Assembly (NCBI GenBank): GCA_003151815.1
Contig: PLYN01000012.1
Location: 183-64,182, forward strand
DNA from: Bacteroidota bacterium
Lineage (GTDB): Bacteria > Bacteroidota > Bacteroidia > 2-12-FULL-35-15
Direction: 5' to 3'
Length of the DNA: 64,000 nt
In this document: positions 1 to 64,000 of the stretch, piece by piece
How the letters are laid out: each line of letters starts with the position of its first letter
How positions within the stretch are numbered: position 1 is the first letter of the stretch
Notes under the pieces: generated by a model
What the model was told of the DNA's origin: nothing
Databases searched by the model: none
What the model saw: the letters and a program-made list of their open reading frames with translations, nothing else
Program-made: the position numbers and the translations under genes

Positions 1-986
1 GTGATCTTATCTTTTAGTAATTCTTCCCAACGTGTAGTTTGCAAAATAGTAACATTATTTTCTTTTTTGTATTTACCAATATTTGCTACCACCGACATAC
101 GGTTCATGAATACACTCAACAGTTGATCATCTATCTTATTAATTGTTTCTCTCAGTTCATCCAATTTATTTTTGAATTCTGCATTGGTCGACTCGGCCTT
201 TCTAACAACCAATTTAGATAAAATAACTTTTAGTTCTGCCGGAGTTACTTGTTGTTTGGCATCACTTAAAGCAATAGAAGGTTTAAAGTGAGATTCTATC
301 ATTAAGCCTTGCATATCCAGATCCAACGCCTTTTGTGAGATGTATGGAATGAATTCTGTATTTCCGCAAATATGACTTGGGTCGCAGATCATGGGTAGGT
401 CAGGGATCATCGTTTTTAATTCGATAGCCATCTCCCATCTCGGAACATTTCTGAAAGGAGTTGATTCATGCGTACTGAAACCTCTGTGAATGGCACCCAA
501 CTTGGTAATACCAGCCTGGTTGATTCTTTCCAATGCACCTAACCACAATTGCAGATCAGGATTGATAGGATTTTTTACCAATACTTTTGAATCGGTTCCT
601 TTTAAAACATCTGCAATTTCCTGTACAGAAAACGGATTAACGGTTGTACGTGCACCGATCCATAAAATGTCGATACCGTGTTTTAATGCTTCTTCAGCAT
701 GGCTTGCATTAGCGATCTCAGTGGCTGTTAGCATACCTGTTTCTTGCTTTACCATGTTCAACCATTTTAAACCAATGGTACCAATGCCTTCGAATGCATT
801 CGGACGAGTTCTTGGTTTCCAGATTCCTGCTCTGAAAATGATGTTTTTATTAATGGCAGCAATTGCTTTTCCAGTTGTCATCATTTGTTCTTCCGACTCT
901 GCACTGCATGGTCCGCTAATAATTACCGGCTCATCATTTATTTTTAACCACTCATTTACTGGGGTTAGGTTTAATAATTTTTTCAT
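1..986 (-). CDS. Bifunctional DAHP synthase (type I-beta)/chorismate mutase, runs off the window edge
   Basis: Missing from the ORF track. Manual translation from ATG at 986 gives MKKLLNLTPVNEWLKINDEPVIISGPCSAESEEQM...FRAGIWKPRTRPNAFEG (DAHPS I-beta motifs). The C-terminal part reads KLDELRETINKIDDQL...RMSVVANIGKYKKENNVTILQTTRWEE (CM type II). Lies downstream of tyrA. Confidence 0.93.
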   Translation of the reverse strand, partial: MKKLLNLTPVNEWLKINDEPVIISGPCSAESEEQMMTTGKAIAAINKNIIFRAGIWKPRTRPNAFEGIGTIGLKWLNMVKQETGMLTATEIANASHAEEALKHGIDILWIGARTTVNPFSVQEIADVLKGTDSKVLVKNPINPDLQLWLGALERINQAGITKLGAIHRGFSTHESTPFRNVPRWEMAIELKTMIPDLPMICDPSHICGNTEFIPYISQKALDLDMQGLMIESHFKPSIALSDAKQQVTPAELKVILSKLVVRKAESTNAEFKNKLDELRETINKIDDQLLSVFMNRMSVVANIGKYKKENNVTILQTTRWEELLKDKI

Positions 987-1041
987 GATTTTTTTGTTTA
1001 TCCGCCCTAGCTTTAGCGAAGACGAGGTTATTTTGTTTTAA

Positions 1042-1890
1042 TTATTTTTTTTCTAAAATTCTTCTTATTTCGTTTGCATTAAGTATATAATTATGTAATT
1101 CATCAAATTTTTTTTCTACCATCAATCGTTTAAACTCTTGCAGTTTATCAATATATGCACTTACTGCTGTTATTATGTTCTTCGAATTTTGCTCAAAAAT
1201 AGGCACCCACATTTCGGGAGCACTTTTTGCCAATCGTGCAGTAGATGCAAAACCGCTACCCGCCAATTCTAATATCTTTGATCTGTCTTTTTCAATTTCT
1301 AAAACCGTTGCACTCAACGCGTAACTGATAACGTGGGAAAGGTGCGACACATAAGCCAAATGGAGATCGTGATCTGCAGGAGTCATTTCAATAATTTCCA
1401 TTTTGAGACAAGTAAATAAGGCTTTAGCCTTTTGAAGACCTTCTATAGAACTTAATTCTGTTTCACAAAAAATACACATTTTATTGTCAAACAAATTATT
1501 TATCGCCGATGCAGCACCTTTATTTTCTGTACCAGCAATTGGGTGAATAGCAACAAATTGTTTACGGTTTTTATGATCATGGACTATTTTACACAACTCT
1601 GCTTTTGTACTACCTACGTCTAACACAACAGTATTACTTGGGATTTTATCCAAAATCGTTGGCAATAGTTTTATCATGGTATTAACAGGTGTAGCTAATA
1701 CTATAATATCAGAATTCGCTATTGCAGTGTCCATATCCACAGCTTCGTCAATTATCCCTAATGAGATGCCTTGATCTAAATTTTCCTGATTACGACCTAC
1801 CCCGTATACAAAATCAGTAAAACCTCTTGCCCTTAAATCTTTGGCAATGGATCCTCCTATTAAACCTAATCCTATTACTCCAATTTTCAT
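1042..1890 (-). CDS. tyrA: Prephenate dehydrogenase
   Basis: MKIGVIGLGLIGGS Rossmann start, DVGSTK, HPIAGTE, HD..LAYVSHLSH motifs. Start moved to ATG at 1890 because the longer ORF only extends through a REP-like palindrome. Confidence 0.95.
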   Translation of the reverse strand: MKIGVIGLGLIGGSIAKDLRARGFTDFVYGVGRNQENLDQGISLGIIDEAVDMDTAIANSDIIVLATPVNTMIKLLPTILDKIPSNTVVLDVGSTKAELCKIVHDHKNRKQFVAIHPIAGTENKGAASAINNLFDNKMCIFCETELSSIEGLQKAKALFTCLKMEIIEMTPADHDLHLAYVSHLSHVISYALSATVLEIEKDRSKILELAGSGFASTARLAKSAPEMWVPIFEQNSKNIITAVSAYIDKLQEFKRLMVEKKFDELHNYILNANEIRRILEKK

Positions 1891-1920
1891 TTTGTTTTTA
1901 TTAATTCTACCTCTATTACG

Positions 1921-1976
1921 CCTCACCCCGTCCTGCCGGACACCCCTCTCCAATTGGAGAGGGGAAGGGGGTGAGG
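1921..1976. repeat. GC-rich REP-like palindrome, CCTCACCCC...CCCCTCTCC-N4-GGAGAGGGG family
   Basis: cctcacccc...cccctctcc aatt ggagagggg aa gggggtgagg. Related copies at 13721, 41147, 60907 and 27251/27324. Confidence 0.85.
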
Positions 1977-1977
1977 T

Positions 1978-2017
1978 AAAAAAAAGCGAGTCCTGATTTT
2001 CATCTGGACTCGCTTTT
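1978..2017 (-). terminator. Intrinsic terminator of the tyrA leader (attenuator terminator)
   Basis: Minus strand AAAAGCGAGTCC-agatgaaaatca-GGACTCGCTTTTTTTT, a perfect 12-bp stem followed by a U-tract, between the leader ORF and tyrA. Confidence 0.9.
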
Positions 2018-2054
2018 GATTTAGTTTTATGTTATTTTTAATACATATAATAAT

Positions 2055-2126
2055 CTATTTGCGGTGTCCCATCACTGAACCCGGATAAAAATAGAAAAAA
2101 TAATATGTGTTAGTAGTTGTCATCAT
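2055..2126 (-). CDS. Tyr/Phe-rich leader peptide MMTTTNTYYFFYFYPGSVMGHRK (23 aa)
   Basis: Seven consecutive Tyr/Phe codons (TAT TAT TTT TTC TAT TTT TAT) directly upstream of a terminator and the tyrA-DAHPS/CM operon. Confidence 0.88.
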   Translation of the reverse strand: MMTTTNTYYFFYFYPGSVMGHRK

Positions 2127-2140
2127 TAAATTTTAGATTG

Positions 2141-2173
2141 CAAATATAAAACAGTTTTTTTGTTTTATACAAA
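2141..2173 (-). promoter_or_regulatory. Bacteroidota housekeeping promoter for the tyr leader
   Basis: Minus strand TATATTTG (-7 box, 2141-2148) and TTTG (-33 box, 2170-2173). Confidence 0.7.
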
Positions 2174-2249
2174 TTTATTTAATAATTTATTTGTAATCGG
2201 CTAAAAACGAACGAATTTCTAATATTTAATGCTGTTCGCCTTATAAAAA

Positions 2250-3854
2250 TTATTTAAAACTAAATCGGGCAAATTTATATTTTCCTTTTTTGAAAGGGAT
2301 CATGCAACAATAAACCCCTCTGTTTAATGCAGGTACAACCAATTGATTTTTTGAGATCATTGTATATGATTTTGGCATGAGAACCATTTTATTCTCTTTG
2401 TTACTGAATAATAATTTTTTGTCGAAGGAACCGCTTTCAGAAAGGGATACTAATACAGCAGAAGATTTATAAGGATTATTCATTACTCTTAATTTTTCTT
2501 TTGAATTTATGTTTTCGGGGGTAACATTTTTTGAATTGTCATTATAAATGAAATAGGATCTATTATTGACAAAAGCAAACATATAAGAACTATAACGCCC
2601 TCCATCATTAACAGTATGTTGTAATTTAGGAATGTTTGTATACCATATGATATTTCCTTTATTATCAATATTTATAGCAACAATGTTTGCTCTTACATAA
2701 TGATATACTGTTCGGCATGTAGTAACCCCATTAGATGTCGAGCAAACTGTTTCAGAATAATCATAAGTGTTTTCAGCCACTAACAGAGCGCCCCCATCGT
2801 CTTTTTGAATAAAATCTTTCAAGGTAAACGATGAAGCTATTCCTCTCCCTTTGTTTGCCTTTTTTTCTGATGTAAGGTCAGCAACAAATTTCTTATCGAG
2901 GTCTTTTAAACTACTTGCCGAAATTGCTTTTGTTTTTTTATCAATTCTTATATAAAAAATGCCATTAATTTCATCATGTGATCTTCCTTTTTGCTCAATA
3001 TTATTATAAAATCCGGAACAGATGATATCATTATCAACAACCGTATACGAAATATCGGTAATGTATTTTTTTGCAAGTTTAATTTCATATTCTATCACCT
3101 CACCTTTTCCGGCAGGATTAATGGCTACAATTTCGTTATAATATTCAGGCTCCCCCTTTTCTTTCTTGTCTCTAGGAAGTTGAATTTCCGCCAACATGTA
3201 TATAATTCCATTTTTTGCCAAAATATAATCATTAACAGAAAAATTTTTATCTTTATAAGGCAACACTATTTCGAGGTTGCTTAATTCTTTCAGATTTTCG
3301 TCATAAATTTTAAATCCAAATTTTTCATTCTCATATTTATCAAAAGGAGGGTTTTTTACGATCAAAATTTTTGTTGAATCCTGAGATGCATAAATATCAA
3401 ATGCGCCCATTTTACGTCTACTTTCAGAGGTAATTTCAGATATTTTTTTCAGGCTGCCGGTTAAGTTACCTTCATCGGTTATTTCTTTAACAAAAAACGT
3501 ATTCGTTTTTTTTTCTTTGAGTGTAACACCTACGTATGTTTTATTTTTTAGAACTAAAAAATCATTAAATTTATAATCATTGTCAATAATATTTTTTCCA
3601 TCCTTACTATTGCCAATCATCGGGTATTCATTTTTTACCTGTAATCCATCTATAGAAATTTTCAAAATGCTTTTTTTCTTGAAACCAATGGAATTGACTC
3701 CTAATAAAAGATTATTTCTTTTTACTAAAATTTCAGGAATTCCTCCTTTTGCAAGCGGATTGTCTTTCCCCCAAAAAATATCAACCTTTTGAGCTGTATT
3801 TGTTTTATGTAATAATGATAGAATTAATAGTGCTAAATAAAATTTATTTTTCAT
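2250..3854 (-). CDS. Hypothetical secreted protein (534 aa)
   Basis: Long ORF with an N-terminal signal-peptide-like segment (MKNKFYLALLILSLL) and beta-rich composition. No family recognised. Confidence 0.8.
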   Translation of the reverse strand: MKNKFYLALLILSLLHKTNTAQKVDIFWGKDNPLAKGGIPEILVKRNNLLLGVNSIGFKKKSILKISIDGLQVKNEYPMIGNSKDGKNIIDNDYKFNDFLVLKNKTYVGVTLKEKKTNTFFVKEITDEGNLTGSLKKISEITSESRRKMGAFDIYASQDSTKILIVKNPPFDKYENEKFGFKIYDENLKELSNLEIVLPYKDKNFSVNDYILAKNGIIYMLAEIQLPRDKKEKGEPEYYNEIVAINPAGKGEVIEYEIKLAKKYITDISYTVVDNDIICSGFYNNIEQKGRSHDEINGIFYIRIDKKTKAISASSLKDLDKKFVADLTSEKKANKGRGIASSFTLKDFIQKDDGGALLVAENTYDYSETVCSTSNGVTTCRTVYHYVRANIVAINIDNKGNIIWYTNIPKLQHTVNDGGRYSSYMFAFVNNRSYFIYNDNSKNVTPENINSKEKLRVMNNPYKSSAVLVSLSESGSFDKKLLFSNKENKMVLMPKSYTMISKNQLVVPALNRGVYCCMIPFKKGKYKFARFSFK

Positions 3855-3923
3855 GCTTCTTAATATTTTTATACATTTACGGCAAAGGTATTCTAATTTT
3901 TATACCTTCCAAATAATAATTTT

Positions 3924-4643
3924 ATGCAAAAAAAAGCTGTTTTTTTGATTGTTTATTCGTTCATTTCTTCTTTAAGTATAGGACAAAATGATCAATCTGT
4001 AAAGATTACAGTTTTTAAACCTTCAGAAGAAAAAACGACAGTCGCCACTAAAATTATGCAAGATCAAAATTGTATAAAATGGAATTATTCTTTACTTGCA
4101 AGAGGAGTCTTTTTATTGAACTATGAGCACCCAATAAGTAAAAAGGTAAGCGCTGAGGTTGGTTTGGGTGTAACCTATCGTGATTTGATATTTGAGACTT
4201 ATTCCGGATTGCCATTCAATGATTTTGGATCGAATAATAAAAATTTCGGTTTTGCAGTTGAAGGTGGTGTTCGATTGTACCCCAAAGATTTTGATAACTT
4301 TGAAGGTTTTTTTATTTCCCCAATAGTAAGTTATCGTACATACAGCACTCCCCAACCAACTGCAAATTCAAGTTCTTCGTCGACAACTACTGCAGTTCCA
4401 AACTCAAATTTTAAACCGGGTTATAATTTAATGGATTTGCAATTCAAGATTGGATACGCCTACGAAAGTTTTTGGGATTGGGATATTATCGGCGAAGTTT
4501 ATGCAGGATTTGCTATGCGCTATGCAGATGTTAAATATTATGATTTAGATAATAATACCAGTGTTTCCCAATACACTCCAAAAGAAGAGAGTATTAAGTT
4601 GCCACAATTTTTATTTGGACTTAAAGTAGGGTTGCCATTCTAA
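3924..4643 (+). CDS. Outer-membrane beta-barrel protein (DUF3575-like)
   Basis: Signal peptide, alternating hydrophobic strands (SAEVGLGVTY, EGGVRLY, LQFKIGY) and a C-terminal ...GLKVGLPF barrel signature. Confidence 0.7.
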   Translation: MQKKAVFLIVYSFISSLSIGQNDQSVKITVFKPSEEKTTVATKIMQDQNCIKWNYSLLARGVFLLNYEHPISKKVSAEVGLGVTYRDLIFETYSGLPFNDFGSNNKNFGFAVEGGVRLYPKDFDNFEGFFISPIVSYRTYSTPQPTANSSSSSTTTAVPNSNFKPGYNLMDLQFKIGYAYESFWDWDIIGEVYAGFAMRYADVKYYDLDNNTSVSQYTPKEESIKLPQFLFGLKVGLPF

Positions 4644-4655
4644 TAATAAAATCCT

Positions 4656-5090
4656 ATGGCAAATTACAAAATAATTTTCGTGCTATTTTTTTTAATGAAT
4701 ATATCCGCAAAAGCTCAATTTGACAATGATATTGATATAATTTCAAAACACATTGGTGAGATTCAAAATTCACGAGAATTACCCGGTAAAAAAGAAATAA
4801 GATTTCAAAGATCCTCGAACCCGTTAAAGGCTATTTCATTTGCTTTTTTATTTACTTATCAAAAATTATTCTCGGAACAATTTTTTGCTTCCTGCGAATT
4901 CGATAAAAGTTGTTCTGCATTTGGAATAGATTGCTTTAAAGAATTCGGAGTTTTCAAAGCATTGTTTTTAACTGCTGACAGACTTACCCGATGTAACGGT
5001 GTAGCTCAACTTGAAACTGAAAACTACCTTTTTAATCATTTAAACGGTAAAGTTATTGATGAACCTAAGATGTATCGTTTTAATAATTAA
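4656..5090 (+). CDS. YidD-like (membrane protein insertion efficiency/haemolytic domain) protein with N-terminal extension
   Basis: YQKLFS...CEFDKSCSAFGIDCFKEFG.FKALFLTADRLTRCN matches the three-Cys YidD pattern. Confidence 0.8.
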   Translation: MANYKIIFVLFFLMNISAKAQFDNDIDIISKHIGEIQNSRELPGKKEIRFQRSSNPLKAISFAFLFTYQKLFSEQFFASCEFDKSCSAFGIDCFKEFGVFKALFLTADRLTRCNGVAQLETENYLFNHLNGKVIDEPKMYRFNN

Positions 5091-5907
5091 TATTCTTTCT
5101 TTTTGTCTTTTCTTAGAATCTGATGCTCAGCCTTCAACTATTGATACTATCAAGTTTTCTCAATATTTAAAGAGCAACCATTTAATAAATGAATATGTAT
5201 TTTTAAATAAGCAACTGCAACAAAAATTCTATTACAAAACCAATATTCTTGATAGTTTGAGGTTGGAGCTTTCCAGCTTTTATTATCAAAATAAATTTAT
5301 CGACTCCTCTCACCGATCATTAATTTCTATTCGTGAACCATTTTATAATTCAAACAAATTGAATCATCAATACCTTGATCTGTTGATCTTGAACAAAGAA
5401 TATAATAAGGCTGAACAAAATATCAAAGAAGTTTATCAGTATAACTTTGCAAAAAAAACTTACCAAATAAATAGCGAACTGGCCATTAAAATTTTAAACA
5501 GGAGTTTATCAACTACGGATACTTTAGCAAAAAACACGTTGATCGATCCAACCTTAAATGATATTCAAAACCGATATGTGCATAAGGCCAAATCACCTAT
5601 TATTGCAGGACTTTATTCCGCATTTGTTCCGGGCTTAGGTAAGTTATATGTTGGATATAAATACCAGGCATTCACTTCGTTTATTACCAATGCGCTGTTA
5701 ATATCACAAGTAATAGAATCATACTCAAAAGTGGGCGTACAAAGTCCCAGATTTATTATTACTTCTGCATTATTTGGTGCGTTTTATTCAGGAAATATTA
5801 TTGGTAGTTATTATGCTGCTAAAAAAAATAAAATAGATCATTATAAACAATTGGATGAAGAAATATTTGAATATTATAATTCTGATCTGCTTAAGTTCAA
5901 CAATTAA
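5056..5907 (+). CDS. Hypothetical membrane protein with C-terminal TM2/DUF5683-like motif
   Basis: KSPIIAGLYSAFVPGLGKLYVG motif followed by hydrophobic helices. Overlaps its neighbours, as in an operon. Confidence 0.75.
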   Translation: MMNLRCIVLIINILSFCLFLESDAQPSTIDTIKFSQYLKSNHLINEYVFLNKQLQQKFYYKTNILDSLRLELSSFYYQNKFIDSSHRSLISIREPFYNSNKLNHQYLDLLILNKEYNKAEQNIKEVYQYNFAKKTYQINSELAIKILNRSLSTTDTLAKNTLIDPTLNDIQNRYVHKAKSPIIAGLYSAFVPGLGKLYVGYKYQAFTSFITNALLISQVIESYSKVGVQSPRFIITSALFGAFYSGNIIGSYYAAKKNKIDHYKQLDEEIFEYYNSDLLKFNN

Positions 5908-6670
5908 TGCACAACTATTAGTAGATACAAATTCTGCTAAAAAATTGTTAAATTATGAAATTGAATACTGGCAAAGTACTGATGACTCTGTACGAGCAGT
6001 TACGTTATTAAAAAAAGTGGAATTGTATAAAAGTTTAGATCTATATAATAATTCTATTTTTGAATTAGATCGGATTAAGAATAATAAAATTGATTCTTTA
6101 ACAATTAATAAAATAAAATATGAAAAATTAGTGTCATTTTTTTTAACAAACAATTTCAATTATTGTTCTCAAATATCCATAAACAATAGTGATCTAATTA
6201 AGTTAAATAAAAGTAAAGAGTACGCAATCATTCAACTTAATTCTTTAAATGAAACAGAAAACTGGAAGCAATGTAAAAATGAATTAATAAATACATATTT
6301 TCATTTCGATTCTGCTAAAATATCTTTAATACAGAAACTCCCGACAACCATAAAATATATAAATCCCAAAACCTGCAAGCGGCTTTCCGCTGTAGTTCCC
6401 GGATTGGGAGAAACAGTGGCAGGTTACCCGATAAAAGGATTAACTTCTTTTGTGATCCACTCTTCCCTTATTTATTTTATTGGTTATAATTATTATTATC
6501 ACTTTTATTTTACGGGAAGTGTTTCGGGCATTTTACCTCTGACCAAATTTTATGGCGGAGGCAAACGTTTAAGTGAACATTTAGCAGAACAAAAAAATCA
6601 ACAAAGAAAGAATTCATTGAAAAACAAATATTCGTTTTTCATAAATGAGATCAACCATTTTGATTTTTAG
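5855..6670 (+). CDS. Hypothetical helical-repeat membrane protein, paralogous C-terminus to the preceding gene
   Basis: KRLSAVVPGLGETVAG motif plus hydrophobic helices. Confidence 0.75.
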   Translation: MKKYLNIIILICLSSTINAQLLVDTNSAKKLLNYEIEYWQSTDDSVRAVTLLKKVELYKSLDLYNNSIFELDRIKNNKIDSLTINKIKYEKLVSFFLTNNFNYCSQISINNSDLIKLNKSKEYAIIQLNSLNETENWKQCKNELINTYFHFDSAKISLIQKLPTTIKYINPKTCKRLSAVVPGLGETVAGYPIKGLTSFVIHSSLIYFIGYNYYYHFYFTGSVSGILPLTKFYGGGKRLSEHLAEQKNQQRKNSLKNKYSFFINEINHFDF

Positions 6671-6733
6671 AAAATATCAAACTGCTTAACAACAATTTAA
6701 TTTCCAACTATTTTCAATACTTTCAGAGGAATT

Positions 6734-7492
6734 TTAGTTTTGAGCAATTGATTTTTTTCTCCGTGGGTTTAACATTTTAAAGGCAGCTTTTGGGAAGAAG
6801 CGACTAAACTTTTCTAAGGCTGCTGTTTGTCCGATATTCATTATATTTTCTCCCTTTGAAAGTTTGTCAAGAAATAGTTGAGCGAATTTATCTACGGGCA
6901 TTTTTTTAAGACCAGTAATATCTTTGCTCATATCCGTTTCAACAACAGGGGGTAATACTTCAACCACTCTTATTTTTAAAGGCGCTAATTGATGTCTTAA
7001 ACACATCGTTACAAAATGTATTGCCGACTTTGTAGCTGAATACGTTGCACCTGTATTAGAAGGCATATACGCCAAGCCTGAAGAAACAATTACAACAATG
7101 GGTTCGGTTGATTTTTGAAGAAGAGGAAGCGCTTTTTTTGTCAGTAAAATTGGTGCGAAATAATTAATTGACATTTCCGTTTCAATTCTTTTCATCAATT
7201 CTTTTTCAGGTGTTTTAACAAAGTCAAACACTTCTCCTTTTCCGGCATTGTTTATCAACATATCAATTTTTCCATGTGATTTTTCAATGCTTGCGATAAC
7301 ATTACTTAATTCTTCGTTTGACGTTACATCAGCTTTTAAACTTTCCACTTTAGGTAATGCTGCCTTTAAAGCAGCTATTTTAGCAGGATTTCGGTCTATG
7401 GAAATAACTGTATTATCGTTTATTAATTTTTTTATGATGGCTAATCCTATGCCGGTAGCTCCACCTGTTATTACAATGATTTTATTTTTCAT
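6734..7492 (-). CDS. Short-chain dehydrogenase/reductase (DltE-like)
   Basis: ITGGATGIG, NNAG and YSATKSA (YxxxK) motifs. Start placed at MKNKIIV. Confidence 0.92.
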   Translation of the reverse strand: MKNKIIVITGGATGIGLAIIKKLINDNTVISIDRNPAKIAALKAALPKVESLKADVTSNEELSNVIASIEKSHGKIDMLINNAGKGEVFDFVKTPEKELMKRIETEMSINYFAPILLTKKALPLLQKSTEPIVVIVSSGLAYMPSNTGATYSATKSAIHFVTMCLRHQLAPLKIRVVEVLPPVVETDMSKDITGLKKMPVDKFAQLFLDKLSKGENIMNIGQTAALEKFSRFFPKAAFKMLNPRRKKSIAQN

Positions 7493-7601
7493 GATTTTGT
7501 TTTTAGAAATTTTATTGGACAAATAAATATACTAATTTTTTTTCAGGCTGGGAGCCTTGTTTAAGGCGACATAAGCAGGAACTCCACCAACAACAAATTT
7601 A

Positions 7602-8903
7602 TTAACCTTCTAAAACAGCTTTCACTTTTTTATCCATCAAGGCTTTTATCATTTGGTTGCATAAGTTACCTATGCTACCTTCATGCACATGGTTGATCGT
7701 TTCAAGAGCCTCGAAATTACCTTTTTCAATGGCATTTCCGACATTCTTATATGCTTCACGAAATGGAACACCTTTTAACACCTGTGCATTAACCACTTCT
7801 ACACTAAACATCAAAGCATATTTTTTATCTTTTAAAATATCTGATTTTACCTGAACACTCTCTAGCATAAAAGAAGTGATTTCTAAACAATCCTTCAACG
7901 TTGTTATTGCAGGGAACAAACTTTCTTTCGTTAATTGCATATCACGATGATACCCCGAAGGCAAATTATTGGTAAGCATTGTTAACTCATTTGGTAAAGC
8001 CTGAATTTTATTGCACTTCCCACGCACCAATTCAAATACATCCGGATTTTTTTTGTGCGGCATGATGCTGCTTCCTGTTGTTAAATTATCAGGAAAAGTT
8101 AAAAATGCAAAATTCTGATTCATGTATAAACACACGTCATACGCCAGTTTTGAAAGCGTTGCAGCTATCGAAGCCATTGCCATTGCTGCAATTTTTTCTG
8201 TTTTACCGCGCGTCATTTGCGCATACACCACATTGTAATTCATTGTTTCGAACTCCAATATTTTTGTTGTCATTTCACGGTTAAGTGGAAACGACGAGCC
8301 ATAGCCTGCTCCGGAGCCTAATGGATTTTTATTGGTGACATGATATGCAGCAGTGATGAGCTCCATATCGTCCATCAAGCTTTCTGCATAAGCGCCAAAC
8401 CACAAACCGAATGAAGATGGCATCGCTATTTGCAAATGCGTATAACCCGGCAATAATTTATCTTTGTGCTCTTCACTTAAATCAATTAATTGATTGAACA
8501 AATTAGAAACAAGTTTTACAATTTCTTTCAATTCATATCGCACATACAATTTAATATCTACCAATACCTGATCATTGCGTGAACGACCACTGTGTATCTT
8601 CTTCCCTGCTTCACCAATGCGTTTGGTCAACATCAGCTCTATCTGTGAATGAATGTCTTCTACTCCTTCTTCAATTACAAATTTACCAGCCTTAATTTCT
8701 GTTAGAATATTTTTTAATTCTTTATGTATGGAAGCCAACTCCTCTTTGGTCAACAAACCAATGGACTCCAGCATTTCAGTATGAGCAAGAGAACCTAACA
8801 CATCAAATTCAGCCAAAGATAAATCCAATTCATTGTCCTTTCCAACCGTAAATTTTTCAATCAGATTGGATGTTTTATTGCTTTCTTTTTGCCAGAGTTT
8901 CAT
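7602..8903 (-). CDS. argH: Argininosuccinate lyase
   Basis: HSGRSRNDQ, GYTHLQ and GSSIMPHKKNPD signature. Confidence 0.97.
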   Translation of the reverse strand: MKLWQKESNKTSNLIEKFTVGKDNELDLSLAEFDVLGSLAHTEMLESIGLLTKEELASIHKELKNILTEIKAGKFVIEEGVEDIHSQIELMLTKRIGEAGKKIHSGRSRNDQVLVDIKLYVRYELKEIVKLVSNLFNQLIDLSEEHKDKLLPGYTHLQIAMPSSFGLWFGAYAESLMDDMELITAAYHVTNKNPLGSGAGYGSSFPLNREMTTKILEFETMNYNVVYAQMTRGKTEKIAAMAMASIAATLSKLAYDVCLYMNQNFAFLTFPDNLTTGSSIMPHKKNPDVFELVRGKCNKIQALPNELTMLTNNLPSGYHRDMQLTKESLFPAITTLKDCLEITSFMLESVQVKSDILKDKKYALMFSVEVVNAQVLKGVPFREAYKNVGNAIEKGNFEALETINHVHEGSIGNLCNQMIKALMDKKVKAVLEG

Positions 8904-9021
8904 ACTGTTTAGCTCAATGTTTAAAAATTCAATTTAGGAAGTTGTGACAAATGGAGTCTAAGTCCTATGGCACAAAAATACAAGAATCAGGCATAACTCA
9001 GACAAAGCTTTACTTAGGAAA

Positions 9022-9597
9022 TTAAAAATCTAATTTTGGTGCAGCTTTTTTTACCCCTTTTCTAACGTTATCTCCCGTTTCAATTAAAAACGAAAAATGT
9101 GTGGTAGACTTAAATTTATAACCATAATCGCTCTTTTCTTTCAATAAAAAATACATGTCTCCTTTTTTCATCGTTACATTCATTTCCTCTGTATCCAACA
9201 TCTTTGCGATGTTTTCCTCACTATATACTACACCATCAGATAATTTATATCCTTCCTTTTTTTTCTGAGCAACAATTTGAGAAAGAAATTCTGCCACCGC
9301 CTTTTTATTGGTAGCACCCTTAACGGATATTCGAACAGATTCAGGAAGCAATTCCGAATTACGCGATATTATCACATCTCCATGCAACTCAACATATGAT
9401 GTAGAAAAATCTACTGTTGGCTTACCTTTATATTTTTCAGCAAGTTTATCAATTTCTCTTTTGCCTGTTGATGTTTTACTTTTCGCAGTTTTTTTAGTCG
9501 TACTTGTTTTTTTAGTTGTTGTTTTTTTAGTTGTGCTTTGACCATATACTGAAATTGTAAACAGCAAAAGCATTATTAGGTGGTTTCTTATTTTCAT
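9022..9597 (-). CDS. Hypothetical secreted protein with Lys/Thr-rich N-terminus
   Basis: Signal peptide followed by a TTKKTTTKKTSTTKK low-complexity tract. No family recognised. Confidence 0.75.
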   Translation of the reverse strand: MKIRNHLIMLLLFTISVYGQSTTKKTTTKKTSTTKKTAKSKTSTGKREIDKLAEKYKGKPTVDFSTSYVELHGDVIISRNSELLPESVRISVKGATNKKAVAEFLSQIVAQKKKEGYKLSDGVVYSEENIAKMLDTEEMNVTMKKGDMYFLLKEKSDYGYKFKSTTHFSFLIETGDNVRKGVKKAAPKLDF

Positions 9598-9689
9598 AAT
9601 ATTTAGTTTAAAGTTGGAAGTAAAAGTTATCTTGAAATTACGTTTTTAAATATTAAATATAGGTACAAAAACATTTCAATTTATATCAT

Positions 9690-9697
9690 TATATTTG
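9690..9697 (+). promoter_or_regulatory. -7 promoter box for the small-peptide unit
   Basis: TATATTTG, 46 nt upstream of the ATG at 9744. Confidence 0.65.
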
Positions 9698-9743
9698 TAA
9701 AGCAGTCAGGTGTTAATTAAATAATTAATCAAATTAAATTAAC

Positions 9744-9833
9744 ATGAAAATGGAAATTAAAACTGAGTTTGTTCAGTCCCTAACGACACTAGTAATAGCT
9801 GTAGTTATACTGATATTAGTTGCAAAACACTAA
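9744..9833 (+). CDS. Small hydrophobic peptide MKMEIKTEFVQSLTTLVIAVVILILVAKH (29 aa), type I toxin-like
   Basis: Below the ORF-track cutoff. A-rich start context, a single TM-like helix, an upstream promoter box, and downstream hairpins with a U-tract. Confidence 0.7.
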   Translation: MKMEIKTEFVQSLTTLVIAVVILILVAKH

Positions 9834-9871
9834 AACTCATCAGGAGTCTGATTTGAAATAACTCCTCCTGA

Positions 9872-9907
9872 GTGTAACTAGTAGTTATACCACTTGACTG
9901 TTTTTTT
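9872..9907 (+). terminator. Probable 3' end of the small-peptide transcript
   Basis: Hairpin gtgtaact-agt-agttatac, then cacttgactg and T7. Confidence 0.55.
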
Positions 9908-9956
9908 ACACTAATATCTTTCCAAACTTCTTTCATTATGCAATTATTTAATAGAA

Positions 9957-11105
9957 TTATTTCTTTTTTGTTTTTTCTTTCCCACCCATCTTATAAGCTA
10001 ATCCAATAATACAAACTATTCCAAATACTATTCCTCCCAATATTTTAAAATGATTACTTAGGTATAATCCTACAATTGTTAATGTATATACAGTAAAGTC
10101 AGCGATTGCTCCCAGATAATCACCTAAATAATATTTTGCATCGCATCTATAATAATAAGTATGATAATTTGCAGGATAATTTTTAGGTTCAAGTTCAATA
10201 ATTTTTGTATAATCAACTATTGCTCCTTGATAATCTCCTAAAGCCATATATGTATCGCCTCTATCATAATAAGCTTGCAAAATATCAACTCTCCGAAATT
10301 CAGAAGAGTCAAATTCAATAATTTTTGTATAATCAACTATTGCTCCCTGATAATCTTTTAAAGCCTTTTTTGCATTGCCTCTATCATAATAAGCGCGATA
10401 AAATTCTGGCTCAAGTTCAATAGATTTAGTAAAGTCAGCTATTGCTCCTTGATAATCTCCTAAAGCCATATATGTTTCGCCTCTATCAAAATAAGTACGA
10501 TAATATTCATCAGGTTTATTAAATTCAATACTTTTTGTATAATCAACTATTATTTCCTGTTCTCTCTGATAATCGTATAATTCATTACGATAGTTACTTA
10601 TTCTTCCATAACAATCATAATATTTTCCACCTTTCACTTCATAAATTTCTTCAGATTTGTTGCCGTTTATAATGATTAAAGTTCCATTTAATGGGTCAAA
10701 TTGAAATTTACCCAATTTTGCCATTGCTGATTGTCCTAACAAAAGAGGCGCTGAAATATTATTAACAACGGTAGCTTCAACATTGTAAATTACGTTTCCT
10801 GCAAATTCAATTTTGCGTATTATAATATTAGTGCCTACTGAAATATCACCTGTTGCGTCTGAATAATATTTCCTACCTATAATATCTTCTTTGCTTAAAT
10901 ATCCATTTTTTAACATAAAGAGTGCCTCAGTTAATGAAATAGAAACTTCACTGGCTCCTGTATCAAAAATGAATTTTAGTTTAAGGTCATTGACTTTGCA
11001 AGGAACTACATAAACACCATTTTCTTTTTGCATTCTAATAGTAGACTGTCCATAAAATGGAATACCAATAAGCAATGAAAGGAATAATAAAGTATGTTTA
11101 TACAT
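9957..11105 (-). CDS. Clan AA (retropepsin-like) aspartyl protease fused to TPR repeats and a C-terminal hydrophobic segment
   Basis: Signal peptide, FIFDTGAS catalytic motif, LLGQS, repeated AYYDRG..Y..LGDYQGAI.DYTK.IE TPR units and a hydrophobic C-terminus. Confidence 0.88.
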   Translation of the reverse strand: MYKHTLLFLSLLIGIPFYGQSTIRMQKENGVYVVPCKVNDLKLKFIFDTGASEVSISLTEALFMLKNGYLSKEDIIGRKYYSDATGDISVGTNIIIRKIEFAGNVIYNVEATVVNNISAPLLLGQSAMAKLGKFQFDPLNGTLIIINGNKSEEIYEVKGGKYYDCYGRISNYRNELYDYQREQEIIVDYTKSIEFNKPDEYYRTYFDRGETYMALGDYQGAIADFTKSIELEPEFYRAYYDRGNAKKALKDYQGAIVDYTKIIEFDSSEFRRVDILQAYYDRGDTYMALGDYQGAIVDYTKIIELEPKNYPANYHTYYYRCDAKYYLGDYLGAIADFTVYTLTIVGLYLSNHFKILGGIVFGIVCIIGLAYKMGGKEKTKKK

Positions 11106-11126
11106 ATTTTAAATATTTAAAATCAA

Positions 11127-11402
11127 CTATGTATTTGAAAGACCTTTAGAGCTAAATCTTAAATTTTTAATTAATATATCAAACTCTATTTCATTTTCAC
11201 TTATTAATCTTACTTCATCATTAGAGATATTTTGCAAACGAATGCCTGGCACAACTTTATCATCTGGAATTTTATCTGAGTTACGATATTTCTTATTTGC
11301 TTTTTCAATAATCTTAACATTTTTTTGTTTGATAGCTATATGGTGCTTTGTAACTATATCCTCATAAATGGCAAATTTGTTTTTATCTACGTTATGTTTC
11401 AT
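11127..11402 (-). CDS. Hypothetical protein (91 aa), possibly a gene fragment
   Basis: ATG-initiated ORF in the accessory islet. No motif recognised. Confidence 0.45.
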   Translation of the reverse strand: MKHNVDKNKFAIYEDIVTKHHIAIKQKNVKIIEKANKKYRNSDKIPDDKVVPGIRLQNISNDEVRLISENEIEFDILIKNLRFSSKGLSNT

Positions 11403-11423
11403 GTTATTATATATTTTATTTTT

Positions 11424-11571
11424 TTAGAATTTTACTTCCCAGTGAATCATTGCTCCTAACTTAAAAGCCTGAAAACCTTCTTCAAACTTGTCTCGTTTTG
11501 CTGTCCCTTTTTTTACCGTATTGCTCATCCACAAACTGGTCAAGAGATTTTAAATTACTTTTCTTTTTCAT
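11424..11571 (-). pseudogene. Frameshifted, truncated XRE/HigA-like antitoxin remnant
   Basis: MKKKSNLKSLDQFVDEQYGKK, one extra A in an A7 run (11508-11514), then GTAKRDKFEEGFQAFKLGAMIH. This resembles the N-terminus of Bacteroidota HigA-type regulators but stops before the HTH. Confidence 0.7.
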
Positions 11572-11621
11572 TTCACAATTCTACTTTTTAAAAAACTACT
11601 CAAACTTAATGTTTTTAAATA

Positions 11622-11797
11622 CAGGTCGCCCCGATGGGGCTTGAAATAATTGGTATAACTTTTTTTCTACAAACAGAATACTCCTACGGAGCATTTTAAA
11701 ATTCTCCTTCCTTTGTCAGGATAAACTCCGAGATGAACTGTTTGTAGTAATAAAAAATGAATCATTTATTTAAGCTCCGTAGGAGCGGTCTGTTAAT
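11622..11797. repeat. Cluster of GTAG-tagged REP-like palindromes (REPIN/BIME-like)
   Basis: caggtcgccccgatggggct; ctacaaacag..ctcctacggagc; inverted ..ctgtttgtag; gctccgtaggagcggtctgtt. Confidence 0.75.
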
Positions 11798-11814
11798 ATT
11801 GTAAACAAGCCACG

Positions 11815-11849
11815 AAACTTTAAACTTTTAAACTTTGAACTTTAAACTA
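11815..11849. repeat. Heptamer tandem array (AAACTTT flavour), single arm starting at the M20 stop codon
   Basis: aaacttt aaacttt taaacttt gaacttt aaacta. Confidence 0.8.
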
Positions 11850-12944
11850 TATCAAACTTGAAATCATTTTCACATACAAATCCACTCCTTCTTTAATTTC
11901 ATCAAGATAAATAAATTCATCTGCTGTGTGCGAACGTCCTGAAAAACCGGGACCTAACTTCAAGGATGGAAAATTCATCAAAGCCTGATCAGAAGTAGTT
12001 GGAGAACCATAAGTAGTTCTACCCAATTGTAATCCTGCCTGCACTATGGGGTGATTCATGCTGATGGAAGATGGTGTTAACCGCAATGAACGGGGTTTTA
12101 CGTCACAGGTAACATGTTCTTTAATGATGTCAAATATTTCTTGATTTTTATAAGCATCTGTAATACGAACATCCACCACAAAATCACATTTATCAGGTAC
12201 CACATTGTGTTGTGAACCTGAGTGAATAACTGTTACAGACATTTTAATTGGCCCCAACGTATCTGATACTTTAGGGAATTTATAGGTGATGAACCATTCA
12301 ATATCCTTCAATGCTTTATATATCGCATTTTCGCCTTCTTCTCTGGCAGCGTGTCCGGATTTACCATGACTGGTGCAATCAAGCACCATTAAACCTTTTT
12401 CAGAAACTGCTAAATGCATTTGAGTAGGTTCGCCAACAATTGCAAATTCAACATTATCCAGTTCAGGTAAAATAAGTTCTATGCCATTTAATCCTGAAAT
12501 TTCTTCTTCTGCGGAAGCAGCAAAAACAATGTTATACGGCATGTTTTCATTTTCATAAAAATACATGAAGGTTGCCAATAGAGATACCAAAGGTCCACCG
12601 GCATCATTGCTTCCCAGTCCGAATAGTTTTCCGTCCTCAACAATTGCTTCGAACGGATTTTTTGTATAACCCGAATTCGGTTTTACGGTATCGTGATGAG
12701 AATTTAATAAGATGGTCGGCAACCCTTCCTTATAATGCTTGTTACGCGCCCACACATTGTTCATCATGCGAAATGCCGTAATGCCTTTCGATTTCAAAAA
12801 ACGTTGCAACAAGTCCGCAGTCACGTTTTCTTCTTTACTGAATGACGGAATCGGAATTAACTGTTTAAGTAATTCTATTGAATCATCCGTTACCTGATTT
12901 ATTTTATTTTGATCAAGCGATAAGCTTTGTTCCTGTGTTCCCAT
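11847..12944 (-). CDS. argE: M20 family acyl-ornithine/acyl-citrulline deacylase (ArgE-like)
   Basis: LLNSHHDTV, GLGSNDAGG, AEEEISG, GEPT and SHTADE metallopeptidase motifs, inside the arg operon. Confidence 0.85.
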   Translation of the reverse strand: MGTQEQSLSLDQNKINQVTDDSIELLKQLIPIPSFSKEENVTADLLQRFLKSKGITAFRMMNNVWARNKHYKEGLPTILLNSHHDTVKPNSGYTKNPFEAIVEDGKLFGLGSNDAGGPLVSLLATFMYFYENENMPYNIVFAASAEEEISGLNGIELILPELDNVEFAIVGEPTQMHLAVSEKGLMVLDCTSHGKSGHAAREEGENAIYKALKDIEWFITYKFPKVSDTLGPIKMSVTVIHSGSQHNVVPDKCDFVVDVRITDAYKNQEIFDIIKEHVTCDVKPRSLRLTPSSISMNHPIVQAGLQLGRTTYGSPTTSDQALMNFPSLKLGPGFSGRSHTADEFIYLDEIKEGVDLYVKMISSLI

Positions 12945-13707
12945 TTCCGTTTGTAATAGTTATTAAATCTTTTGAATGTGCAATCATTACAGCCGACACA
13001 CCATTTCTGATCGCATCGAATGCATTGTCGAGTTTAGGTATCATTCCTTTAAAAATAACACCTTCCGAAAGTAAATCTTTATATGAATTCTGCGTAATGA
13101 TATTGATCACTGAACCATCATCTTCCACATCCCTCAATACGCCCTTCTTTTCAAAACAATAGTTGAGTTGCACATCGTATTTTTTTGAAAGTGCAACAGC
13201 CAAAGCCGAAGCAATCGTATCTGCATTGGTGTTTAATAATTGTCCTTCTCCATTGTGCGTAATGGCTGAAAAAACCGGTGTTATGTCGTTTTCCAAAAAA
13301 ACAGAAATCATTTCTACATTCACTCCAGAACTTTCAATGTCGCCAACGAAACCATAATCAATATCTTTCACCTTACGCTTGCTTGCATTGATTGTGTTAG
13401 CATCTGCACCTGACAGCCCAATTGCATTGCATTTTTTTGATTGCAAGGCTGCAACAATTTGCTTGTTGATCAAGCCGGCATAAACCATGGTTGTCACCTT
13501 TAATGTCTCCGCATCAGTAATCCTTCTTCCATTTACCAATTCCTGTTCAATGCCCAAGCGCTTTGCTAATTCAGTCGCGACTTTTCCACCGCCATGAACC
13601 AATATTTTCAAATCGGAGATCCTTGAAAAATCAGAAAGAAATTTTTCTAATTCCTTTGGTTCATCTATTACGTTTCCACCGATCTTTATGACGTGTAATT
13701 TTTTCAT
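12913..13707 (-). CDS. argB: Acyl-glutamate kinase
   Basis: VIKIGG, VHGGG, LLNTNADT and GMIPKL. Start placed at MKKLHV. Confidence 0.95.
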   Translation of the reverse strand: MKKLHVIKIGGNVIDEPKELEKFLSDFSRISDLKILVHGGGKVATELAKRLGIEQELVNGRRITDAETLKVTTMVYAGLINKQIVAALQSKKCNAIGLSGADANTINASKRKVKDIDYGFVGDIESSGVNVEMISVFLENDITPVFSAITHNGEGQLLNTNADTIASALAVALSKKYDVQLNYCFEKKGVLRDVEDDGSVINIITQNSYKDLLSEGVIFKGMIPKLDNAFDAIRNGVSAVMIAHSKDLITITNGNGNTGTKLIA

Positions 13708-13720
13708 ATACCTCACCACA

Positions 13721-13757
13721 CCTCACCCCCGTCCCCTCTCCACTTGGAGAGGGGGGA
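13721..13757. repeat. CCCCTCTCC-N4-GGAGAGGGG REP-like element
   Basis: cctcaccccc gtcccctctc cactt ggagagggggga in the argF'/argB spacer. Confidence 0.85.
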
Positions 13758-13770
13758 GTAACGAGGATAT

Positions 13771-14721
13771 TTATTTTGTTTCCAATATCTTTTTTAATAC
13801 CGCTTGCGCAGAAAATAAACGATTACTTGCTTGTTGCAAGATCAATGAATTAGCACCATCAAGCACTTCATCACTCACTTCTAAATTTCTACGAACCGGT
13901 AAACAATGCATCACTTTAGCGTTATTGGTCACTTCCAGTTTTTTGTTAGTTAACATCCAACTGCTATCTGTACATGCTATTTTTGCATAGTCCGTGTAAC
14001 ACGACCAATTTTTTACATATACAAAATCAGCGTCTTTTAGTGCTTCCTGTTGATCATAAACTATTTTAGCGCCTTTTGTAAAAGCTTCGCTTAGCTCATA
14101 TCCTTCCGGATGAGTAATCGTAAAATCAACATCCGTTTTCAACATCCATTCACTAAAGGAGTTGGCAACAGCTTGTGCAATGGGTTTAATATGAGGAGCC
14201 CAGGTTAATACTACTTTAGGTTTTTGTTTTTTGTTCCAGTTCTCACGAATAGTAATCACATCCGCAAAACTTTGCAAAGGATGTAAAGTAGAACCTTCCA
14301 TACTTACAACCGGAACAGTACTATATTTTTTAAACTGATTGATTATTTTTTCACTATAATCTTCTTCTTTATTTTTCATGTGTGCAAAACAACGTATAGC
14401 AATTATATCGCAGTATTGCGACAATACAGCTGCTGCGTCGCGTACATGTTCAACAGAAGAACCGTTCATCACCGCACCATCATTCATCTCTAAAGCCCAA
14501 CCCTCTTTATCCATGTTCAATACAATGGTATTCATTCCTAAATTCATCCCAGCCTTTTGAGTACTCAAACGGGTACGCAAACTCGGATTTAAAAATACCA
14601 TTCCCAATGTTTTATTTTTCCCAAGATGAGAAAACGCATAGGGATCCTTTTTAAGCATCAATGCTTCATTCACCATTTCATCGATGTTGGTGACATCGTT
14701 CACTGAAGTAAAAATTTTCAT
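13771..14721 (-). CDS. argF: N-acyl-ornithine carbamoyltransferase (ArgF' type, AOTCase/SOTCase)
   Basis: PSLRT instead of the STRT of classical OTC, HPLQ, LTWAPH and HCLPVRR. Confidence 0.93.
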   Translation of the reverse strand: MKIFTSVNDVTNIDEMVNEALMLKKDPYAFSHLGKNKTLGMVFLNPSLRTRLSTQKAGMNLGMNTIVLNMDKEGWALEMNDGAVMNGSSVEHVRDAAAVLSQYCDIIAIRCFAHMKNKEEDYSEKIINQFKKYSTVPVVSMEGSTLHPLQSFADVITIRENWNKKQKPKVVLTWAPHIKPIAQAVANSFSEWMLKTDVDFTITHPEGYELSEAFTKGAKIVYDQQEALKDADFVYVKNWSCYTDYAKIACTDSSWMLTNKKLEVTNNAKVMHCLPVRRNLEVSDEVLDGANSLILQQASNRLFSAQAVLKKILETK

Positions 14722-14734
14722 TCTTCTTTACTGA

Positions 14735-15862
14735 TTATTTTGATAAAACGCTTTTAAATGCAGCCAAAAAACTATCTATATCTTCTTTTTTAACATTCAA
14801 TGCCGGAAGTATACGTAAGGTATTTTTATCGGATGAAGATCCTGTGAACATTTTATGCTCCGACAATAATTTGTTCCTGATCGGCGCACAAGCATCTTCT
14901 AACTCAACGCCGATCATCAATCCAAGTCCACGAACTTCTTTAACACCTTTTATGCTTTTTAATTCCAGCATTAAATAATTACCCATCGTTTCAGAATGGA
15001 GAAGTAAATTTTCATCTCTGATAACATCCAACACAGCAATTGCAGCCGCACAAGCCAAATAATTTCCACCAAACGTTGTTCCCAACATACCGTGTTTACC
15101 GGGAATATTTGGTTGAATTAATACAGCAGCAACCGGAAATCCGTTACCCATACCTTTTGCAACAGTAATAATATCAGGCTTCACATCTGAATATTGGTGT
15201 GCAAAAAATTTACCCGAGCGTCCGTAACCGGATTGTACTTCATCAATAATTAGCAAGGCTCCAAATTTTTCGCAAAGCGATTTTATTTTTTTTAGAAATG
15301 CTGTTGTTGGAATGTGTACCCCACCAACACCTTGAATTCCTTCAATTATCACAGCACACACTTCATCGTTCATTGCTTTTTCAAAAGCGGCTTCATCGTT
15401 AAAAGGCAAAAATACAATGTTATCGGTCATGTTTACAGGCGCCCATATCTTTGCATCATCAGTTGCAGCAACGGCTAAAGAAGTACGTCCGTGAAATGCT
15501 TTACTGAACGAAATAATTTTTTTCTTTCCTGTATGAAAAGACGCAAGCTTTAAAGCATTCTCATTTGCCTCTGCACCACTGTTACATAAAAATAATTGAT
15601 AGTCGGTATAACCCGAAAGCTCTCCTAACTTATCGGCTAACTCTTCCTGCATTTTTATTTTAACCGAATTGGAATAAAAAGCAATTGCATTTAATTGTTC
15701 TGTTAATTTTTTAACATAATGCGGATGGCTGTGTCCTATAGAGATCACTGCATGTCCGCCATATAAGTCCAGATACTTTACACCATTTTTGTCCCATATG
15801 GTAGAACCTTCAGCCTTTACAGGCTCGATGTCGAATAAGGGATATACGTCGAATAATTTCAT
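14735..15862 (-). CDS. argD: Acyl-ornithine aminotransferase (class III PLP)
   Basis: NSGAEANE, FHGRT, IDEVQSG and AKGMGNGFP. Confidence 0.95.
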   Translation of the reverse strand: MKLFDVYPLFDIEPVKAEGSTIWDKNGVKYLDLYGGHAVISIGHSHPHYVKKLTEQLNAIAFYSNSVKIKMQEELADKLGELSGYTDYQLFLCNSGAEANENALKLASFHTGKKKIISFSKAFHGRTSLAVAATDDAKIWAPVNMTDNIVFLPFNDEAAFEKAMNDEVCAVIIEGIQGVGGVHIPTTAFLKKIKSLCEKFGALLIIDEVQSGYGRSGKFFAHQYSDVKPDIITVAKGMGNGFPVAAVLIQPNIPGKHGMLGTTFGGNYLACAAAIAVLDVIRDENLLLHSETMGNYLMLELKSIKGVKEVRGLGLMIGVELEDACAPIRNKLLSEHKMFTGSSSDKNTLRILPALNVKKEDIDSFLAAFKSVLSK

Positions 15863-15869
15863 ATTTTTT

Positions 15870-16010
15870 TAGTTTAAAGTTAGAAAGTTCAAAGTTTAAA
15901 GTTTCTGTGTTCTCTTTAATTATGAACCTTCATTTTCCATTTTAAAACTTTAAAGCTCATCATTGAAAAGTTCGCCAACTTTAAACTTTCTAACTTTGAA
16001 CTTTAAACTA
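15870..16010. repeat. Heptamer-periodic inverted-arm element (AAAGTTY/RAACTTT) in the argC/argD spacer
   Basis: Arm 15870-15904 tagtttaaagttagaaagttcaaagtttaaagttt; arm 15977-16010 aactttaaactttctaactttgaactttaaacta. Confidence 0.85.
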
Positions 16011-16020
16011 ATTATTTTTT

Positions 16021-17004
16021 CTAAAAATAATTCGCTTTCAATTTCAATCCTGTTGTTTCATCCAATCCAAATGCAAGGTTCATATTCTGAACTGCTTGTC
16101 CGGATGCACCTTTCAATAGATTATCAATACAACTGGTGATCAATAATTTTCCTTGATGCTTTTGCAAATGCAATAAACATTTATTGGTATTGACCACCTG
16201 TTTAAGATCAATTGCAACTTTACTTATGTTTACAAACGGGTGAATATCATAATATGCTTCGTACAGTTTTTGAATATTCTCCAAGCTCATATCGCATTCA
16301 GTGTATAACGTTGCAAGTATGCCGCGTGTAAATGCGCCACGGTATGGAATAAAATTCAGTTCGTTTGTAAACCCTGTTTGCAGTTGTGTTAAGCTTTGTC
16401 CTATCTCCGCTAAATGCTGATGTTCGAATGCTTTATAGATACTCAAATTATTTTGTCGCCAGCTGAAATGCGATGTGGTACTTAATGATTGACCAGCCCC
16501 CGTTGAACCTGTGGTTGCAGTAATATGAACATCAGCCTTCAACAAATGATTTGCTGCAAGCGGCAATAATGCCAACTGGATACTTGTAGCAAAACAACCG
16601 GGATTTGCAATGTAATCAGCTTCTTTTATTTTTTCGCGATTCAGCTCCGGAAGTCCATAAATAAAGGGATTAGCTGCAACTGAACCTGGAGAATTTAATC
16701 GATGATCTTGCGATAGATCAATGAGTTTTATTTCTGGATCGATCTTATTTTCAGCTAAAAACTTCTTCGCTTCGCCATGTCCCGTGCATAGAAACAAAAC
16801 ATCTATCTTATCAGACAAGGTATCTGTAAATTTCAAATTCGTATCACCAATTAGATCTGTATGAATATCGGATATAAATTTCCCTGCATTGCTTTTGCTA
16901 TGTACAAAGGCAATTTCGGCATTGGGATGATTAACAAGTATACGCAAGAGTTCTCCTCCTGTGTATCCCGCACCACCAATAACTCCTATTTTTATTTTTT
17001 TCAT
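16021..17004 (-). CDS. argC: N-acyl-gamma-glutamyl-phosphate reductase
   Basis: GGAGYTGGEL, YGLPE, ANPGCF and DNLLKGASGQAVQNMN. Confidence 0.96.
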   Translation of the reverse strand: MKKIKIGVIGGAGYTGGELLRILVNHPNAEIAFVHSKSNAGKFISDIHTDLIGDTNLKFTDTLSDKIDVLFLCTGHGEAKKFLAENKIDPEIKLIDLSQDHRLNSPGSVAANPFIYGLPELNREKIKEADYIANPGCFATSIQLALLPLAANHLLKADVHITATTGSTGAGQSLSTTSHFSWRQNNLSIYKAFEHQHLAEIGQSLTQLQTGFTNELNFIPYRGAFTRGILATLYTECDMSLENIQKLYEAYYDIHPFVNISKVAIDLKQVVNTNKCLLHLQKHQGKLLITSCIDNLLKGASGQAVQNMNLAFGLDETTGLKLKANYF

Positions 17005-17028
17005 TTGAATTTATTTTTTCTCGCTAAT

Positions 17029-17091
17029 CACGCAAATTTTCGCTGATTTTCGCTGACTTTTTTATCTGCGTTTATCTGCGAAATCTGCGTG
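17029..17091. repeat. 9/10-nt periodic inverted-arm element (CGCAGAT/ATCTGCG flavour)
   Basis: cacgcaaatttt cgctgatttt cgctga ... atctgcg tttatctgcg aaatctgcgtg in the argG/argC spacer. Confidence 0.75.
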
Positions 17092-17096
17092 CAAGT

Positions 17097-18308
17097 TTAT
17101 TTTTTATCAACCGGTAAAGAGCTATTCACCTGGTGATAAATAGCAACCTGGTTACCGAATATTTTAGAAAATCCTTTTACATCATCACCTGTCCAGGCGT
17201 TATTCATTTCGCCATAACTACCGAATTTAGCAGACATCAGATCATGTTCCGACTCAATGCCTGTTAATTGAAAACGGTATGGATAAAGCGTTGCGAAAAC
17301 TTTACCTGTGACATTGGTTTGTGTATCTTCCAAAAATTTTTCTATGTTTCTCATCGTCGGATCAAGGAATTGCCCTTCGTGCAGCCAGTTTCCGTACCAT
17401 GAAGATAATTGTTCCTTCCAATACAATTGCCATTTTGTCAACGTATGTTTTTCTAACAAATGATGTGCTTTAATTATCAAAACAGGCGCAGCAGCTTCAA
17501 AACCAACGCGACCTTTTATTCCAATAATCGTATCACCCACATGCACATCGCGACCAATCGCGTATGCAGAAGCAATTTCATTTAACTTTTGTATCGCATG
17601 AACAGGATTTACAAATACCTCATCATTCACTCCTGTTATTTCACCATTTTTAAAAGTGATCGAAATATTTTCCGTTCCTTCTTTCGTTAATTGCGTTGGG
17701 AAAGCCGACTCAGGTAAAAAATTCTTCGACGTTAATGTTTCTTTCCCACCAACCGATGTACCCCAAATACCTTTATTAATAGAGTATTTGGCTTTCTCTG
17801 CATTAATTTCAACACCATGTGTTTTCAAAAATTCAATCTCTGCTTCGCGCGATAATTTCATATCACGGATCGGTGTGATGATCTCCACATTAGGAATCAT
17901 GATATTAAAAACCATATCAAAACGAACCTGATCATTACCTGCACCTGTACTTCCGTGGGCAACCGCTTCAGCACCAATTAATTTTGCATAGTGGGCTATT
18001 GCCATGGCTTGTGCGATACGTTCAGCACTTACCGAAAGTGGATAGGTATTGTTTTTCAATACATTTCCATAGATCAAATAACGAATAACTGTTTTATAAA
18101 AATTATCTGTTTCATCAATGCATTTAAAAGATTTAACACCCAATGAAAATGCGTGTTTTTCTATTCTCGCAATTTCTGCGGCATCAAAACCACCGGTGTT
18201 AACAGTAACAGCATGAACTTCTAAATTTTTTATTTTTGAAAGATAAACGGCGCAATACGTAGTGTCCAATCCACCACTGAATGCCAATACCACTTTATTA
18301 TTTTTCAT
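17097..18308 (-). CDS. argG: Argininosuccinate synthase
   Basis: VLAFSGGLDT, HGSTGAGNDQVRF and KGRVGFEA. Start placed at MKNNKV. Confidence 0.97.
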   Translation of the reverse strand: MKNNKVVLAFSGGLDTTYCAVYLSKIKNLEVHAVTVNTGGFDAAEIARIEKHAFSLGVKSFKCIDETDNFYKTVIRYLIYGNVLKNNTYPLSVSAERIAQAMAIAHYAKLIGAEAVAHGSTGAGNDQVRFDMVFNIMIPNVEIITPIRDMKLSREAEIEFLKTHGVEINAEKAKYSINKGIWGTSVGGKETLTSKNFLPESAFPTQLTKEGTENISITFKNGEITGVNDEVFVNPVHAIQKLNEIASAYAIGRDVHVGDTIIGIKGRVGFEAAAPVLIIKAHHLLEKHTLTKWQLYWKEQLSSWYGNWLHEGQFLDPTMRNIEKFLEDTQTNVTGKVFATLYPYRFQLTGIESEHDLMSAKFGSYGEMNNAWTGDDVKGFSKIFGNQVAIYHQVNSSLPVDKK

Positions 18309-18318
18309 TTTTTTGAAT

Positions 18319-18999
18319 TTAATATTTAACACCAATTTTTACAGATATCATTTTGTCTACCTTCAACAATAAAGATTGTTTTAAACGCATCCAACGTTCA
18401 TATAATTTTGAATTTATTTTGAAATTATTAGAACTCTGTTCTTCTTTATCATGTTTTTTATCAGCAGGATCATAAAGCATAGCAGTGCACATGCAATTTT
18501 TCCGTTCTTTACTTTTCAAAATTTCAAAATTCACACAACTTTGACATCCTTTCCAAAACTCATCATCTTGCGTAAGTTCCGAATATGTAACCGGCTCATA
18601 TCCCAGATCAGAATTTATCTTCATCACAGCCAATCCTGTTGTTAAACCAAATATTTTCGCATTCGGATATTTCGTTCTGGAAAGTTTAAATACTGTCATT
18701 TTGATCTCCCTTGCCAACCCGCTCTTACGAAATTGAGGAGATACGATCAATCCGGAATTAGCAACATAATTACCATGTTCCCACGTTTCGATATAACAAA
18801 AGCCTGCCCATTCACCTTTGTTAGTGAGAGCAATAACAGCTTTGCCTTCCCGCATTTTTTCGGCAATATAATCAGGTGAACGCTTTGCAATTCCCGTTCC
18901 ACGGGCTTTTGCAGACGCTTCCATTTCATCACAGATCGTTTGCGAATATTTTATGTGTTGCTCTTCTGCAACAATTATTTTGAATTCAGGATTCTCCAT
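18319..18999 (-). CDS. GNAT family amino-acid N-acyltransferase (Bacteroidota ArgA-like, first gene of the arg operon)
   Basis: SAKARGTGIAKRSPDYI, NSGLIVSPQFRKSGLA and FWKGCQSC. Position directly before argG. Confidence 0.85.
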   Translation of the reverse strand: MENPEFKIIVAEEQHIKYSQTICDEMEASAKARGTGIAKRSPDYIAEKMREGKAVIALTNKGEWAGFCYIETWEHGNYVANSGLIVSPQFRKSGLAREIKMTVFKLSRTKYPNAKIFGLTTGLAVMKINSDLGYEPVTYSELTQDDEFWKGCQSCVNFEILKSKERKNCMCTAMLYDPADKKHDKEEQSSNNFKINSKLYERWMRLKQSLLLKVDKMISVKIGVKY

Positions 19000-19028
19000 C
19001 AGAAGAAAATATTAAAGAATGAAACATG

Positions 19029-19052
19029 AAAAATAGCAATGAAACAATGCTA
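19029..19052 (-). terminator. Candidate attenuator terminator before the arg operon
   Basis: Minus strand TAGCATTG-TTT-CATTGCTA then TTTTT, with one U-U mismatch. Confidence 0.45.
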
Positions 19053-19125
19053 AATTCTCGAAAGTTTTAAATAAAGATTTTTGAAAATTGACCTCTACGT
19101 AAGTGGTCTGAATAGAATAGACGAA

Positions 19126-19260
19126 CTATCGTCTGGGAGAATAGGGTACGCGGATTGCAACCGGGGTGGCGGCAATCTTGAATGTAAACAAAACAGCAAT
19201 CGTGCTGAACATCTTGTCAGCTGCTGAAAGGAAGTTGGAAAACAACTTTGCTTTTTTCAT
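19126..19260 (-). CDS. Candidate arg leader peptide MKKAKLFSNFLSAADKMFSTIAVLFTFKIAATPVAIRVPYSPRR (44 aa)
   Basis: ATG-initiated ORF between a TATATTTG box (19313-19320) and the arg operon. It ends AGA CGA TAG inside a 6-bp hairpin. Confidence 0.65.
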   Translation of the reverse strand: MKKAKLFSNFLSAADKMFSTIAVLFTFKIAATPVAIRVPYSPRR

Positions 19261-19435
19261 TTCTTTGCAAATAAAAGAATTAAACTTTAGTTAATTATAA
19301 TCTTTAAGATTGCAAATATACGTTTTTTTGAAAACGTACACATTATTTTTTTGTTGGGGAGATATGGATCATAAATTCATTTTTCAAATATTTATTTCGT
19401 AACTTTACGTTATAAACACTCAAAATAAATAAACA

Positions 19436-19672
19436 ATGTACACTACATATCACTTAACATCGGCACAAGAGGTAAGTTCTGATATATTAGATGCTATTAA
19501 AACTACCTTCAAATCAAAACCAATTACAATCATTGTAGAAGAGGACGAAGGCGACTACGAACTATCTAGCGAGATGAAAAATGTATTGGATGAACGTTTA
19601 AAAGAGGAGGTAAAAACGTATATTTCTTCTGAAGATTCAATAAAACAACTTAACAAAAAATATGGCTTATAA
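19436..19672 (+). CDS. Probable type II antitoxin
   Basis: 78-aa acidic protein overlapping a downstream RelE/ParE gene by 11 nt. Confidence 0.75.
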   Translation: MYTTYHLTSAQEVSSDILDAIKTTFKSKPITIIVEEDEGDYELSSEMKNVLDERLKEEVKTYISSEDSIKQLNKKYGL

Positions 19673-19955
19673 AATTCTTCTTTCGCCAAGGGCGCAAAAG
19701 GAAATTGAAAATGCCATTGATTATTATGCTTTATATAGCACGAAGGCTCCACAAAAATTTGTTTATGCCTTAAAAGACTCCTTCGACATATTAGCTTCAA
19801 ATCCCTTCTTTAACATACGTTACAAAAATATCAGAGGACTTAAACTTAAACGATTCCCCTACTCATTATATTTTGTAGTAAATGAATCAGAAAATACCGT
19901 CCGGATTCTTGCTTGCTTTCATAACAAAAGACATCCTGATAAACATCCCAAATAA
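19662..19955 (+). CDS. RelE/ParE family toxin
   Basis: ILLSPRAQKEIENAIDYY...NPF...KRFPYSLYFVV...VRILACFHNKRHP. Confidence 0.9.
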   Translation: MAYKILLSPRAQKEIENAIDYYALYSTKAPQKFVYALKDSFDILASNPFFNIRYKNIRGLKLKRFPYSLYFVVNESENTVRILACFHNKRHPDKHPK

Positions 19956-20075
19956 TTGGAATAGCCCACTATTCAAAAATTACTATCTTTGAATAAACCG
20001 AAAAAACATCTCCTATCTACCCAAATTGGAAAGATTGGAGAAGTTTTTTGGATGAAAACTTCCCCTATAACTAAG

Positions 20076-20716
20076 TTATGCGTCATGCTGATAGACGAAA
20101 AAACCAGTAGAGAATTAGATTAATATGGAACAATTAAATCGAGACAAAACATTTAATGATGGACTTTCGCTATTATCATTGTCTTTGTTATTTTCCATAA
20201 ATCCATGGCTTATTCCAATTACTTTCTTCTTTATTATTTATGGAATTAGACAGATTGTAAAAGATTCAGAAAAGACAAACAAAAAAAAGATACTTGGAAT
20301 TCTAATTCCATTTTTATGTTGGCTTCCTTTGACTGTAATATTTTATGAACTTTATATGAAAGACAAAATTTGAAAAAATAGAAATAAAATTTGCGACTAC
20401 CGCTGTGTATTAAGACAGACCAGTGTTTGCAGACCTTTGTTTTTATTGCACGTGGACAGGAAAGTGGGCGACAATTTTGTTCGGAATTTTTTCAGACCTA
20501 TATTTAGACACAAAGTATAACAACCTTTGTGTATTAATACTAACAAGCGTTTGCAGACCTTTGTTTGAAAAGTGTAAATCGAAAAAGTAGCACGAGGGCA
20601 TAACAGCGGCAAGAAAGTGTTGGCGCTTGCGATGAACTTCGGAATTATTTATAAATTTATGTGCAGTAAAACAGTGAAGGAAGTATTTATTCCGCAATTC
20701 TTTAAGCCGCAAACCG
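20076..20716 (+). mobile_element. Solitary integron-type gene cassette (no integrase in window)
   Basis: The 5' core GTTATGC (20075-20081) is the exact reverse complement of the inverse core GCATAAC (20598-20604) after the gene. The attC closes at CCGTTAG (G|TT at 20716/20717). Confidence 0.72.
20125..20373 (+). CDS. Small two-TM membrane protein (cassette cargo)
   Basis: 82-aa ORF with two hydrophobic segments, starting 44 nt after the cassette core site. Confidence 0.7.
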   Translation: MEQLNRDKTFNDGLSLLSLSLLFSINPWLIPITFFFIIYGIRQIVKDSEKTNKKKILGILIPFLCWLPLTVIFYELYMKDKI

Positions 20717-20722
20717 TTAGTA
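20598..20722 (+). other. attC-like recombination site (125 bp)
   Basis: GCATAAC-A-GCGGCAAGAA ... TTCTTTAAGCCGC-AAACC-GTTAGTA, giving R''/R' boxes and an inner imperfect inverted repeat. Confidence 0.72.
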
Positions 20723-20742
20723 AAATAAGCTCTTATTTAGAA

Positions 20743-21582
20743 TTATCCCTCCGGCAAACTAGCTTTTACATATTCTCCCAATACAGAAAAGTGATTGGTA
20801 GCTTTGTTAATTTGCTTCATTGCTTTTTGAAAATGAGCGTGGTCATTTTTTTTCCATTCCAGATCTAAATAAAAAAAGTATTCGCTGGGTTCTCCATAAA
20901 CAGGCACACTTTGTATCTTAGAAAGATTAATACTATTCTTTACCAAAACATTTAGCACATCGGCAAGAGAACCTACTTTGTGTTTTAACCTGAAACAGAT
21001 AGACGCTTTATTAGGGTTTTCAGGTATTTCATCTGCTTTGGTAAGAATTAAAAAACGAGTATAATTGTGTTTGTTGTTTTCAATTCCTTTAAACAATATA
21101 GGAACGTTATAAAGCTTTGATGCAAATTCATTGGCAACGGCAGCAGTATTTTTTAATTTATTATCGCTTATATTTTTTACACAGGATGCAGTATCACCTT
21201 GCTCAACAATTTTAATATGAGGATATTTATTAAGAAATACAGTGCATTGCGCCAATGCCATTGGATGAGAATGAACAAATTCAATGTCAGAAATTTTCAC
21301 TCCTTTTAATGCCAGTAAATTCAATTCAATTTTTAAATATTGTTCTCCAATTATTCGCAGTTTATATTGGTTTATCAAATTATAATTGGGCAAGATACTT
21401 CCCGCCAAAGAGTTTTCAATGGCGAGTACAGCGTATTTTGCATTGCCTGTTTTTAATGCTTCGGCACATTGCATAAAGGTATAACACTCTAAAAGATCTG
21501 CATCTTTTCCATAATATTTTTGCGCAGCCAAATAATGAAATGAACCTGCTGTACCGAAAATCGCAACTTTAGAATTTTGCAC
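20743..21582 (-). CDS. pheA: Prephenate dehydratase
   Basis: GTAGSFH, AIENSLAGS, SHPMALAQC, NYTRF and an ACT domain (NLSKIQSVP). GTG start. Confidence 0.95.
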   Translation of the reverse strand: MQNSKVAIFGTAGSFHYLAAQKYYGKDADLLECYTFMQCAEALKTGNAKYAVLAIENSLAGSILPNYNLINQYKLRIIGEQYLKIELNLLALKGVKISDIEFVHSHPMALAQCTVFLNKYPHIKIVEQGDTASCVKNISDNKLKNTAAVANEFASKLYNVPILFKGIENNKHNYTRFLILTKADEIPENPNKASICFRLKHKVGSLADVLNVLVKNSINLSKIQSVPVYGEPSEYFFYLDLEWKKNDHAHFQKAMKQINKATNHFSVLGEYVKASLPEG

Positions 21583-21621
21583 TTTATTAATTGTTTAATT
21601 ATTTTGAAATCCCTTCGCTCG

Positions 21622-21676
21622 TTTCTCGACTCCGCTCGAAAAGACAACGGTTGTCATTTCGAGTGGAGTCGAGAAA
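21622..21676. repeat. REP-like inverted dimer, TCGACTNCGCTC family
   Basis: tttctcgactccgctcgaaaagacaac g gttgtcatttcgagtggagtcgagaaa. Confidence 0.88.
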
Positions 21677-21699
21677 GTGTATAACCTTAAACACTTATT

Positions 21700-22413
21700 T
21701 TACATCACACCATCAAAAAACTTAGCTACACCAAAAGCAGCAGCAGCGGCCAATACGCCTATAAGTGTTACTTTCAATGCTCCTTTTATTGGTTCTTGTC
21801 CGGTTACTTTACTTTTAAAATAACCAAAAACAAAAAGACAGATGATAGTGATAGTAGCCGAGACCATTAATCCTTCGTAAGGAGTAGCAGTGAAAAAATA
21901 TGCAGAAAGAGGCAACAGGCCGCCAATGATATAGGATATACCAATATTTGCAGCACTGTTACGCGCACGATTGGGATGTGGCTTTTCCAATCCCAATTCA
22001 AACTTCATCATAAAATCAACCCATTTATCTTTGTCCTTCACCAATTCGTCCACGATCATATTTTGAGTTGTATCACTAAAACCATAGCTGGCAAATACTT
22101 CCTTCACCTCCGCTTTTTCCATCTCAGGTTTATGTTCTACTTCATCGTATTCCCTTTTTAATTCAGATTGATAATGCTCTTGCTCCGTTTTTCCGGAAAG
22201 ATAACCACCCAATCCCATCGCTATGCTACCGGCTACTATCTCGGCAATACCCGCAGTAATGATGATTGAATTATCGTGCACAGCACCACTCAATCCGGCT
22301 GCCAATGCAAAGGGAACAGTAAGGCCATCGGCCATACCAATAACAACGTCTGTAATAAATTCAGAGCTTTTGAGGTGTTCCTCCTCGTGGTGGTGATGTG
22401 TGTGTGAAGACAT
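21700..22413 (-). CDS. VIT1/CCC1 family iron/manganese exporter
   Basis: His-rich N-terminus, DVVIGMADGL, AGSIAMGLGGYLS and MMKFELG. Confidence 0.93.
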   Translation of the reverse strand: MSSHTHHHHEEEHLKSSEFITDVVIGMADGLTVPFALAAGLSGAVHDNSIIITAGIAEIVAGSIAMGLGGYLSGKTEQEHYQSELKREYDEVEHKPEMEKAEVKEVFASYGFSDTTQNMIVDELVKDKDKWVDFMMKFELGLEKPHPNRARNSAANIGISYIIGGLLPLSAYFFTATPYEGLMVSATITIICLFVFGYFKSKVTGQEPIKGALKVTLIGVLAAAAAFGVAKFFDGVM

Positions 22414-22422
22414 TTTTAAAAA

Positions 22423-23688
22423 CTAGATTCCTAAAACAACTTCGCCGGGATCTTTTCCACCAAACAACATTTTTGTAGGGTTTTCCAACATCTCTTTTAC
22501 TTTTACAAGGAAACCAACCGATTCACGGCCATCAATGACACGATGATCGTATGATAAAGCAACGTACATCATCGGGCGAATAACTACCTGGCCGTTAACA
22601 GCAACAGGACGATCAACAACATTGTGCATACCTAAAATAGCACTTTGTGGAGGATTAATAATAGGTGTACTCATCATGGAACCAAATACTCCACCATTAG
22701 TTATAGTGAAGGTTCCGCCACTCATATCATCAATAGTAATTTTATTGTCGCGCGCTTTTAAAGCAAGATTTTTAATTGAAGTTTCAATTTGTGCAAGGCT
22801 CATCTGTTCTGCATTACGCACAACAGGCACCATCAAACCTTTAGGTGCACTCACTGCTACGCCTATATCCGCATATTTATGATAAACAATTTCTTCTCCA
22901 TCTATCATTGCGTTAACGGCAGGGAAAAGATTCAAAGCTTCAGTAACTGCTTTTGTAAAAAAACTCATGAAGCCTAGATTGGTTCCGTGAACTTCTTTGA
23001 ATTTATCTTTATATTTTGCACGTAAAGCATAAATAGCACTCATATCTATTTCATTAAAAGTTGTGAGCATGGCTGTTTCATTTTTCACAGCAACCAATCT
23101 TTGCGCTAATTTTTTACGAAGCGGTGTCATTTTTGCACGCTCGGTATCTCTGCTTCCACCCCATCCTGCAGTAGTTGAAGAGTCGAACCCTGCCGACAAA
23201 GCATTTACAACATCTCCTTTTGTGATGCGACCATCTTTACCGGTTCCGCTCAACTTATTTGCAGGAACATTATTCTCTTCCATTATTTTTTTAGCTGCCG
23301 GTGAAGGTGTTCCGCTGGCATAACTTTCGGATTTTGCAGCTTCTTTAACAGGCGCAGATGTTGCGGTAACTTTAGGAACTTCTGCTTTAACAGGTTCAAC
23401 AACTTTTGAACTTTCAACTTTCAAACTTTGAACTTTTTTCTCTCCTTTAACACTAGTGTCGATGGAACAAATAACCTGCCCCACTTTAACTGTATCACCC
23501 TCTTTAGCTAACAATTTAATAGCACCCGACTCTTCTGCGTTAATTGTCAGGGTAGCTTTGTCTGAATCAATTTCAGCAATTTCTTCATCCTTCTCAACAT
23601 ATTCGCCATCTTTTTTTATCCAACGTGCAATCACCACTTCTGTAATCGATTCGCCCGGACTAGGTACTTTCATTTCTATCGTTGCCAT
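22423..23688 (-). CDS. sucB: 2-oxoglutarate dehydrogenase E2 (dihydrolipoamide succinyltransferase)
   Basis: Lipoyl domain (EIDSDKA), E3-binding [12 protein letters not shown] and catalytic SYDHRVIDG. Confidence 0.97.
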
Positions 23689-23696
23689 ATTTTATT

Positions 23697-23855
23697 AATT
23701 TGAAAATTTGAAAATGTGGTAATTTGAAAATGTAAAAGATCTACTATTTCAAATTAATAAATTTTTCAAATTGATTAATTTTCTTTTTTCTGATATTTGA
23801 TAATCTAGTAATAGGAAACCCTGAATTTTCAAATTACCAAATTTTCAAATTGATT
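23697..23855. repeat. 8/9-nt periodic inverted-arm element (AATTTGAA/TTCAAATT) in the sucA/sucB spacer
   Basis: aatttgaaaatttgaaaatgtggtaatttgaaaatgt ... aattttcaaattaccaaattttcaaattga. Confidence 0.8.
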
Positions 23856-26610
23856 AATTAGTTCCTACCAAAGCTTTAGAAAACACTTTATCTATAATAC
23901 TTTGTTGTTGTTTCGGATGTATTTTACCATAGCCTGTTGCCGGGCTGGCACTTGCATTACGACCAATATATTTTAATGTTTGTCCTTCCTTTAGTTTAAC
24001 AGAACGAAAAGCCATGAATATATGTGCCCATGCACCCATGTTTTCAGGCTCTTCCTGTACCCATAAATATTCAGTTGCATTTTTATATTTAGCAACTACC
24101 TCGTTCAATTGATTAGCCGGGAAAGGATACAACTGCTCTAAACGAACGATCGCGATGTCAATATTTCCATCCTTTTCTTTTCCTTCAATTAAATCGTAGT
24201 ACACTTTACCGGTACAAAATACGATCTTCTTAACCCCTGTTGAACCTGCCCTGAGCGAAGTCGAAGGGTCATCAATTATTTCTTTAAAGCCACCACTTAT
24301 AAAATCATTGATCGAAGATACACAAGTAGGATATCGTAATAATTTTTTAGGTGTGAAACAAATTAATGGTTTGCGGAAGTTGCGTTTAATTTGTCTTCTC
24401 AATACATGAAACTGATTTGCGGGCGTAGTGCAATTTACAATTTGCAAATTATTTTCAGCACATTGTTGCAAGAATCTTTCCATGCGTGCACTTGAATGTT
24501 CCGGACCCATTCCTTCATAACCGTGTGGTAATAGCATTACCAAACCACTCATTCTTCTCCATTTGTATTCAGCAGAAGTAATGAATTGATCGATGATTGT
24601 TTGAGCACCATTGAAGAAATCTCCAAACTGCGCTTCCCAGATCGTTAAGGCATTCGGTGCTGTTAACGAATAACCAAATTCAAAGCCCAATACACCGTAT
24701 TCGGAAAGTAAAGAGTTATATATAGTTAATGCTCCTTTTGCACCTATGTTATTTAGGGGAGTATATTCCTGTTCCGAATCCTCAATTTTTACTACTGCAT
24801 GACGATGAGAAAATGTTCCTCTCTCAACATCCTGCCCGCTAAAACGCACATTATTACCTTCATTCATCAAGGTTGCATACGCCATCAATTCGCCCATCGC
24901 CCAATCATAATTATCATTCGTGATCATCGCGGAACGATCGTCAAATAATTTTTGGGTTTTATTAAAGAACTTTTTATCCTTTGGCAATACAACTGTTTTT
25001 TTTGCAATATCCAAAAACGTTTTCTTATCAACGGAAGTATCTGTTGCTTTATCAAATGCATTAGAATCAGCCATTTCAAAACCACTCCACTGACTATTTA
25101 AAAAAGAGGGGATGGTTGTTTTTCCGGCCGCTTTAGCTTCATCTAATTTTCCCTGAAGGAGATCCTTGAAATTTTTCTCTATTTCTTTCGCAGCCTCTGC
25201 ATTTACACTTCCTTCAGAAATTAATTTATTACTGTAAATTTCTCTGGCGTTAGGATGCGCTGCAATTGCTTTATATAATAAGGGTTGCGTGAAGCGAGGT
25301 TCATCACCTTCATTGTGGCCATATTTACGATAACACAATACATCAATGAACACATCGCGATGAAATTTTTGACGGAACTCCATTGCCAGCTGAACTGTAA
25401 AAACCAAAGCTTCCACATCATCACCGTTAACGTGAAACACCGGTGCCAATACTACTTTAGCAACATCGGTACAATATGTACTTGATCGCCCATCCAGATA
25501 ATTTGTTGTAAATCCAACCTGATTATTAATTACTAAATGGATGGTTCCTCCTGTTTTATAACCATCCAACTGACTCATCTGTATCACTTCATACACAATG
25601 CCCTGACCGGCCAACGCCGCATCACCATGAATTAAGATCGGACAAACTTTATTGTTATCCCCATTATGAAAATTATCAATTTTAGCACGTGATATCCCTT
25701 CTACAACAGGATCAACAGCTTCCAAATGCGAAGGGTTTGGAGTTAAACTGATGTGAAAAGCATTACCATTTTTAGTGGTCCGATCACATGAAAAACCCAT
25801 GTGATACTTCACATCGCCATCAAACAATGAATCTTCGGAAAGATATCCTTCAAATTCTGCAAATAGGTCTTCGTATTTTTTATGTAAAATATTGGTCAAT
25901 ATATTTAAACGGCCACGATGCGCCATACCGATCACAAAATCTTTAATTCCCATATCAGCACCTCTCTCACAAATGGCTTCCAAAGCAGGAATTGCAGATT
26001 CACCACCCTCTAATGAAAAACGTTTCTGACCAACAAATTTGGTATGCAAAAAACTTTCAAATTCAACACCTCGATTTAGGCTTTTTAATATTTCGATCTT
26101 TTCATCTTTCGAAAAATTAGGAGTATTTTTACTTCGCTCCATTTTTTCCTGCATCCAATCAATGATAGCCGGTAGCCGGATATACCGATACTCAACTCCA
26201 ATAGATTGACAATAAGTTTGTTTTAAATGTGCAACGATATCTTTCAACTTTGCTGGTCCGATCCCTATTTGAACGCCGGCATGAAATACTGTTTCGAGAT
26301 CATTTTGACTTAAGCCAAAAGTCTCCACATCAAGTGGCGGAGAGTACTTCCTGCGTTCACGTACAGGATTTGTTAAAGTAAATAAATGTCCGCGAGAACG
26401 ATAACCATTAATAAGGTTGATCACATCAAACTCTTTTTTTACGCTGTGTGGGATCTCACCAACATCTTCATAATTTTTACGCGCAAATTCAAACCCCTCA
26501 AAAAATTTCTGCCAACCGTAATCTACAGAAGTGTTATCCTTCAAATATTGCTGGAACAAAACCTCTACCGAAGATATGTCCGCGTTGCCCAAATAGGAAA
26601 ATTTATCCAT
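23854..26610 (-). CDS. sucA: 2-oxoglutarate dehydrogenase E1
   Basis: GQKRFSLEG, GMAHRGRLN, HGDAALAGQG, WEAQFGDF and GPEHSSAR. Confidence 0.98.
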   Translation of the reverse strand: MDKFSYLGNADISSVEVLFQQYLKDNTSVDYGWQKFFEGFEFARKNYEDVGEIPHSVKKEFDVINLINGYRSRGHLFTLTNPVRERRKYSPPLDVETFGLSQNDLETVFHAGVQIGIGPAKLKDIVAHLKQTYCQSIGVEYRYIRLPAIIDWMQEKMERSKNTPNFSKDEKIEILKSLNRGVEFESFLHTKFVGQKRFSLEGGESAIPALEAICERGADMGIKDFVIGMAHRGRLNILTNILHKKYEDLFAEFEGYLSEDSLFDGDVKYHMGFSCDRTTKNGNAFHISLTPNPSHLEAVDPVVEGISRAKIDNFHNGDNNKVCPILIHGDAALAGQGIVYEVIQMSQLDGYKTGGTIHLVINNQVGFTTNYLDGRSSTYCTDVAKVVLAPVFHVNGDDVEALVFTVQLAMEFRQKFHRDVFIDVLCYRKYGHNEGDEPRFTQPLLYKAIAAHPNAREIYSNKLISEGSVNAEAAKEIEKNFKDLLQGKLDEAKAAGKTTIPSFLNSQWSGFEMADSNAFDKATDTSVDKKTFLDIAKKTVVLPKDKKFFNKTQKLFDDRSAMITNDNYDWAMGELMAYATLMNEGNNVRFSGQDVERGTFSHRHAVVKIEDSEQEYTPLNNIGAKGALTIYNSLLSEYGVLGFEFGYSLTAPNALTIWEAQFGDFFNGAQTIIDQFITSAEYKWRRMSGLVMLLPHGYEGMGPEHSSARMERFLQQCAENNLQIVNCTTPANQFHVLRRQIKRNFRKPLICFTPKKLLRYPTCVSSINDFISGGFKEIIDDPSTSLRAGSTGVKKIVFCTGKVYYDLIEGKEKDGNIDIAIVRLEQLYPFPANQLNEVVAKYKNATEYLWVQEEPENMGAWAHIFMAFRSVKLKEGQTLKYIGRNASASPATGYGKIHPKQQQSIIDKVFSKALVGTN

Positions 26611-26713
26611 ACGTATTCTAAATCTTTAATTAATGCTTACAAATTTAAGGTTTTTAGTCAAAAAAGGAAATATTTGGACGTATTTCTGAATTTATACTGA
26701 GGCAAAAGGATAC

Positions 26714-26854
26714 GGAACGCAGATGACGCAGATTTTTATGATTAGAACAGATAAAAAAAACCTATTTATTCTGAAAGCTATCGGGAACACATTTTATAAT
26801 GAACATATATTAAAAATCTTATTTAATCATAAAAATCTGCGGCATCTGCGTTCC
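26714..26854. repeat. 31-bp near-perfect inverted repeat pair (CGCAGAT flavour)
   Basis: ggaacgcagatgacgcagatttttatgatta (26714-26744) versus taatcataaaaatctgcggcatctgcgttcc (26824-26854), one mismatch. Confidence 0.88.
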
Positions 26855-26860
26855 ATTATA

Positions 26861-27220
26861 TCACGATTCTGAATTCTTATAATGATTGCGAATAACAACC
26901 TTTTGCAATTCTCGCTTTATGATCAGATCAGTAATGATTTCAGAAAATGATTCGGAGGCATTTTCATCTACCGCTTTTTTAATTTGCGTATCACTTATAT
27001 CTATGCGATACAAAATACCCATAAATTTTTGTTGATTGGAACTAACCAAATTATTGATATGCGGTTCGATTTGATCGAATAATTCTTCATAAGCATTGTA
27101 CGCATTACCGGAAAATTTAATTTCCATCCCAAACATATCAAAATCTTTAATAATTTGATTTGCCGTGTCTTTAATGAGATCGAGACGATTGAAATATTTC
27201 GAAATATCAGTAATGTTCAT
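26861..27220 (-). CDS. Conserved hypothetical protein
   Basis: 119-aa ORF with a ...ILYRIDI....I...II.RELQKV C-terminal pattern I recall from Bacteroidota hypotheticals. Confidence 0.8.
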   Translation of the reverse strand: MNITDISKYFNRLDLIKDTANQIIKDFDMFGMEIKFSGNAYNAYEELFDQIEPHINNLVSSNQQKFMGILYRIDISDTQIKKAVDENASESFSEIITDLIIKRELQKVVIRNHYKNSES

Positions 27221-27250
27221 TTTTTTTATTTTAAAATCCTGCGACTTTTA

Positions 27251-27352
27251 ATCCCCCTACCCTTTTGAAAGAGGGAATTGTCCTAATAATCCTTTTAGTA
27301 TAGTGTAAACATTGTCGTAGAACTCCCCCTTAAAAAGGGGGGCAGGGGGGAT
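27251..27352. repeat. Inverted pair of CCCCCT..AGGGGG REP-like units
   Basis: atccccctacccttttgaaagaggga ... tcccccttaaaaggggggcagggggat. Confidence 0.75.
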
Positions 27353-27356
27353 TTTT

Positions 27357-27689
27357 CTATTGAGCCCTTTTCGCCCTTACATTCTCCAACTTTAATCGTT
27401 CCACAATTCTATTATTGATAATGTGTTCTTCAATAATTTCATCAACATCATTTAACTCCACTCCAACATAAAAAACCCCTTCAGGATAAATAACAACTGT
27501 TTGTCCGAAATCACAAATATCCAAACAGCCTGATTTTTGAGCGCGAAGTTTAATTGGCAGATCAAGATCTTTTAATTTATTTTTAAATGCCTCTACAATT
27601 CCCATTCCGTGGGCTTCTCCACAGCTTTTCCGCGGAACATCGGCAGCACGTTGATTGGTACAGATAAATATATGTTTGTCGTATATCAT
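27357..27689 (-). CDS. Thioredoxin-like (2Fe-2S) ferredoxin
   Basis: HIFICTNQR...SC...KSGCLDICDFG..VVIYPEGVFY. Confidence 0.92.
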   Translation of the reverse strand: MIYDKHIFICTNQRAADVPRKSCGEAHGMGIVEAFKNKLKDLDLPIKLRAQKSGCLDICDFGQTVVIYPEGVFYVGVELNDVDEIIEEHIINNRIVERLKLENVRAKRAQ

Positions 27690-27809
27690 AATTAAAAATA
27701 ATTTTTATGTCAACGAATTTACGAATCATTCAGTAACGCAGAATAAATTTGATGTTTTAAATAAACATTATCTTTGAGAACTTTAAACTAAAAAACTTTA
27801 AACTAAAAA

Positions 27810-28784
27810 ATGTCAAGAATACTCACCGGAGTTCAAAGCACCAACATTCCTCACCTTGGAAATATTTTAGGTGCGATCATGCCTGCTATCGAACTGTCAA
27901 AACAAACAGACAACCAATCACTTTTTTTTATTGCCGACCTGCATTCTTTAACGACCATTAAAGATGCAGAACTTTTAAAAAACAGTTCGGATGCCGTTGC
28001 TGCCACTTGGTTGGCATTTGGATTTGATACCGATAAAAATATTTTTTATCGTCAGAGTGACGTAACGGAAGTATGCGAACTAGCTTGGTATTTGAATTGT
28101 TTTACGCCTTTCCCTATGTTGGCAAACGCACATTCTTTCAAAGATAAATCAGAACGTCTGGCGGATGTGAATGCAGGTTTATTTACCTATCCTGTTTTGA
28201 TGGCAGCAGACATACTATTGTACGATGCCAACTTTATTCCGGTTGGTAAGGATCAGCTTCAACACATTGAAATGACAAGAGATATCGCTGAAAAATTTAA
28301 TTTTAAATATGGTGATGTGTTTATAATTCCACAAGCAAAAATAGATGAGAACGTAATGCTTGTTCCCGGCATCGATGGACAAAAAATGAGTAAATCATTA
28401 CATAACTTTATTAATATTTTTTTACCTGAAAAAGAATTAAAAAAAATAATATTGAGCATTGTTACCGATGCTACTCCTTTGGAAGCGCCAAAAAATCCGG
28501 ATGCTTGCAATGTATTTGCTTTGTATAAATTAATTGCAAGCGAACAGCAAATTGAAGAAATGCGTGAAAATTATTTACGTGGCGGTTATGGTTATGGTCA
28601 TTCGAAAAATGCCTTATATGAATTGATCTTAGATAAATTTGCATCTCAACGCACTACCTATAATTATTTTATGAATAACCGTGAAGAGCTGGATGCAAAA
28701 CTTCAGGTCGGCGCGAATAAAGCTAGAATTATTGCAAAAGCAACACTTAAAAGAGTACGCGAGAAGTTAGGGTTTAAGAACTAA
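27810..28784 (+). CDS. trpS: Tryptophan--tRNA ligase
   Basis: TGVQST..PHLGN (HIGH), YPVLMAADIL, VGKDQ and KMSKS. Confidence 0.98.
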   Translation: MSRILTGVQSTNIPHLGNILGAIMPAIELSKQTDNQSLFFIADLHSLTTIKDAELLKNSSDAVAATWLAFGFDTDKNIFYRQSDVTEVCELAWYLNCFTPFPMLANAHSFKDKSERLADVNAGLFTYPVLMAADILLYDANFIPVGKDQLQHIEMTRDIAEKFNFKYGDVFIIPQAKIDENVMLVPGIDGQKMSKSLHNFINIFLPEKELKKIILSIVTDATPLEAPKNPDACNVFALYKLIASEQQIEEMRENYLRGGYGYGHSKNALYELILDKFASQRTTYNYFMNNREELDAKLQVGANKARIIAKATLKRVREKLGFKN

Positions 28785-28823
28785 AAAAGAAAGAGTCAAA
28801 TCCTAAAATAATCCAATCACTAT

Positions 28824-29279
28824 TTACTGAAATAGCAATTTGAAGGAAGACAAAAAAATTGACCAGAACAGAACAGAAGAAAACATATAAATTAAAATCT
28901 TCTGCTTATTTTTAAAATACCTGACTGCAATGTAACATCCTAAAGGAATAGAAATTAAAAAAGGCGTAAGGATTGCTATTCCTAATAAGCCGAAACGGTG
29001 TTTTACCTTGATAATAATTTTATTTTTTTTCGTAAATATTTTTTTGGTGCTTAGTCTTAAATCTTTAATTTGATTTTTGTCTTTTATCTTTTTTACACTC
29101 GCAATTAATTTATCACTCAAAAAAACAAAAAAAATAACACCGGTAAATCCTCCCAAAGTCGTTATAGTAACTACTTTAAAAAAAGGAAAGCCAAAAGCCA
29201 ATGCAAGCGGAATACCCCCAAAAACAAATTTAACGGTACTCAACAAAAAAACTGAAATAATTTCCCACCTTGAATCCAT
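28824..29279 (-). CDS. Conserved membrane protein (small multidrug-export-like)
   Basis: Several hydrophobic helices and GIAILTPFLISIPLG. Confidence 0.75.
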   Translation of the reverse strand: MDSRWEIISVFLLSTVKFVFGGIPLALAFGFPFFKVVTITTLGGFTGVIFFVFLSDKLIASVKKIKDKNQIKDLRLSTKKIFTKKNKIIIKVKHRFGLLGIAILTPFLISIPLGCYIAVRYFKNKQKILIYMFSSVLFWSIFLSSFKLLFQ

Positions 29280-29287
29280 ACAATAAA

Positions 29288-30208
29288 TTATAATTTTCCG
29301 CTAATCCACTTAACAATGGATGGCAAAGTATTTTTTTTTATTTTTAAATATACGCAATCTTTTGCACCAAAGTTCCTGTTGAAGTTTGCTATCCCTTCAA
29401 TATCTGAACCTTCAAAATCTAACAATTCAATATGTTGAGCATACCTTCTAATAATTTCATCTATCATTAAATACATTGCCCCTGTAGATTTCCCCTCAGA
29501 ATTAGCACTTCCAAATGAAAAATAAATTTTATTTTTTGATTTCATAAAGTATGCAGATGCGATGATTTCATTTTTTTTATTTGTTACTCCAATTGTAATA
29601 CCACAATCATTTTTAATAGCGGTTTTCATTAAATTTTCTATGGTAAGATAATGTCCTGAATTCAATCTTGCTACACGGCTACCTATGTTAGTTTGATATA
29701 ATTCAGCAATCTTTTCAGGAGAAACATTTTCAATAATTACATTATTATTTTTTTCGGCTCTTCTTAAGTTTTTATGTGCTGATCGATTATAGGATTGTTT
29801 AATTATTTCGTAGGATTGAATTAAATTTAATATTTGTACAACACGTTTAGAAATTGTAAAATCGACTCTGTTAAACGGTATATTTTCTTTTAAATGAAAA
29901 TCAATTAACTTAATAGTATTGGGAATAGTGTCAAAAAAATTATTTACCAGTTCTTCTGAAAGTATTTTTTTTGAATAAATGCCCATACATCGTATGGAGA
30001 GAGGTTGCAGGAGATATTTTATATTGTATTTTGATTTTATTGACAAAGGAAATACCGCTTCGTAATCATCCAATATGATCGCCGACCAATTTTCGCATGC
30101 AATATCTAAATACCATGAATAAGCGGATACCGAGTGATTGAAGGATTGATCTATACAATCATCCCACTTTTTTTTATCAATATTTTTATGTTCAACAAAT
30201 TGTATCAT
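29288..30208 (-). CDS. GNAT/FemAB-like acyltransferase of a polysaccharide cluster
   Basis: IDKKKWD, AYSWYLDI, LDFEGS..EGIANFNRNFGA. Confidence 0.85.
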   Translation of the reverse strand: MIQFVEHKNIDKKKWDDCIDQSFNHSVSAYSWYLDIACENWSAIILDDYEAVFPLSIKSKYNIKYLLQPLSIRCMGIYSKKILSEELVNNFFDTIPNTIKLIDFHLKENIPFNRVDFTISKRVVQILNLIQSYEIIKQSYNRSAHKNLRRAEKNNNVIIENVSPEKIAELYQTNIGSRVARLNSGHYLTIENLMKTAIKNDCGITIGVTNKKNEIIASAYFMKSKNKIYFSFGSANSEGKSTGAMYLMIDEIIRRYAQHIELLDFEGSDIEGIANFNRNFGAKDCVYLKIKKNTLPSIVKWISGKL

Positions 30209-31200
30209 TCTTTATTTTTAAACATTTTTGTAAATGTTGTAAAATTATGCTTCCCTTTATTCTTCTCCACAAACTCATCAATTTTTCGAATTGAATAACG
30301 GGATAAGGCTTTTGGATGTCCAATTATCACCATGTGTTCAAATTTTTTTTTCATTAATTTCCTCAAAACTTTTTCTAAAAGATATGCATTGTATCCATCA
30401 ACAGCAACGGGGTTAACAGTATATTTGGTTAATAGTTTTTTACGATAGCCGGGTGCAGGCATTGCAGTTCCATCGCCAAGAGGTTTATGTAAATAAGGAT
30501 TTTTACGTCCTAATAAAAATAACCTCCAAAAAAATAAAGGTGAATTTCTGATTGAACTAATTGGCAATTCAATGAAAACTCCATTTTCCACTTCTTTTGT
30601 CGGCTCATCATCAAAATGGTAAATTGCTTTATCCGGTGCATTTCTGAAATCATATGAATACTGATCGGAAGTATAAAAACCATTTTTAAATACACTACTA
30701 TCAAGTGTTATTCCGTTATCAATAAAAGCCTTTTTAATTTTATTGAAAGGCTGCAAACACCACCCTCCTGCACGAAAAGAAAAAATTGTTTTTGAAGTAA
30801 TATCGGTCAAAACTTTTTTATACCGATAAACAATATCGGCAATTTCAGTTTCATTAAAATCAGCAAGTTTATATCGACTCACATCAATTATCCATCGCTC
30901 TCCATTGTAAGAACTATCCTCCCAGTGCGGATGAATATGCAACTGAATATCATGACCTGAATCGGATAAATATTTCACTTGTTTCGTTATTGCGCTATAA
31001 TCTTTTTCAAGTTGTGGGTATTGTTTTCTGAATTCATTTAATTTTAAAATAAATCCACAATCAACGAAAAAACAAAAACGAACATTATGTTTTTCTGCAA
31101 TACGAATCAGTTCTGAAGTTGGATAAATAATACATCTCTCGACTGTACCATGGTTTTTACCAAAGTAAATTTCATAATCAAGAGTTATAAAAATGTTCAT
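30205..31200 (-). CDS. Polysaccharide deacetylase family protein
   Basis: ITLDYE, HDIQLHIHPHW and SFRAGGW (NodB-like). Confidence 0.85.
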   Translation of the reverse strand: MNIFITLDYEIYFGKNHGTVERCIIYPTSELIRIAEKHNVRFCFFVDCGFILKLNEFRKQYPQLEKDYSAITKQVKYLSDSGHDIQLHIHPHWEDSSYNGERWIIDVSRYKLADFNETEIADIVYRYKKVLTDITSKTIFSFRAGGWCLQPFNKIKKAFIDNGITLDSSVFKNGFYTSDQYSYDFRNAPDKAIYHFDDEPTKEVENGVFIELPISSIRNSPLFFWRLFLLGRKNPYLHKPLGDGTAMPAPGYRKKLLTKYTVNPVAVDGYNAYLLEKVLRKLMKKKFEHMVIIGHPKALSRYSIRKIDEFVEKNKGKHNFTTFTKMFKNKE

Positions 31201-31207
31201 TAAAAAA

Positions 31208-32014
31208 TTACTTAAAAGGTATAAACTGTTTTATTGATGATTTGATAAAATTTATCAAATCGAAGGAATATAAATTTTCTGCATTATTCATTTTTATATC
31301 TTCTTGAATAAGTTCATACGCTTTATCCAGCCTGATCATGGAAAAAGTGCTATCATTAATTTTATAAATATTCATAGCACCATTGTCAATAAAAAGTTTG
31401 TGCAAATTATTCAATGTGCTTACTATTCCATTTTTTTTTGCAAACGTCAATACTTCTCTTTTTTGCGCTTTTCCATCATCAGTATAATTAATATTTATTT
31501 TTTTGTATTTTCTATATTTTACATTTTCCTTCTCTTCGACATAATGAGCAAATGTAAAACTGTGCTGAATATCAATATCTATAAGTAACATCAAAGCTCT
31601 GTGCTCATTCAAAAAAGCAAAAACTGAATCATCACCAAAGGTGCTTTTATTATTTATTTTCAAAAGTTCGTCAGCAAATTTTCCAAAAACAAAAAATGAA
31701 TGTAAAGGATCAGCTGTTCTTGAAAAATCCTTTCTTTTAAACACTAGTTTTGACAAAGTACCTGTTTGCGGAATCGTATTTTTTTTGTCGAATTTATCTC
31801 CCGACATTAATTTATCATTGAAAGCAGGAAATAAAAGAGTTCCTTCAGTTAACTTATTTTTAAAGCTGTCAACAAATAAGTCTGCATTAAAAATTTCTCC
31901 ATTTGTTAAAGTTGTATAAGCAAGTTTAGTAATGTCAGATGCTATAAGTAAAGTTTCATTTTTATTTATTTGAAGTTTGTTAACTATTTGCTGATATGGT
32001 ATATACGTTTTCAT
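31208..32014 (-). CDS. AAC(3)/YokD family acyltransferase
   Basis: GTLLFPAF, RTADPLHSF, FGDDS.F and TFAHYVEE. Confidence 0.88.
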   Translation of the reverse strand: MKTYIPYQQIVNKLQINKNETLLIASDITKLAYTTLTNGEIFNADLFVDSFKNKLTEGTLLFPAFNDKLMSGDKFDKKNTIPQTGTLSKLVFKRKDFSRTADPLHSFFVFGKFADELLKINNKSTFGDDSVFAFLNEHRALMLLIDIDIQHSFTFAHYVEEKENVKYRKYKKININYTDDGKAQKREVLTFAKKNGIVSTLNNLHKLFIDNGAMNIYKINDSTFSMIRLDKAYELIQEDIKMNNAENLYSFDLINFIKSSIKQFIPFK

Positions 32015-32025
32015 TAAATAACAAG

Positions 32026-33708
32026 TTAATACTCTTTTAAAATTAATGTAACATACGAAGGAATGGCATATGTTTTACTGGCATCCCAAGTAAAATTATT
32101 TTCTTTTTCAATAAAACCACTTCGCTTAAAAAAGTCGTAACATGGTTTATTTTTTTCTGTCGCAATAAACGTAGCATTTACTATTTTACAAAATTTATTT
32201 TTCGCATGTTCAATTGCTGCATAAAGCATAATTTCTTCTGCTTTTCTACCAATAACTCTGCAACTTAAAACAAAATCAGTTATTGTAGCTTGCCCATCTT
32301 TGCAGGTAACTCCAATGATTCCTGTTAAACCGGCATCGCCAAATTTATCTGTAACAGAAAAAGCAAACATACTATTTTCGTCTGATGAAATCCAGGTAAT
32401 TAATTCCCGTTCTGTAAACCTACGTGTTTGTAAATTCAACTGATTGGTTTTATTAAGCAATTGCAAGACACGTTGAAAATTTCCTTCATTAGTTTTTTCG
32501 ATTGTTATTTTTATATCAATTGATTTTAACCATTCTTCGAGGTTTGAAATTGTTTTTATATTTTCTGTACGTTGTTTTTCTTCAGCATATAATTTAGTTC
32601 TGTATTTATCTTCTTTTGTTGAAATAAAATTATTAAAACAATCAAGGTTAAGTAAAAACTGCCTGTATAACAATGGATCAGAAGGCATTTCAGGGACAAA
32701 AATTTCTGGCAAAGCACTTTTAACCCATTCGCGTTCGTGAGCATTATCATCAATAAAAACAATTGAATCTAAGCCAAGATTTAACTCGTTTGCAAGCTCA
32801 ACAATATTTTTTGCTTTATCCTCCCAATTAATTCTCCACGAAACAAAATCTTTTTTTACAAGCACCATTTCCGATTTTTTTTCAATAGCAAGTAAAGCTA
32901 CACGCTCTTCATTCTTACTCACAATTGCTAAGAGTACACCTTTATTTTTTAGCATTTTCAATGCAAATTGAAAATCCTTATAGGCTTCACCTTCCGGATC
33001 ATGTCCTCCGAGTTTTATATTTTCATACCCAATATCACCTACGATACCTCCCCATAAAGTATTATCAAGATCAACAATAATTAGTTTTTTATTTTTTCCT
33101 TGAATTGATTTGATAGAAGACATAATATCCTTTGCAGCATCTGCAAACACCATATTATTAAAAGGAGTTTTATTTAAATACCATAGTTTAGGATTGTAAG
33201 CATTATTGCTGGCACGCATATTCCATTTATTACTATCAAGTAAATATATGTTCGGCTGATCCCAAAATTTTTCTGCAAGAAGTAAATTGATTTGGGCAAG
33301 TACATTAATAATTCCTGTATCGGGTTTGGTAGTTAGTATTCCATAATTTTGTTGAGTGGTATCAATACTCCAAGTCGCTACAAAAGTTAGTTTTACTCTT
33401 GAGCTGGCATTAATTATTAATGAAGTAAATTCCTCTACTTCTTTTTTGAGATCAGCAAAATCAAAATTTTCATAATTAAGTAGTGCAGCAAAATTTTTTA
33501 ATATTCTTTCAGGCAATGTCCAAACAACAGCAAAATCAGATTGGTGTTTCCAGCATTCTAAATTAGCATCAATTAATGTATGGTGAACTTGATTAAATGG
33601 AGCTATAAAACATTTTACAGGCTGTTCTATAGAATTATTTGATAGATATCCAGCCAAATTGTTAATTGAAAAATCAGATATTAAAACTCCTTTTATTCCT
33701 GATGTCAT
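32026..33708 (-). CDS. FkbH-like HAD-IIIC phosphatase/glyceryl-ACP synthase
   Basis: DLDNTLWGG (DxDxT), SKNE, FIDDN..ER, KTNQLN, DKFGD.G and LSCRVIGR. Confidence 0.93.
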   Translation of the reverse strand: MTSGIKGVLISDFSINNLAGYLSNNSIEQPVKCFIAPFNQVHHTLIDANLECWKHQSDFAVVWTLPERILKNFAALLNYENFDFADLKKEVEEFTSLIINASSRVKLTFVATWSIDTTQQNYGILTTKPDTGIINVLAQINLLLAEKFWDQPNIYLLDSNKWNMRASNNAYNPKLWYLNKTPFNNMVFADAAKDIMSSIKSIQGKNKKLIIVDLDNTLWGGIVGDIGYENIKLGGHDPEGEAYKDFQFALKMLKNKGVLLAIVSKNEERVALLAIEKKSEMVLVKKDFVSWRINWEDKAKNIVELANELNLGLDSIVFIDDNAHEREWVKSALPEIFVPEMPSDPLLYRQFLLNLDCFNNFISTKEDKYRTKLYAEEKQRTENIKTISNLEEWLKSIDIKITIEKTNEGNFQRVLQLLNKTNQLNLQTRRFTERELITWISSDENSMFAFSVTDKFGDAGLTGIIGVTCKDGQATITDFVLSCRVIGRKAEEIMLYAAIEHAKNKFCKIVNATFIATEKNKPCYDFFKRSGFIEKENNFTWDASKTYAIPSYVTLILKEY

Positions 33709-34007
33709 TTTAAATTTATTTCAATATATTTAATTAACGTCCCAATATTTTTCAAATCAGATTCTTTTTTTTCTATTAAATCTTGAATTCTCAAAGTAGA
33801 ATTATTGCCCATATATTTTTGCAATTTTTGTTCAACAATGACCAAAAAATAAACCAGATTCATACTATCAAGCTTACCTTTCTCAGTATATCCTGATCTG
33901 GAAAAAAGAACTTCCTCTATTTTTTTTTCAAGACGGTTTTCTAAGTCTTGCGAAAAATTAAATTCTTCGATAGCATCAAAAATTATTATAGATATCTTAT
34001 CTTTCAT
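33705..34007 (-). CDS. Acyl carrier protein
   Basis: LDSMNLV phosphopantetheine site. The ATG at 34007 overlaps the upstream TGA (ATGA). Confidence 0.8.
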   Translation of the reverse strand: MKDKISIIIFDAIEEFNFSQDLENRLEKKIEEVLFSRSGYTEKGKLDSMNLVYFLVIVEQKLQKYMGNNSTLRIQDLIEKKESDLKNIGTLIKYIEINLK

Positions 34008-35317
34008 TTTGTTTCTATACATGCGTAAATTACCATCTCTTCGTACACCGATTTCCAACCCTTCCAGATCTTACGATCGTTCAACGTATCATTATGCCAA
34101 AGACTAATAAAAACACCATTTACAGCTCTCACCTCATCTATCAACGATTTTATTTTAATGATCCCATCCGGTGGTTGAATTTTCATTCTGTATTTCAACG
34201 TGCCTTCCATCACAGCAAAAGGGTGTATTTTTAACTTCGTTTCCAATTCTGTATCCAGATCATAAAAATTAAAAGGAGTACAAATACTTGCCCTGAAACC
34301 TACCTGAGAAGCATAGCCCATGGTGTAATCATCAGTAATGTCATTATCAATTAAATTACGGTATGTTTCGGGCATCCTTAATTTTAAAAAATGTTGACGA
34401 CTTTTTGTTACATCGCGATGCAAAACATTCGACAAACGGCCTATCTCTTTTTTTAATTGTGCTTTGCTGCTATTAGAGCCATAAGAAGGATGAATACCCA
34501 CCTGGGCATAATCAGCCAACATTTTTATAAGCGATTGAAATTTTATACTTTCAATCGGTAAATTTTTATCGTTTGGTCCATAATCGCCCAGTAAGAAAAA
34601 ATAAATGCTTTTAAATTTATATTTTTTAAATATTTCCAATTGAAAATCATAGGTGTCGTAAGGGTCTTTTTGCATACCCAACAGCACGCGCGTTCGTTCT
34701 AGAATTTCCGAAAAATCACCTTCCGATATTGATTTAAAATATCCTCCAAGGCTTCGTGTAAAGCCCTTTTCGCGATAAGCATACGCATTATCAATATCAA
34801 GGGTAGAAATAAATTCAAATTTTTTTTCCGGAAAAAAGATAGACGGATACCTTTTCTGAATTAATTCTTTCATCAACAATGCCCAACTATTTACAATAGG
34901 CTTATGCAAAAAATCGTTCATGAAAGCTAAACTATCTTTAGCATCAAAACGATCATGTTCATCGCGTATGTGTGGCAAATATTCCTCGTAACGACTCACT
35001 AAATAAAAGCTTGCAGCGAATACATCAAAAGGCAATGCAGATAATTTACCTGTTGCAAAAAACACTTTGTTATTATTGAAATCAAAAACAGAAATATTCT
35101 GTTCGTTGATTCCGGTTTCAAATAATAAATTACGTGAGATGAAAAAAAGTTCGTCGGCTACTGGATTATACGTGTAACTTAATTTTGCACCTTCATATCG
35201 TTTTAATTCCTCCGCATCTGTAGTTAAACTAAAATCAATACCAAGAATATCTTTAAACATCAAGTTAAAAATATACTTATTACGATGCGTGATTTTATGG
35301 GTATATACGAGTAGCAT
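34004..35317 (-). CDS. Polysaccharide deacetylase family protein (DUF7033-like N-terminus)
   Basis: FYLVSRYEEY, TLDID, GIHPSY, SRQHFL and GVFISLWHN. Start placed at MLLVYTH. Confidence 0.85.
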   Translation of the reverse strand: MLLVYTHKITHRNKYIFNLMFKDILGIDFSLTTDAEELKRYEGAKLSYTYNPVADELFFISRNLLFETGINEQNISVFDFNNNKVFFATGKLSALPFDVFAASFYLVSRYEEYLPHIRDEHDRFDAKDSLAFMNDFLHKPIVNSWALLMKELIQKRYPSIFFPEKKFEFISTLDIDNAYAYREKGFTRSLGGYFKSISEGDFSEILERTRVLLGMQKDPYDTYDFQLEIFKKYKFKSIYFFLLGDYGPNDKNLPIESIKFQSLIKMLADYAQVGIHPSYGSNSSKAQLKKEIGRLSNVLHRDVTKSRQHFLKLRMPETYRNLIDNDITDDYTMGYASQVGFRASICTPFNFYDLDTELETKLKIHPFAVMEGTLKYRMKIQPPDGIIKIKSLIDEVRAVNGVFISLWHNDTLNDRKIWKGWKSVYEEMVIYACIETK

Positions 35318-35339
35318 TGTCAATTGTCAATCGTTAATT

Positions 35340-36488
35340 TTATTTAATATACTTCAGAATTGCATCACAAATAAATTCTGCCGCTTTGCCATCGCCAAAC
35401 AAATTAGGGTATTTCAATTTTTTTGTTATTGAGAAATCAGAATACGCTTTCATAATTTTTGATTCGTCGGCATCCACAATTTTTGCTGAACCACAGTTTA
35501 CCAATTCAACCCACTCCGTCTCTGAACGCAATATAATGCAGGTTTTTTGAAAAAAGAAAGCTTCTTTTTGTACACCACCGGAATCTGTAATTACCAAACT
35601 TGAATTTTTTTCTAAAGCGATCATCTCTAAAAAAGAAACAGGTGGCGTTATTTTTATATATTCATTTGTTTGAATTATATTATACAATTCAGCTGAAAGG
35701 TTTTGTGATAATAACTTTGCAGTACGCGGATGTAATGGAATAATAATTTTTATTTTATTTTCCTTTGCAATTTTATTGATTGCACTAAACAATGCATTTA
35801 ACCGAATAGGTTCATCTGTATTGTTATTGCGATGAATAGTAGCCAAAATAAAAGGAACATTTTCTAAATTATACTCCTTTAGAATATTTGTTTTTTGTTC
35901 TGCAATTTTCGAAAAATAAAGACTATTATCATACATCACATCACCACAATGAAAAATTTTCGGATTATCAAATGTATAAGGTGGCAAGTTATTTTCTTTA
36001 AAACCTTCTTTCAGCAAATTATCATAACCTGATTTTGTTGGAGAAAATAAAAGTGTTGAGACGTGATCACACATGATGCGATTGATCTCTTCTGGCATCG
36101 CTTTATTGAATGAACGTAAGCCCGCTTCTATATGTATCACAGGAACTTGAATTTTTGATGCTGCAATAGCGCCGGCCAATGTTGAATTGGTATCACCATA
36201 TAATACTATACAATTCGGTTTTTCTTTTATTAAGATATCTTCAATTCCAACTATCATGGAAGCCGTTTGTTTACCATGCGCTCCGGAGCCTGAATTTAAA
36301 TTATAATCAGGATGCGGAATATCCAATTCATCAAAAAATACCTGCGACATATTTTCATCGTAATGTTGTCCGGTATGAACAATTACTTCATGAATTTTAT
36401 CCGAGTAGTTATTTTTTATAGCCCTGCTTAATGCTGCTGCTTTGATTATTTGCGGGCGAGCCCCAATGATTGTTAAAAGTTTAAGCAT
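35340..36488 (-). CDS. wecB: UDP-N-acetylglucosamine 2-epimerase (non-hydrolysing)
   Basis: IGARPQIIK, HTGQHYD, YGDTNST, HIEAGLRS and TDSGGVQKEA. Confidence 0.96.
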   Translation of the reverse strand: MLKLLTIIGARPQIIKAAALSRAIKNNYSDKIHEVIVHTGQHYDENMSQVFFDELDIPHPDYNLNSGSGAHGKQTASMIVGIEDILIKEKPNCIVLYGDTNSTLAGAIAASKIQVPVIHIEAGLRSFNKAMPEEINRIMCDHVSTLLFSPTKSGYDNLLKEGFKENNLPPYTFDNPKIFHCGDVMYDNSLYFSKIAEQKTNILKEYNLENVPFILATIHRNNNTDEPIRLNALFSAINKIAKENKIKIIIPLHPRTAKLLSQNLSAELYNIIQTNEYIKITPPVSFLEMIALEKNSSLVITDSGGVQKEAFFFQKTCIILRSETEWVELVNCGSAKIVDADESKIMKAYSDFSITKKLKYPNLFGDGKAAEFICDAILKYIK

Positions 36489-36576
36489 TGTTAGTTATCA
36501 GTTATTAGCGAATAGTTATTATAAAATGGAAATTGATTTCCATTTTATCTTATCAGCACATCGTCTCATTAGCACA

Positions 36577-37275
36577 TCAGAACACTCCTTCATCAACAAA
36601 GCTATAAAAACCATTTTCAGTAATTATTAAATGGTCGAGCAAAGCTATTTCCATTATTTTTCCTGCTTCTTTTATATTTTTAGTGATCTTCAGATCAGCT
36701 TCACTTGGTTTTAAATTTCCTGAAGGATGATTATGACATATGATAATGGAACTTGCACCATTATCAACAGCCGTTTTAAATATTATTTTTGTATCAACCA
36801 CTGTCCCTGCGGTACCTCCGCGACTGATCAATTCTTTTTTAATTACTGAATTAGCTCTGTTGAGCATCAACAACCAAAATTCCTCATGCGGCAGATCCAT
36901 CATCAAAGGCTTCATGATTTCAAATACATCCTTACTGGAAGTTATTTTTTCGCGCTTTATAACTTCGGTATTTTTTCTCCTGCGACCCAATTCCAATGCG
37001 GCAATAATACTAATTGCTTTTGCATCGCCAACACCTTTAAACCTGTTCAACTCCTGAACAGATAGCTTTCCTAATTCATTTAAATTATTACCAACGCTCG
37101 CTAAAATACGTTTAGAAAGTTCAACTGCTGTTTCATCCCTGCTTCCTGAACCAATTAAAATTGCAACAAGCTCAGCCTCAGTTAACACATGTCTTCCTTT
37201 ATCAATAAGCTTTTCACGAGGCCGATCTTCTTCCGCCCAAAACTTTATTCCTGATGATTGTTTGTAATCTTCCAT
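36577..37275 (-). CDS. radC: RadC family JAB-domain protein
   Basis: DRPREKL, GVGDAKA, HEEFW and HNHPSGNLKPSEAD. Start placed at MEDYK. Confidence 0.95.
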   Translation of the reverse strand: MEDYKQSSGIKFWAEEDRPREKLIDKGRHVLTEAELVAILIGSGSRDETAVELSKRILASVGNNLNELGKLSVQELNRFKGVGDAKAISIIAALELGRRRKNTEVIKREKITSSKDVFEIMKPLMMDLPHEEFWLLMLNRANSVIKKELISRGGTAGTVVDTKIIFKTAVDNGASSIIICHNHPSGNLKPSEADLKITKNIKEAGKIMEIALLDHLIITENGFYSFVDEGVF

Positions 37276-37310
37276 AGTAATTATAATTCTTAAAGATAAC
37301 AAAAAATCAT

Positions 37311-37340
37311 AAAAAAATGCCCCAAATTAAGGGGCATCTT
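37311..37340 (-). terminator. Intrinsic terminator after the oxidoreductase gene
   Basis: Minus strand ATGCCCC-ttaattt-GGGGCAT-TTTTTT. Confidence 0.75.
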
Positions 37341-37374
37341 CAAATTTTCAAATTGATTGATTTTCAAATTATTT

Positions 37375-38367
37375 TCATTTATCCAGATTTACAATTATTC
37401 TTCCTTTCAATTTACCGGCCATCATCTCATCAACACATGCACTCAATTCATTCAGCCCTTTCTCAACACAAACTTCCTCAAGATTATCTAACTTCCATTC
37501 TTTAGCCAATTTAGCCCAAACAATATTTCTAATATTTTTCGGACATTTTTGAGAATCAATCCCTATTAAAGAAATCCCTTTCAAGATGAAAGGAAAAACT
37601 GTTAGATCTAATACAGGCGAAGAAGCCATTCCACAACACGTTACAACACCTAATGCCTGAGTAGATTTTATCATGTTATCTAAAATTACACCGCCAACAA
37701 CATCAATTCCACCGGCGAATCTTGATTTTAAAAACGGACGAGCATCTTTTACGCCAAATTCATCTCTTGAAATGATCTCTTTTGCACCTAATTTTTTTAG
37801 ATAATCTTCTTCTTCTTTTTTACCTGATATGGCAACAACATCATAACCCAACTTGGATAATATCGCAACACTCATTGAACCAACGCCACCTGTAGCTCCT
37901 GATACAGCAATTTTTCCATCAGCAGGTTTTACCTGCTCCGACAATTTAAGTATCGACATCCCTGCTGTTAATCCCGCTGTTCCTATCATCATTGACTCTT
38001 TTAATGATAATCCGTCAGGAAGTAATACCGGCCACTCAGCCGGAACACGAACATATTGGCCAAATCCGCCATCTGTACCCATTCCAAAATCATAACCGGT
38101 AACAACAACTTTATCACCTGCCTTAAATTTATCAGAACTCGATTCTTCCACAACGCCTGCAGCATCAATACCGGGAGTATGAGGATACTTTGGCGTTATA
38201 CCTTTTGCACCGGTTGAAGATAAAGCATCTTTATAATTTAAAGAAGAGTAATTAACTTTTATTAATACTTCTCCTGCCGGAAGACTATCAATTGTTCTTG
38301 TTTTTATACTTCTGATATATTTACCATCTTGTTCTTCTATCACAAATGCTTTGAATTCTTTTGCCAT
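37375..38367 (-). CDS. YhdH/YhfP family quinone oxidoreductase (acryloyl-CoA reductase-like MDR)
   Basis: YSSLNYKDAL, PGIDAAG, GTAGLTA and GATGGVGS. Confidence 0.92.
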   Translation of the reverse strand: MAKEFKAFVIEEQDGKYIRSIKTRTIDSLPAGEVLIKVNYSSLNYKDALSSTGAKGITPKYPHTPGIDAAGVVEESSSDKFKAGDKVVVTGYDFGMGTDGGFGQYVRVPAEWPVLLPDGLSLKESMMIGTAGLTAGMSILKLSEQVKPADGKIAVSGATGGVGSMSVAILSKLGYDVVAISGKKEEEDYLKKLGAKEIISRDEFGVKDARPFLKSRFAGGIDVVGGVILDNMIKSTQALGVVTCCGMASSPVLDLTVFPFILKGISLIGIDSQKCPKNIRNIVWAKLAKEWKLDNLEEVCVEKGLNELSACVDEMMAGKLKGRIIVNLDK

Positions 38368-38425
38368 TGTTTTTAATTGATTAAAATTGTCTATTAAATT
38401 TATTAATATTTTAAAGCTTACACAC

Positions 38426-38482
38426 TTTCTCGACTACGCTCGAAATGACTGCGCGCTGGTCATTTCGAGCGTAGTCGAGAAA
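38426..38482. repeat. REP-like inverted dimer, TCGACTNCGCTC family
   Basis: Perfect 24-bp inverted repeat tttctcgactacgctcgaaatgac / gtcatttcgagcgtagtcgagaaa. Confidence 0.9.
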
Positions 38483-38507
38483 CAAGCGGGGTATTCCAAA
38501 TCCGCTA

Positions 38508-39308
38508 TTACGGTTTGTACAACTCCCCAAGCCCCTTTAAAACAGTAGTATTTGTTGGATGTATATAAATAAAATCTCCGAATTCAACTTTAGAAATACT
38601 TTCTGCGTTCCTTAATATTCCATCCTCTAACTCATACTTTTTATAACCTATTTCAAACAATACTGATTCCACTACTTTTTTATGTTCTCCTGTAGTTTCT
38701 ATTTGCAAGATTGGCTTATGCTTAATGATCGTATTTTTCAGTTCAGGAATTACAAATTCTTCGTAGCCTTCAATATCACATTTAATAAAATCAATTTTGG
38801 GAATATCCTTTAACAACTCACTTGCCTTTTTCATCTTCGCATCAAACTTAAATTCAAAAGTATCTAAACTTGGTTCCTTATCTGCATCAAAAACAAAAGG
38901 AAGTCCTGTCCTCAGATAACCATGCTGACCAGGAGTTACAAGCGTAACGTCTTTTTCTTCTAAGCCAAGAGCATAAGGAAAAATAACTACATTCGAATAT
39001 TTTTTCAACCTCCAATTTAAGATCTTATTATAAATTGGAACAGGTTCAACGCTATATAGTTTGCCGCTTGCACCAACCCATTTTCTAAACAAAACAGAAT
39101 AATAACCAAGATTAGCACCTATGTCCACTACTGTATCGCCTTGTTTTATAAGGTTTTTTGAAAAATAATGATATTTATAAGTAGGATTGTCTTTTAAAAG
39201 ATTTAGTTTATAGGCAGTAAAAAAAACAATATTCAATAGCTTCAAATACCCAAATTGTCCTAAAACTTTGGAAGTTGCTATTCTAATAAATGTTATTACT
39301 TGATTCAT
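38508..39308 (-). CDS. FkbM family SAM-dependent methyltransferase
   Basis: VVDIGANLGYY, VEPVP and FIKCDIEGYE. Confidence 0.92.
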   Translation of the reverse strand: MNQVITFIRIATSKVLGQFGYLKLLNIVFFTAYKLNLLKDNPTYKYHYFSKNLIKQGDTVVDIGANLGYYSVLFRKWVGASGKLYSVEPVPIYNKILNWRLKKYSNVVIFPYALGLEEKDVTLVTPGQHGYLRTGLPFVFDADKEPSLDTFEFKFDAKMKKASELLKDIPKIDFIKCDIEGYEEFVIPELKNTIIKHKPILQIETTGEHKKVVESVLFEIGYKKYELEDGILRNAESISKVEFGDFIYIHPTNTTVLKGLGELYKP

Positions 39309-39442
39309 GTATTTATTCCCTAAAATAATTTAGACGACGAAAGTAATAGGAAATATTCACATATGAAAGGAGTGGATGTGCGAAACAAAAGATAGGAAAT
39401 CATTTGCTGTAAAAAGGAGAAGATATGCCCTGGTGTATTTAT

Positions 39443-39513
39443 AAAAAATGCTTGGTATCATTCCCTCTACCTTCAATAAAGAAAGCATTTGAAATGATAC
39501 CAAACATTTTTTT
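39443..39513 (-). terminator. Terminator-like long hairpin after rpsT
   Basis: aaaaaatgcttggtatcatt ... aatgataccaaacattttttt. Confidence 0.7.
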
Positions 39514-39515
39514 GT

Positions 39516-39773
39516 TTACTTTTTTAAAGCGTTAACCTTTTTGGTCAATTTTGATTTTAAGTTAGCTGCTTTATTCTTGTGAATAACACTTTTTTTAGCT
39601 AATTTATCAACCATTGCAATAACTTTAGGAAGTTTTTCAGAAGCAGAAGCTTTTACTTCATCGTTTCTTAGATCCTTCACTGCGTTACGCATTGTTTTTG
39701 CCTGGTAACGGTTTTTTAATCTTTTAGCATCGTTAGAACGAATTCTTTTGATACTTGATTTATGATTTGCCAT
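39516..39773 (-). CDS. rpsT: 30S ribosomal protein S20
   Basis: [12 protein letters not shown]...[13 protein letters not shown]. Confidence 0.98.
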
Positions 39774-39976
39774 TTTACTTTTTTTAGTTATTAGTCAATT
39801 GAATAATAACAGTTTATTTTAATTTAAATACTGTAATTTATAATATTTTTCGCCTACCTTTTTACTTGATTAGCAATACCGATAGTTTCAATATTGAAAA
39901 TCGGACTGCAAAGATAGAAAATTATTTCGTTTCATCTGCTATTTTAGAAAAAAAATGATTTTACAAAGTCCTTTTT

Positions 39977-41134
39977 TTATGCGGAAACTACAGTTTTCTT
40001 TTCTTTCCTTTTTACCGATGCGATCATCGTTATAAAATCATCAAATAAATATCGGGAATCGTAAGGGCCGGGGCAGGCTTCTGGATGATGCTGCACCGAA
40101 AATACATTTCTGTCGGTATAACGTAAACCTTCAATGGTATTATCATTTAAGTTGATGTGAGTAACTTCCATGTTTTTTACCTTGGCTACATCCTCCGCTT
40201 TTACGCCAAAACCATGATTTTGTGAGGTAATTTCAGATTTTCCTGTAATTAAATTTTTAACCGGGTGATTGATTCCTCTATGTCCCTTATGCATCTTAAA
40301 TGTAGATATACCTGATGCTTCAGCGATTAATTGATGTCCTAAACAAATGCCAAATGTAGGGACAGATGAATTGATTATTTTTTTAATTGTAGCAACTTCC
40401 TCCAGCATTACTGACGGATCGCCTGGTCCATTTGATACCATGAAACCATCAGGTTTCCATTTCATCATTTCTTCAAAGCTTGTCTTCATCGGAAATACTT
40501 GCAAATAGCAACCTCGTTCCACCAATGAACGCAAAATATTTTTCTTCACACCATAATCCGTTACCGCCACTTTGTATGTTGCATTTGCATCACCAAAAAA
40601 ATAAGGTTTTTTTGTACTCACTTTTGAAGATAACTCCAACCCTGCCATTGACGGAACTTTCGAAAGTTTCTCCTTCAAAACTTCCACATCCGAAGTTTCT
40701 GAAGATATAATACAGTTCATTGCGCCTTTATCACGGATATAACGCACGATAGCGCGTGTATCCACATCAGAAATGGCGACAATGTTGTCATTTACAAAAT
40801 AATCCTTTAACGAACCATTGGATCGCTTACGCGAATGAAATTCATTGAACTGTTTACAAACCAGTCCGGCAATTTTTATTGAACCTGTCCTTCCTTCAGT
40901 AGGGTCGGATTCAACTTCATCATTGTTCACGCCGTAATTACCAATATGTACATTAGTAGTTACTACTATCTGACCAAAGTAAGATGGATCAGTAAAAATT
41001 TCCTGGTAACCGGTCATTCCGGTATTAAAACAAATTTCTCCGGTAGCAGTTCCAATTTTACCGGCTGCTTTACCGTGAAATATTTTTCCATCTTCAAGTA
41101 ATAATATTGCAGGGGCTTTCGCTGTATATTTCAT
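39977..41134 (-). CDS. carA: Carbamoyl-phosphate synthase small subunit
   Basis: FNTGMTGYQE, SNGPGDP, GICLGHQ, TSQNHG and QHHPEA. Confidence 0.97.
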   Translation of the reverse strand: MKYTAKAPAILLLEDGKIFHGKAAGKIGTATGEICFNTGMTGYQEIFTDPSYFGQIVVTTNVHIGNYGVNNDEVESDPTEGRTGSIKIAGLVCKQFNEFHSRKRSNGSLKDYFVNDNIVAISDVDTRAIVRYIRDKGAMNCIISSETSDVEVLKEKLSKVPSMAGLELSSKVSTKKPYFFGDANATYKVAVTDYGVKKNILRSLVERGCYLQVFPMKTSFEEMMKWKPDGFMVSNGPGDPSVMLEEVATIKKIINSSVPTFGICLGHQLIAEASGISTFKMHKGHRGINHPVKNLITGKSEITSQNHGFGVKAEDVAKVKNMEVTHINLNDNTIEGLRYTDRNVFSVQHHPEACPGPYDSRYLFDDFITMIASVKRKEKKTVVSA

Positions 41135-41146
41135 ATTCTATATTTT

Positions 41147-41180
41147 ACCCCCTCTCCAAGTGGAGAGGGCTGGGTGAGGT
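41147..41180. repeat. CCCTCTCC-N4-GGAGAGGG REP-like element
   Basis: accccctctccaagtggagagggctgggtgaggt between the rplQ terminator and carA. Confidence 0.85.
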
Positions 41181-41183
41181 CAT

Positions 41184-41219
41184 AAAAAAAGGATAAAGCA
41201 AAATTACTTTATCCTTTTT
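41184..41219 (-). terminator. Terminator at the end of the alpha operon
   Basis: aaaaaaaggataaag-caaaatta-ctttatcctttt. Confidence 0.85.
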
Positions 41220-41245
41220 AGATTTAAAATTTTTTAAATAACATT

Positions 41246-41740
41246 TTATTCACTTTTTGCTTCGTCTTCTGATGAATCTTCTTTTTTAGCAGCTGTTTTA
41301 GGAGCAGCTTCTGTTGATTTCTTTTTAGCTCCACGTCTCGCAGCTTTCGCTTTTACAGGGGCTTTAGCAGATAACATATTTTCATTAAAATCAACTAATT
41401 CAATGAAACACATATCAGCATTGTCACCTAAACGAGCACCTGTTTTCAGGATTCTCGTATATCCGCCCGGACGATCAGCTATTTTAGAAGATATGTCTTT
41501 GAACAACATATCAACGGCTTCTTTGCTTTGTAAATAAGCAAAGATAGTACGTCTTGAATGTGTTGAATCATCTTTTGATTTTGTTAAAAGAGGCTCAACA
41601 TATATTCTCAACGCTTTTGCTTTTGCAACAGTGGTAGATATACGTTTATGCAATATCAATGAACTAGCCATATTCGCCAACATTGATTTGCGATGTGCTG
41701 TTTTTCTACCTAAATTATTTAATTTATCTCCGTGTCTCAT
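41246..41740 (-). CDS. rplQ: 50S ribosomal protein L17
   Basis: [14 protein letters not shown] and RPGGYTRI. Start corrected to 41740. Confidence 0.98.
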
Positions 41741-41818
41741 TTTTATTTTAGTATTGAGATTTGAGATATGAGTATTGAGAATCTCACATCTCACATCTCA
41801 TATCTGAAAATCTAATTT

Positions 41819-42814
41819 TTAATATTCTTTATCTAATTTATATTTTGCTAAATTCATTCCAAAGGTTAAGCCTTTGTTAGCAACTAGGTCTTCTAATTCA
41901 ATTAAAGATTTTTTACCGAAATTGCGGAATTTTAAAAGATCATGTTTAGCAAATGAAACCAGATCAGCCAAAGTATCAACATCAGCAGCTTTTAAGCAAT
42001 TTAAAGCGCGCACCGATAGATCCATATCTACTAATTTTGTTTTCAATAATTGACGCATGTGTAACGATGATTCGTCAAATTCTTCAGTAGCCATTTTTTC
42101 TTCAATATCCAATGTGATACGCTCGTCAGAGAATAACATGAAATGGTGGATAAGAATTTTAGCAGCTTCTGTTAATGCTTCTTTCGGATGAATTGAACCA
42201 TCGGTAACAATATTTAAGATCAATTTTTCGTAATCTGTTTTTTGTTCAACACGAAAATTTTCAATTGTATAATTTACATTTTTGATCGGAGTGTAAATAG
42301 AATCGATTGGAATTAAACCAAAACTTGCATTAGCAGATTTGTTCTCTTCAGCAGGAACGTATCCGCGACCTTTATCAATGGTTAGTTCCATTTTCAATTT
42401 TACATTCGGCTCCATGTTACAGATAACAAGATCTGAATTTAACACTTGGAATCCTGAAGTAAATTTACCAATATCACCTGCAGTTAATTGAGTTTTACCC
42501 GTAACCGTTACAGTTACTTTTTCAAAATCAATGCTGTCAATTTGCTTTTTAAAACGAACTTGTTTTAAGTTTAAGATTATTTCAGTAACATCTTCTGTAA
42601 CACCTTTAAGGGTGGAAAACTCATGGTCTACACCTTCAATCTTCATAGTAGTAACTGCGTGACCTTCCAGAGACGATAACAAAATTCTTCTTAAAGCATT
42701 ACCCACGGTGATGCCGTAGCCTGGCTCTAATGGACGAAACTCGAATACTCCTTCAGTTTCGTTAGATTGTATCATGATAACCTTATCTGGTTTTTGAAAA
42801 GCTAAAATTGCCAT
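41819..42814 (-). CDS. rpoA: RNA polymerase alpha subunit
   Basis: [25 protein letters not shown] and RNFGKKS. Confidence 0.99.
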
Positions 42815-42872
42815 TGTGTATATAGTTTAGTTATTTATTTTATTTTTTTGCCTATTCGCTATTATCAATTCT

Positions 42873-43478
42873 CTATTTAGAGTATAATTCGACAATTAGT
42901 TGCTCTTTAATATTTTCTGGAATCTGAACTCTTTCAGGGATCGCAATAAACTTACCTGTCATAGTTGATTTATCAAAATCCATCCAAGGAAAACTGTTAG
43001 CAACACTTGCAACATTATTGCTTATTACTTCTAATGTTTTTGAACGCTCACGAACCGCAACAGTATCGCCTGGTTTTAAAATATAAGAAGCAATATTTAC
43101 AACACTTCCATTTACCGTTATGTGACGGTGTCCAACCAATTGGCGTGCACCACTGCGTGTAGGAGATATACCCATACGGTAAACAACATTATCTAAACGT
43201 GATTCGATAAGTTGCAACAATACTTCACCTGTAACACCATGAGCCGTTTGAGCCATAGTATATATTTTGGCAAACTGACGTTCCAAAATACCATAAGTAT
43301 ATTTTGCTTTTTGTTTTTCTTTTAACTGAACAGCGTATTCGGATTGCTTAGAACGTTTTTTAGACAAACCATGCATTCCCGGAGGATAATTCTTTTTTTC
43401 TAATGCCTTATCAGGTCCGAAAATAGGTTCTTTAAATTTTCTTGCAATTCTTGATTTGGGGCCAATATATCTTGCCAT
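42873..43478 (-). CDS. rpsD: 30S ribosomal protein S4
   Basis: MARYIGP, QLKEKQK and [10 protein letters not shown]. Confidence 0.99.
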
Positions 43479-43589
43479 TTTTTTATTTTTTGTTGTTTGT
43501 TAATCTACTCTTTATTGTTAATAGTCTTTTTGACTTTTAACTTATTATCTAAATCTTCTGACTTTTACTTAAGCCTTTTTGACCTTATA

Positions 43590-44000
43590 TTATACTCTTC
43601 TGCGTTTTGGAGGACGGCAACCGTTGTGAGGGATTGGTGTGATATCCATGATTTCAGTAACTTCAATACCTGCACCTGAAAGGGTACGGATAGCAGATTC
43701 ACGTCCGGCGCCAGGTCCTTTTACAAACACTTTCACTTTTCTCAATCCTGCATCGTGAGCAACTTTAGCACAATCTTGCGCAGCCAATTGAGCAGCGTAA
43801 GGTGTGTTCTTTTTAGAACCACGGAAACCCATTTTACCAGCACTTGACCAAGAGATCACTTGACCGGTCATGTTGGTTAATGAAATGATAATGTTATTAA
43901 ATGTAGCACTAATATGAGCTTCCCCAATTGCATCTACTTTTACAACTCTTTTTTTTGCCGCAGCTTTAACTGCTGTGCCTTGTTGATTTTGTTTGGCCAT
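43590..44000 (-). CDS. rpsK: 30S ribosomal protein S11
   Basis: [19 protein letters not shown] and [12 protein letters not shown]. Confidence 0.99.
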
Positions 44001-44046
44001 TATTTATTTAATTGATCGCTAACTGCAACGTTAACCTGTTTTTTTA

Positions 44047-44424
44047 CTATTTAGTTACTTTTTTCTTATTCGCAACAGTTTTGCGTTTACCTTTTCTGGT
44101 ACGAGCATTATTTTTTGTTGTTTGGCCACGCACAGGTAATCCAACACGGTGACGAATACCTCTGTATGAACCAATATCCATTAAACGTTTAATGTTTAAT
44201 TGAATTTCCGAACGTAAAGAACCTTCTAATTTATACTTATCATTAAGAATAGTACGTATAGCGGTTAATTGATCATCGTTCCAATCCTGAACTTTTACAT
44301 TCCAATCAATACCGGCTTCGGTTAATACTTTTTGAGCAGAACTACGACCTATTCCGTAAATGTAAGTTAAGCCAATTTCTCCTCTTTTGTTGTTTGGTAA
44401 ATCAATACCCGCAATTCTTGCCAT
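44047..44424 (-). CDS. rpsM: 30S ribosomal protein S13
   Basis: [10 protein letters not shown] and [14 protein letters not shown]. Confidence 0.99.
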
Positions 44425-44537
44425 TTTATTATTTAGTTTAAAGTTTATTAGTTTAAAGTTTGAAAGTCTTAAGTTTTAAAAGCTGCCTGATATTCGCAAA
44501 CTTTAAACTTTGAACTTTTCAACTTTGAACTTTAATA

Positions 44538-44654
44538 TTACCCTTGTCTTTGTTTGAACTTAGGATTTTTTTTGTTGATAACATACAAAACACCGTTTCT
44601 GCGAACAATTTTGCAGTCAACACTTCTCTTTTTAATTGCTGTTCTAACTTTCAT
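44538..44654 (-). CDS. rpmJ: 50S ribosomal protein L36 (Zn-free type)
   Basis: Below the ORF cutoff. Manual translation gives [38 protein letters not shown]. Confidence 0.97.
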
Positions 44655-44666
44655 TTTACTGCTTTT

Positions 44667-44885
44667 TTATTTGTAACGATACGTAATTCTTCCTTTTGTT
44701 AAATCGTATGGCGACATTTCAATTTTCACTTTATCGCCCGTTAATATTTTTATATAATGCATTCGCATTTTTCCGGAAATATGGGCCGTAATCACGTGTC
44801 CGTTTTCAAGCTCAACACGAAACATTGCATTCGACAAAGCTTCAAGAATAGTTCCGTCTTGCTCAATTGACGCTTGTTTTGCCAT
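44667..44885 (-). CDS. infA: Translation initiation factor IF-1
   Basis: [14 protein letters not shown] and [14 protein letters not shown]. Confidence 0.99.
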
Positions 44886-44939
44886 ATTTTTTTACAATTC
44901 TAATACCTAACTCTAAATAATTTAGGATTTAGGATTTTT

Positions 44940-45728
44940 TTATTTTTTAACTTTTAATACTTCTTCTATATCTTCAAAACTAGATAATATATCCGCTTTG
45001 TCTTTCCCAATCGCTATTGTATGCTCAAAGTGCGCTGAAACTAGATTGTCAGCTGTACGTATCGTCCATCCGTCATTCTCTTGTATAATTGCTTTCTTAC
45101 CTAAATTAACCATTGGTTCAATTGCAATTACCAAACCTTCCTGAAGTTTTAATCCCGATCCTTTTTTACCATAATTAGGTACTTCCGGAGCTTCGTGAAG
45201 ATTTTGTCCTATTCCGTGTCCAACCAATTCGCGAACAATAGAATAACCATTTTTTTCAGCATGGGCTTGTACAGCTTCACTCACATCCCCTAAACGATTG
45301 CCAACAACAGCCTTTTCAATTGCTTTATAAAGGCTCTCTTTAGTAACTTTTAAAAGATCTAAAACTTCCAGTTTTACTTCGCCAACGGCAAAAGTATAAG
45401 CCGAATCTCCAAAGAACTTATTTTTTACAACCCCACAATCAACGGAAATAATATCACCTTCTTTTAATTCGTATTTCCCAGGTATTCCATGAACAACTTG
45501 TGAATTTACAGAAATACATAAAGTATTCGGGAAGCCGCTATATCCCTTAAAAGCAGGTATAGCATTGTTATCTTTGATAAACTCTTCTGCAATTTTATCT
45601 AATGATAAAGTTGTAATTCCAGGTTTGATCAATTTTGCAACCTCAGCTAACGTTTTTCCAACAAGTAAAGAACTAACTCTTATTAACTCAATCTCCTCTT
45701 TTGTCTTATAAAACAAGTCTTTTGCCAC
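44940..45728 (-). CDS. map: Methionine aminopeptidase type I
   Basis: CISVN..VVHGIP, VDCG, GHGIG, AIEPM and SAHFEHT. Confidence 0.98.
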   Translation of the reverse strand: MAKDLFYKTKEEIELIRVSSLLVGKTLAEVAKLIKPGITTLSLDKIAEEFIKDNNAIPAFKGYSGFPNTLCISVNSQVVHGIPGKYELKEGDIISVDCGVVKNKFFGDSAYTFAVGEVKLEVLDLLKVTKESLYKAIEKAVVGNRLGDVSEAVQAHAEKNGYSIVRELVGHGIGQNLHEAPEVPNYGKKGSGLKLQEGLVIAIEPMVNLGKKAIIQENDGWTIRTADNLVSAHFEHTIAIGKDKADILSSFEDIEEVLKVKK

Positions 45729-45776
45729 AATATTAAACCTTTTTGATAACGAATTATCCGATATCTTAATTTTTAT

Positions 45777-47117
45777 TTACGCATTTGTCATACTCATAGA
45801 AGAACGACCTTTGATTCTTCCACTTTGCATTAATCCATCATAATGACGCATCAACAAATGACTTTCTATTTGTTGCAAAGTATCTAATACTACACCTACC
45901 AAAATTAATAATGACGTTCCACCATAAAATTGAGCAAATTCAGGACTAATATTAATTTTAACAGCAAATGCAGGTAAAATAGCTATAAAAGCAAGAAAAA
46001 CAGAACCCGGCAATGTTATTCTCGACATGATCGTATCAATGAATTCAGCAGTTTTTTTACCAGGTATTATTCCTGGTACAAAACCTCCATTACGTTTCAT
46101 ATCCTCTGCCATTTGGTTTGGATTAACTGTAATAGCAGTATAAAAATAGGTGAATACAATAATTAAAAGGGCAAACACTAAATTATACCAAAAACCATAA
46201 TGATTTGAAAATGTCCTAACAAAGCCTGATAATGCTTCCGACTCTGAGAAACCTGCAATTGTTAATGGAATAAACATAATTGCCTGTGCAAAAATAATAG
46301 GCATAACACCTGCAGCATTCACTTTTAAAGGGATATATTGACGAACACCGCCGGTTTGTTTATTGCCAACGATTTTTTTTGCGAATTGAACAGGTATTTT
46401 TCGAGTTCCTTGTACCAATAAAATTGTTCCCATAATTACCAATAAAAGCAAAACAAGTTCTATTAATAACATGATCAAACCGCCACCATCACCACCTAAG
46501 CGCGAACCGAATTCCGAAACAAATGCAAAGGGTAAACGAGCGATAATACCTATCATGATGATGATGGATATACCATTTCCAATACCTTTATCAGTGATTT
46601 TTTCTCCTAACCACATTACAAACATAGTTCCTGTGATCAATATTAATACGGATTGTATGTACCAAAACGTACTTGGATCTGTAACAACACCAACCTTATT
46701 TGTAATTTGTGATGCAATATATCCTGGAGCTTGCAACATAGTAATTGCAACTGTTAAAAAACGTGTAATCTGATTGATTTTTTTTCTACCACTTTCTCCC
46801 GACATTTGTAACTTGCGGAAATACGGTAAGGCCATTCCCAATAATTGAACAACGATAGACGCAGAAATATAAGGCATAATACCTAAACCAAAAATGGAAG
46901 CACGAGAAAATGCGCCGCCTGCAAAAATATTTATCAATCCTACAATTCCTTCATTGGCTGATTTATTTGCAGCAGAAAGGATCTCTGAATTAACTCCAGG
47001 AAGAACAACATAAGAACCTAAACGGTAAACCAAAACAAACCCGAGTGTATTTAAAATACGAACTCGTAAGTCGTCAATTTTCCAAATGTTTCTTAATGTA
47101 TTGATTAAGTTTTTCAT
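45777..47117 (-). CDS. secY: Preprotein translocase subunit SecY
   Basis: IFGLGIMPYISASI, GIGNGIS, PLKVNAAGVMPIIFA and GGTSLLI. Confidence 0.99.
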   Translation of the reverse strand: MKNLINTLRNIWKIDDLRVRILNTLGFVLVYRLGSYVVLPGVNSEILSAANKSANEGIVGLINIFAGGAFSRASIFGLGIMPYISASIVVQLLGMALPYFRKLQMSGESGRKKINQITRFLTVAITMLQAPGYIASQITNKVGVVTDPSTFWYIQSVLILITGTMFVMWLGEKITDKGIGNGISIIIMIGIIARLPFAFVSEFGSRLGGDGGGLIMLLIELVLLLLVIMGTILLVQGTRKIPVQFAKKIVGNKQTGGVRQYIPLKVNAAGVMPIIFAQAIMFIPLTIAGFSESEALSGFVRTFSNHYGFWYNLVFALLIIVFTYFYTAITVNPNQMAEDMKRNGGFVPGIIPGKKTAEFIDTIMSRITLPGSVFLAFIAILPAFAVKINISPEFAQFYGGTSLLILVGVVLDTLQQIESHLLMRHYDGLMQSGRIKGRSSMSMTNA

Positions 47118-47141
47118 AAAACAATTTTATTGCTTAAGATA

Positions 47142-47600
47142 TTATGCTTTTTCAATAGATACTGCAGCTCCACCTTGGGCTTCAATTGCATTTTTAGCTG
47201 TTGCCGAAAATGCATGCACTTTTATTTCAACTTTAGATTTCAACTCTCCACGACCAAGCACTTTTACTTTGTCGTTTTTATGAGCTAAGCCTTTTGAAAT
47301 TAAGAACGCTATATCAATTGTATTCACTTTATTGTCATCAACTAATGATTGAATGACATCTAGATTAATCCCGCGATATTCAACACGGTTAATATTTTTA
47401 AATCCAAATTTAGGAACACGTCTTTGCAATGGCATTTGACCGCCTTCAAAACCTCTTTTAGCAGAATAACCTGAACGAGATTGAGCTCCTTTATGTCCTT
47501 TTGTTGAAGTTCCGCCTTTACCTGACCCTTGACCTCTACCTAAACGCTTTTTAGCATTTTTAACCGAACCTTCTGCTGGTGTTAATTTACTTAAATTCAT
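47142..47600 (-). CDS. rplO: 50S ribosomal protein L15
   Basis: RLGRGQGSG and FEGGQMPLQRR. Confidence 0.99.
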   Translation of the reverse strand: MNLSKLTPAEGSVKNAKKRLGRGQGSGKGGTSTKGHKGAQSRSGYSAKRGFEGGQMPLQRRVPKFGFKNINRVEYRGINLDVIQSLVDDNKVNTIDIAFLISKGLAHKNDKVKVLGRGELKSKVEIKVHAFSATAKNAIEAQGGAAVSIEKA

Positions 47601-47694
47601 TACTTTATTTTTTATTTGATGATTTGATGACTTAGTGATTTAATGATTTATCCTTAAAAATCTCTAAACCTCCAATTCAATAATTCTCTATTCT

Positions 47695-47871
47695 TTATTT
47701 TACTACTGTAACCAAATGGGCTACTTTGTTAACCATTCCAATAATTTGAGGAGTTGCTTCCTTTTCTATTGTTTGATTTAATTTGATAAAGCCTAGAGCA
47801 CGCAACGTACGTTTTTGGCGCTCAGGACGACCAATACCACTTTTTATTTGTTTGATTTTAATTGTTGCCAT
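47695..47871 (-). CDS. rpmD: 50S ribosomal protein L30
   Basis: MATIKIKQIKSGIGRP. Start corrected to 47871. Confidence 0.97.
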   Translation of the reverse strand: MATIKIKQIKSGIGRPERQKRTLRALGFIKLNQTIEKEATPQIIGMVNKVAHLVTVVK

Positions 47872-47959
47872 TTTATTTTTTAGTTTAAAGTTTTTAAGTT
47901 TAAAGTTCAATTGTTGGTCTTAACTTTCCAGATTGAACTTTCTAACTTTGAACTTATTT

Positions 47960-48478
47960 TTATCCATTAAATACTTTTTCCATTGAAATACCACGGTGTT
48001 GAGCAACAGTTGCTGCATCACGCATTTTCATCAAAGCATCCATAGTAGCTTTTACTACGTTATGAGGGTTTGATGACCCTTTTGATTTCGCCAAAACATC
48101 AGTTACGCCAACGCTTTCCAACACAGCACGCATCGCACCACCGGCAATAACACCGGTACCGTGAGCAGCAGGTTTTAAGAAAACCAATGAACCGCTGAAT
48201 TTACCGTATTGTTCGTGAGGAACAGTCCCTTTTACGATTGCTACTTTTATCAAATTCTTTTTAGCATCATCAATTCCTTTGGTGATAGCATCAGTAACCT
48301 CTTTAGCTTTACCTAAACCGTAACCAACTATACCTTTTTCATTTCCAACAACCACAATAGCTGAAAATGTAAAATTTCTACCACCTTTGGTAACCTTAGT
48401 TACACGTTGAATGCTAACAAGCTTATCTTTCAATTCGATGTCGCTTGATTTTACTCTTTTAATGTTTGCGTTTGACAT
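47960..48478 (-). CDS. rpsE: 30S ribosomal protein S5
   Basis: [18 protein letters not shown] and GTGVIAGG. Confidence 0.99.
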
Positions 48479-48539
48479 TTTCTTTATTTTTAGATTTAGT
48501 CCCGAAATTTTATTGGGATTAATTTTTAAATTTTAATTA

Positions 48540-48896
48540 TTAAAATTTTAGTCCTGCCTCACGAGCGCCTTCAGCTAATGATTTCACGCGACCATGATAT
48601 AAATAACCATTTCTATCAAATTTAACAGCAGAAATACCGGCTTTAGTAGCTTTTTCAGCAATTGCCTTACCTACTAATTTGGCTTGATCTATTTTATTGC
48701 CTTTTACATCTGCAATACCTTTATCGGTAGATGATGCTGCAACAAGTGTTTTACCTGTAACATCGTCAATAAGTTGAACATAAATCCCTTTATTACTTCT
48801 AAAAACAGATAGTCTAGGACTATTCGCTTCTCCGTGTACTACCTTACGGATACGTTGCTTAATTCTGTTTCTTCTAAATTCTTTTGTGACTGCCAT
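48540..48896 (-). CDS. rplR: 50S ribosomal protein L18
   Basis: [10 protein letters not shown] and [12 protein letters not shown]. Confidence 0.99.
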
Positions 48897-48952
48897 TTTT
48901 TTAAACTTATTTCTATCGCGGTTTGAGGCGATAATTGTGAACTCTTTACTTA

Positions 48953-49507
48953 TTATTTACCAGCTGATTTACCAGCTTTTCTTCTTAATATCTCACCCGC
49001 AAACTTTATACCTTTACCTTTGTATGGTTCAGGTTTACGTAATGAACGGATTTTAGCAGAAACTGCACCAATCAACTGTTTATCTGCACACTCCAAAATA
49101 ATTGTAGGGTTTTTACCTTTTTCAGTAGTAGTGGTTACTTTAATTTCAGGAGGTAAATCAAAAGAAACGTTGTGAGAAAAACCTAGGGTTAATTCTAACA
49201 ATTGTCCTTTGTTTGCAGCACGAAAACCTACACCAACAAGCTCTTGTTCTGTTCTGTATCCTTCAGTCACTCCTTTAACCATGGAAGCGACTAACGCACG
49301 ATATAAACCATGCATTGCTTTGTGGCGTTTTTGTTCTGTTGCGCGAACGAAAATTAATTTACCCTCTTCATTTTTGAGCGTAATAGCAGCATCCATTTTT
49401 TGAGTTAAAGTACCTTTTGCACCTTTAACAGTCACTACATTTTTATCCGAAACATTAATCTCTACTCCTTTTGGAAGTGTGATTGGTAATTTACCTATTC
49501 TTGACAT
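48953..49507 (-). CDS. rplF: 50S ribosomal protein L6
   Basis: MSRIGKLPI and [11 protein letters not shown]. Confidence 0.99.
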
Positions 49508-49591
49508 TTTATATAAGTTTTAAATTCTAAATTCTAAATCCTAAATTCCAAAATTGTTTTACTACAACTTGAAATTTATTATTTCGAATTT

Positions 49592-49987
49592 CTAATATAC
49601 ATAACACAATACTTCTCCACCCACCTTTTGAGACTTTGCTTCTTTGTCGGTCATTACACCTTTTGAAGTAGATATGATGGCAATACCCAAACCATTTAAA
49701 ACGCGAGGCAGTTTTTGTGATCCTGCATATTGCCTTAAACCGGGAGTACTGATTCTTGTTAAGTTTTTAATTGCCGATTGTTTACTTACCGGATGGTATT
49801 TCAAAGCAATTTTAATTGCGCCTTGAACTGTTGAATCTTCAAATTTGTAGCTTAAGATATAGCCTTTTTCAAATAGAATTTTTGTGATTTCCTTTTTTAA
49901 ATTAGAAGAAGGAATTTCTACGATTCTGTGGTTTGCTTTAATAGCATTTCTCACTCTTGTGAGGTAATCTGCAATGGTATCTGTCAT
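49592..49987 (-). CDS. rpsH: 30S ribosomal protein S8
   Basis: DTIADYLTRVRN, STPGLRQY and GGEVLCYVY. Confidence 0.99.
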   Translation of the reverse strand: MTDTIADYLTRVRNAIKANHRIVEIPSSNLKKEITKILFEKGYILSYKFEDSTVQGAIKIALKYHPVSKQSAIKNLTRISTPGLRQYAGSQKLPRVLNGLGIAIISTSKGVMTDKEAKSQKVGGEVLCYVY

Positions 49988-50065
49988 TTTATTTGGTTTT
50001 ATATGTTATCCCGCACGCAGGATAATTATACATTAATACTCTTTTTTAATTCTAACTGATAAATA

Positions 50066-50335
50066 CTACCAGCTAGATTTTGTGATTCCGGGAATCAAAC
50101 CGTCCAATGCCATTTCACGGAATGAATTACGTGAAATACCAAACTGACGCATGTAACCTCTCGGACGTCCTGTTAATTTACAACGATTTCGTTGGCGAGT
50201 CGGAGACGATGCTCTTGGAAGTTTTTGTAATCCAACAGAATCCCCTGCTGCTTTTAAAGCAGCTCTTCTATCAGCGTATAGGTCAGCAAGTCTTTTACGT
50301 TTAACTTCTCTTGCTTTCATTGATTCTTTTGCCAT
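50066..50335 (-). CDS. rpsN: 30S ribosomal protein S14 (Zn-free type)
   Basis: [10 protein letters not shown] and [12 protein letters not shown]. Confidence 0.99.
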
Positions 50336-50338
50336 CGA

Positions 50339-50899
50339 CTATATTTTTTTTTGATTTTTAAATGGTAATCCAAATTCACTTAACAAAGCTAATGCCTCAC
50401 CATCACTATTAGTAGTGGTAACAAAAGTAATATCCATACCCATGATCTTGGTAACTTTATCAATATCTATTTCCGGGAAAATAATTTGTTCTGTTACACC
50501 TAAGGTATAATTTCCACTTCCGTCGAATCCTTTATCGTTGATTCCTCTGAAATCACGAATCCGCGGCAAAGCTACAGAAATTAATCGATCCAAAAACTCA
50601 TACATCTTATCTCCACGTAAAGTTACCCTTACGCCAATCGGAACTCCTTTACGAAGTTTGAAATTAGAAATATCTTTCTTTGAAATAGTTGCAACTGCCT
50701 TTTGACCGCTGATAGTAGTCATTTCCTTGATTGCACCTTCTATCAATTTTTTATCAGATACAGCATCTCCAACACCTTGATTAAGGCAGATCTTCTGTAA
50801 TTTTGGCACTTGCATTGAACTGCTGTAACCAAATTTTGTTTGCAAAGCAGGCACTACGTCTACTTTATACTTGTCTTTTAATCGTGGTGAATAAGTCAT
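50339..50899 (-). CDS. rplE: 50S ribosomal protein L5
   Basis: [12 protein letters not shown] and LPRIRDFRG. Confidence 0.99.
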
Positions 50900-51225
50900 T
50901 ATTTAATTACCTCCCCTGTTTTTTTTGAGTAACGTACTAGTTTGTTGCTTTTATCATCTAATTTACGACCAACACGAGTAGCTTTGCCGGTGCCTGGTTC
51001 GATTAACATTAGATTAGAAATATGAACTGAAGCTTCTTGCTTTACAATTCCGCCTTGTGGGTTTTTCGCGTTTGGTTTGGTATGTTTTGAAACCAAGTTA
51101 ACACCTTCAACAATAGCGCGACCTTTTACTCTATCTATTGAAAGAATAATGCCTACCTGACTTTTTGAATCTCCGGCAATGACCTGAACTGAATCGCCTT
51201 TTTTGATATGTAATTTTGTTTGCAT
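50899..51225 (-). CDS. rplX: 50S ribosomal protein L24
   Basis: [12 protein letters not shown] and EASVHISN. Confidence 0.99.
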
Positions 51226-51303
51226 TGTTATTATCTTTTTTCTTTTTGGCTAAAGCCAAATCATTCATTTAATTTTATTCCACGACCTAAACGTCATGGC
51301 TAT

Positions 51304-51672
51304 TTACAAAACTTCTGGAGCGAGTGAAATTATTTTCATAAATTGTTTATCTCTTAATTCACGGGCAACCGGTCCAAAAATACGTGTTCCTCTTAATTCA
51401 TCCGCGGCATTTAATAATACTACCGCATTATCATCAAAACGAATGTAAGAGCCATCTGCACGTCTAACTTCTTTTTTTGTTCTAACAACTACAGCTTTTG
51501 ATACAGCACCTTTTTTTATGTTACCTGATGGTAAGGCATGTTTAACTGTTACCACTACTTTATCTCCAATAGAAGCGTATCGTTTTTTTGTTCCGCCAAG
51601 CACGCGTATAACAAGCACTTCTTTTGCACCACTGTTATCTGCAACTAATAATCTTGATTCCTGTTGTACCAT
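51304..51672 (-). CDS. rplN: 50S ribosomal protein L14
   Basis: VADNSGAK and [11 protein letters not shown]. Confidence 0.99.
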
Positions 51673-51766
51673 TTTTTATATTAGATTTAAGATTTGAGAC
51701 TTGAGATTTGAGAATGAGAACTTTTTTATCTCCTATCTCAATACTAACATCTCACATCTATTTTTA

Positions 51767-52024
51767 TTATTTCACTTTTTCAACCACTTCAACTAATCTC
51801 CAGCATTTGTTTTTGCTGATAGGACGAGTTTCCATAATTTTAACCGTATCGCCTATGCTGCAAGTATTTGCTTCATCATGAGCAACAAACTTAGTCGTTT
51901 TTTTAAGGAATTTCCCGTATTTAGGGTGCTTCACTTTACGTTCTACTGCTACAACAATCGACTTATCCATTTTGTTACTGGTTACTAAGCCAACTTTTTC
52001 TTTTCTTAATTTTCTGTCTTCCAT
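51767..52024 (-). CDS. rpsQ: 30S ribosomal protein S17
   Basis: [16 protein letters not shown] and ETRPISK. Confidence 0.99.
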
Positions 52025-52095
52025 TTTATTTAGATTTTAGACTTTAGATTTTAGATTTTAGATTGAGAAAAAATCTCACCTCTAATATCTCATAT

Positions 52096-52305
52096 CTATG
52101 ATCTATTTTTTGCTTCTGCTATTTCTCTAGTGCGAAGTTCGGTTTGCAATCTTGCTACTGTTTTTCTGCTGAAAGTAATTTTCAACGGATTTTCAATAGG
52201 CGATACTGCGTGATTCAACTTTAATTTAGCTAAAGTGCCTTTTTCTTCTTTCACACGATCACGAAGATCGCTGGTTGAAAGTTGTTTTATGTCTGCTTGT
52301 TTCAT
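52096..52305 (-). CDS. rpmC: 50S ribosomal protein L29
   Basis: Position between rplP and rpsQ; ENPL....RKTVARLQT. Confidence 0.97.
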   Translation of the reverse strand: MKQADIKQLSTSDLRDRVKEEKGTLAKLKLNHAVSPIENPLKITFSRKTVARLQTELRTREIAEAKNRS

Positions 52306-52359
52306 TTATTTTATTGAATTACCCCTTCGACTCCGCTCAGGGTGACAAATTATTATTTA

Positions 52360-52791
52360 TTATGCTACTACTTCAGAAACGTAATCTCTTTTTACAACAA
52401 ACTTAGTTGTCAAAGGTAATTTTTGTGCAGCTAAGCGTAATGCTTCTTTCGCTACTTCAACAGGAACACCTTCTGCTTCAAAAATAACACGTCCCGGTTT
52501 CACAACAGCTACCCAATATTCCGGAGCACCTTTACCTTTACCCATACGAACCTCTGCAGGTTTAGATGTGATAGGCTTATCAGGGAAAATACGAATCCAT
52601 ATTTGTCCTTCACGTTTCATGAAACGTGTTACCGCAACTCTGGCTGCTTCAATTTGACGGGCTGTTACCCAGCATCCTTCAGTTGCCTTGAGTCCAAATG
52701 AACCGAATGAAAGTTGGTCGCCACGCTTCGCGTTGCCTTTCATTTTCATTTTGTGCATTTTTCTATACTTGGTTCTTTTAGGCTGTAACAT
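52360..52791 (-). CDS. rplP: 50S ribosomal protein L16
   Basis: [11 protein letters not shown] and EVRMGKGKG. Confidence 0.99.
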
Positions 52792-52835
52792 TATGTTTTA
52801 TTTATTAAATATCAATTAAACCGTTTTATTATCTA

Positions 52836-53609
52836 TTAAGATTTTCTAAAATCTCTTTTGTCTTTACGTGGTGCTCCTTTTGGAAATTTTGGTGCTCCAC
52901 TTCCACCAAATGAAGGCGCTCCTTTTTTATCTTTCGAACCTGCACCAGCTGCTGCTGCTCCAACATTCGGAGATAAATCACGTTTACCATAAATTTCGCC
53001 TTTGCATATCCAAACTTTTACACCGATACGGCCGTAAGTTGTATGTGCTTCACCTAATGCGTAATCAATATCAGCACGTAATGTATGCAATGGAGTACGA
53101 CCTTCTTTATAACCTTCCACACGTGCCATTTCAGCACCAGCCAAACGACCAGAACATTTTACTTTAATACCTTCAGCACCCATACGCATCGTTGACGCTA
53201 CAGCCATTTTCACAGCTCTACGAAAAGAGATACGACCTTCAATCTGACGAGCAATGCTATCTGCAACTAAACGAGCATCTAACTCCGGACGTTTAATTTC
53301 AAATATATTGATTTGAATATCCTTGCTGGTTATTTTTTTCAACTCTTCTTTAATTTTATCAACCTCTTGACCGCCTTTACCAATAATAATTCCAGGACGG
53401 GAAGTATTAATTGTAACAGTAATAATTTTCACTGTTCTTTCGATCACAATTTTAGAAATGCTAGCTTTCGCTAAACGTGCTTTCAAATATGTTCTGATCT
53501 TATGATCTTCAACTAATTTGTCAGAAAAATTTTTCCCACCATACCAGTTTGAATCCCATCCTTTAATGATGCCTAAACGTAAGCCTATTGGATTTGCTTT
53601 TTGTCCCAT
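52836..53609 (-). CDS. rpsC: 30S ribosomal protein S3
   Basis: [13 protein letters not shown] and [10 protein letters not shown]. Confidence 0.99.
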
Positions 53610-53622
53610 TGAAAATTATATA

Positions 53623-54057
53623 TTATTTAGTTTCTTCTTTTACTACTTTTTCCTTTTTTTCTTTTTCAACTTTGCTATCCACAACAATTGTTACGTGGTT
53701 AGAACGTTTTCTGATTCTGTTCGCACGACCTTGTGGAGCAGTTCTTAAACGTTTCATTTGAAGAGCGCTGTCAACAAAGATTTCTTTAACAACTAAGTTG
53801 CTGTCTTCAGGACGTTGTCCTGTTTTTGCTTCGTAGTTAGAGATCGCTGAAGTAAGCAATTTTTCTAATCTTCCAGATGCTTCTTTCGGATTGAATTTTA
53901 AAATATTCAATGCCATATATACTTCTTTACCTCTGATAAGATCAGCAAGTAATCTCATTTTACGAGGAGACGTAGGACAATTTTTCAATACAGCAAAATA
54001 TCTGCTTTTGTTTGCCTCTTTTTTTGCGTCCGCTGCGGTTTGTTTTCTAACACCCAT
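53623..54057 (-). CDS. rplV: 50S ribosomal protein L22
   Basis: [14 protein letters not shown] and [14 protein letters not shown]. Start corrected to MGVRK at 54057. Confidence 0.98.
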
Positions 54058-54138
54058 TTTATTTGAATTTTGAGATTTGAGATTTAAGATTTGAGATTTT
54101 TTATCTCTTGTCTGATATCTCAACTCTAATATCTATAT

Positions 54139-54417
54139 TTATTTTTTAGCCTTGTCTTTATTTCCTGAGTGACCTCTGAACGTTCTGGTTGGAGAAAACT
54201 CACCGAATTTATGACCTACCATATTTTCTGTAATGTATACAGGAATAAATTTTTTACCGTTGTGAACCGCTACTGTTAATCCTACGAATTCAGGAGAAAC
54301 CATTGATCTGCGTGACCATGTTTTAATTACTGTTTTTTTTCCTGTTGCTTGTAAGTCGAGTAATTTTTTCTCCAACTTCCAGTCGATAAAAGGACCTTTT
54401 TTTAATGATCTTGACAT
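54139..54417 (-). CDS. rpsS: 30S ribosomal protein S19
   Basis: [10 protein letters not shown] and MVGHKFGEF. Confidence 0.99.
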
Positions 54418-54474
54418 TTCTTATTGTTTTTTAGTTGTGAATCCCGGATGTCCGCGACCATTAAACTTATTTAA

Positions 54475-55299
54475 TTATTTTTTTCTACTTGCGATAATGT
54501 ATTTGTTAGAAGCTTTCTTAGGGTAACGTGTTTTGTACCCTTTAGAAGGAATTCCTTTGCGTGAGCGAGGGTGACCACCAGATGCTCTACCTTCACCACC
54601 ACCCATTGGATGATCCACAGGATTCATAACAACCGGACGAGTTCTCGGTCTGCGACCTTGCCAACGAGAACGACCTGCTTTACCACTTATCTCTAAATTA
54701 TGATCAGGATTTGAAACGGTACCAATAGTAGCCATACAAGTAATTAATATCATACGAGTTTCGCCTGAAGGCATTTTGATAACAGCGTATTTACCATCTC
54801 TTGCATTTAATTGTGCTGATGAACCAGCGCTACGTGCCATAACAGCACCTTGCCCCGGACGTAATTCAATGTTGTGAATTGCGGTTCCCAATGGAATGTC
54901 AGCTAAAAATAATGTATTTCCTATTTCTGGAGTTGCGTCTTTACCTGAAAGAATTTTTTGCCCTACTTGTAATCCGTTTGGAGCAACGATATAACGTTTT
55001 TCACCATCCGTATAAACCACTAAAGCAATACGTGCAGTACGATTTGGATCGTACTCAATTGTTTTAACCGTTGCAGGAACACCGGTTTTTTCTCTTTTAA
55101 AATCAATGATACGGTATTGTTGCTTGTGACCACCGCCGATATAGCGCATTGTCATTTTACCTGTGTTATCACGTCCACCCGATTTTTTTACCGGCACCAA
55201 TAAACTTTTTTCAGGTTTACCGTGAGTAATATCGTCGTTATCACTAACTAATTTAAAACGTTGCCCTGGGGTTAAGGGTCTGAATTTCTTTAAAGCCAT
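54475..55299 (-). CDS. rplB: 50S ribosomal protein L2
   Basis: [11 protein letters not shown] and [13 protein letters not shown]. Confidence 0.99.
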
Positions 55300-55433
55300 C
55301 TCAGTTTATTTTATTATCACCCCGACTGCTCGGGGTATAGTTACTTTTATTCTTGCGTCCCATAATCGGGATTCTAATCTTATAAACACAGATTGGAAAT
55401 CTATGTTACTTCACAGTTAAAAACCTATATTAC

Positions 55434-55724
55434 TTAAATGCTTGCGTAAAAATCAATCGTTTCGCCAGCTTTAAGAGTAATGATAGCTCTCTTATGTTTG
55501 TTAACTCTACCAATTGCAATTCCTTTAGTAGTGTTACGGGTTTTTACTTTACCAACATAATTTTGTGTGTTTACAGAATCAACTGTAACGCTGTACATTT
55601 TTTCAACAGCATTTTTTATTTGCACTTTGTTAGCATTACTATCTACCACAAAACCATAGCGATTAAATTTATCACCTTGGGATGTCATTTTTTCGGTTAT
55701 AACCGGTTTGTTTATGATGCTCAT
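55434..55724 (-). CDS. rplW: 50S ribosomal protein L23
   Basis: KPVITEK, ANKVQIK and KRAIITL. Confidence 0.99.
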   Translation of the reverse strand: MSIINKPVITEKMTSQGDKFNRYGFVVDSNANKVQIKNAVEKMYSVTVDSVNTQNYVGKVKTRNTTKGIAIGRVNKHKRAIITLKAGETIDFYASI

Positions 55725-55729
55725 TTTAT

Positions 55730-56359
55730 TTAATTGCTTAATAATTTTTCAATTTCTTTCACCGAACTCTCAACAAGTAAAAGATTATTTGCGTTCAAAA
55801 TATCGTAAGTGTTTAAATCCGAAGCAGTTACCACTTTTGCGTTGGTTAAATTTCGGGAGGACAAATATATGTTTTTATTTGATTCGCCCAACACTAATAA
55901 GGTTTTTTTATCTGAAAGCATTAAATTATTAATCAAATCAGCATATTTCTGTGTTTTAGGAGAATCGAAAATGAAATCTTCCAAAATAGTTATATTGCTG
56001 TCTTTTGCTTTATAAGTTAAAGCTGACATACGAGCCAAACGCTTTAATTTTTTGTTCAATTTAAACGAGTAGTCTCTGGGGCGCGGACCGAAAGCTCTAC
56101 CTCCACCAACTCTGGTAGGAGATTTGTCATTACCCACACGAGCACCACCAGTACCTTTTTGTTTCTTTATTTTTTTAGATGAACCACGTATTTCAGCTCT
56201 TTCTTTCGATTTGTGAGTTCCCTGACGTTTATTTGCTAAATGTTGTTTAACATCCAAATAAATGGCATGGTCATTTGGGTCGATGCCAAAGATCGCATCG
56301 TTTAGGCTTACTTTCTTTGAAGTAGCTTTACCGCTTATATTTAATACTGATACTTCCAT
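55730..56359 (-). CDS. rplD: 50S ribosomal protein L4
   Basis: [19 protein letters not shown] and FGPRPRDY. Start placed at MEVSVL. Confidence 0.99.
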
Positions 56360-56360
56360 T

Positions 56361-56978
56361 TTATTTTTCAATTGTAACGTATGAACCTTTTGCTCCTGCT
56401 ATTGAACCTTTAACGATAATAAGGTTTTTCTCAGCGATCACTTTTAATACTTCCAAGTTTTGGATCTTTACACTGTCTCCGCCCATTCTACCACCCATTC
56501 TCATTCCTTTGAATACGCGGGAAGGCCATGAAGAAGCTCCTAATGATCCTGGTGCACGAGCACGATCATGTTGACCGTGAGTACTTCCACCAACACCGGA
56601 AAATCCGTGACGCTTAACAACTCCTTGAAAACCTTTTCCTTTAGAAGTTCCTGCAACATCAATGAAATCACCTTCAGCGAATACTTCCACTGTAACAATT
56701 TCACCAAGAGTTTTCTCAGTATTGAATTTTTTGAATTCAACGATTTTACGTTTAGGAGTAGTAGCAGCTTTAGCAAAATGACCTTTCATCGCAGAAGAAG
56801 TATTTTTTTCTTTCTTCTCATCATACGCTAACTGAACTGAAACATATCCGTCTTTTTCTAAGGTTTTTACTTGCGTAACCACGCAAGGACCAGCTTCAAT
56901 AACTGTGCATGGTATATATTTACCATTGGCACTGAAGATACTGGTCATTCCAACTTTTTTACCTATTATTCCAGACAT
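56361..56978 (-). CDS. rplC: 50S ribosomal protein L3
   Basis: [15 protein letters not shown] and [10 protein letters not shown]. Confidence 0.99.
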
Positions 56979-57007
56979 TTTATTATTTATTATTTATTTA
57001 CTTTTTA

Positions 57008-57316
57008 TTATGATGCTTTGATTTCAACCTCTACTCCACTTGGTAATTCAAGTTTCATTAGTGCGTCAACTGTTTTTGAAGTTGAGTTATAAATGTCCAA
57101 CAATCTTTTGTAAGAACATAATTGAAATTGCTCACGTGCTTTTTTGTTAACGTGTGGTGAACGTAAAACGGTATATATTTTTTTGTGAGTTGGCAATGGA
57201 ATTGGTCCACTAACAACAGCACCCGTTAATTTCACAGTTTTAACAATTTTCTCAGCAGACTTGTCAACTAAGTTGAAGTCGTAAGATTTTAATTTGATTC
57301 TGATTTTTTGGCTCAT
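57008..57316 (-). CDS. rpsJ: 30S ribosomal protein S10
   Basis: [10 protein letters not shown] and [13 protein letters not shown]. Confidence 0.99.
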
Positions 57317-57344
57317 AGTTGTATATAAAGAACGTTGTTAATAA

Positions 57345-59465
57345 TTATACTTTTTCTGCTTTACCTTTTGCTTTTGCTATAACCTCATCAGAAGTATTTC
57401 TTGGTGCTTCTGCATAATGTGAAAATTCCATTGTAGATGTTGCACGTCCGGAAGTGATGGTACGCAATGTTGTCACATAACCGAACATTTCAGACAAAGG
57501 CACTTTTGCTTTGATAACCTGGGAACCGGCTCTTGTATCCATCCCTTCGATCATCCCTCTGCGTTTATTTAGATCGCCTACCACATCACCCATATTTTGC
57601 TCTGGAGTAAGAACTTCTACTTTCATAATTGGCTCTAATAATACCGGTTTTGCTTTTGGCAATGCTTCACGGAAAGCGGCACGTGCACAAATTTCAAAAG
57701 ACAATGCATCTGAATCGACGTTATGATATGAACCATCTAATAATCTTACTTTTAATGTATCTACAGGATAACCTGCCAATACACCATTTACCATTGCTGA
57801 TCTGAATCCTTTTTCAACAGCCGGAATAAATTCGCGAGGAATATTACCACCGGAAATTTCATTTACGAATTGTAAACCACCCGCTTTTGTTGTTGTATCG
57901 AAATCTGCATCAACAGGAGAAATAACAACTTGTATATCGGCAAACTTACCGCGACCACCGGATTGTTTTTTGTAAACTTCGCGGTGTTGAACAGTAGCAT
58001 TAATTGTTTCTTTGTATGAAACCTGAGGAGGACCTTGGTTCACCTCTACTTTAAATTCTCTTCTTAAACGATCAACAATGATCTCTAAGTGAAGCTCACC
58101 CATACCACTAATAATGGTTTGCCCACTTTCTTGATCCGTTTTAACACGAAAGGTTGGATCTTCTTCAGCTAATTTAGCTAAACCATTACCTAATCTGTCC
58201 AAGTCACCTTGAGTTTTAGGCTCAATAGCAACACCGATAACCGGCTCAGGGAAATTCATTGACTCAAGAACGATCGGATTTTTTTCATCACAAAGCGTAT
58301 CTCCTGTTTTAATATCTTTAAATCCAACAGCTGCTCCAATGTCACCTGCTTCAATAAAATCAATTGAATTTTGTTTGTTAGCATGCATTTGGAAGATACG
58401 TGAAATACGTTCTTTACTGCCGCTACGGGTATTATACACATAAGAACCTGCATCTAAACGACCCGCATACACACGGAAGAAACACAAACGACCAACAAAA
58501 GGGTCTGTTGCAATTTTAAATGCTAAAGCAGTAAATGGTTCTTTGACGTCAGGTTTACGAGAAATTTCTTCGCCGGTATCAGGATGAGTACCTTTTGTGC
58601 TTTCTTTATCCATTGGACTTGGCATCAATTCCATAACCAAGTCTAACATAGTTTGTACACCTTTGTTTTTGAAGGCTGATCCGCAAACCATAGGAACAAT
58701 TTTATTAGCGATACACGCCTTTCGAAGAGCAGTTAAAATTTCCAATTCAGTAATTGAATTTGGATCTTCGAAAAATTTCTCCATGATAGCATCATCGAAC
58801 TCAGAGATAGCTTCCAACAATTTTTCTCTCCACTCTTTTGCTTCATCCAACATATCTGCAGGAATAGGAACTTCTTTAAACGTCATTCCTTGATCATGCT
58901 CATTCCATTCAATTCCTCTAAAATTAATTAAATCAACAACGCCGGTAAATGTTTCTTCAGCACCAATCGGCAATTGTAAAGGAATCGGATTTCCACCCAA
59001 TACTTCTTTTACTTGCGCAACCACTTTTAAGAAGTCGGCACCTGAACGATCCATTTTATTTACGAAACCGATACGGGTTACGTTATAGTTATTTGCCAAT
59101 CTCCAGTTTGTTTCTGATTGAGGCTCAACACCGTCAACCGCAGAAAACAAAAATACCAAACCATCAAGAATACGCAATGAACGGTTTACCTCAACAGTAA
59201 AATCAACGTGTCCGGGAGTATCAATAATATTTACTTTGTATTGTTCTCCTTTGTATTTCCAGAAACAAGTAGTGGCAGCAGAAGTGATTGTTATACCACG
59301 CTCTTGCTCTTGTACCATCCAATCCATTGTAGCTGCACCATCATGTACTTCACCAATTTTGTGATTTACACCTGTGTAATAAAGAATACGCTCTGTACAG
59401 GTAGTTTTACCTGCATCGATGTGAGCTGCAATTCCAATGTTTCTCGTATATCTTAAATCTGCCAT
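57345..59465 (-). CDS. fusA: Elongation factor G
   Basis: [27 protein letters not shown] and GMGELHL. Confidence 0.99.
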
Positions 59466-59594
59466 TTTATTTCTATTTCGGATTGCGGATTGTTGATTTC
59501 GGATTATATGCCTAATCGTTTCCTTAAGCCATTATTTTTTTAAAATTCGCAATTGCAAATTCGCAATCCGCATTTATTGTAATCTTAATATTTA

Positions 59595-60062
59595 CTAGAA
59601 TCTGAAATGTGAAAATGCTTTGTTCGCTTCCGCCATTTTATGAACATCTTCTTTCTTCTTAAAAGCTGCACCTTCTTCTTTTGCTGCTGCGATTATCTCT
59701 CCCGCCAATTTACTGCTCATTGATTTTTCATTTCTCTTACGAGCATACAAGATCATCCATTTGATACCCATTGACGTTTTTCTCTCCGGACGAATTTCAC
59801 TTGGGATTTGAAAAGTAGCTCCACCAACTCTACGGCTACGAACCTCAACAGCAGGTGTGATATTACTCAATGCTTTTTTAAACATTTCAAGTCCGTCTTG
59901 TTCGGTTCTTTTTTGAATGATTTCTATCGCATCATAAAATACATCATATGATGTGCTTTTTTTACCATCGTACATCAAGTTGTTTACAAAACGTGTTACT
60001 AACACATCGTTAAACTTAGGGTCAGGTAAAAGAATTCTCTTTTTTGCTTTACTTTTTCTCAT
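59595..60062 (-). CDS. rpsG: 30S ribosomal protein S7
   Basis: RRVGGATFQ and [13 protein letters not shown]. Confidence 0.99.
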
Positions 60063-60132
60063 TGTGGCAACTAATTACGAATTTTAAACGAATTACGCCC
60101 CTCGACTCCGCTCGGGGTGACATTGATATTAT

Positions 60133-60546
60133 TTATTTCTTCTTTGCCGGAGCTGCTGCAGCGCCTTTAGCTCCAGGTTTCGGTTTTTTAGTTCCGTATT
60201 TTGAACGTCTTTGATTACGACCGGCAACGCCTGAGGTATCTAATGCACCACGTACAATGTGGTAACGAACGCCGGGTAGATCTTTTACCCTTCCACCACG
60301 GATCAAAACTATAGAGTGTTCCTGCAAGTTATGTCCTTCACCAGGAATATAAGCATTCACTTCCTTTTTGTTAGTTAAACGAACACGGGCAACTTTTCTC
60401 ATTGCAGAATTCGGTTTTTTGGGTGTGGTAGTATAAACACGAGTACAAACTCCACGTTTTTGTGGACATGAATCAAGTGCTGCAGACTTGCTTTTGTTTG
60501 CTGCTTTTACTCTTCCTTTACGCACTAATTGTGATATAGTAGGCAT
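60133..60546 (-). CDS. rpsL: 30S ribosomal protein S12
   Basis: [20 protein letters not shown] and VKDLPGVRY. Confidence 0.99.
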
Positions 60547-60613
60547 TTTTTCGTTATTAAATTTCTATCGTTTTTAAACTAAAATTAAATAAACCCCGTC
60601 TTTTTAGGGAGGG

Positions 60614-60621
60614 CAAAGGTA
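60614..60621 (-). promoter_or_regulatory. -7 promoter box of the str-S10 cluster
   Basis: Minus strand TACCTTTG, about 70 nt upstream of rpsL. Confidence 0.7.
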
Positions 60622-60906
60622 ATAATTTTTTATTATAAACAATGAATGGTTCAAAAAAAAATTGATTTTGGACAAAAAAGAGGGTGGAAGATTCATTTAA
60701 AAACGTATTTCATTAATATATAGCGTTTTACGTTTTGATATTTTTATTAACATTTTTAAAAAAATTCAAGTCCTTCCATCAAATAAAAAAATTAAAAGGC
60801 AAAATATAGATTTTAGTAACTTGTTAAGATTTAGAAAAATTCATTCTTTCTGAAATCAAAAAACAGATGGGATTCAAAAAATAAAAAAAACGGAATTGCA
60901 CTTTTG

Positions 60907-60943
60907 ACCTCACCCTACCCCTCTCCTTGAAAAAGGAGAGGGG
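60907..60943. repeat. CCCCTCTCC..GGAGAGGGG REP-like element
   Basis: acctcaccctacccctctccttgaaaaaggagagggg. Confidence 0.85.
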
Positions 60944-61028
60944 CGTGTTTATACTTTTCAACAATTAATAAATATTCATTTCAAAAAAGTAAATTTGTAT
61001 GTTTTTTAAAAACAATACTAGCACTGAG

Positions 61029-63500
61029 ATGTCGAAGAATTATTTAGATGAATTAAATACGGTACAGCGTGAAGCGGTTGAATGTACGGAAGGTCCGGTG
61101 ATGACTATTGCCGGCGCAGGCTCAGGCAAAACACGCGTTCTGACTTATCGTATCGCGCATCTAATGAAAAAAGGTGTAGACCCTTTTAACATACTTTCCC
61201 TCACATTTACCAATAAGGCAGCCCGTGAGATGAAGGAGCGTATCGCGAAAATTGTTGGACCCGGTGAAGCCAAAAACCTTTGGATGGGTACTTTTCACTC
61301 GGTATTTGCACGTATTTTAAGGAGCGAAGCAGAAAAAATAGGCTATCCAAGTAATTTCACAATTTACGATACCGACGATTCCAAGAACATTATTAAAGCA
61401 ATTTTAAAAGAACAAAGCTTAGACGATAAAATATATAAGCCCAGCAGCGTGTTGGCAAGGATTTCGGCAGCAAAAAATAATTTACTTTCTTCACAAGCAT
61501 ACGTCAATAGTTTACAAATACAAGAGGAAGACCGGCAAGCAGCAAAACCAAAAATGGGAATTGTGTTTCAGCAATATGCCATTCGCTGTTTTAAAGCAGG
61601 AGCAATGGATTTTGATGACTTGCTGTATAACACCAATATTTTATTGAGAGATCATCCTGCTGTGTTGCACAAATATCAACACAAGTTCAAATACATTATG
61701 GTGGATGAGTATCAGGATACCAACTTTTCGCAATATGTAATTGTAAAACAGTTGGCCGCTGCATACCGCAATATATGCGTGGTTGGGGATGATGCGCAAA
61801 GTATTTATTCCTTCCGCGGAGCTAATATTCAAAATATTTTAAACTTCGAAAAAGATTATTCAGAGCTTCATATTTTTAAACTGGAGCAGAATTACCGATC
61901 TACAAAAAACATTGTAGGTGCTGCCAACAGCTCCATTTCACAAAATAAAGAGCAATTAAAAAAACTTGTGTTCACCGATAATGACGAAGGTGAACTGATA
62001 AAAGTGGTCAGGACAGATTCGGATAATGCGGAAGGTAATGTTGTTGCGAATTCTATTTTTGAAACAAAGATGAATGAGCGTGCTATGAATAACCATTTCG
62101 CTATCCTTTATCGCACCAATGCACAATCACGTGCTATGGAGGAAGCTTTGCGCAGACAAAATATTCCCTATCGTATTTATGGTGGACTATCTTTTTATCA
62201 ACGTAAAGAAATTAAGGATCTCTTATCCTATTATCGCCTGACCATCAACAATAATGATGAAGTGGCATTAAAGCGCATCATCAATTATCCGGCGCGAGGC
62301 ATTGGCGATACTACGATCGACAAAATTGTTGTTGCCGCCAATGACCATAACATCAGTCTTTGGAAAGTAATTGAAAATATCAATGAATTTGAGATCGGCT
62401 TGAACAACAGTGCTAAAAACAAAGTTGATGAATTTACTACAATGATTAAAAGTTTTTCGGCAATGTTAACAACACATAGCGCTTATGACCTTGGACAACA
62501 CATTGCAGTTCATTCGGGCATTTTGCGTGATCTGTATGCTGATAAATCGCCGGAAGGAGTGAGTCATCATGAGAACATTCAGGCTTTGTTGAATGGCTTG
62601 AAAGAGTTTACGGAAAGCGCGGAAGTTGATGGGGTAGAAGATAGAATACAGGAGACAGAAGAGGGGAGTGAGAAGATAGAAGTCAGAAGTCAGGAGGTAG
62701 AAGAAGAGAATGAGAATGAAGGAAGAAGGGAGAAGGGAGAACTTAATAACGAAATCCTTTTTCCAAATGAGGAGCAATCGTCAATCGTCAATCCCAATTC
62801 GTCAATCAATATTACCCTTACTGTTTTTATGCAGGACATTGCGTTAATGACCGACGCAGATAAAAAAATAGAAACCGAAGAGGATAAGAACAAAGTGGTA
62901 TTGATGACCATACATGCTTCGAAAGGGCTGGAATTCCCCTATGTATATATTGTTGGACTGGAAGAAAATTTATTTCCATCGCAAATGGCACTCACCGACA
63001 GAGTGGACTTAGAAGAAGAACGCAGGTTATTTTATGTAGCGCTTACACGTGCCGAAAAACGCGTAACCCTCACCTACTCTACTACACGATACAAATGGGG
63101 TAATTTAATTTATTCGGAACCCAGCCGATTTATTGAAGAAGTGAACGCAAAATATTTAGAGATGCCTGCTCAAAACAACAGCAACATGTTTGGTGAAGAA
63201 GAATATTCTGCTAAGCCGAAACTCCATACCGGTAAGCCAAAGGAAACATATACACAACGACCAGTTATTGGAAAAAAATTAGTGAAGATCACCTCAGCAG
63301 CAAAAAACACTTCTGATTTTGACACCGAAAGTTTACGTAACCTTCAGGTAGGAATGCAAGTAGGACACGATAGGTTTGGTATAGGTAAAGTAATTAGTAT
63401 GGATGGTACATTCCCCAATAATAAGGCTACCGTGCATTTTGAAGGTGTTGGACAAAAACAATTATTGATAAAGTTTGCGAAATTGAATATTCTGAATTGA
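61029..63500 (+). CDS. uvrD: UvrD/PcrA SF1 DNA helicase with a ~60-aa low-complexity insertion
   Basis: AGAGSGKT, TFTNKAA, VDEYQDT, QNYRS, TIHASKGLEF and EERRLFYVALTRA. Start placed at MSKNYL. Confidence 0.96.
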   Translation: MSKNYLDELNTVQREAVECTEGPVMTIAGAGSGKTRVLTYRIAHLMKKGVDPFNILSLTFTNKAAREMKERIAKIVGPGEAKNLWMGTFHSVFARILRSEAEKIGYPSNFTIYDTDDSKNIIKAILKEQSLDDKIYKPSSVLARISAAKNNLLSSQAYVNSLQIQEEDRQAAKPKMGIVFQQYAIRCFKAGAMDFDDLLYNTNILLRDHPAVLHKYQHKFKYIMVDEYQDTNFSQYVIVKQLAAAYRNICVVGDDAQSIYSFRGANIQNILNFEKDYSELHIFKLEQNYRSTKNIVGAANSSISQNKEQLKKLVFTDNDEGELIKVVRTDSDNAEGNVVANSIFETKMNERAMNNHFAILYRTNAQSRAMEEALRRQNIPYRIYGGLSFYQRKEIKDLLSYYRLTINNNDEVALKRIINYPARGIGDTTIDKIVVAANDHNISLWKVIENINEFEIGLNNSAKNKVDEFTTMIKSFSAMLTTHSAYDLGQHIAVHSGILRDLYADKSPEGVSHHENIQALLNGLKEFTESAEVDGVEDRIQETEEGSEKIEVRSQEVEEENENEGRREKGELNNEILFPNEEQSSIVNPNSSINITLTVFMQDIALMTDADKKIETEEDKNKVVLMTIHASKGLEFPYVYIVGLEENLFPSQMALTDRVDLEEERRLFYVALTRAEKRVTLTYSTTRYKWGNLIYSEPSRFIEEVNAKYLEMPAQNNSNMFGEEEYSAKPKLHTGKPKETYTQRPVIGKKLVKITSAAKNTSDFDTESLRNLQVGMQVGHDRFGIGKVISMDGTFPNNKATVHFEGVGQKQLLIKFAKLNILN

Positions 63501-63624
63501 ATAGGATCTTCCATCTAAGGTAGCAATTCAATTGAAGAAACATACATAGTATGTGCATTTATCCGGCAGATCTCATGGTAAAATATTTTTATAAATTATT
63601 TCTAAACATAGCCCCCTACAAAAC

Positions 63625-63655
63625 AAAAAAACCTTTGCTTTCGCAAAGGTTTTTT
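63625..63655. terminator. Bidirectional terminator between uvrD and the convergent FN3 gene
   Basis: aaaaaaacctttgc-tttc-gcaaaggtttttt. Confidence 0.88.
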
Positions 63656-63673
63656 GTAAGCCAACCAACACCA

Positions 63674-64000
63674 TTATAGAACAATAGTATTGATGGTATT
63701 GCTCCAAGGTTCCTGACCCTCCTTACCTACCGTGGCAACCCTGAAATAATAACGGGCGCCGCTTGTCAGTCCTTTTTTTATTAAGTTAGCTTGTGTAGCC
63801 TGCCCAATGGTTGCCCAGCCGGTTACAATTGAAGGGTCGCTTGTCATTTGCCAAATATACGTTGACCTTGCTGCAAATTTGGTTGACATCTTAACCTCTC
63901 CGGGATTACCGGTTGGCTTTACATTAAACTCTTTTGGTTGATGTGAACCGGGATCTTTAACATCCATACCTGAACTCAACGCAACGGATTCTGCAGTAAT
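63674..64000 (-). CDS. C-terminal part of a fibronectin type III-domain protein (5' end outside the window)
   Basis: The frame stays open to the window edge; ..GLTSGARYYFRVATVGKEG..PWS is an FN3-like C-terminus. Confidence 0.75.
   Translation of the reverse strand: MTAESVALSSGMDVKDPGSHQPKEFNVKPTGNPGEVKMSTKFAARSTYIWQMTSDPSIVTGWATIGQATQANLIKKGLTSGARYYFRVATVGKEGQEPWSNTINTIVL

Follow-up and report, generated by a model that had tools for sequence, protein, structure and literature searches.

The kinds of repeat closest to the one described here are the small dispersed repeats (SDR) of cyanobacteria and the Rickettsia palindromic elements (RPEs). RPEs are several times longer than 24 nt. To our knowledge, no transposase is known for SDR. 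SDR1-8 of Nostoc punctiforme and its relatives, the subject of work by Elhai et al. in 2008, are reportedly 21–27 nt long, and are said to form hairpins with compensatory changes, to lie in heptamer arrays and to vary in presence and absence among related genomes. The palindromic RPEs were found in frame in functional protein genes, which are often essential (Ogata et al. 2000; PMC3733652). Published REP families have stems of 8–9 bp and loops of 4–5 nt (PMC3733652), and the CGTC REPs have no dedicated transposase (PMC3116915, PMC3733652). MITEs measure 70–300 bp and possess terminal inverted repeats and target duplications (PMC3733652); bacterial MITEs of the Nezha and ERIC classes are able to insert in frame (PMC10969869, PMC3733652).

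In the current study, a 24-nt unit was found inside sucA in the window (the whole stretch of Bacteroidota DNA analysed, 64,000 nt), and it is very likely that these 24 bases are one inserted unit of an ultra-small, dispersed family of hairpin repeats, i.e. mobile-repeat DNA. The host ORF (table 1) aligned with E. coli SucA over its full length, matched PDB E1o chains likewise over the full length (phmmer, E = 1e-250), and contained the Pfam domains PF16078, PF00676, PF02779 and PF16870. The sequence and coordinates of the unit, and its flanking codons GAC and TCA, were confirmed as given in an earlier note on this DNA. It is in frame, and its translation occupies residues 782–789 of the protein, within the segment IIDDPSTSLRAGSTGVK. 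An equally valid boundary lies one base 5' on the coding strand (24245–24268, C-CCTTCGACTTCGCTCAGG-G-CAGG). The codon boundary at the insertion site reads GATGA^TTC, and the G+C content of the unit was 62.5%, compared with 34.6% for the genome.

Table 1. The sucA host gene, its insert and related copies in the window.
Feature	Position	Strand	Remarks
sucA, 2-oxoglutarate dehydrogenase E1 component	23854–26610	minus	intact 918-aa ORF hosting the insert
24-nt repeat unit CCTTCGACTTCGCTCAGGGCAGGT in sucA	24244–24267	minus	translated PSTSLRAG
Remnant of original 7-codon linker loop	24235–24243	minus	TCA ACA GGG = S T G
Intergenic copy, TGAC-tail subfamily	52322–52346	plus	CCCC-TTCGACTCCGCTCA-GGG-TGAC, between two minus-strand genes
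Intergenic copy, TGAC-tail subfamily	60098–60121	plus	CCCC-TCGACTCCGCTC-GGGG-TGAC

Judged from the alignment of homologues, the sucA segment is a true insertion. A seven-residue loop (IDD-xxAxxKx-VKK) was present in 106 of the 120 best SucA homologues and the site was empty in sucA of 24 of 29 relatives, while L003 and P0003 showed a clean insertion of 24 nt, in which IDD is followed by PSTSLRTG and an intact 7-aa loop. The insertion proposed in the earlier note was thus upheld, these homologues having seven residues between IDD and VKK and not a loop of the length seen here. The same note expected eight added residues. The eight residues do derive from the element, but the insert is followed by STG here, compared with SPANEKL in L003, STAKAKT in P0003 and STANVKS in P0021; four codons of the old loop kept by the carriers with the full loop are missing, and the loop has therefore grown by just 4 aa on balance (11 vs 7). 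All sucA inserts lie at exactly one codon boundary. In P0021 this site holds a different, 48-nt member of the family, which matches a longer repeat family of the present genome over its whole length; a nested insertion of one 24-nt unit in another was considered for this variant and rejected, as the junctions do not fit. No further sucA carriers were detected in JGI metagenomes with the exact junction pattern, and a looser pattern gave 118 stretches, of which those inspected included no sucA. The AlphaFold model of SucA was poor (mean pLDDT 61, pTM 0.45), and the loop is probably surface-exposed, as judged solely from its variability. Most likely, the insert is a neutral passenger.

The first 19 nt of the sucA unit agreed with positions 52324–52342 at 18 of 19 positions, which is far above chance and bears out the match to an intergenic unit that had been pointed out before; positions 60099–60117 showed two further changes. 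In the latter copy the closing T-A pair is replaced by C-G, and a counterpart with homologous flanks exists in the relative G005 (L245). The pattern had three matches in the window and none in 100 dinucleotide-preserving shuffles, and with up to two mismatches 11 matches in the 2.5-Mb genome and none for the reversed control. A chance match was ruled out by these controls, all of which were 0.

Thirteen strict copies were found in this genome, seven of them intergenic. The genic copies lie in sucA, purT, lpd, a MurNAc/GlcNAc-kinase-like gene and an amidohydrolase gene, and all five are sense-oriented and share the frame x-S-T-S/P-L-x. The interpretation in the earlier note was accordingly supported, the unit belonging to a dispersed, mostly intergenic family, members of which are translated in frame in further genes here. 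In purT the insert is an exact 24 nt (8 aa) relative to 20 relatives and E. coli PurT; this site is filled in two species, one of them G023, and the stem pairing is kept within the coding sequence (GGT/ACC here vs GAT/ATC in G023). The lpd product exceeds that of 28 relatives by 6 aa, and the kinase-like protein showed a 7-residue gap against PDB 1ZBS. The same frame was observed in uvrC-, alaS-, aminoacyl-tRNA-synthetase- and P-type-ATPase-like ORFs on metagenome contigs.

The unit is composed of three covarying base pairs and a T-A pair, which enclose an invariant 12-nt loop (TCGACTNCGCTC), and of a short 3' tail, either CAGG (the sucA unit) or TGAC (the other subfamily). Within the family the stem varies from 3 to 5 bp, with pairing kept through compensatory changes. 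Across the stem, 92.4% of cells were paired, compared with 71% in shuffles and 8–52% in slid controls, and 55 cells were changed on both sides; neither the pairing nor the covariation value was reached in any of 500 shuffles. Among 125 copies drawn from many phyla, 100 have base -1 paired with position 19, and in the sucA unit, when the alternative boundary is used, base 1 pairs with base 20. As DNA, a single unit had no thermodynamic stability, its folding energy being no better than that of shuffles (z ~0), and covariation in the absence of a stable single-unit fold suggests that the hairpin is recognised in a bound or transient state. The whole window contained no Rfam match at gathering thresholds, and a permissive Rfam scan of ten copy-bearing loci returned only tRNA matches from neighbouring genes. 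The motif TTCGACTCC had raised the idea of a tRNA T-arm mimic, which was dropped because the flanking bases form no T-stem.

The genomes of 41 relatives contained between 0 and 142 copies each, and the controls stayed near 0. More than 15 phyla had the exact 23-mer, on a total of at least 120 genome stretches, and 13 viral contigs contained it too. In a cyanobacterial (Leptolyngbyaceae) genome two clean 24-nt units interrupt a TTTTGGA heptamer array, the interrupting unit being the identical 24-mer to that in sucA. Tandem 24-nt units exist as well. Of 54 copies sampled in G005, about 47 lay outside long ORFs, and many were +/- pairs about 37 nt apart; inverted doublets are frequent in the TGAC-tail subfamily. 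Among the copies from many phyla no shared 5' flank or target motif was found, the sole common context being a pyrimidine at base -1 and CTC or CTT after the unit, and no target duplication was detectable. Some intergenic copies are retained at homologous sites with compensatory changes, a hint that these, at the least, may serve the host in some way.

The insert carriers fell into five separate SucA lineages (six carrier rows, of which L010 and P0034 are near-identical and count as one lineage), and the SucA tree required five changes for the six rows. If a unit had been inserted just once, long ago, in the genus ancestor and had then been precisely deleted many times to give back the seven-residue loop, this would agree with the exact codon boundary shared by all inserts and with the partial loop deletions that did occur beside the insert in L001 and L010. 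Such a history is nevertheless highly improbable, since the tree demands at least five changes, four of the carrier lineages have a well-supported insert-free sister, and a single carrier clade was rejected by the AU test (p = 8e-20). P0003, moreover, stands alone at the base of its clade and outside the clade containing the genus and a second family, so that exact loss of the 24 nt at least ten times over would be needed. The copies of L001, L003 and P0003 also still differ from the family consensus by no more than 1–3 changes, whereas the adjacent loop codons have freely diverged. Transfer of the insert between sucA alleles by very short-patch recombination, or gene conversion from other genomic copies, is unlikely, even though a TCN (Ser) codon directly follows the insert in all five carrier lineages (Thr, Ala, Glu and Ala in the sisters) and a tract below about 30 nt would be compatible with the data. 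Against it, the DNA flanking the insert tracks the gene tree and not carrier status over both 90 and 300 nt: the L001 and L003 copies are identical at 23 of 24 nt with flanks of 62–78% identity, and L010 is 82–89% identical to its empty sister L007. The downstream loop codons are lineage-specific (STANVKS of P0021 resembles ASANVKS of its sister), and any crossover would therefore be confined to one or two codons without homology; the 48-nt family member of P0021 at the same site is a further objection. It is hardly credible that the segment was fixed convergently by selection for a function, be it an E1o peptide loop or an RNA or DNA signal within the gene. Recurrence at one site in five lineages, the stem pairing kept inside coding purT and the conserved intergenic copies would speak for it, but the segment is absent from most close relatives, and from all more distant homologues, solved E1o structures among them, the L010 copy has decayed towards A+T (8 of 24 positions changed), the same unit is found between genes and in enzymes that are unrelated, and neighbouring loop codons were deleted as if to offset the added length. 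Repeated insertion of a mobile unit would account for these observations, and as one codon boundary was struck separately in at least five related lineages, which is unusual for random transposition, the element seems to choose its sites.

The earlier note called the unit REP-like, and a REP/REPIN-type element mobilised by a RAYT (an IS200/IS605-like Y1 transposase) was weighed as a source of the insert. The mostly extragenic location, the hairpin, the lack of target duplication, the REPIN-like spacing of the TGAC-tail inverted doublets (~37 nt) and the Y1_Tnp genes in this genome and most relatives are in its favour. The unit is not a classical REP, however, since the GTAG/CGTC head is absent and a 4-bp stem encloses a conserved 12-nt loop, at odds with the published dimensions, and the unit is identical across phyla, where REP-RAYT pairs are specific to lineages. 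Nor was a convincing link of copies to Y1/RAYT transposases or DUF559 nucleases observed. Copy number was not tied to Y1 transposases (PF01797; Spearman rho 0.17) and only weakly to DUF559 (rho 0.31, p = 0.047, uncorrected for relatedness). The 142-copy genome had neither above the cut-off, its Y1_Tnp match being sub-threshold; genomes with 112, 20 and 11 copies had no Y1_Tnp match, and ten genomes with Y1_Tnp had zero copies. In the present genome no unit lay within 1.5 kb of the two Y1 genes, and no copy was near the stand-alone DUF559 gene on C15. With co-occurrence tests negative or weak, RAYT and DUF559 were rejected as mobilisers, and a REP origin of the sucA insert is improbable.

After the species of the genus had diverged, the unit entered the linker loop of SucA between the pyrimidine-binding and C-terminal domains and, because it is 24 nt long and has no stop codons in frame, is translated as a Ser/Thr-rich extension; 12 nt of the old loop were afterwards lost from this lineage. 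The unit is probably non-autonomous mobile DNA. A trans-acting enzyme would copy or move it in the form of a structured single strand and would prefer particular sites, a specific mechanism which we put forward tentatively. These sites would read TGA^T in the genus, elsewhere they would commonly be heptamer arrays or the midpoints of local inverted repeats, and selection would spare only copies in tolerant surface loops and with a hydrophilic frame. It is conceivable, although open to considerable doubt, that the unit is among the smallest mobile DNAs known and is acted on by a widespread machinery of insertion, which recognises the hairpin and its invariant loop, which would be the reason for its letter-for-letter upkeep across most bacterial phyla. 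If so, machinery that places the unit in preferred sequence or structure contexts would explain the five or more gains in sucA and the purT site filled in two species.

The spread of 0–142 copies among close relatives offers a handle for finding the moving enzyme; the unit shows no tie to the transposases commonly invoked for such repeats. In practical terms, the units leave marker genes with indels peculiar to certain lineages, give rise to spurious peptide motifs (PSTSLR, LRLRSGQ and FDFAQ) and form G+C-rich islands where the genome is A+T-rich, and ought to be flagged by annotation and alignment pipelines.

In comparison with known systems, the unit resembles MITEs in being non-autonomous and in that it can be read through in coding sequence, but the size, terminal inverted repeats and target duplications of MITEs are all absent. 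With REP/REPIN elements it shares short, mostly extragenic hairpins that frequently form inverted doublets and occasionally lie in genes; it differs in having no GTAG/CGTC head and no associated Y1/RAYT gene, and in its stem of 4–5 bp, invariant loop and CAGG or TGAC tail. The earlier comparison with RPEs was apt for behaviour only, namely in-frame insertion and translation into extra loop residues (here in sucA, purT, lpd and the kinase-like gene), whereas RPEs are not known outside Rickettsia and the 24-nt unit has another sequence and ranges beyond Bacteroidota to more than 15 other phyla. By the description of SDR1-8, the unit falls in the same size class, is likewise dispersed, has a hairpin backed by compensatory changes, and has copies in tandem heptamer arrays and inside other repeats and genes, with filled and empty sites in sucA and purT. 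Unlike SDR, which are not known outside heterocyst-forming cyanobacteria, the sucA unit is identical in more than 15 phyla and stands in frame in housekeeping enzymes, repeatedly at one codon. The present case joins the translated repeats in essential genes of Rickettsia and the tiny mobile repeats of Nostoc, and extends both by a 24-nt unit that is identical across phyla, shows cleanly filled and cleanly empty sites in genes of core metabolism and was gained repeatedly at one codon boundary.

On the minus strand, the unit inserted in sucA reads CCTTCGACTTCGCTCAGGGCAGGT, with GAC before it and TCA after it, and lies in frame in a 918-aa ORF, in agreement with an earlier note made from the sequence. 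The ORF encodes a full-length 2-oxoglutarate dehydrogenase E1 component (E ~1e-250 to E. coli SucA 2JGD and other solved E1o chains). The 19-mer CCTTCGACTYCGCTCAGGG was found three times in the window and in none of 100 shuffles. The 2.5-Mb assembly (34.6% G+C), a metagenome-assembled genome that is 77% complete, contains 11 copies at up to two mismatches and 21 at up to four, and no copies of the reversed pattern, used as a control. Since shuffles and reversed control were both empty, the match to the intergenic copy near 52322, which the same note had pointed out, is real and not due to chance. Another intergenic copy (window 60098-60121) has flanks (...cgaattacgcc...) homologous to locus L245 of a congeneric genome (G005:C25, ~position 74630); the closing pair is T-A in L245 and C-G in the window, so the site is conserved and the change compensatory.

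Features carrying the unit, with coordinates and insert alleles
Feature	Position	Strand	Sequence	Remark
sucA	23854-26610	minus		918-aa ORF; unit in frame
PSTSLRAG peptide	residues 782-789 of the 918-aa SucA ORF			encoded by unit 24244-24267
19-mer copy	24249	minus	CCTTCGACTYCGCTCAGGG	in sucA
19-mer copy	52324	plus	CCTTCGACTYCGCTCAGGG	window search
19-mer copy	60099	plus	CCTTCGACTYCGCTCAGGG	two mismatches
sucA, this genome (L001)			after GAT GAY: CCT TCG ACT TCG CTC AGG GCA GGT	then STG (3 residues; four codons lost)
sucA, relative G020 (L003)			after GAT GAY: CCT TCG ACT TCG CTC AGG ACA GGT	then SPANEKL (7; clean +24 nt)
sucA, relative G021 (L010)			after GAT GAY: CCC TCT ACT TCG CAA AAG GCC GAT	decayed; then SKAKA (5)
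sucA, homologue P0003 (L033)			after GAT GAY: CCC TCT ACT TCG CTC AGG ACA GGT	then STAKAKT (7; clean +24 nt)
sucA, homologue P0021 (L032)	GCA_036170475.1 contig		after GAT GAY: 48-nt relative of unit, same ends (PSMEFTQSAAEELRTG)	then STANVKS (7)
purT			GAT + GGT TCG ACT TCG CTC ACC ACA AGT + ATT	exact 24-nt, 8-aa insert
lpd (E3 component)				6 aa longer than in 28 relatives; unit present, two host codons absent
MurNAc/GlcNAc-kinase-like gene				7-residue gap at unit vs PDB 1ZBS
amidohydrolase				compatible with unit insertion; alignment poor

In an alignment of the sucA region across 29 relatives, the usual loop is IDD, seven residues (e.g. SSANVKS) and VKK. A seven-residue loop is present in 106 of the 120 best database homologues of SucA, confirming the expectation that homologues lack the eight residues, and besides the window's own protein three of the 120 have inserts (P0003, P0021 and P0034, which is of the G021 type). 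The insert was earlier described as an eight-residue addition; as a net gain this is correct for L003 and P0003, which keep the full loop, but not for this genome, with its loss of loop codons. Directly 3' of the insert, a TCN codon is found in all five carrier lineages and not in their insert-free sisters, and the host site can be written GATGA^TTCN when the boundary is shifted one base to the left. The 48-nt insert in L032 has a middle part that corresponds, in reverse complement, to a longer repeat family present in this genome (...TCGATGGAGTTTATCCAGAGCGAAGCCGAAGGGCTCGAAATGAC...). At the same site, the sucA of relative G006 (L024) has eight different extra residues, PAVELTIN (CCG GCT GTG GAA CTT ACC ATT AAC), for which no clear similarity to the unit was found; this segment may represent a heavily decayed copy or have no relation to the unit. 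The loop is probably surface-exposed, judging from its variability and its position between PF02779 and PF16870; the AlphaFold model of SucA was too poor in quality for judging exposure.

In a maximum-likelihood SucA tree with the insert loop masked (a quick-search tree of one protein), the carriers occupy five separate positions, and insert presence needs five changes. For four of the carrier lineages, the sister branch lacks the insert, at 92–100% support (L001/P0057, L003/L009, L010/L007 and P0021/L018), and P0003 is a lone branch at the clade base. A single clade of L001, L003 and L010, the three carriers covered by the test, was rejected (p = 8e-20). The 90- and 300-nt flanks of the insert agree with the gene tree and not with carrier status, and the loop codons directly 3' of it differ by lineage. 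We conclude from these comparisons that separate gains took place at one and the same codon boundary. A single old insertion, later lost in many lineages, is highly improbable, as it demands at least ten exact losses and leaves unexplained why the copies stay one to three changes from the family consensus.

Among 72 distinct aligned units from this genome and its relatives, the three positions on either side of TTCGRCTNCGCTCA covary (CCC/GGG, CAC/GTG, GTC/GAC, TCC/GGA, GGT/ACC and others). Paired cells amount to 92.4%, compared with 71% in shuffles, and double-change cells to 55, compared with 12.8 expected; 0 of 500 shuffles reached either value, and slid controls gave 8–52% pairing. The unit is thus a 4-bp stem, made of three covarying pairs and an invariant T-A pair, around a 12-nt invariant loop. 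Of 125 copies from many phyla, 124 have a pyrimidine just before the core; this preceding base is paired with position 19 in 100 copies. A CAGG tail marks a 24-nt subfamily found across phyla; a TGAC-tail subfamily, common in this class, is mostly intergenic and often forms inverted doublets ~37 nt apart. In G005 (L233-L252), such doublets are consistent heterodimers (left stem CAC/GTG, right stem GTC/GAC). Folding energies revealed no thermodynamic stability of single units as DNA, which, taken with the covariation, suggests that the unit is recognised in some bound state rather than as a free-standing structure. No Rfam family covers the unit.

This genome has 13 strict loop-motif copies, five of them within real genes, all in sense orientation and in the frame x-S-T-S/P-L-x. 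The purT insert is absent from 20 relatives (VIKTExD then IQKAW) and from E. coli PurT 1KJ8; relative G023 has a decayed unit at the same site, its stem changed from GGT/ACC to GAT/ATC so that pairing is kept. The purT of G014 (L075/L076, G014:C8:142111-143273) is interrupted by four in-frame stops, suggesting either a pseudogene or a faulty assembly. The kinase-like ORF (C34:2291-3625, outside the window) contains two further in-frame Pro/Gly-rich repeats, LTPNPSPTGEG and LTPSPSPIGEG, one being a 9-residue gap relative to 1ZBS, and continues without a stop into a C-terminal DUF559 (Vsr-like nuclease) domain; in relatives, many DUF559 matches lie within open frames of 1000–1900 aa. In metagenome contigs, ...DDPSTSLR... 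is read in ORFs resembling UvrC, AlaRS, aminoacyl-tRNA synthetase, P-type ATPase and alpha/beta hydrolases. A UvrA-like ORF (L038, G023:C92:3158-3580) carries in frame a composite of Pro-rich palindrome arm, core and second arm (...GSLSPPSTSLRTGFTSPNEEGSES...).

Among 41 relatives the loop motif ranges from 0 to 142 copies per genome, with controls near zero. The exact 23-mer CCTTCGACTTCGCTCAGGRCAGG occurs in at least 120 stretches of a 596-Gb genome collection (~0.03 expected by chance); the matches listed include Acidobacteriota, several proteobacterial classes, Chloroflexota, Patescibacteria, Verrucomicrobiota, Planctomycetota, Cyanobacteria, Nitrospirota, Gemmatimonadota, Eremiobacterota, Binatia, Omnitrophota and others. 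It is also present in 13 viral or proviral contigs (IMG/VR; L253-L265). In a Leptolyngbyaceae genome, a TTTTGGA heptamer array is interrupted in the same phase by two 24-nt units, one identical to the sucA insert. Compensatory variants occur among the copies of two cyanobacterial genomes (14 and 21 copies), and tandem arrays of 24-nt period also exist. Elsewhere the core often lies between copy-specific inverted repeats or within other repeat families. In L043 (G004:C5:6451-6966) and L051 (G022:C74), 93-nt units lie in tandem after a tRNA-Leu gene; each comprises a terminator hairpin, ~20 nt, the 23-nt core in opposite orientation and an 18-nt tRNA 3'-end copy joined at the T-loop.

The unit inserts without target duplication and is read through in frame, with neighbouring codons trimmed later in some lineages; its hairpin is constrained and its copy number patchy. 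In our best reading, it would be a hairpin module that is not autonomous but is mobilised in trans by an activity that favours certain sites. The three best-defined targets in the genus are TGA^T (sucA GATGA^TTCA, purT GGTGA^TATT, lpd GTTGA^TACA) and that of the cyanobacterial array is GGA^T (TTGGA^TTTT); no common 5' flank was found among copies from many phyla. That genic copies all share one frame and the sense orientation may be the result of selection, which would let a tolerated Ser/Thr-rich loop through, or may hint at the mechanism. Copy number is not correlated with Y1/RAYT transposases (rho 0.17), which are absent from genomes with 112, 20 and 11 copies. DUF559 nucleases track it weakly (rho 0.31, p = 0.047, uncorrected); in the 142-copy genome DUF559 is absent and the sole Y1 match falls below threshold. 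The Y1 genes and the stand-alone DUF559 gene of this genome have no unit in their vicinity.

The unit was earlier called REP-like but is no REP in the classical sense, as it fails the defining tests of REP/RAYT elements and of the GTAG and CGTC REP superfamilies; the G005 heterodimers are reminiscent of REPIN doublets. The unit sequence was not found in print in the literature searched. What surprises is that the identity extends across phyla and that one codon was hit five times. The small dispersed repeats (SDR) of Nostoc, referenced in PMC3116915, are one of the two closest kinds, likened by description: reportedly they are similar in size, form hairpins with compensatory changes and occupy sites in heptamer arrays, all in common with the unit. 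Like the unit, SDR have no known enzyme. The other closest kind is the Rickettsia palindromic elements, to which the insert had been compared from the start, and here the comparison stands as far as both are translated in frame within essential genes (PMC3733652).

Follow-up and report, generated by a model that had tools for sequence, protein, structure and literature searches.

What would a stand-alone acyl carrier protein (ACP), an FkbH-type enzyme and a relative of the aminoglycoside 3-N-acetyltransferases be doing side by side among sugar genes? The three lie in a 64,000 nt stretch of DNA (GCA_003151815.1, contig PLYN01000012.1; the whole stretch is hereafter the window) from a peat Bacteroidota bacterium of lineage 2-12-FULL-35-15, whose assembly is 76.6% complete. 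The sequencing runs listed with this stretch are of peat metagenome DNA only, with no RNA run.

Gene content and layout of the operon

The trio belongs to a minus-strand operon of eight packed genes spanning 36488-28824. Beginning with its first gene, the operon appears to encode a 382 residue wecB-like non-hydrolysing UDP-GlcNAc 2-epimerase (36488-35340); a VimE-like DUF7033 protein and putative sugar N-deacetylase, P0006 (439 aa, 35323-34004); a 100 residue stand-alone ACP, P0001 (34007-33705), with a predicted phosphopantetheine site at Ser48; a predicted FkbH-type bifunctional phosphatase/glyceryl transferase, P0003 (560 aa, 33708-32026); an AAC(3)-fold N-acyltransferase of a non-resistance clade, P0002 (268 aa, 32014-31208), our candidate glyceroyl transferase; a second polysaccharide-deacetylase-like (CE4-like) protein, P0004 (331 aa, 31200-30205); a VimA-like FemAB-family (Acetyltransf_6) transferase, P0005 (306 aa, 30208-29288); and, last, a small membrane protein (151 aa, 29279-28824) with a weak match to PF06695 (26 bits, below cut-off), homologues of which (the 'u157' cluster) close the same operon in L010, L012, L014, L026, L050, L061, L090 and the same-genus genome G363.

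The original prediction had placed the trio at these positions, between two deacetylase-family genes and with wecB upstream, and that arrangement holds. Its claim that the three genes are translationally coupled stands for the ACP/FkbH junction, an ATGA stop/start overlap like the one between the VimE-like gene and ACP. The AAC(3)-fold gene follows FkbH after an 11 nt gap: the packing is tight but these two genes do not overlap. A promoter/terminator scan of 28300-37600 returned sites at no more than the level of shuffled sequence, so the transcript ends are not defined by it. The window is free of polyketide and non-ribosomal peptide synthetases, as had also been predicted, containing no ketosynthase (the one weak match lies on another contig of the assembly), and no condensation or lipid-synthesis genes were found near the cassette. 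Neither a methyltransferase, VOC-family gene, dehydratase or reductase in the window nor any mobile-element context around the AAC(3)-fold gene was detected.

A divergent carrier protein and an intact FkbH

P0001 carries the motif GKLDS around Ser48, and the pattern G-x-L-D-S-x-x-L-V is unchanged in 11 ACP homologues. It has no match at E <= 0.01 to Pfam PP-binding (PF00550) or to NCBIfam, and a PF00550 profile search of the whole assembly returned zero matches; a profile of the protein itself matches ACPs in the PDB at E 0.01, with the alignment falling on the DSL motif. Its AF2 model (pLDDT 86) has four helices, with Ser48 opening helix 48-66, and nearly all of the top 50 Foldseek matches to this model are carrier proteins, with weak E-values (0.6-3 for the top matches). 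By motif (GxLDS) and modelled fold, P0001 is a divergent ACP.

P0003 exceeds the cut-offs of all three relevant profiles: TIGR01686 (303.1 bits, cut-off 146.65), HAD-IIIC TIGR01681 (70 bits, cut-off 35.75) and FkbH_N PF21211 (45.8 bits, cut-off 27). Its N-terminal and HAD part matches a Bacteroides fragilis structure (PDB 3SLR, E 4.5e-46). All defining FkbH motifs are intact, with HAD motif I present as D213-L-D215-N-T217 and the Ser-Cys-Arg site as S482-C483-R484, and D213, D215, T217, K298, D320/D321 and S482-C483-R484 are unchanged across 17 homologues. The roles of the DxDxT motif and of Cys483, presumably the site of the glyceryl thioester, we take from the work on OzmB.

FkbH/OzmB-type enzymes form glyceryl-ACP with a stand-alone ACP in the FK520 (FkbH/FkbJ), oxazolomycin (OzmB/OzmE) and tetronate (Tmn16/ChlD1) pathways. 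The genes described here share with those systems the FkbH_N domain, the HAD-IIIC DxDxT motif, the C-terminal Ser-Cys-Arg thioester site and a small discrete carrier gene adjoining, and differ from them in that, apart from the weak ketosynthase match, the assembly contains no polyketide synthase, ketosynthase or tetronate enzyme; in that the 100 aa carrier is divergent and missed by the Pfam PP-binding model; and in the presumed fate of the glyceryl group, which would be an amide on a sugar here and is chain extension there.

A separate clade of AAC(3)-fold enzymes

P0002 matches PF02522 at 79 bits (cut-off 25) and scores only 33.6 bits against the AAC_3 equivalog NF033082 (cut-off 270). Its AF2 model (pLDDT 93) superposes on BA2930 of Bacillus anthracis, YokD of B. 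subtilis, FrbF and AAC(3)-III with TM scores of 0.72-0.76 at 13-17% identity, and H157 and E160, unchanged in its homologues, align with the H-x-x-E of YokD. P0002 thereby shares the fold and the His-x-x-Glu of these proteins and of AAC(3)-II/III/IV/VI, but falls in a clade of ~295 clusters (50% identity) that stands apart from canonical family members in our tree (SH-aLRT 99). The solved AAC(3)-fold enzymes all bind CoA or use acyl-CoA and are N-acetyltransferases; they stand alone and are CoA-dependent, whereas the P0002 clade is tied genomically to carrier proteins. Sub-branches of this clade agree with the type of carrier-loading enzyme encoded nearby, FkbH or AMP-binding. A predicted complex of P0002 with the ACP scored 0.31, against a mark of 0.32, and is given no weight in either direction.

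VimE and VimA homologues flank the trio

The wecB-like protein is well supported (TIGR00236, 307 bits, cut-off 210; PF02350, 341 bits). By sequence, the flanking genes include VimE and VimA homologues, which the original prediction did not mention. P0006 matches PF23019 (DUF7033) at 121 bits and covers positions 87-426 of the 431 in the VimE equivalog NF053580, scoring 164.6 bits against a cut-off of 440, and is best described as a VimE homologue rather than a shown equivalog. It is the sole VimE-like gene of the assembly; the family turns up in 92 of the 400 other Bacteroidota genomes sampled, and most families of class Bacteroidia have it. Assignment of P0004 to the deacetylases depends on a weak TIGR03006 match (E 1.6e-4) and on atlas feature matches (0.97-0.98) to clusters from Bacteroidota that have PF01522 in 12-49% of their members; a PDB sequence search returned chance matches only. 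The downstream gene, P0005, had been called a GNAT, and is indeed GNAT-related; more exactly it is a FemAB-like transferase, probably of the aminoacyl type (TIGR03019, E 1e-5; PF13480, E 0.002), and at 24 loci a homologue of it comes directly 3' of a gene for either an AAC(3)-fold or a VimE-like protein.

The Wbp/Vim pathway of Porphyromonas gingivalis and Tannerella forsythia makes the sugar that links to type IX secretion cargo, with Ser or Gly replacing the 2-N-acetyl group of a diamino uronic acid, and VimA is reported as a member of the FemAB/Acetyltransf_6 family (PMC7468200). The window likewise encodes a DUF7033/CE4 VimE homologue together with a VimA-type FemAB transferase, in an organism with type IX secretion (at least 61 Por_Secre_tail, or type IX C-terminal-domain, matches in its genome), and the predicted chemistry has the same form: an N-acetyl group off, another acyl group on. 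A radC-VimE-VimA core is kept in other members of the class. The window operon departs from the known pathway by the addition of wecB, the second deacetylase, the AAC(3)-fold acyltransferase and the glyceryl-carrier system, as well as by the VimE score. Nor was the classical WbpB/WbpE/WbpD set found in the 76.6% complete assembly or around the aminotransferase genes of a complete same-genus genome. The assembly has just two DegT aminotransferases, one PseC/PglE-like and one WecE-like, both in ordinary O-antigen/capsule-type clusters, and in the one DegT neighbourhood of G363 that was scanned in full an SDR stands where the GFO/IDH/MocA protein WbpB would be expected.

A natural swap in a same-genus genome

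G363, a genome of the same genus, shares the operon, but its acyltransferase slot is occupied by a canonical AAC(3)-family gene. Its order is wecB (72% identical to that of the window), VimE (78.5%), the canonical PF02522 gene (183 bits; 24% identical to P0002), the second deacetylase (70%) and VimA; there is no ACP in that operon, and FkbH has no match in the genome. This natural swap ties the ACP, FkbH and AAC(3)-fold genes together. Counting against such a link, at locus L026 the same operon contains a member of the P0002 clade with no ACP-FkbH beside it; the second-deacetylase orthologue there is at 46% identity. The pair formed by the window genome and its same-genus relative offers a ready-made comparison for mass spectrometry.

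Neighbourhoods of the clade in other genomes

Co-occurrence of the three families, which the original prediction had offered as a check, is borne out in several phyla. Of the clade loci, 46 extend 5 kb or more in both directions, and 23 of these have, within 7 kb, a gene for a carrier protein or for an enzyme that loads one (FkbH in 10, an AMP-binding enzyme in 9). Beside the clade member there is a carrier protein together with either FkbH or an AMP-binding enzyme, in loci for sialic-acid-like sugars (Bacillota, Treponema and Campylobacter jejuni) and alongside VimE/VimA-like genes in Bacteroidota. The AAC(3)-fold, FkbH and ACP genes are contiguous and co-directional in nonulosonic-acid loci of Lysinibacillus and Lachnospiraceae, and near one another in loci of C. 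jejuni, Treponema and Elusimicrobia. Because the three are neighbours again in several phyla, the arrangement is not due to chance. FkbH itself occurs in 25 of 400 sampled Bacteroidota genomes, and elsewhere in the genome in four of five whose AAC(3)-fold locus has no FkbH nearby; one Crocinitomicaceae genome with a clade member has no FkbH match anywhere. Since about half of the well-flanked loci have no carrier or loader within 7 kb, and given that one genome, dependence on ACP need not extend to the whole clade.

Other partnerships also occur. In other Bacteroidota, FkbH-ACP pairs have as neighbour an LbH acyltransferase, a GNAT acyltransferase or a fused MaoC-SDR gene in place of AAC(3), which tells against the proposed pairing. 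The commonest and tightest pair in Bacteroidota is an AAC(3)-fold gene followed by a VimA-like gene, often overlapping and with the deacetylase not nearby; in all five genomes with such pairs that were checked, a gene for a VimE-like deacetylase lies at another position. At four loci the AAC(3)-fold protein of this clade is a fusion with a homologue of Cj1295 (DUF4910/DUF2172).

A chemical precedent comes from C. jejuni, where the chemistry of a glyceric-acid-derived product has been established in strain 11168. In strain GB55, a clade member 36% identical to P0002 adjoins an ACP, a methyltransferase, FkbH and a Cj1295-like DUF4910 gene, beside pseB/pseC. That system differs from the window in that the acceptor is a nonulosonic acid, in that the partner is a DUF4910/DUF2172 protein in place of CE4 deacetylases and VimA, and in having methyltransferase and VOC-family genes, which the window lacks. 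In strain 11168, cj1302 is an FkbH-domain gene (PMC7099621), and the counterparts of the AAC(3)-fold and ACP genes are cj1296/7 and cj1299; in the accessible literature, Cj1295 is the only one of these genes tested genetically. The predicted kind of product, in which an amino sugar of a surface glycan in Bacteroidota bears a glycerate amide, resembles Pse5Am7Gra (N-glyceroyl pseudaminic acid) of T. forsythia, for which the genetic basis of the glyceroyl group was stated in 2017 to be unknown (PMC5378307).

Proposed route and alternative explanations

The original prediction was of a deacetylate-then-reacylate route with glyceryl-ACP as the donor, and the comparative genomics fits it, through the distinct clade, the neighbourhoods and the G363 swap. 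In our reading, the operon would remodel the N-acylation of an amino sugar that is linked to a nucleotide and bound for a surface glycan. To its conserved core, a VimE-like deacetylase and a VimA-like FemAB transferase related to the Wbp/Vim pathway, this genus would have added an epimerase, a further deacetylase and the AAC(3)-fold N-acyltransferase, with ACP-FkbH-AAC(3)-fold filling the acyltransferase slot in the window genome in place of the canonical AAC(3)-family gene. The HAD domain of FkbH (Asp213/Asp215) would dephosphorylate 1,3-bisphosphoglycerate and pass glycerate, as a thioester on Cys483, to the phosphopantetheine arm at Ser48 of the ACP, a step suggested by family membership and the intact motifs. 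A CE4-type deacetylase would free a sugar amine, to which the AAC(3)-fold enzyme (His157/Glu160) would transfer glyceroyl from glyceryl-ACP, giving an N-glyceroyl sugar; this transfer is suggested by the conserved gene neighbourhood and the natural swap. The VimA-like enzyme would then acylate the other freed amine, by analogy probably with an amino acid. Plain glyceroyl is the expected group, since methyltransferase, VOC-family, dehydratase and reductase genes are all lacking from the window. We judge it on balance probable that FkbH forms glyceryl-ACP and that the AAC(3)-fold enzyme places glyceroyl on the amine freed by the deacetylase; the ACP is thereby the presumed donor for P0002, and an amino sugar the presumed acceptor.

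Glyceryl-ACP could instead be made and consumed by another enzyme, likeliest the VimA-like FemAB/GNAT protein, with the AAC(3)-fold enzyme using acetyl-CoA or another acyl-CoA. CoA binding by every solved AAC(3)-fold enzyme is in keeping with this, as are the GNAT or LbH partners of FkbH-ACP elsewhere and the presence, at most loci of the FkbH-type sub-branch, of a VimA-like gene next after the AAC(3)-fold one. The VimA-like protein is moreover only 36% identical to its G363 orthologue, against 70-78% for its neighbours, so that it too may have changed specificity. A search for a closer relative of P0005, which might reveal such a change accompanying the cassette, gave only relatives at 24-38% identity and was uninformative. 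Yet the nonulosonic-acid loci of Bacillota, Treponema and Campylobacter pair FkbH-ACP with the AAC(3)-fold enzyme where VimA-like genes are absent, it is in the AAC(3) slot that the change accompanying ACP-FkbH took place, and the AAC(3) sub-branches track loader type; we regard another consumer as rather unlikely. We also find it unlikely that the AAC(3)-fold enzyme takes glyceryl-ACP and acylates the alpha-amine of a VimA-attached amino acid, producing an N-glyceroyl-aminoacyl amide. The tight AAC(3)-fold/VimA-like pairing in Bacteroidota, away from the deacetylase, speaks for such an acceptor, and if the canonical G363 enzyme uses acetyl-CoA, re-acetylating a freed sugar amine would be futile where capping an aminoacyl amine would not. 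Against it, the nonulosonic-acid loci have no VimA-like gene and a peptidase-like DUF4910/DUF2172 partner that fits a deacylase, the five checked genomes do encode a VimE-like deacetylase, and a capped amino acid would block the amide link through which the known pathway attaches type IX cargo (PMC7468200).

Were the cassette's position in the operon incidental, its product might be no N-acyl sugar at all but, for example, a small metabolite, a lipid head group derived from glycerate or an O-glyceroyl ester. This would accommodate the missing Wbp genes for a diamino sugar, in the assembly and the G363 neighbourhood alike. It is very unlikely, given overlapping, packed genes inside the operon, no ketosynthase, condensation or lipid-synthesis gene near, recurrence of the trio inside amino-sugar pathways of other phyla, and solved fold members that are N-acetyltransferases. 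That the AAC(3)-like gene is a resistance determinant present by accident is hardly credible: the PF02522 match and public annotations as 'aminoglycoside 3-N-acetyltransferase' point that way, but we rejected P0002 as an aminoglycoside resistance enzyme on its NF033082 score and separate clade, and its 13-17% identity to solved AAC(3) enzymes, the lack of mobile-element context and the sugar-pathway linkage kept across phyla all argue against this role.

Implications

The proposed glyceroyl-transfer route recurs in many bacteria; within the open literature we found no published test of it, and no paper linking FkbH to sugar acylation or proposing such a route. N-glyceroyl and related three-carbon acyl groups on Tannerella and Campylobacter surface sugars shape antigenicity and phage recognition, and the route, if true, would give a compact three-gene explanation for such groups. 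It would also mean a new type of donor for a fold known mainly from antibiotic resistance, and many 'aminoglycoside acetyltransferase' annotations would need correcting. A broader and more tentative extension, conceivable rather than expected, is that the clade comprises the first ACP-dependent N-acyltransferases of the AAC(3) fold; that in Flavobacteriia-type bacteria it diversifies the Vim-type sugar tethering type IX cargo, sister species displaying acetyl or other CoA-derived groups versus glyceroyl by cassette swap; and that the same enzyme pair accounts for N-glyceroyl on pseudaminic and legionaminic acids. For this genus, the route would reveal variation between sister species in a Vim-type operon related to the anchoring of type IX cargo.

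Gene order and composition of the operon

Between 36488 and 28824 on the minus strand lie eight closely packed genes that encode, in order, a wecB-type UDP-GlcNAc 2-epimerase; a DUF7033 deacetylase that among NCBIfam models matches VimE best, its 164 bits falling short of the 440-bit equivalog cut-off; a 100 residue protein without a family match, here called ACP; an FkbH protein (TIGR01686, 303 bits); a protein of the AAC(3) fold (PF02522, 79 bits); a 331 residue protein that weakly resembles polysaccharide deacetylases; a FemAB/Acetyltransf_6-like (VimA-like) protein; and a 151 residue membrane protein. Intergenic gaps are 16 nt or less, ATGA overlaps occur at the VimE-like/ACP, ACP/FkbH and second deacetylase/VimA-like junctions, and the G+C content of the operon is 29%, against roughly 33-36% in nearby DNA. 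The original prediction of a translationally coupled ACP, FkbH and AAC(3)-like trio had its coordinates (31208-34007) and gene description right with the exception of one junction: ACP and FkbH do share an ATGA overlap, but the AAC(3)-fold gene begins 11 nt after FkbH without overlapping it. It also held that the window lacks PKS and NRPS genes, and polyketide and non-ribosomal machinery was indeed not found there; the 2.5-Mb assembly (76.6% complete) yields one ketosynthase match, weak and on another contig.

Directly upstream of the operon is radC (36577-37302), which occupies the same position in distant relatives (L026, L120, L121); a 240 residue ORF takes its place in the same-genus genome G363. 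This adjacency of radC and VimE-type operons is conserved without obvious functional reason.

The FkbH protein and its probable carrier

FkbH comprises an N-terminal FkbH_N domain, a HAD-IIIC phosphatase core and a C-terminal domain, and its DxDxT motif (D213, D215, T217), K298, D320/D321 and S482-C483-R484 are invariant across 17 homologues. Although Pfam does not recognise the 100 residue protein, comparisons of sequence and predicted structure suggest a carrier protein: a G-x-L-D-S-x-x-L-V motif is kept in 11 homologues, a profile of these homologues aligns with ACPs in the PDB on the DSL motif (E 0.01), and its AlphaFold model (pLDDT 86) has four helices with Ser48 opening the long second helix. 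Nearly all of its best Foldseek matches are carrier proteins, with the weak E-values usual for such small folds. A PF00550 (PP-binding) search of the assembly returned zero matches, not even a housekeeping acpP; this result, like the lone weak ketosynthase match, is probably due to the incompleteness of the assembly (76.6% complete).

The AAC(3)-fold protein

The model of the AAC(3)-fold protein (P0002; pLDDT 93) resembles BA2930, YokD, FrbF and AAC(3)-III (TM 0.72-0.76) at 13-17% identity, and its invariant H157 and E160 align with the H-x-x-E of YokD; against the AAC(3) resistance model it scores 33.6 bits, the cut-off being 270. Its close relatives are rare, numbering 44 proteins in a 5.8-billion-protein collection; at E 1e-30 or better there are about 295 clusters among 1.84 billion representatives and none in 400 sampled Bacteroidota genomes, the same-genus genome included. 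A quick maximum-likelihood tree splits this clade from canonical PF02522 proteins (SH-aLRT 99), and sub-branches inside the clade match the FkbH or AMP-binding setting of their genes.

Exchange of the putative transferase in related operons

VimE-like genes are common in the class of the window's genome (92 of 400 other sampled genomes, and 20 of 21 in one family), and in two more distant members of the class the core is reduced to radC-VimE-VimA. The operon of G363 runs wecB (72% identical to the window's), VimE (78.5%), a canonical AAC(3)-family protein, second deacetylase (70%), VimA (36%) and small membrane protein (52%); it has no ACP, and the genome gives no FkbH match. Its AAC(3)-family protein (298 aa, PF02522 183 bits) is only 24% identical to P0002. 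The N-acyltransferase slot is thus conserved, and in the window's genome its occupant has been exchanged for ACP-FkbH together with an enzyme from the clade that associates with carriers. No other observation argues as strongly for joint action of the trio, or for the AAC(3)-fold enzyme as the transferase. Locus L026 is a counter-example, with the same operon and a clade member (41% identical) but without ACP-FkbH alongside. The VimE-like matches of three Flavobacteriales MAGs (L122, L125, L126 in G407, G408, G406) each carry one in-frame stop (TAA or TAG), for which a pseudogene, a fault in the assembly or a wrongly joined match could account.

Genomic settings of the clade

The AAC(3)-fold clade was traced to 80 loci in a scan of 185,579 species genomes; the ORFs around these loci were clustered and the clusters Pfam-annotated. 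Two settings stand out. One, in Bacillota (Lysinibacillus, Brevibacillus, Virgibacillus, many Lachnospiraceae), Treponema, Elusimicrobia and Campylobacter jejuni, consists of nonulosonic-acid clusters with NeuB, CMP-sugar synthetase and PseB/PseC-like genes; a DUF4910/DUF2172 protein nearly always adjoins the AAC(3)-fold gene (and is fused with it in four loci), frequently in company with either FkbH, a PP-binding ACP and a VOC-family (Glyoxalase_4) gene, or an AMP-binding enzyme. AAC(3)-fold, DUF4910, FkbH and ACP genes are contiguous and co-directional in Lysinibacillus antri and one Lachnospiraceae genome. In the other setting, in Bacteroidota, the gene adjoins VimA-like and/or VimE-like genes and takes one of three forms: some loci have ACP-FkbH (joined in one lineage by genes for a TylF-type methyltransferase and a VOC-family protein), some pair an AMP-binding enzyme with a carrier-like protein of 88 aa, and some have no loader nearby.

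A carrier or loader lies within 7 kb of the AAC(3)-fold gene in 23 of the 46 loci that extend 5 kb or more in both directions, and not in the remainder. FkbH was present elsewhere in four of five genomes lacking it nearby (base rate 25 of 400 sampled Bacteroidota genomes), as was a VimE-like gene in all five genomes checked that lacked one nearby, although these neighbourhood and co-occurrence counts are descriptive and not a statistical test, the genomes being related to one another.

Single proteins of ~690-830 aa at L066:2119-4209, L072, L075:9995-12484 and L078 (Oscillospiraceae, Erysipelotrichaceae, Lachnospiraceae, Clostridium) combine AAC(3)-fold, DUF4910/DUF2172 (Cj1295-like) and HTH_47 domains, that of L075 with an additional MaoC dehydratase domain. 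We read these fusions as Rosetta-stone links between the putative transferase and the C. jejuni protein needed for glyceric-acid-modified pseudaminic acid. A third setting is seen in Lachnospiraceae (L052, L054, L057, L060), where the neighbours of the AAC(3)-fold gene encode a protein with a GH25 muramidase domain, a PP-binding ACP, a SIR2 deacetylase and a 137-aa protein that the clustering groups with the MaoC-containing fusions, and nonulosonic-acid genes are absent within 7 kb.

Crocinitomicaceae and related MAGs share a conserved block (L032, L034, L035, L037, L040, L051, L055, L059) of ribosomal L31, a WG-repeat protein, a 260-aa protein, the AAC(3)-fold gene and enoyl-CoA hydratase; carrier, loader, VimA and VimE are all absent nearby, and one genome with the block (G404) has no FkbH match. 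The 260-aa protein also precedes ACP-FkbH in L011, L018, L020 and L023. The near-identical contigs L051 and L055 are filed as 'Chryseobacterium gleum' and 'Candidatus Kuenenia stuttgartiensis', and, with several further Flavobacteriales-type contigs labelled C. gleum, seem to be MAG records that were wrongly binned or labelled. Two Bacteroidota FkbH loci without an AAC(3)-fold gene (L114 in G344:C1, L116 in G304:C84) have ACP-FkbH followed by a MaoC-dehydratase/SDR fusion, L114 adding an LbH acyltransferase upstream; in such loci glyceryl-ACP may be turned into some other three-carbon acyl group and passed on by another transferase.

Known pathways, candidate acceptors and proposed route

In Porphyromonas gingivalis and Tannerella forsythia, the Wbp product is proposed to lose its 2-N-acetyl group through VimE and to receive Ser or Gly through VimA, which yields the linking sugar between LPS and type IX cargo (PMC7468200). 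VimA of these species matches the same FemAB family as the window's VimA-like protein (PMC7468200); at least 61 type IX C-terminal-domain matches occur in the window's genome. T. forsythia also displays 7-N-glyceroyl pseudaminic acid, the genetic basis of which its authors call unknown (PMC5378307). In C. jejuni, cj1302 is an FkbH-domain gene and cj1301 an annotated epimerase (PMC7099621); the GB55 locus has an AAC(3)-fold clade member, 36% identical to the window's, between a Cj1295-like gene and ACP-methyltransferase-FkbH, the latter on the opposite strand. We found no paper in the open literature connecting FkbH with sugar acylation.

In the route that we propose, 1,3-bisphosphoglycerate would furnish a glyceryl thioester on FkbH Cys483 that passes to ACP, as family membership with intact motifs predicts. 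The gene neighbourhood suggests the subsequent steps: a CE4-type deacetylase would uncover an amine of a UDP-linked amino sugar, glyceroyl would be moved there from the pantetheine arm by the AAC(3)-fold enzyme (His157/Glu160), and another uncovered amine would be acylated by the VimA-like enzyme. With its two deacetylases and two transferases the operon would be suited to a di-N-acetyl sugar like the Wbp product, but WbpB/E/D-type genes were not found in the assembly (76.6% complete) or around aminotransferase genes in G363. The acceptor could possibly be a mono-amino sugar from the adjacent epimerase instead, or the aminoacyl amine itself.

The trio is real as an observation, and deacetylation followed by N-glyceroyl reacylation, as originally predicted, is its best-supported reading, to which we give slightly better than even chances. 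The components belong to known families; what is new is their combination, in which a glyceryl-carrier system would supply a transferase of the AAC(3) fold within a Vim-type operon.

Follow-up and report, generated by a model that had tools for sequence, protein, structure and literature searches.

Periodic hairpins in the rpsL-rplQ spacers of a freshwater Bacteroidota bacterium are local copies of a genome-wide class of elements

Several described repeat systems resemble the spacer hairpins analyzed here. The intervening sequences (IVS) of 23S rRNA with an S23p/PF05635 open reading frame (ORF), known from Coxiella burnetii and Leptospira (PMC4990558), share with them a long stem of terminal inverted repeats with 5' tandem heptamers, a location within a host transcript in co-orientation, and a full form with the PF05635 ORF in the loop, of which one F1-armed cassette exists in the present genome. 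The Coxiella IVS combines a terminal stem and tandem GACAGAT heptamers with cleavage by RNase III at the first repeat (PMC4990558). Unlike the rRNA elements, the copies described here are located in mRNA spacers and not in helix 45 or 25 of 23S rRNA (the 23S genes of two genus members have a normal length of 2,879-2,883 nt), those in the ribosomal gene cluster lack an ORF, and excision by RNase III would be expected by analogy.

The short tandemly repeated repetitive (STRR) sequences of filamentous cyanobacteria, for example the hupS-hupL hairpin (PMC2670836), likewise consist of 7-bp tandem intergenic units and form hairpins between co-transcribed genes; roles in transcript stability or translational coupling have been proposed for them. 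However, they belong to another phylum and have other unit sequences, whereas the elements found here comprise more than one unit family in each genome, have a G-arm/C-arm polarity that is fixed, and show an association with PF05635 cassettes. The TAACTGA repeats of Beggiatoaceae, cyanobacteria and a few Bacteroidetes are also genome-spread, gene-oriented tandem heptamers that end a few nucleotides before start codons, but they have a single fixed unit and are direct repeats (one inverted in 170) without a hairpin partner (PMC4679880). Lastly, REP/BIME/REPIN elements with RAYT transposases are small extragenic palindromes that are abundant between genes, occur in families and, where they lie near a stop codon, can affect mRNA stability and translation termination; in contrast to the present elements, REPs are GC-rich palindromes of 20-40 nt with a fixed consensus and not periodic arrays.

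Hairpins in the spacers of the ribosomal gene cluster

The source is a 76.6%-complete metagenome-assembled genome (MAG) of an uncultured freshwater Bacteroidota bacterium; the window is the whole stretch of 64,000 nt that was analyzed. The cluster comprises 33 minus-strand genes, with rpsL (60546) at one end and rplQ (41246) at the other, and thus 32 junctions, and the fold of each spacer was compared with 200 dinucleotide shuffles (z values below). Both the periodic and the GC-rich hairpins that the original prediction had placed in these spacers were observed. Twelve junctions had been claimed to carry 7/8-mer arms; ten of these are solid, with clear hairpins, tandem 7/8-nt periodic arms and z values of -2.2 to -5.0; the map/infA hairpin is short and marginal, and the rpsD/rpoA spacer is unfolded. 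The twelve spacers are:

41741..41818, minus strand: rpoA/rplQ, family F4 hairpin, GAGATNT / ANATCTC arms, 26 bp, then AATACTAAAATAAAA leader; z -4.3
42815..42872, minus strand: rpsD/rpoA, decayed remnant (AATAGCGAATAGG ... AACTAAACTATA), no hairpin; 2 pairs, z -0.7
43479..43589, minus strand: rpsK/rpsD, hairpin with the weakest periodicity of the ten, partly conserved with L015; z -4.1
44425..44537, minus strand: rpmJ/rpsM, family F1 hairpin, AAAGTTY / RAACTTT arms, 30 bp, with additional C-type repeats on the ATG side; z -3.6
44886..44939, minus strand: map/infA, periodic but short hairpin, 11 bp, conserved in L015; z -1.2
47601..47694, minus strand: rpmD/rplO, periodic hairpin, GGAGNTTT / AAATCAYY arms; z -2.7
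47872..47959, minus strand: rpsE/rpmD, family F1 hairpin; z -3.2
49508..49591, minus strand: rpsH/rplF, opposite-polarity periodic hairpin, AAATTC.. / GAATTTA arms; z -4.3
51673..51766, minus strand: rpsQ/rplN, family F4 hairpin; z -5.0
52025..52095, minus strand: rpmC/rpsQ, F4-like hairpin, five AATCTAA repeats on the 3' side; z -2.2, periodicity 1.0
54058..54138, minus strand: rpsS/rplV, family F4 hairpin; z -2.9
59466..59594, minus strand: rpsG/fusA, GCGGATT / AATCCGM hairpin, conserved loop; z -2.7

The rpsD/rpoA spacer looks like a decayed copy of a periodic hairpin; in L015, the closest relative, the hairpin of this junction is complete. The map/infA hairpin has the rare opposite polarity, with AATCCTA first and the TAGGATT-type unit second.

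Small GC-rich hairpins of several unrelated kinds are present at 8-10 other junctions, which fits the claimed eight short GC-rich hairpins. They are distinct from the periodic hairpins, and not all of them are inserts: a tiny dispersed repeat accounts for two, some are inserts confined to this genome, and several are structures that are specific to their locus and conserved across the genus:

60063..60132, minus strand: rpsL/rpsG, copy of a tiny GC-rich hairpin repeat, CACCCCGAGCGGAGTCGAGGGG, of which 7 dispersed copies exist in the genome; missing from L003 and L016
52306..52359, minus strand: rplP/rpmC, second copy of the same tiny repeat, CACCCTGAGCGGAGTCGAAGGGG
55300..55433, minus strand: rplW/rplB, genus-conserved hairpin ACCCCGAGCAGTCGGGGT adjoining rplB, with further hairpins upstream of it that are specific to this genome; z -2.4
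51226..51303, minus strand: rplN/rplX, two small hairpins, CCATGACG..CGTGG and TTTGGCTTTAGCCAAA, inserted in this genome only (spacer of 18-21 nt in L015, L003 and L016); z -4.2
49988..50065, minus strand: rpsN/rpsH, genus-conserved hairpin TTATCCTGCGTGCGGGATAA ahead of rpsH; 74-79 nt in all genus loci
48897..48952, minus strand: rplF/rplR, small genus-conserved hairpin, TATCGSC..AAACCGMGATA; z -2.5
54418..54474, minus strand: rplB/rpsS, small GC-rich hairpin, sequence species-variable, flanks conserved; z -2.3

Weaker small hairpins are found at rplR/rpsE, rpsM/rpsK and secY/map. The spacers from rpsL to rplQ total 1,896 nt and those across the genus 1,300-2,434 nt, whereas most other Bacteroidota have only about 430-1,100 nt, in agreement with the predicted expansion.

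A genome-wide class and its relation to PF05635

About 141 paired periodic hairpins exist in the genome and occupy 6% of the co-directional junctions; paired elements were found in 95 of 1,587 co-directional, 15 of 277 convergent and 10 of 271 divergent junctions. Period-7 arrays number 223 in the genome versus 23 in shuffled sequence, and an inverted partner at a distance of at most 150 nt accompanies about 200 intergenic arrays, versus 12-23 in shuffled flanks. Five repeat families (F1-F5) recur, F1 with 52 detected genome copies, and the same window contains, for example:

15871..16009, no strand assigned: family F1 hairpin between two minus-strand genes, loop of about 70 nt
23697..23851, no strand assigned: family F3 hairpin outside the cluster, AATTTGAAAAT(GTGGT) arms

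The arms consist of consecutive 7-8-nt repeats, with the G-containing unit in the 5' arm and its G-free complement in the 3' arm. This polarity, G arm first and C arm second, is identical on both strands and therefore uninformative about the direction of transcription. Genome-wide, a median of 3 nt separates the stop codon from the 5' arm, and a median of 8 nt separates the 3' arm from the ATG. Within the cluster, 7-28 nt lie between the last paired base and the ATG, and thus the downstream arms indeed end before the start codon, as the original prediction had noted. The A-rich tail that follows the 3' arm is a normal leader, the A content being 50% after 3' arms and 47% ahead of all genes. 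Three points were absent from the original prediction, namely that the elements form a class which extends through the genome and the phylum and is linked to PF05635 cassettes, that the polarity is strand-symmetric, and that the tail is an ordinary leader.

PF05635 is the 23S rRNA intervening-sequence protein, an Avd-like four-helix bundle that is not known to be an enzyme. The only PF05635 gene of the genome is flanked by an F1 G-arm and an F1 C-arm, and inverted heptamer arms of the same polarity flank 24 of 31 PF05635 genes of other Bacteroidota. The match of these arms to ribosomal-cluster spacers is better within a genome than between genomes (permutation p<0.0002), the PF05635 copy number is correlated with the array count (Spearman 0.32, p 0.011), and in 26/31 and 28/30 cases the ORF has the same orientation as its neighbours. 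We consider it probable, at roughly 0.6, that the cluster hairpins are gene-less IVS-like or STRR-like elements of a genome-wide class, whose presence is tolerated in the interval that separates the stop codon from the A-rich leader; they would be related to the PF05635-carrying cassette with the same kind of arms. Against this reading, many PF05635-rich genomes are without ribosomal-cluster arrays (for example, 32 copies and 0 arrays), and neither a target-site duplication was seen nor a mobilizing enzyme identified. The arms of the copies fit the family consensus and the loops are unrelated, in keeping with a genome-wide class. Unrelated loops of 10-120 nt are, however, hard to square with simple MITE-like copying of whole elements and speak against this reading.

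The genome contains two PF01797 genes, and REP elements are likewise intergenic and hairpin-forming, so that REP/REPIN-type elements mobilized by these RAYT-like Y1 transposases had to be considered as a source. However, the repeats that border the two Y1 genes are GC-rich REPs (GCTCCnnnGGAGC; GCCCTGAAAGGGC) and not heptamer arms, and no periodic array is present near either gene; this highly improbable origin of the periodic hairpins is thus largely refuted.

Turnover within the genus and enrichment in the cluster

The periodic hairpins are local copies of a fast-turning-over, genome-wide class and not an operon-specific device. Comparison within the genus revealed that hairpins were gained, lost, swapped between families and moved between junctions, that one junction can harbor different repeat families in different species, and that a site filled with 66-86 nt in one genome can be an empty one of 5-12 nt in another, even when their ribosomal proteins are 95% identical. 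The rpsG/fusA element of this genome is the rpsQ/rplN element of L015 and L003, with 78% identity including the loop (89/114 and 89/113 positions over arms and loop), and the L015 and L003 rpsQ/rplN orthologues, which belong to the GCGGATT family and thus differ from the element at this junction here, are identical at 93/116 positions. The rpmC/rpsQ site is empty (8-9 nt) and the rpsS/rplV hairpin missing (24-41-nt spacer) in most genus members, and in most relatives rpsH/rplF has a 19-nt AGGAGG-containing spacer, which is replaced here by the periodic hairpin. Four junctions, rpoA/rplQ, rpsE/rpmD, rpsQ/rplN and rpsK/rpsD, are filled in every genus member, rpsE/rpmD with differing repeat families.

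These comparisons also bear on the view that the hairpins are an immobile mutational by-product that grows and changes in place. In this view, replication slippage would multiply 7-8-nt units where spacers are AT-rich, and quasi-palindromes would be made symmetric by intrastrand template switching. The unit number differs between arms and species, the arms co-vary, an arm matches its own partner slightly better than the arms of other copies (permutation p 0.01-0.04), and the lack of an observed target-site duplication or transposase would also fit. Nevertheless, this explanation is improbable, in view of 30-50 near-identical arm pairs of one family at unrelated loci, the recurrence of F3 units in a Chitinophagaceae MAG and of F2 and F4 units in Daejeonella, which are distant lineages, a whole element including the loop at different junctions, and complete 66-86-nt hairpins opposite 5-12-nt spacers without a seed repeat.

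The cluster contains 14 arrays per 19.3 kb, above the genome mean of 3.8 and the maximum elsewhere of 13. The enrichment is modest, about threefold per junction with p 0.01-0.03: hairpins occupy 5/30 junctions versus 89/1557 elsewhere (Fisher p 0.029), and arrays 11/30 versus 262/1557 (p 0.008). The original proposal that the elements target highly transcribed DNA finds no support as a general rule, as hairpin frequency outside the cluster is flat across quintiles of the codon adaptation index (CAI), the codon-usage proxy for expression (p 0.4-0.6). Hairpin frequency is not raised in other long co-directional gene runs (4.1%), and other array-dense regions of the genome contain ordinary genes. 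Neighbours at most 15 kb apart share a family in 24 of 81 pairs versus 13.6 expected (p<0.0005), and family F4 is almost restricted to the rpsL-rplQ cluster. The spacers have probably been colonized by the genome-wide class, and the elements show a tendency to spread into adjacent spacers.

RNA properties and possible functions

The stems have a median length of 24 bp (at least 20 bp in 65/81), and the A-rich sequence 3' of them has no U-tract, which makes the hairpins plausible RNase III substrates. RNase III was found in 18/18 other genus genomes sampled, and it was not found in this 76.6%-complete MAG itself. In the operon RNA, the elements would form stems of about 20-28 bp that are rich in AU and lack a U-run behind them, and they would therefore not terminate transcription; by analogy with rRNA intervening sequences, the stems would probably be cleaved by RNase III or, alternatively, melted by the ribosome that terminates 3 nt upstream. 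It is very unlikely that the hairpins divide transcription of the cluster as intrinsic terminators or attenuators: they are stable stem-loops sited after stop codons, but the downstream sequence is 50% A and not U-rich, essential ribosomal operons would hardly tolerate ten internal terminators, and the hairpins look quite different from a genuine terminator of this genome, which has a GC-containing stem:

41135..41245, minus strand: 3' of rplQ, canonical intrinsic terminator, 14-bp stem + U7, then a GC-rich REP-like hairpin; z -5.65

A more serious, though still doubtful, possibility is that the hairpins are adaptive intercistronic RNA devices, which either couple translation or serve as processing or stability points that segment the operon RNA. 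In the coupling version, the hairpin would link the leader of the downstream gene to the end of the gene before it, in bacteria that initiate without Shine-Dalgarno pairing: a ribosome terminating at a distance of 3 nt from the stem base would unfold the hairpin, and the 3' arm, which contains neither G nor AUG, would become available for initiation. The geometry (stop codon, 3 nt, stem, 8 nt, ATG) would suit such a device, the cluster enrichment is about fourfold when compared with other long gene runs, and both roles have been proposed, without tests, for the STRR hairpins of hupS-hupL (PMC2670836). The always-filled junctions, which persist despite family swaps, a 3' array that is G-free, ATG-proximal and longer than its 5' partner relative to transcription (51 versus 22 cases, p 6e-4), and covariation at rpoA/rplQ agree better with RNA functions under selection than with pure passengers. 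At the latter junction, the orthologous hairpin of 7 genus members has 92% of cells paired, covariation is 0.294 versus 0.139 in shuffles (0/500 equal or higher), and compensatory changes as well as sense-strand G-U pairs are present; this hairpin may have been co-opted. However, adaptive devices are difficult to reconcile with the presence/absence polymorphism at most junctions even between genomes whose ribosomal proteins are 95% identical, the 5-25-nt spacers of most other Bacteroidota in the same operons, the similar hairpin frequency in convergent spacers, the missing relation to CAI, and the occurrence of the same arms around a selfish-looking PF05635 cassette. In addition, sense and antisense folds are equally stable genome-wide (40:40), and sense-strand G-U pairs are not enriched (191 versus 232). 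In view of the stem lengths, of RNase III in the other genus genomes and of the covariation at rpoA/rplQ, it is nevertheless plausible that hairpins may have been co-opted for segmentation and stabilization of the mRNA, the other alternative of the original prediction.

Initiation in Bacteroidota needs unstructured leaders and proceeds without Shine-Dalgarno pairing (PMC6847099). If the cluster hairpins are tolerated elements of a genome-wide class, they would persist only between the stop codon and an A-rich leader of 8-25 nt that this mode of initiation needs, and the arms would stop short of the ATG because only landings upstream of this leader persist. Most copies would be tolerated passengers, while a few old ones, of which rpoA/rplQ is the clearest, appear to have been kept as RNA structures.

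Hairpins in the spacers of the ribosomal-protein cluster

In bacterial genomes, few stretches are as compact and as conserved as ribosomal-protein operons usually are. The cluster studied here lies on contig C6 of a 2.53-Mb metagenome-assembled genome (MAG; 76.6% complete, ~33% GC), the closest records bearing a name being MAGs of uncultured freshwater 'Bacteroidetes bacterium'. It comprises 33 minus-strand genes between 60546 and 41246, which run rpsL, rpsG, fusA, rpsJ ... rpoA, rplQ; the stretch considered extends from the rpoA/rplQ spacer through the rpsL/rpsG spacer, and the starts of rplD, rplV, rpmD and rplQ were reset to the conserved ATG. As the original prediction had it, the spacers are expanded: they total 1,896 nt (1,300-2,434 nt in twelve genus loci), compared with ~430-1,100 nt and a median spacer of 5-25 nt in most other Bacteroidota. 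Nine of the 32 are shorter than 30 nt.

Each of the 32 spacers was folded individually as the mRNA strand and compared with 200 dinucleotide shuffles. This yielded ten clear hairpins with periodic arms of 7/8 nt (14-30 pairs, z -2.2 to -5.0), at rpsG/fusA, rpsS/rplV, rpmC/rpsQ, rpsQ/rplN, rpsH/rplF, rpsE/rpmD, rpmD/rplO, rpmJ/rpsM, rpsK/rpsD and rpoA/rplQ. Two further junctions had been predicted to carry such arms; of these, map/infA is periodic yet short (11 bp, z -1.2), and rpsD/rpoA does not fold, containing only the remnant of a hairpin that is still present in the closest relative. Small GC-rich hairpins were counted in 8-10 additional spacers, where eight had been expected, and the overall figure of about 20 hairpin-bearing junctions among the 32 was thus borne out. 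A search of Rfam (E<=1) across 41000-61000 gave no relevant family, the sole hit being a chance-level match to RalA inside the rplF coding sequence.

The GC-rich hairpins are a heterogeneous set. Those at rpsL/rpsG and rplP/rpmC are copies of a tiny dispersed repeat (seven copies in the genome) that relatives lack at these junctions, and the two at rplN/rplX are unique to this genome among the compared genus members. Hairpins at rpsN/rpsH, rplF/rplR, rplB/rpsS and in part of rplW/rplB are conserved genus-wide, which makes them candidates for locus-specific RNA structures. Those upstream of rpsH, rplR and rplB, none of which has a match in Rfam, are candidate autoregulatory or processing structures of ribosomal-protein genes.

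Genus-conserved hairpins within the cluster
55300-55345: hairpin upstream of rplB, ACCCCGAGCAGTCGGGGT
49988-50065: hairpin upstream of rpsH, TTATCCTGCGTGCGGGATAA
48897-48952: hairpin upstream of rplR, TATCGSC..CGMGATA

Both edges of the cluster are marked by a further GC-rich, REP-like hairpin (CCCCTCTCC...GGAGAGGGG), at 41150-41180 past the rplQ terminator and at 60915-60950 upstream of rpsL.

The periodic hairpins take up the space from stop codon to leader. At co-directional junctions the median distance from the stop codon to the 5' arm is 3 nt, and that from the 3' arm to the ATG is 8 nt; arm-arm pairing has a median of 24 bp (81 copies genome-wide). The 10 nt past the 3' arm consist of 50% A and 30% T, against 47% A in ordinary leaders. 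This A-rich sequence has no U-run directly after the stem and is unlike the real terminator after rplQ, which is built of a 14-bp stem and U7, so that a role as intrinsic terminators was rejected.

In 81 of 95 copies the G-containing repeat forms the 5' arm and its G-free complement the 3' arm, the rare reverse polarity including map/infA and rpsH/rplF. It should be noted that this arrangement reads identically on both strands of an inverted repeat, reverse complementation leaving it as it was; it thus characterises the class as such, and its interpretation as a transcription-orientation bias had to be rejected. The sole genuine polarity is an asymmetry of arm length, the start-proximal G-free array exceeding the stop-proximal one in 51 cases versus 22 (p 6e-4). 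A genome-wide RNA-strand signature was likewise rejected, because the sense fold is just as stable as the antisense fold (-29.5 vs -29.9 kcal/mol; 40:40) and the sense strand shows no enrichment of G-U pairs. The rpoA/rplQ hairpin has orthologues across at least seven species, in which 92% of cells are paired (31-49% when the partners are slid), with double changes at five pairs and recurrent sense-strand G-U pairs; by this covariation, at least this copy appears to behave like a maintained RNA structure. The orthologous rpmD/rplO spacers align too ambiguously for a consensus fold.

A genome-wide repeat class and its turnover

Across the genome, period-7 arrays were in tenfold excess (223 vs 23 in shuffled sequence), and periods 5, 10 and 11 showed no comparable excess. 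A uniform detector, combining Tandem Repeats Finder, a custom period-7/8 scan and an inverted partner within 150 nt, was applied to the whole genome. It placed 496 arrays in intergenic DNA versus 408 in coding DNA, which makes up 87% of the genome. The 141 paired hairpins cover ~5% of total intergenic DNA and are present at 6.0% of co-directional junctions, 5.4% of convergent and 3.7% of divergent ones. Five families of repeat unit were distinguished.

Repeat-unit families of the hairpin arms
F1: AAAGTTY/RAACTTT arms, 52 copies
F2: TTAGTNR, 24 copies
F3: ATTTGAAA(ATGTGCT), 10 copies
F4: unit GAGATNT
F5: unit GGAGAAWT

Inside one family the arms are nearly identical across loci, and the fit of an arm to its own partner is only marginally closer than to arms from other copies (permutation p 0.01-0.04). 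Loops reach 116 nt (median 44) and bear no relation to one another. They are not decayed versions of a common sequence, since an all-against-all blast of 62 loops returned only chance-level matches of 12-29 nt. Adjoining elements share their family in 24 of 81 cases (13.6 expected, p<0.0005), and F4 is nearly restricted to the rpsL-rplQ cluster. The clearest case of same-family local spread lies outside the window, at positions 104700-114650 of contig C15, where five consecutive F2 hairpins occupy successive spacers over ~10 kb.

Two further occurrences within the window deserve mention. At a divergent junction, a lone G-free F1 array (AACTTTAAACTAAAAAACTTTAAACTAAAAA; 27779-27810) runs right up to the ATG of a gene, the complementary upstream arm being absent. 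An 833-aa open reading frame (60999-63500, plus strand) contains three heptamer arrays at 62636-62807 (AGAAGAC in ~10 copies, GAAGGGA and CAATCGT), and is either a case of a heptamer element read through in frame or of two genes joined via a stop-free spacer.

The elements had been proposed to target highly transcribed DNA. By length, the cluster is the densest 19.3-kb stretch of the genome, with 14 arrays against a genome mean of 3.8 and at most 13 anywhere else; a density equal to the genome average, which the original prediction had named as part of its refutation, is thus not what was observed. Per junction, it is enriched in hairpins (16.7% vs 5.7%, Fisher p 0.029) and in arrays (36.7% vs 16.8%, p 0.008). 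The excess is modest, and no relation to expression was seen elsewhere: outside the cluster, a codon adaptation index trained on the cluster genes was unrelated to the presence of hairpins or arrays, and other long co-directional gene runs have hairpins at 4.1% of junctions, being not enriched and, if anything, poorer. Other array-dense regions contain ordinary genes. The modest excess may be due to local spread inside a single transcript as much as to the level of expression.

Comparison with relatives, whose ribosomal proteins are 95% (L015, the closest), 93% (L003) and 90.5% (L016) identical, revealed junctions that are filled in one species and empty in another. The rpmC/rpsQ spacer measures 71-85 nt in three genus genomes and 8-9 nt in the remaining ones; rplD/rplW has 86 nt in L015 versus 5 nt here; and infA/rpmJ, 12 nt long here, holds a hairpin of 78 nt in both L015 (family F1) and L003 (family F4). 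Where a junction is filled in every species, the family differs between them; at rpsE/rpmD, for example, it is F1, F3 or a type with the unit AGATTTT or GAGAAT. No target-site duplication was evident in the comparisons of filled with empty spacers. The 129-nt rpsG/fusA element can be aligned over its full length, including the loop, to the element at rpsQ/rplN in L015 and L003 (78% identity; these two are 80% identical to each other), and hence a whole element is found at different junctions in different species.

A strong Shine-Dalgarno-like motif is unusual in Bacteroidota, rpsU being the known gene that bears one in F. johnsoniae. In most genus members (compared were L001, L002, L004-L006 and L016) the rpsH/rplF spacer is an 18-19-nt sequence, TCTTTAGGAGGAAMAGANC, with a strong AGGAGG 7-8 nt ahead of the rplF ATG. 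Here (49508-49591) and in L015, a hairpin insert stands in place of this spacer and AGGAGG is lost.

The architecture recurs, even down to identical unit families, in the ribosomal clusters of several MAGs from Chitinophagaceae, one from Daejeonella and a further one from Bacteroidia. In most other lineages compared, the cluster has no heptamer-armed hairpins.

PF05635 cassettes and known repeat systems

The sole gene of the genome for a PF05635 protein (the S23p protein of 23S rRNA intervening sequences, IVS), at 30543-30965 of contig C58, is enclosed by an F1 arm pair: TAGTTTAAAGTTCAAA is located 3 nt past the stop codon of the gene upstream, and ACTTTAAACTTTGAACTTTGAACTTTAAAA at the 3' end of the PF05635 gene itself. 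The encoded protein matches a solved pentamer of the S23p family (2GSC). PF05635 was present in 57 of 64 other Bacteroidota genomes (0-32 copies), and inverted heptamer arms of the same polarity flank 24 of the 31 PF05635 genes that were fetched (z>=4). The genes share the orientation of both neighbours (26/31 and 28/30), and their arms are more similar to ribosomal-cluster spacers from the genome they belong to than to those from others (permutation p<0.0002). Between PF05635 copy number and the count of ribosomal-cluster arrays there is a weak correlation (Spearman 0.32, p 0.011). PF05635 is clearly not sufficient, since 32 copies in one genome go with zero arrays.

Mobilisation by RAYT-like Y1 transposases was considered and rejected. 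The two such genes (PF01797; C14:948-1400 and C34:60914-61414, on contigs outside the window) are each flanked by a GC-rich REP family of their own (GCCCTGAAAGGGC and GCTCCnnnGGAGC, the latter with ~50 genome hits), a repeat other than the heptamer hairpins; no heptamer arrays were found near either gene. The second REP is also represented within the window, by a copy near 11775-11800. The genome also has one reverse transcriptase gene (contig C12), with no tie to the hairpins seen.

Several of these features have precedents. IVS hairpins with S23p open reading frames have been described in rRNA, and the IVS of Coxiella, with its terminal stem, three GACAGAT repeats and S23p open reading frame, is cut by RNase III at the first of these repeats (PMC4990558). 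The present hairpins share long-stem terminal inverted repeats with tandem heptamers in the stem. In contrast to IVS, they lie between protein genes, not in helix 25 or 45 of 23S rRNA, and their ribosomal-cluster loops of ~5-50 nt contain no PF05635/S23p frame, which is found between F1 arms only at the C58 locus. The 23S gene was not found in this 76.6%-complete MAG; the two found in other genus members have normal length and no IVS, so that in this genus the elements reside in mRNA spacers rather than rRNA. Heptamer-repeat hairpins (STRR) of unknown function occur between co-transcribed genes of cyanobacteria (PMC2670836); the tandem 7-bp intergenic units found here are equally hairpin-capable, but canonical STRR units are absent, the units being AAAGTTY, TTAGTNR, GAGATNT, ATTTGAAA and GGAGAAWT, and the host belongs to the Bacteroidota. 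In Beggiatoaceae, heptamer arrays are found ahead of start codons (PMC4679880). With regard to MITEs, the elements have inverted arms, and their loops are unrelated in the 62 copies except for the GCGGATT element. STRR heptamer hairpins, heptamer arrays ahead of start codons and IVS with S23p frames were thus already known; the colonisation of Bacteroidota ribosomal operons and the tie to PF05635 are new as far as the searchable literature goes, which contained no description of either and only unrelated primer matches to the unit sequences themselves.

Mechanism and implications

Taken together, the results show a mobile or at least copy-propagated, fast-turnover class of hairpins that is tied to PF05635 cassettes and fills the zone between stop codon and leader. 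Insertions would survive only where the A-rich leader stays intact, because initiation in Bacteroidota depends on unstructured leaders, without Shine-Dalgarno pairing (PMC6847099). The stems of 20-28 bp would be long enough for RNase III, which was present in all 18 other genus genomes sampled and was not found in this 76.6%-complete MAG. With the stem base 3 nt away, a terminating ribosome would have to open the stem. The stems may segment or stabilise the operon RNA, or may couple its cistrons.

A more far-reaching reading, to which we assign a probability of roughly one in five, is that the heptamer hairpins are mobile elements of a new class that reside in transcripts. The PF05635 four-helix-bundle gene would belong to the full form and its pentamer would recognise the arms, and copies would spread preferentially along their own operon transcript, which would explain the clustering of families and the confinement of F4. 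The ribosomal supercluster, a heavily transcribed region, would be a preferred habitat, and some copies would have been domesticated as ribosome-opened gates that couple neighbouring cistrons in Bacteroidota, which lack Shine-Dalgarno initiation. If true, this would link rRNA intervening sequences, S23p proteins and bacterial heptamer repeats.

The spacers of the cluster evolve faster than all of their surroundings, through hairpins that arrive, are swapped and move. If the stems are cut, or melted by ribosomes, the processing and translation of an essential 19-kb operon RNA would be altered in a phylum without Shine-Dalgarno initiation, and the 32 natural junctions, filled or empty among close relatives, can be used to gauge the effects of the hairpins. 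The tie to PF05635 offers a concrete protein candidate for two old puzzles, the heptamer (STRR-type) repeats and the open reading frames of rRNA intervening sequences.
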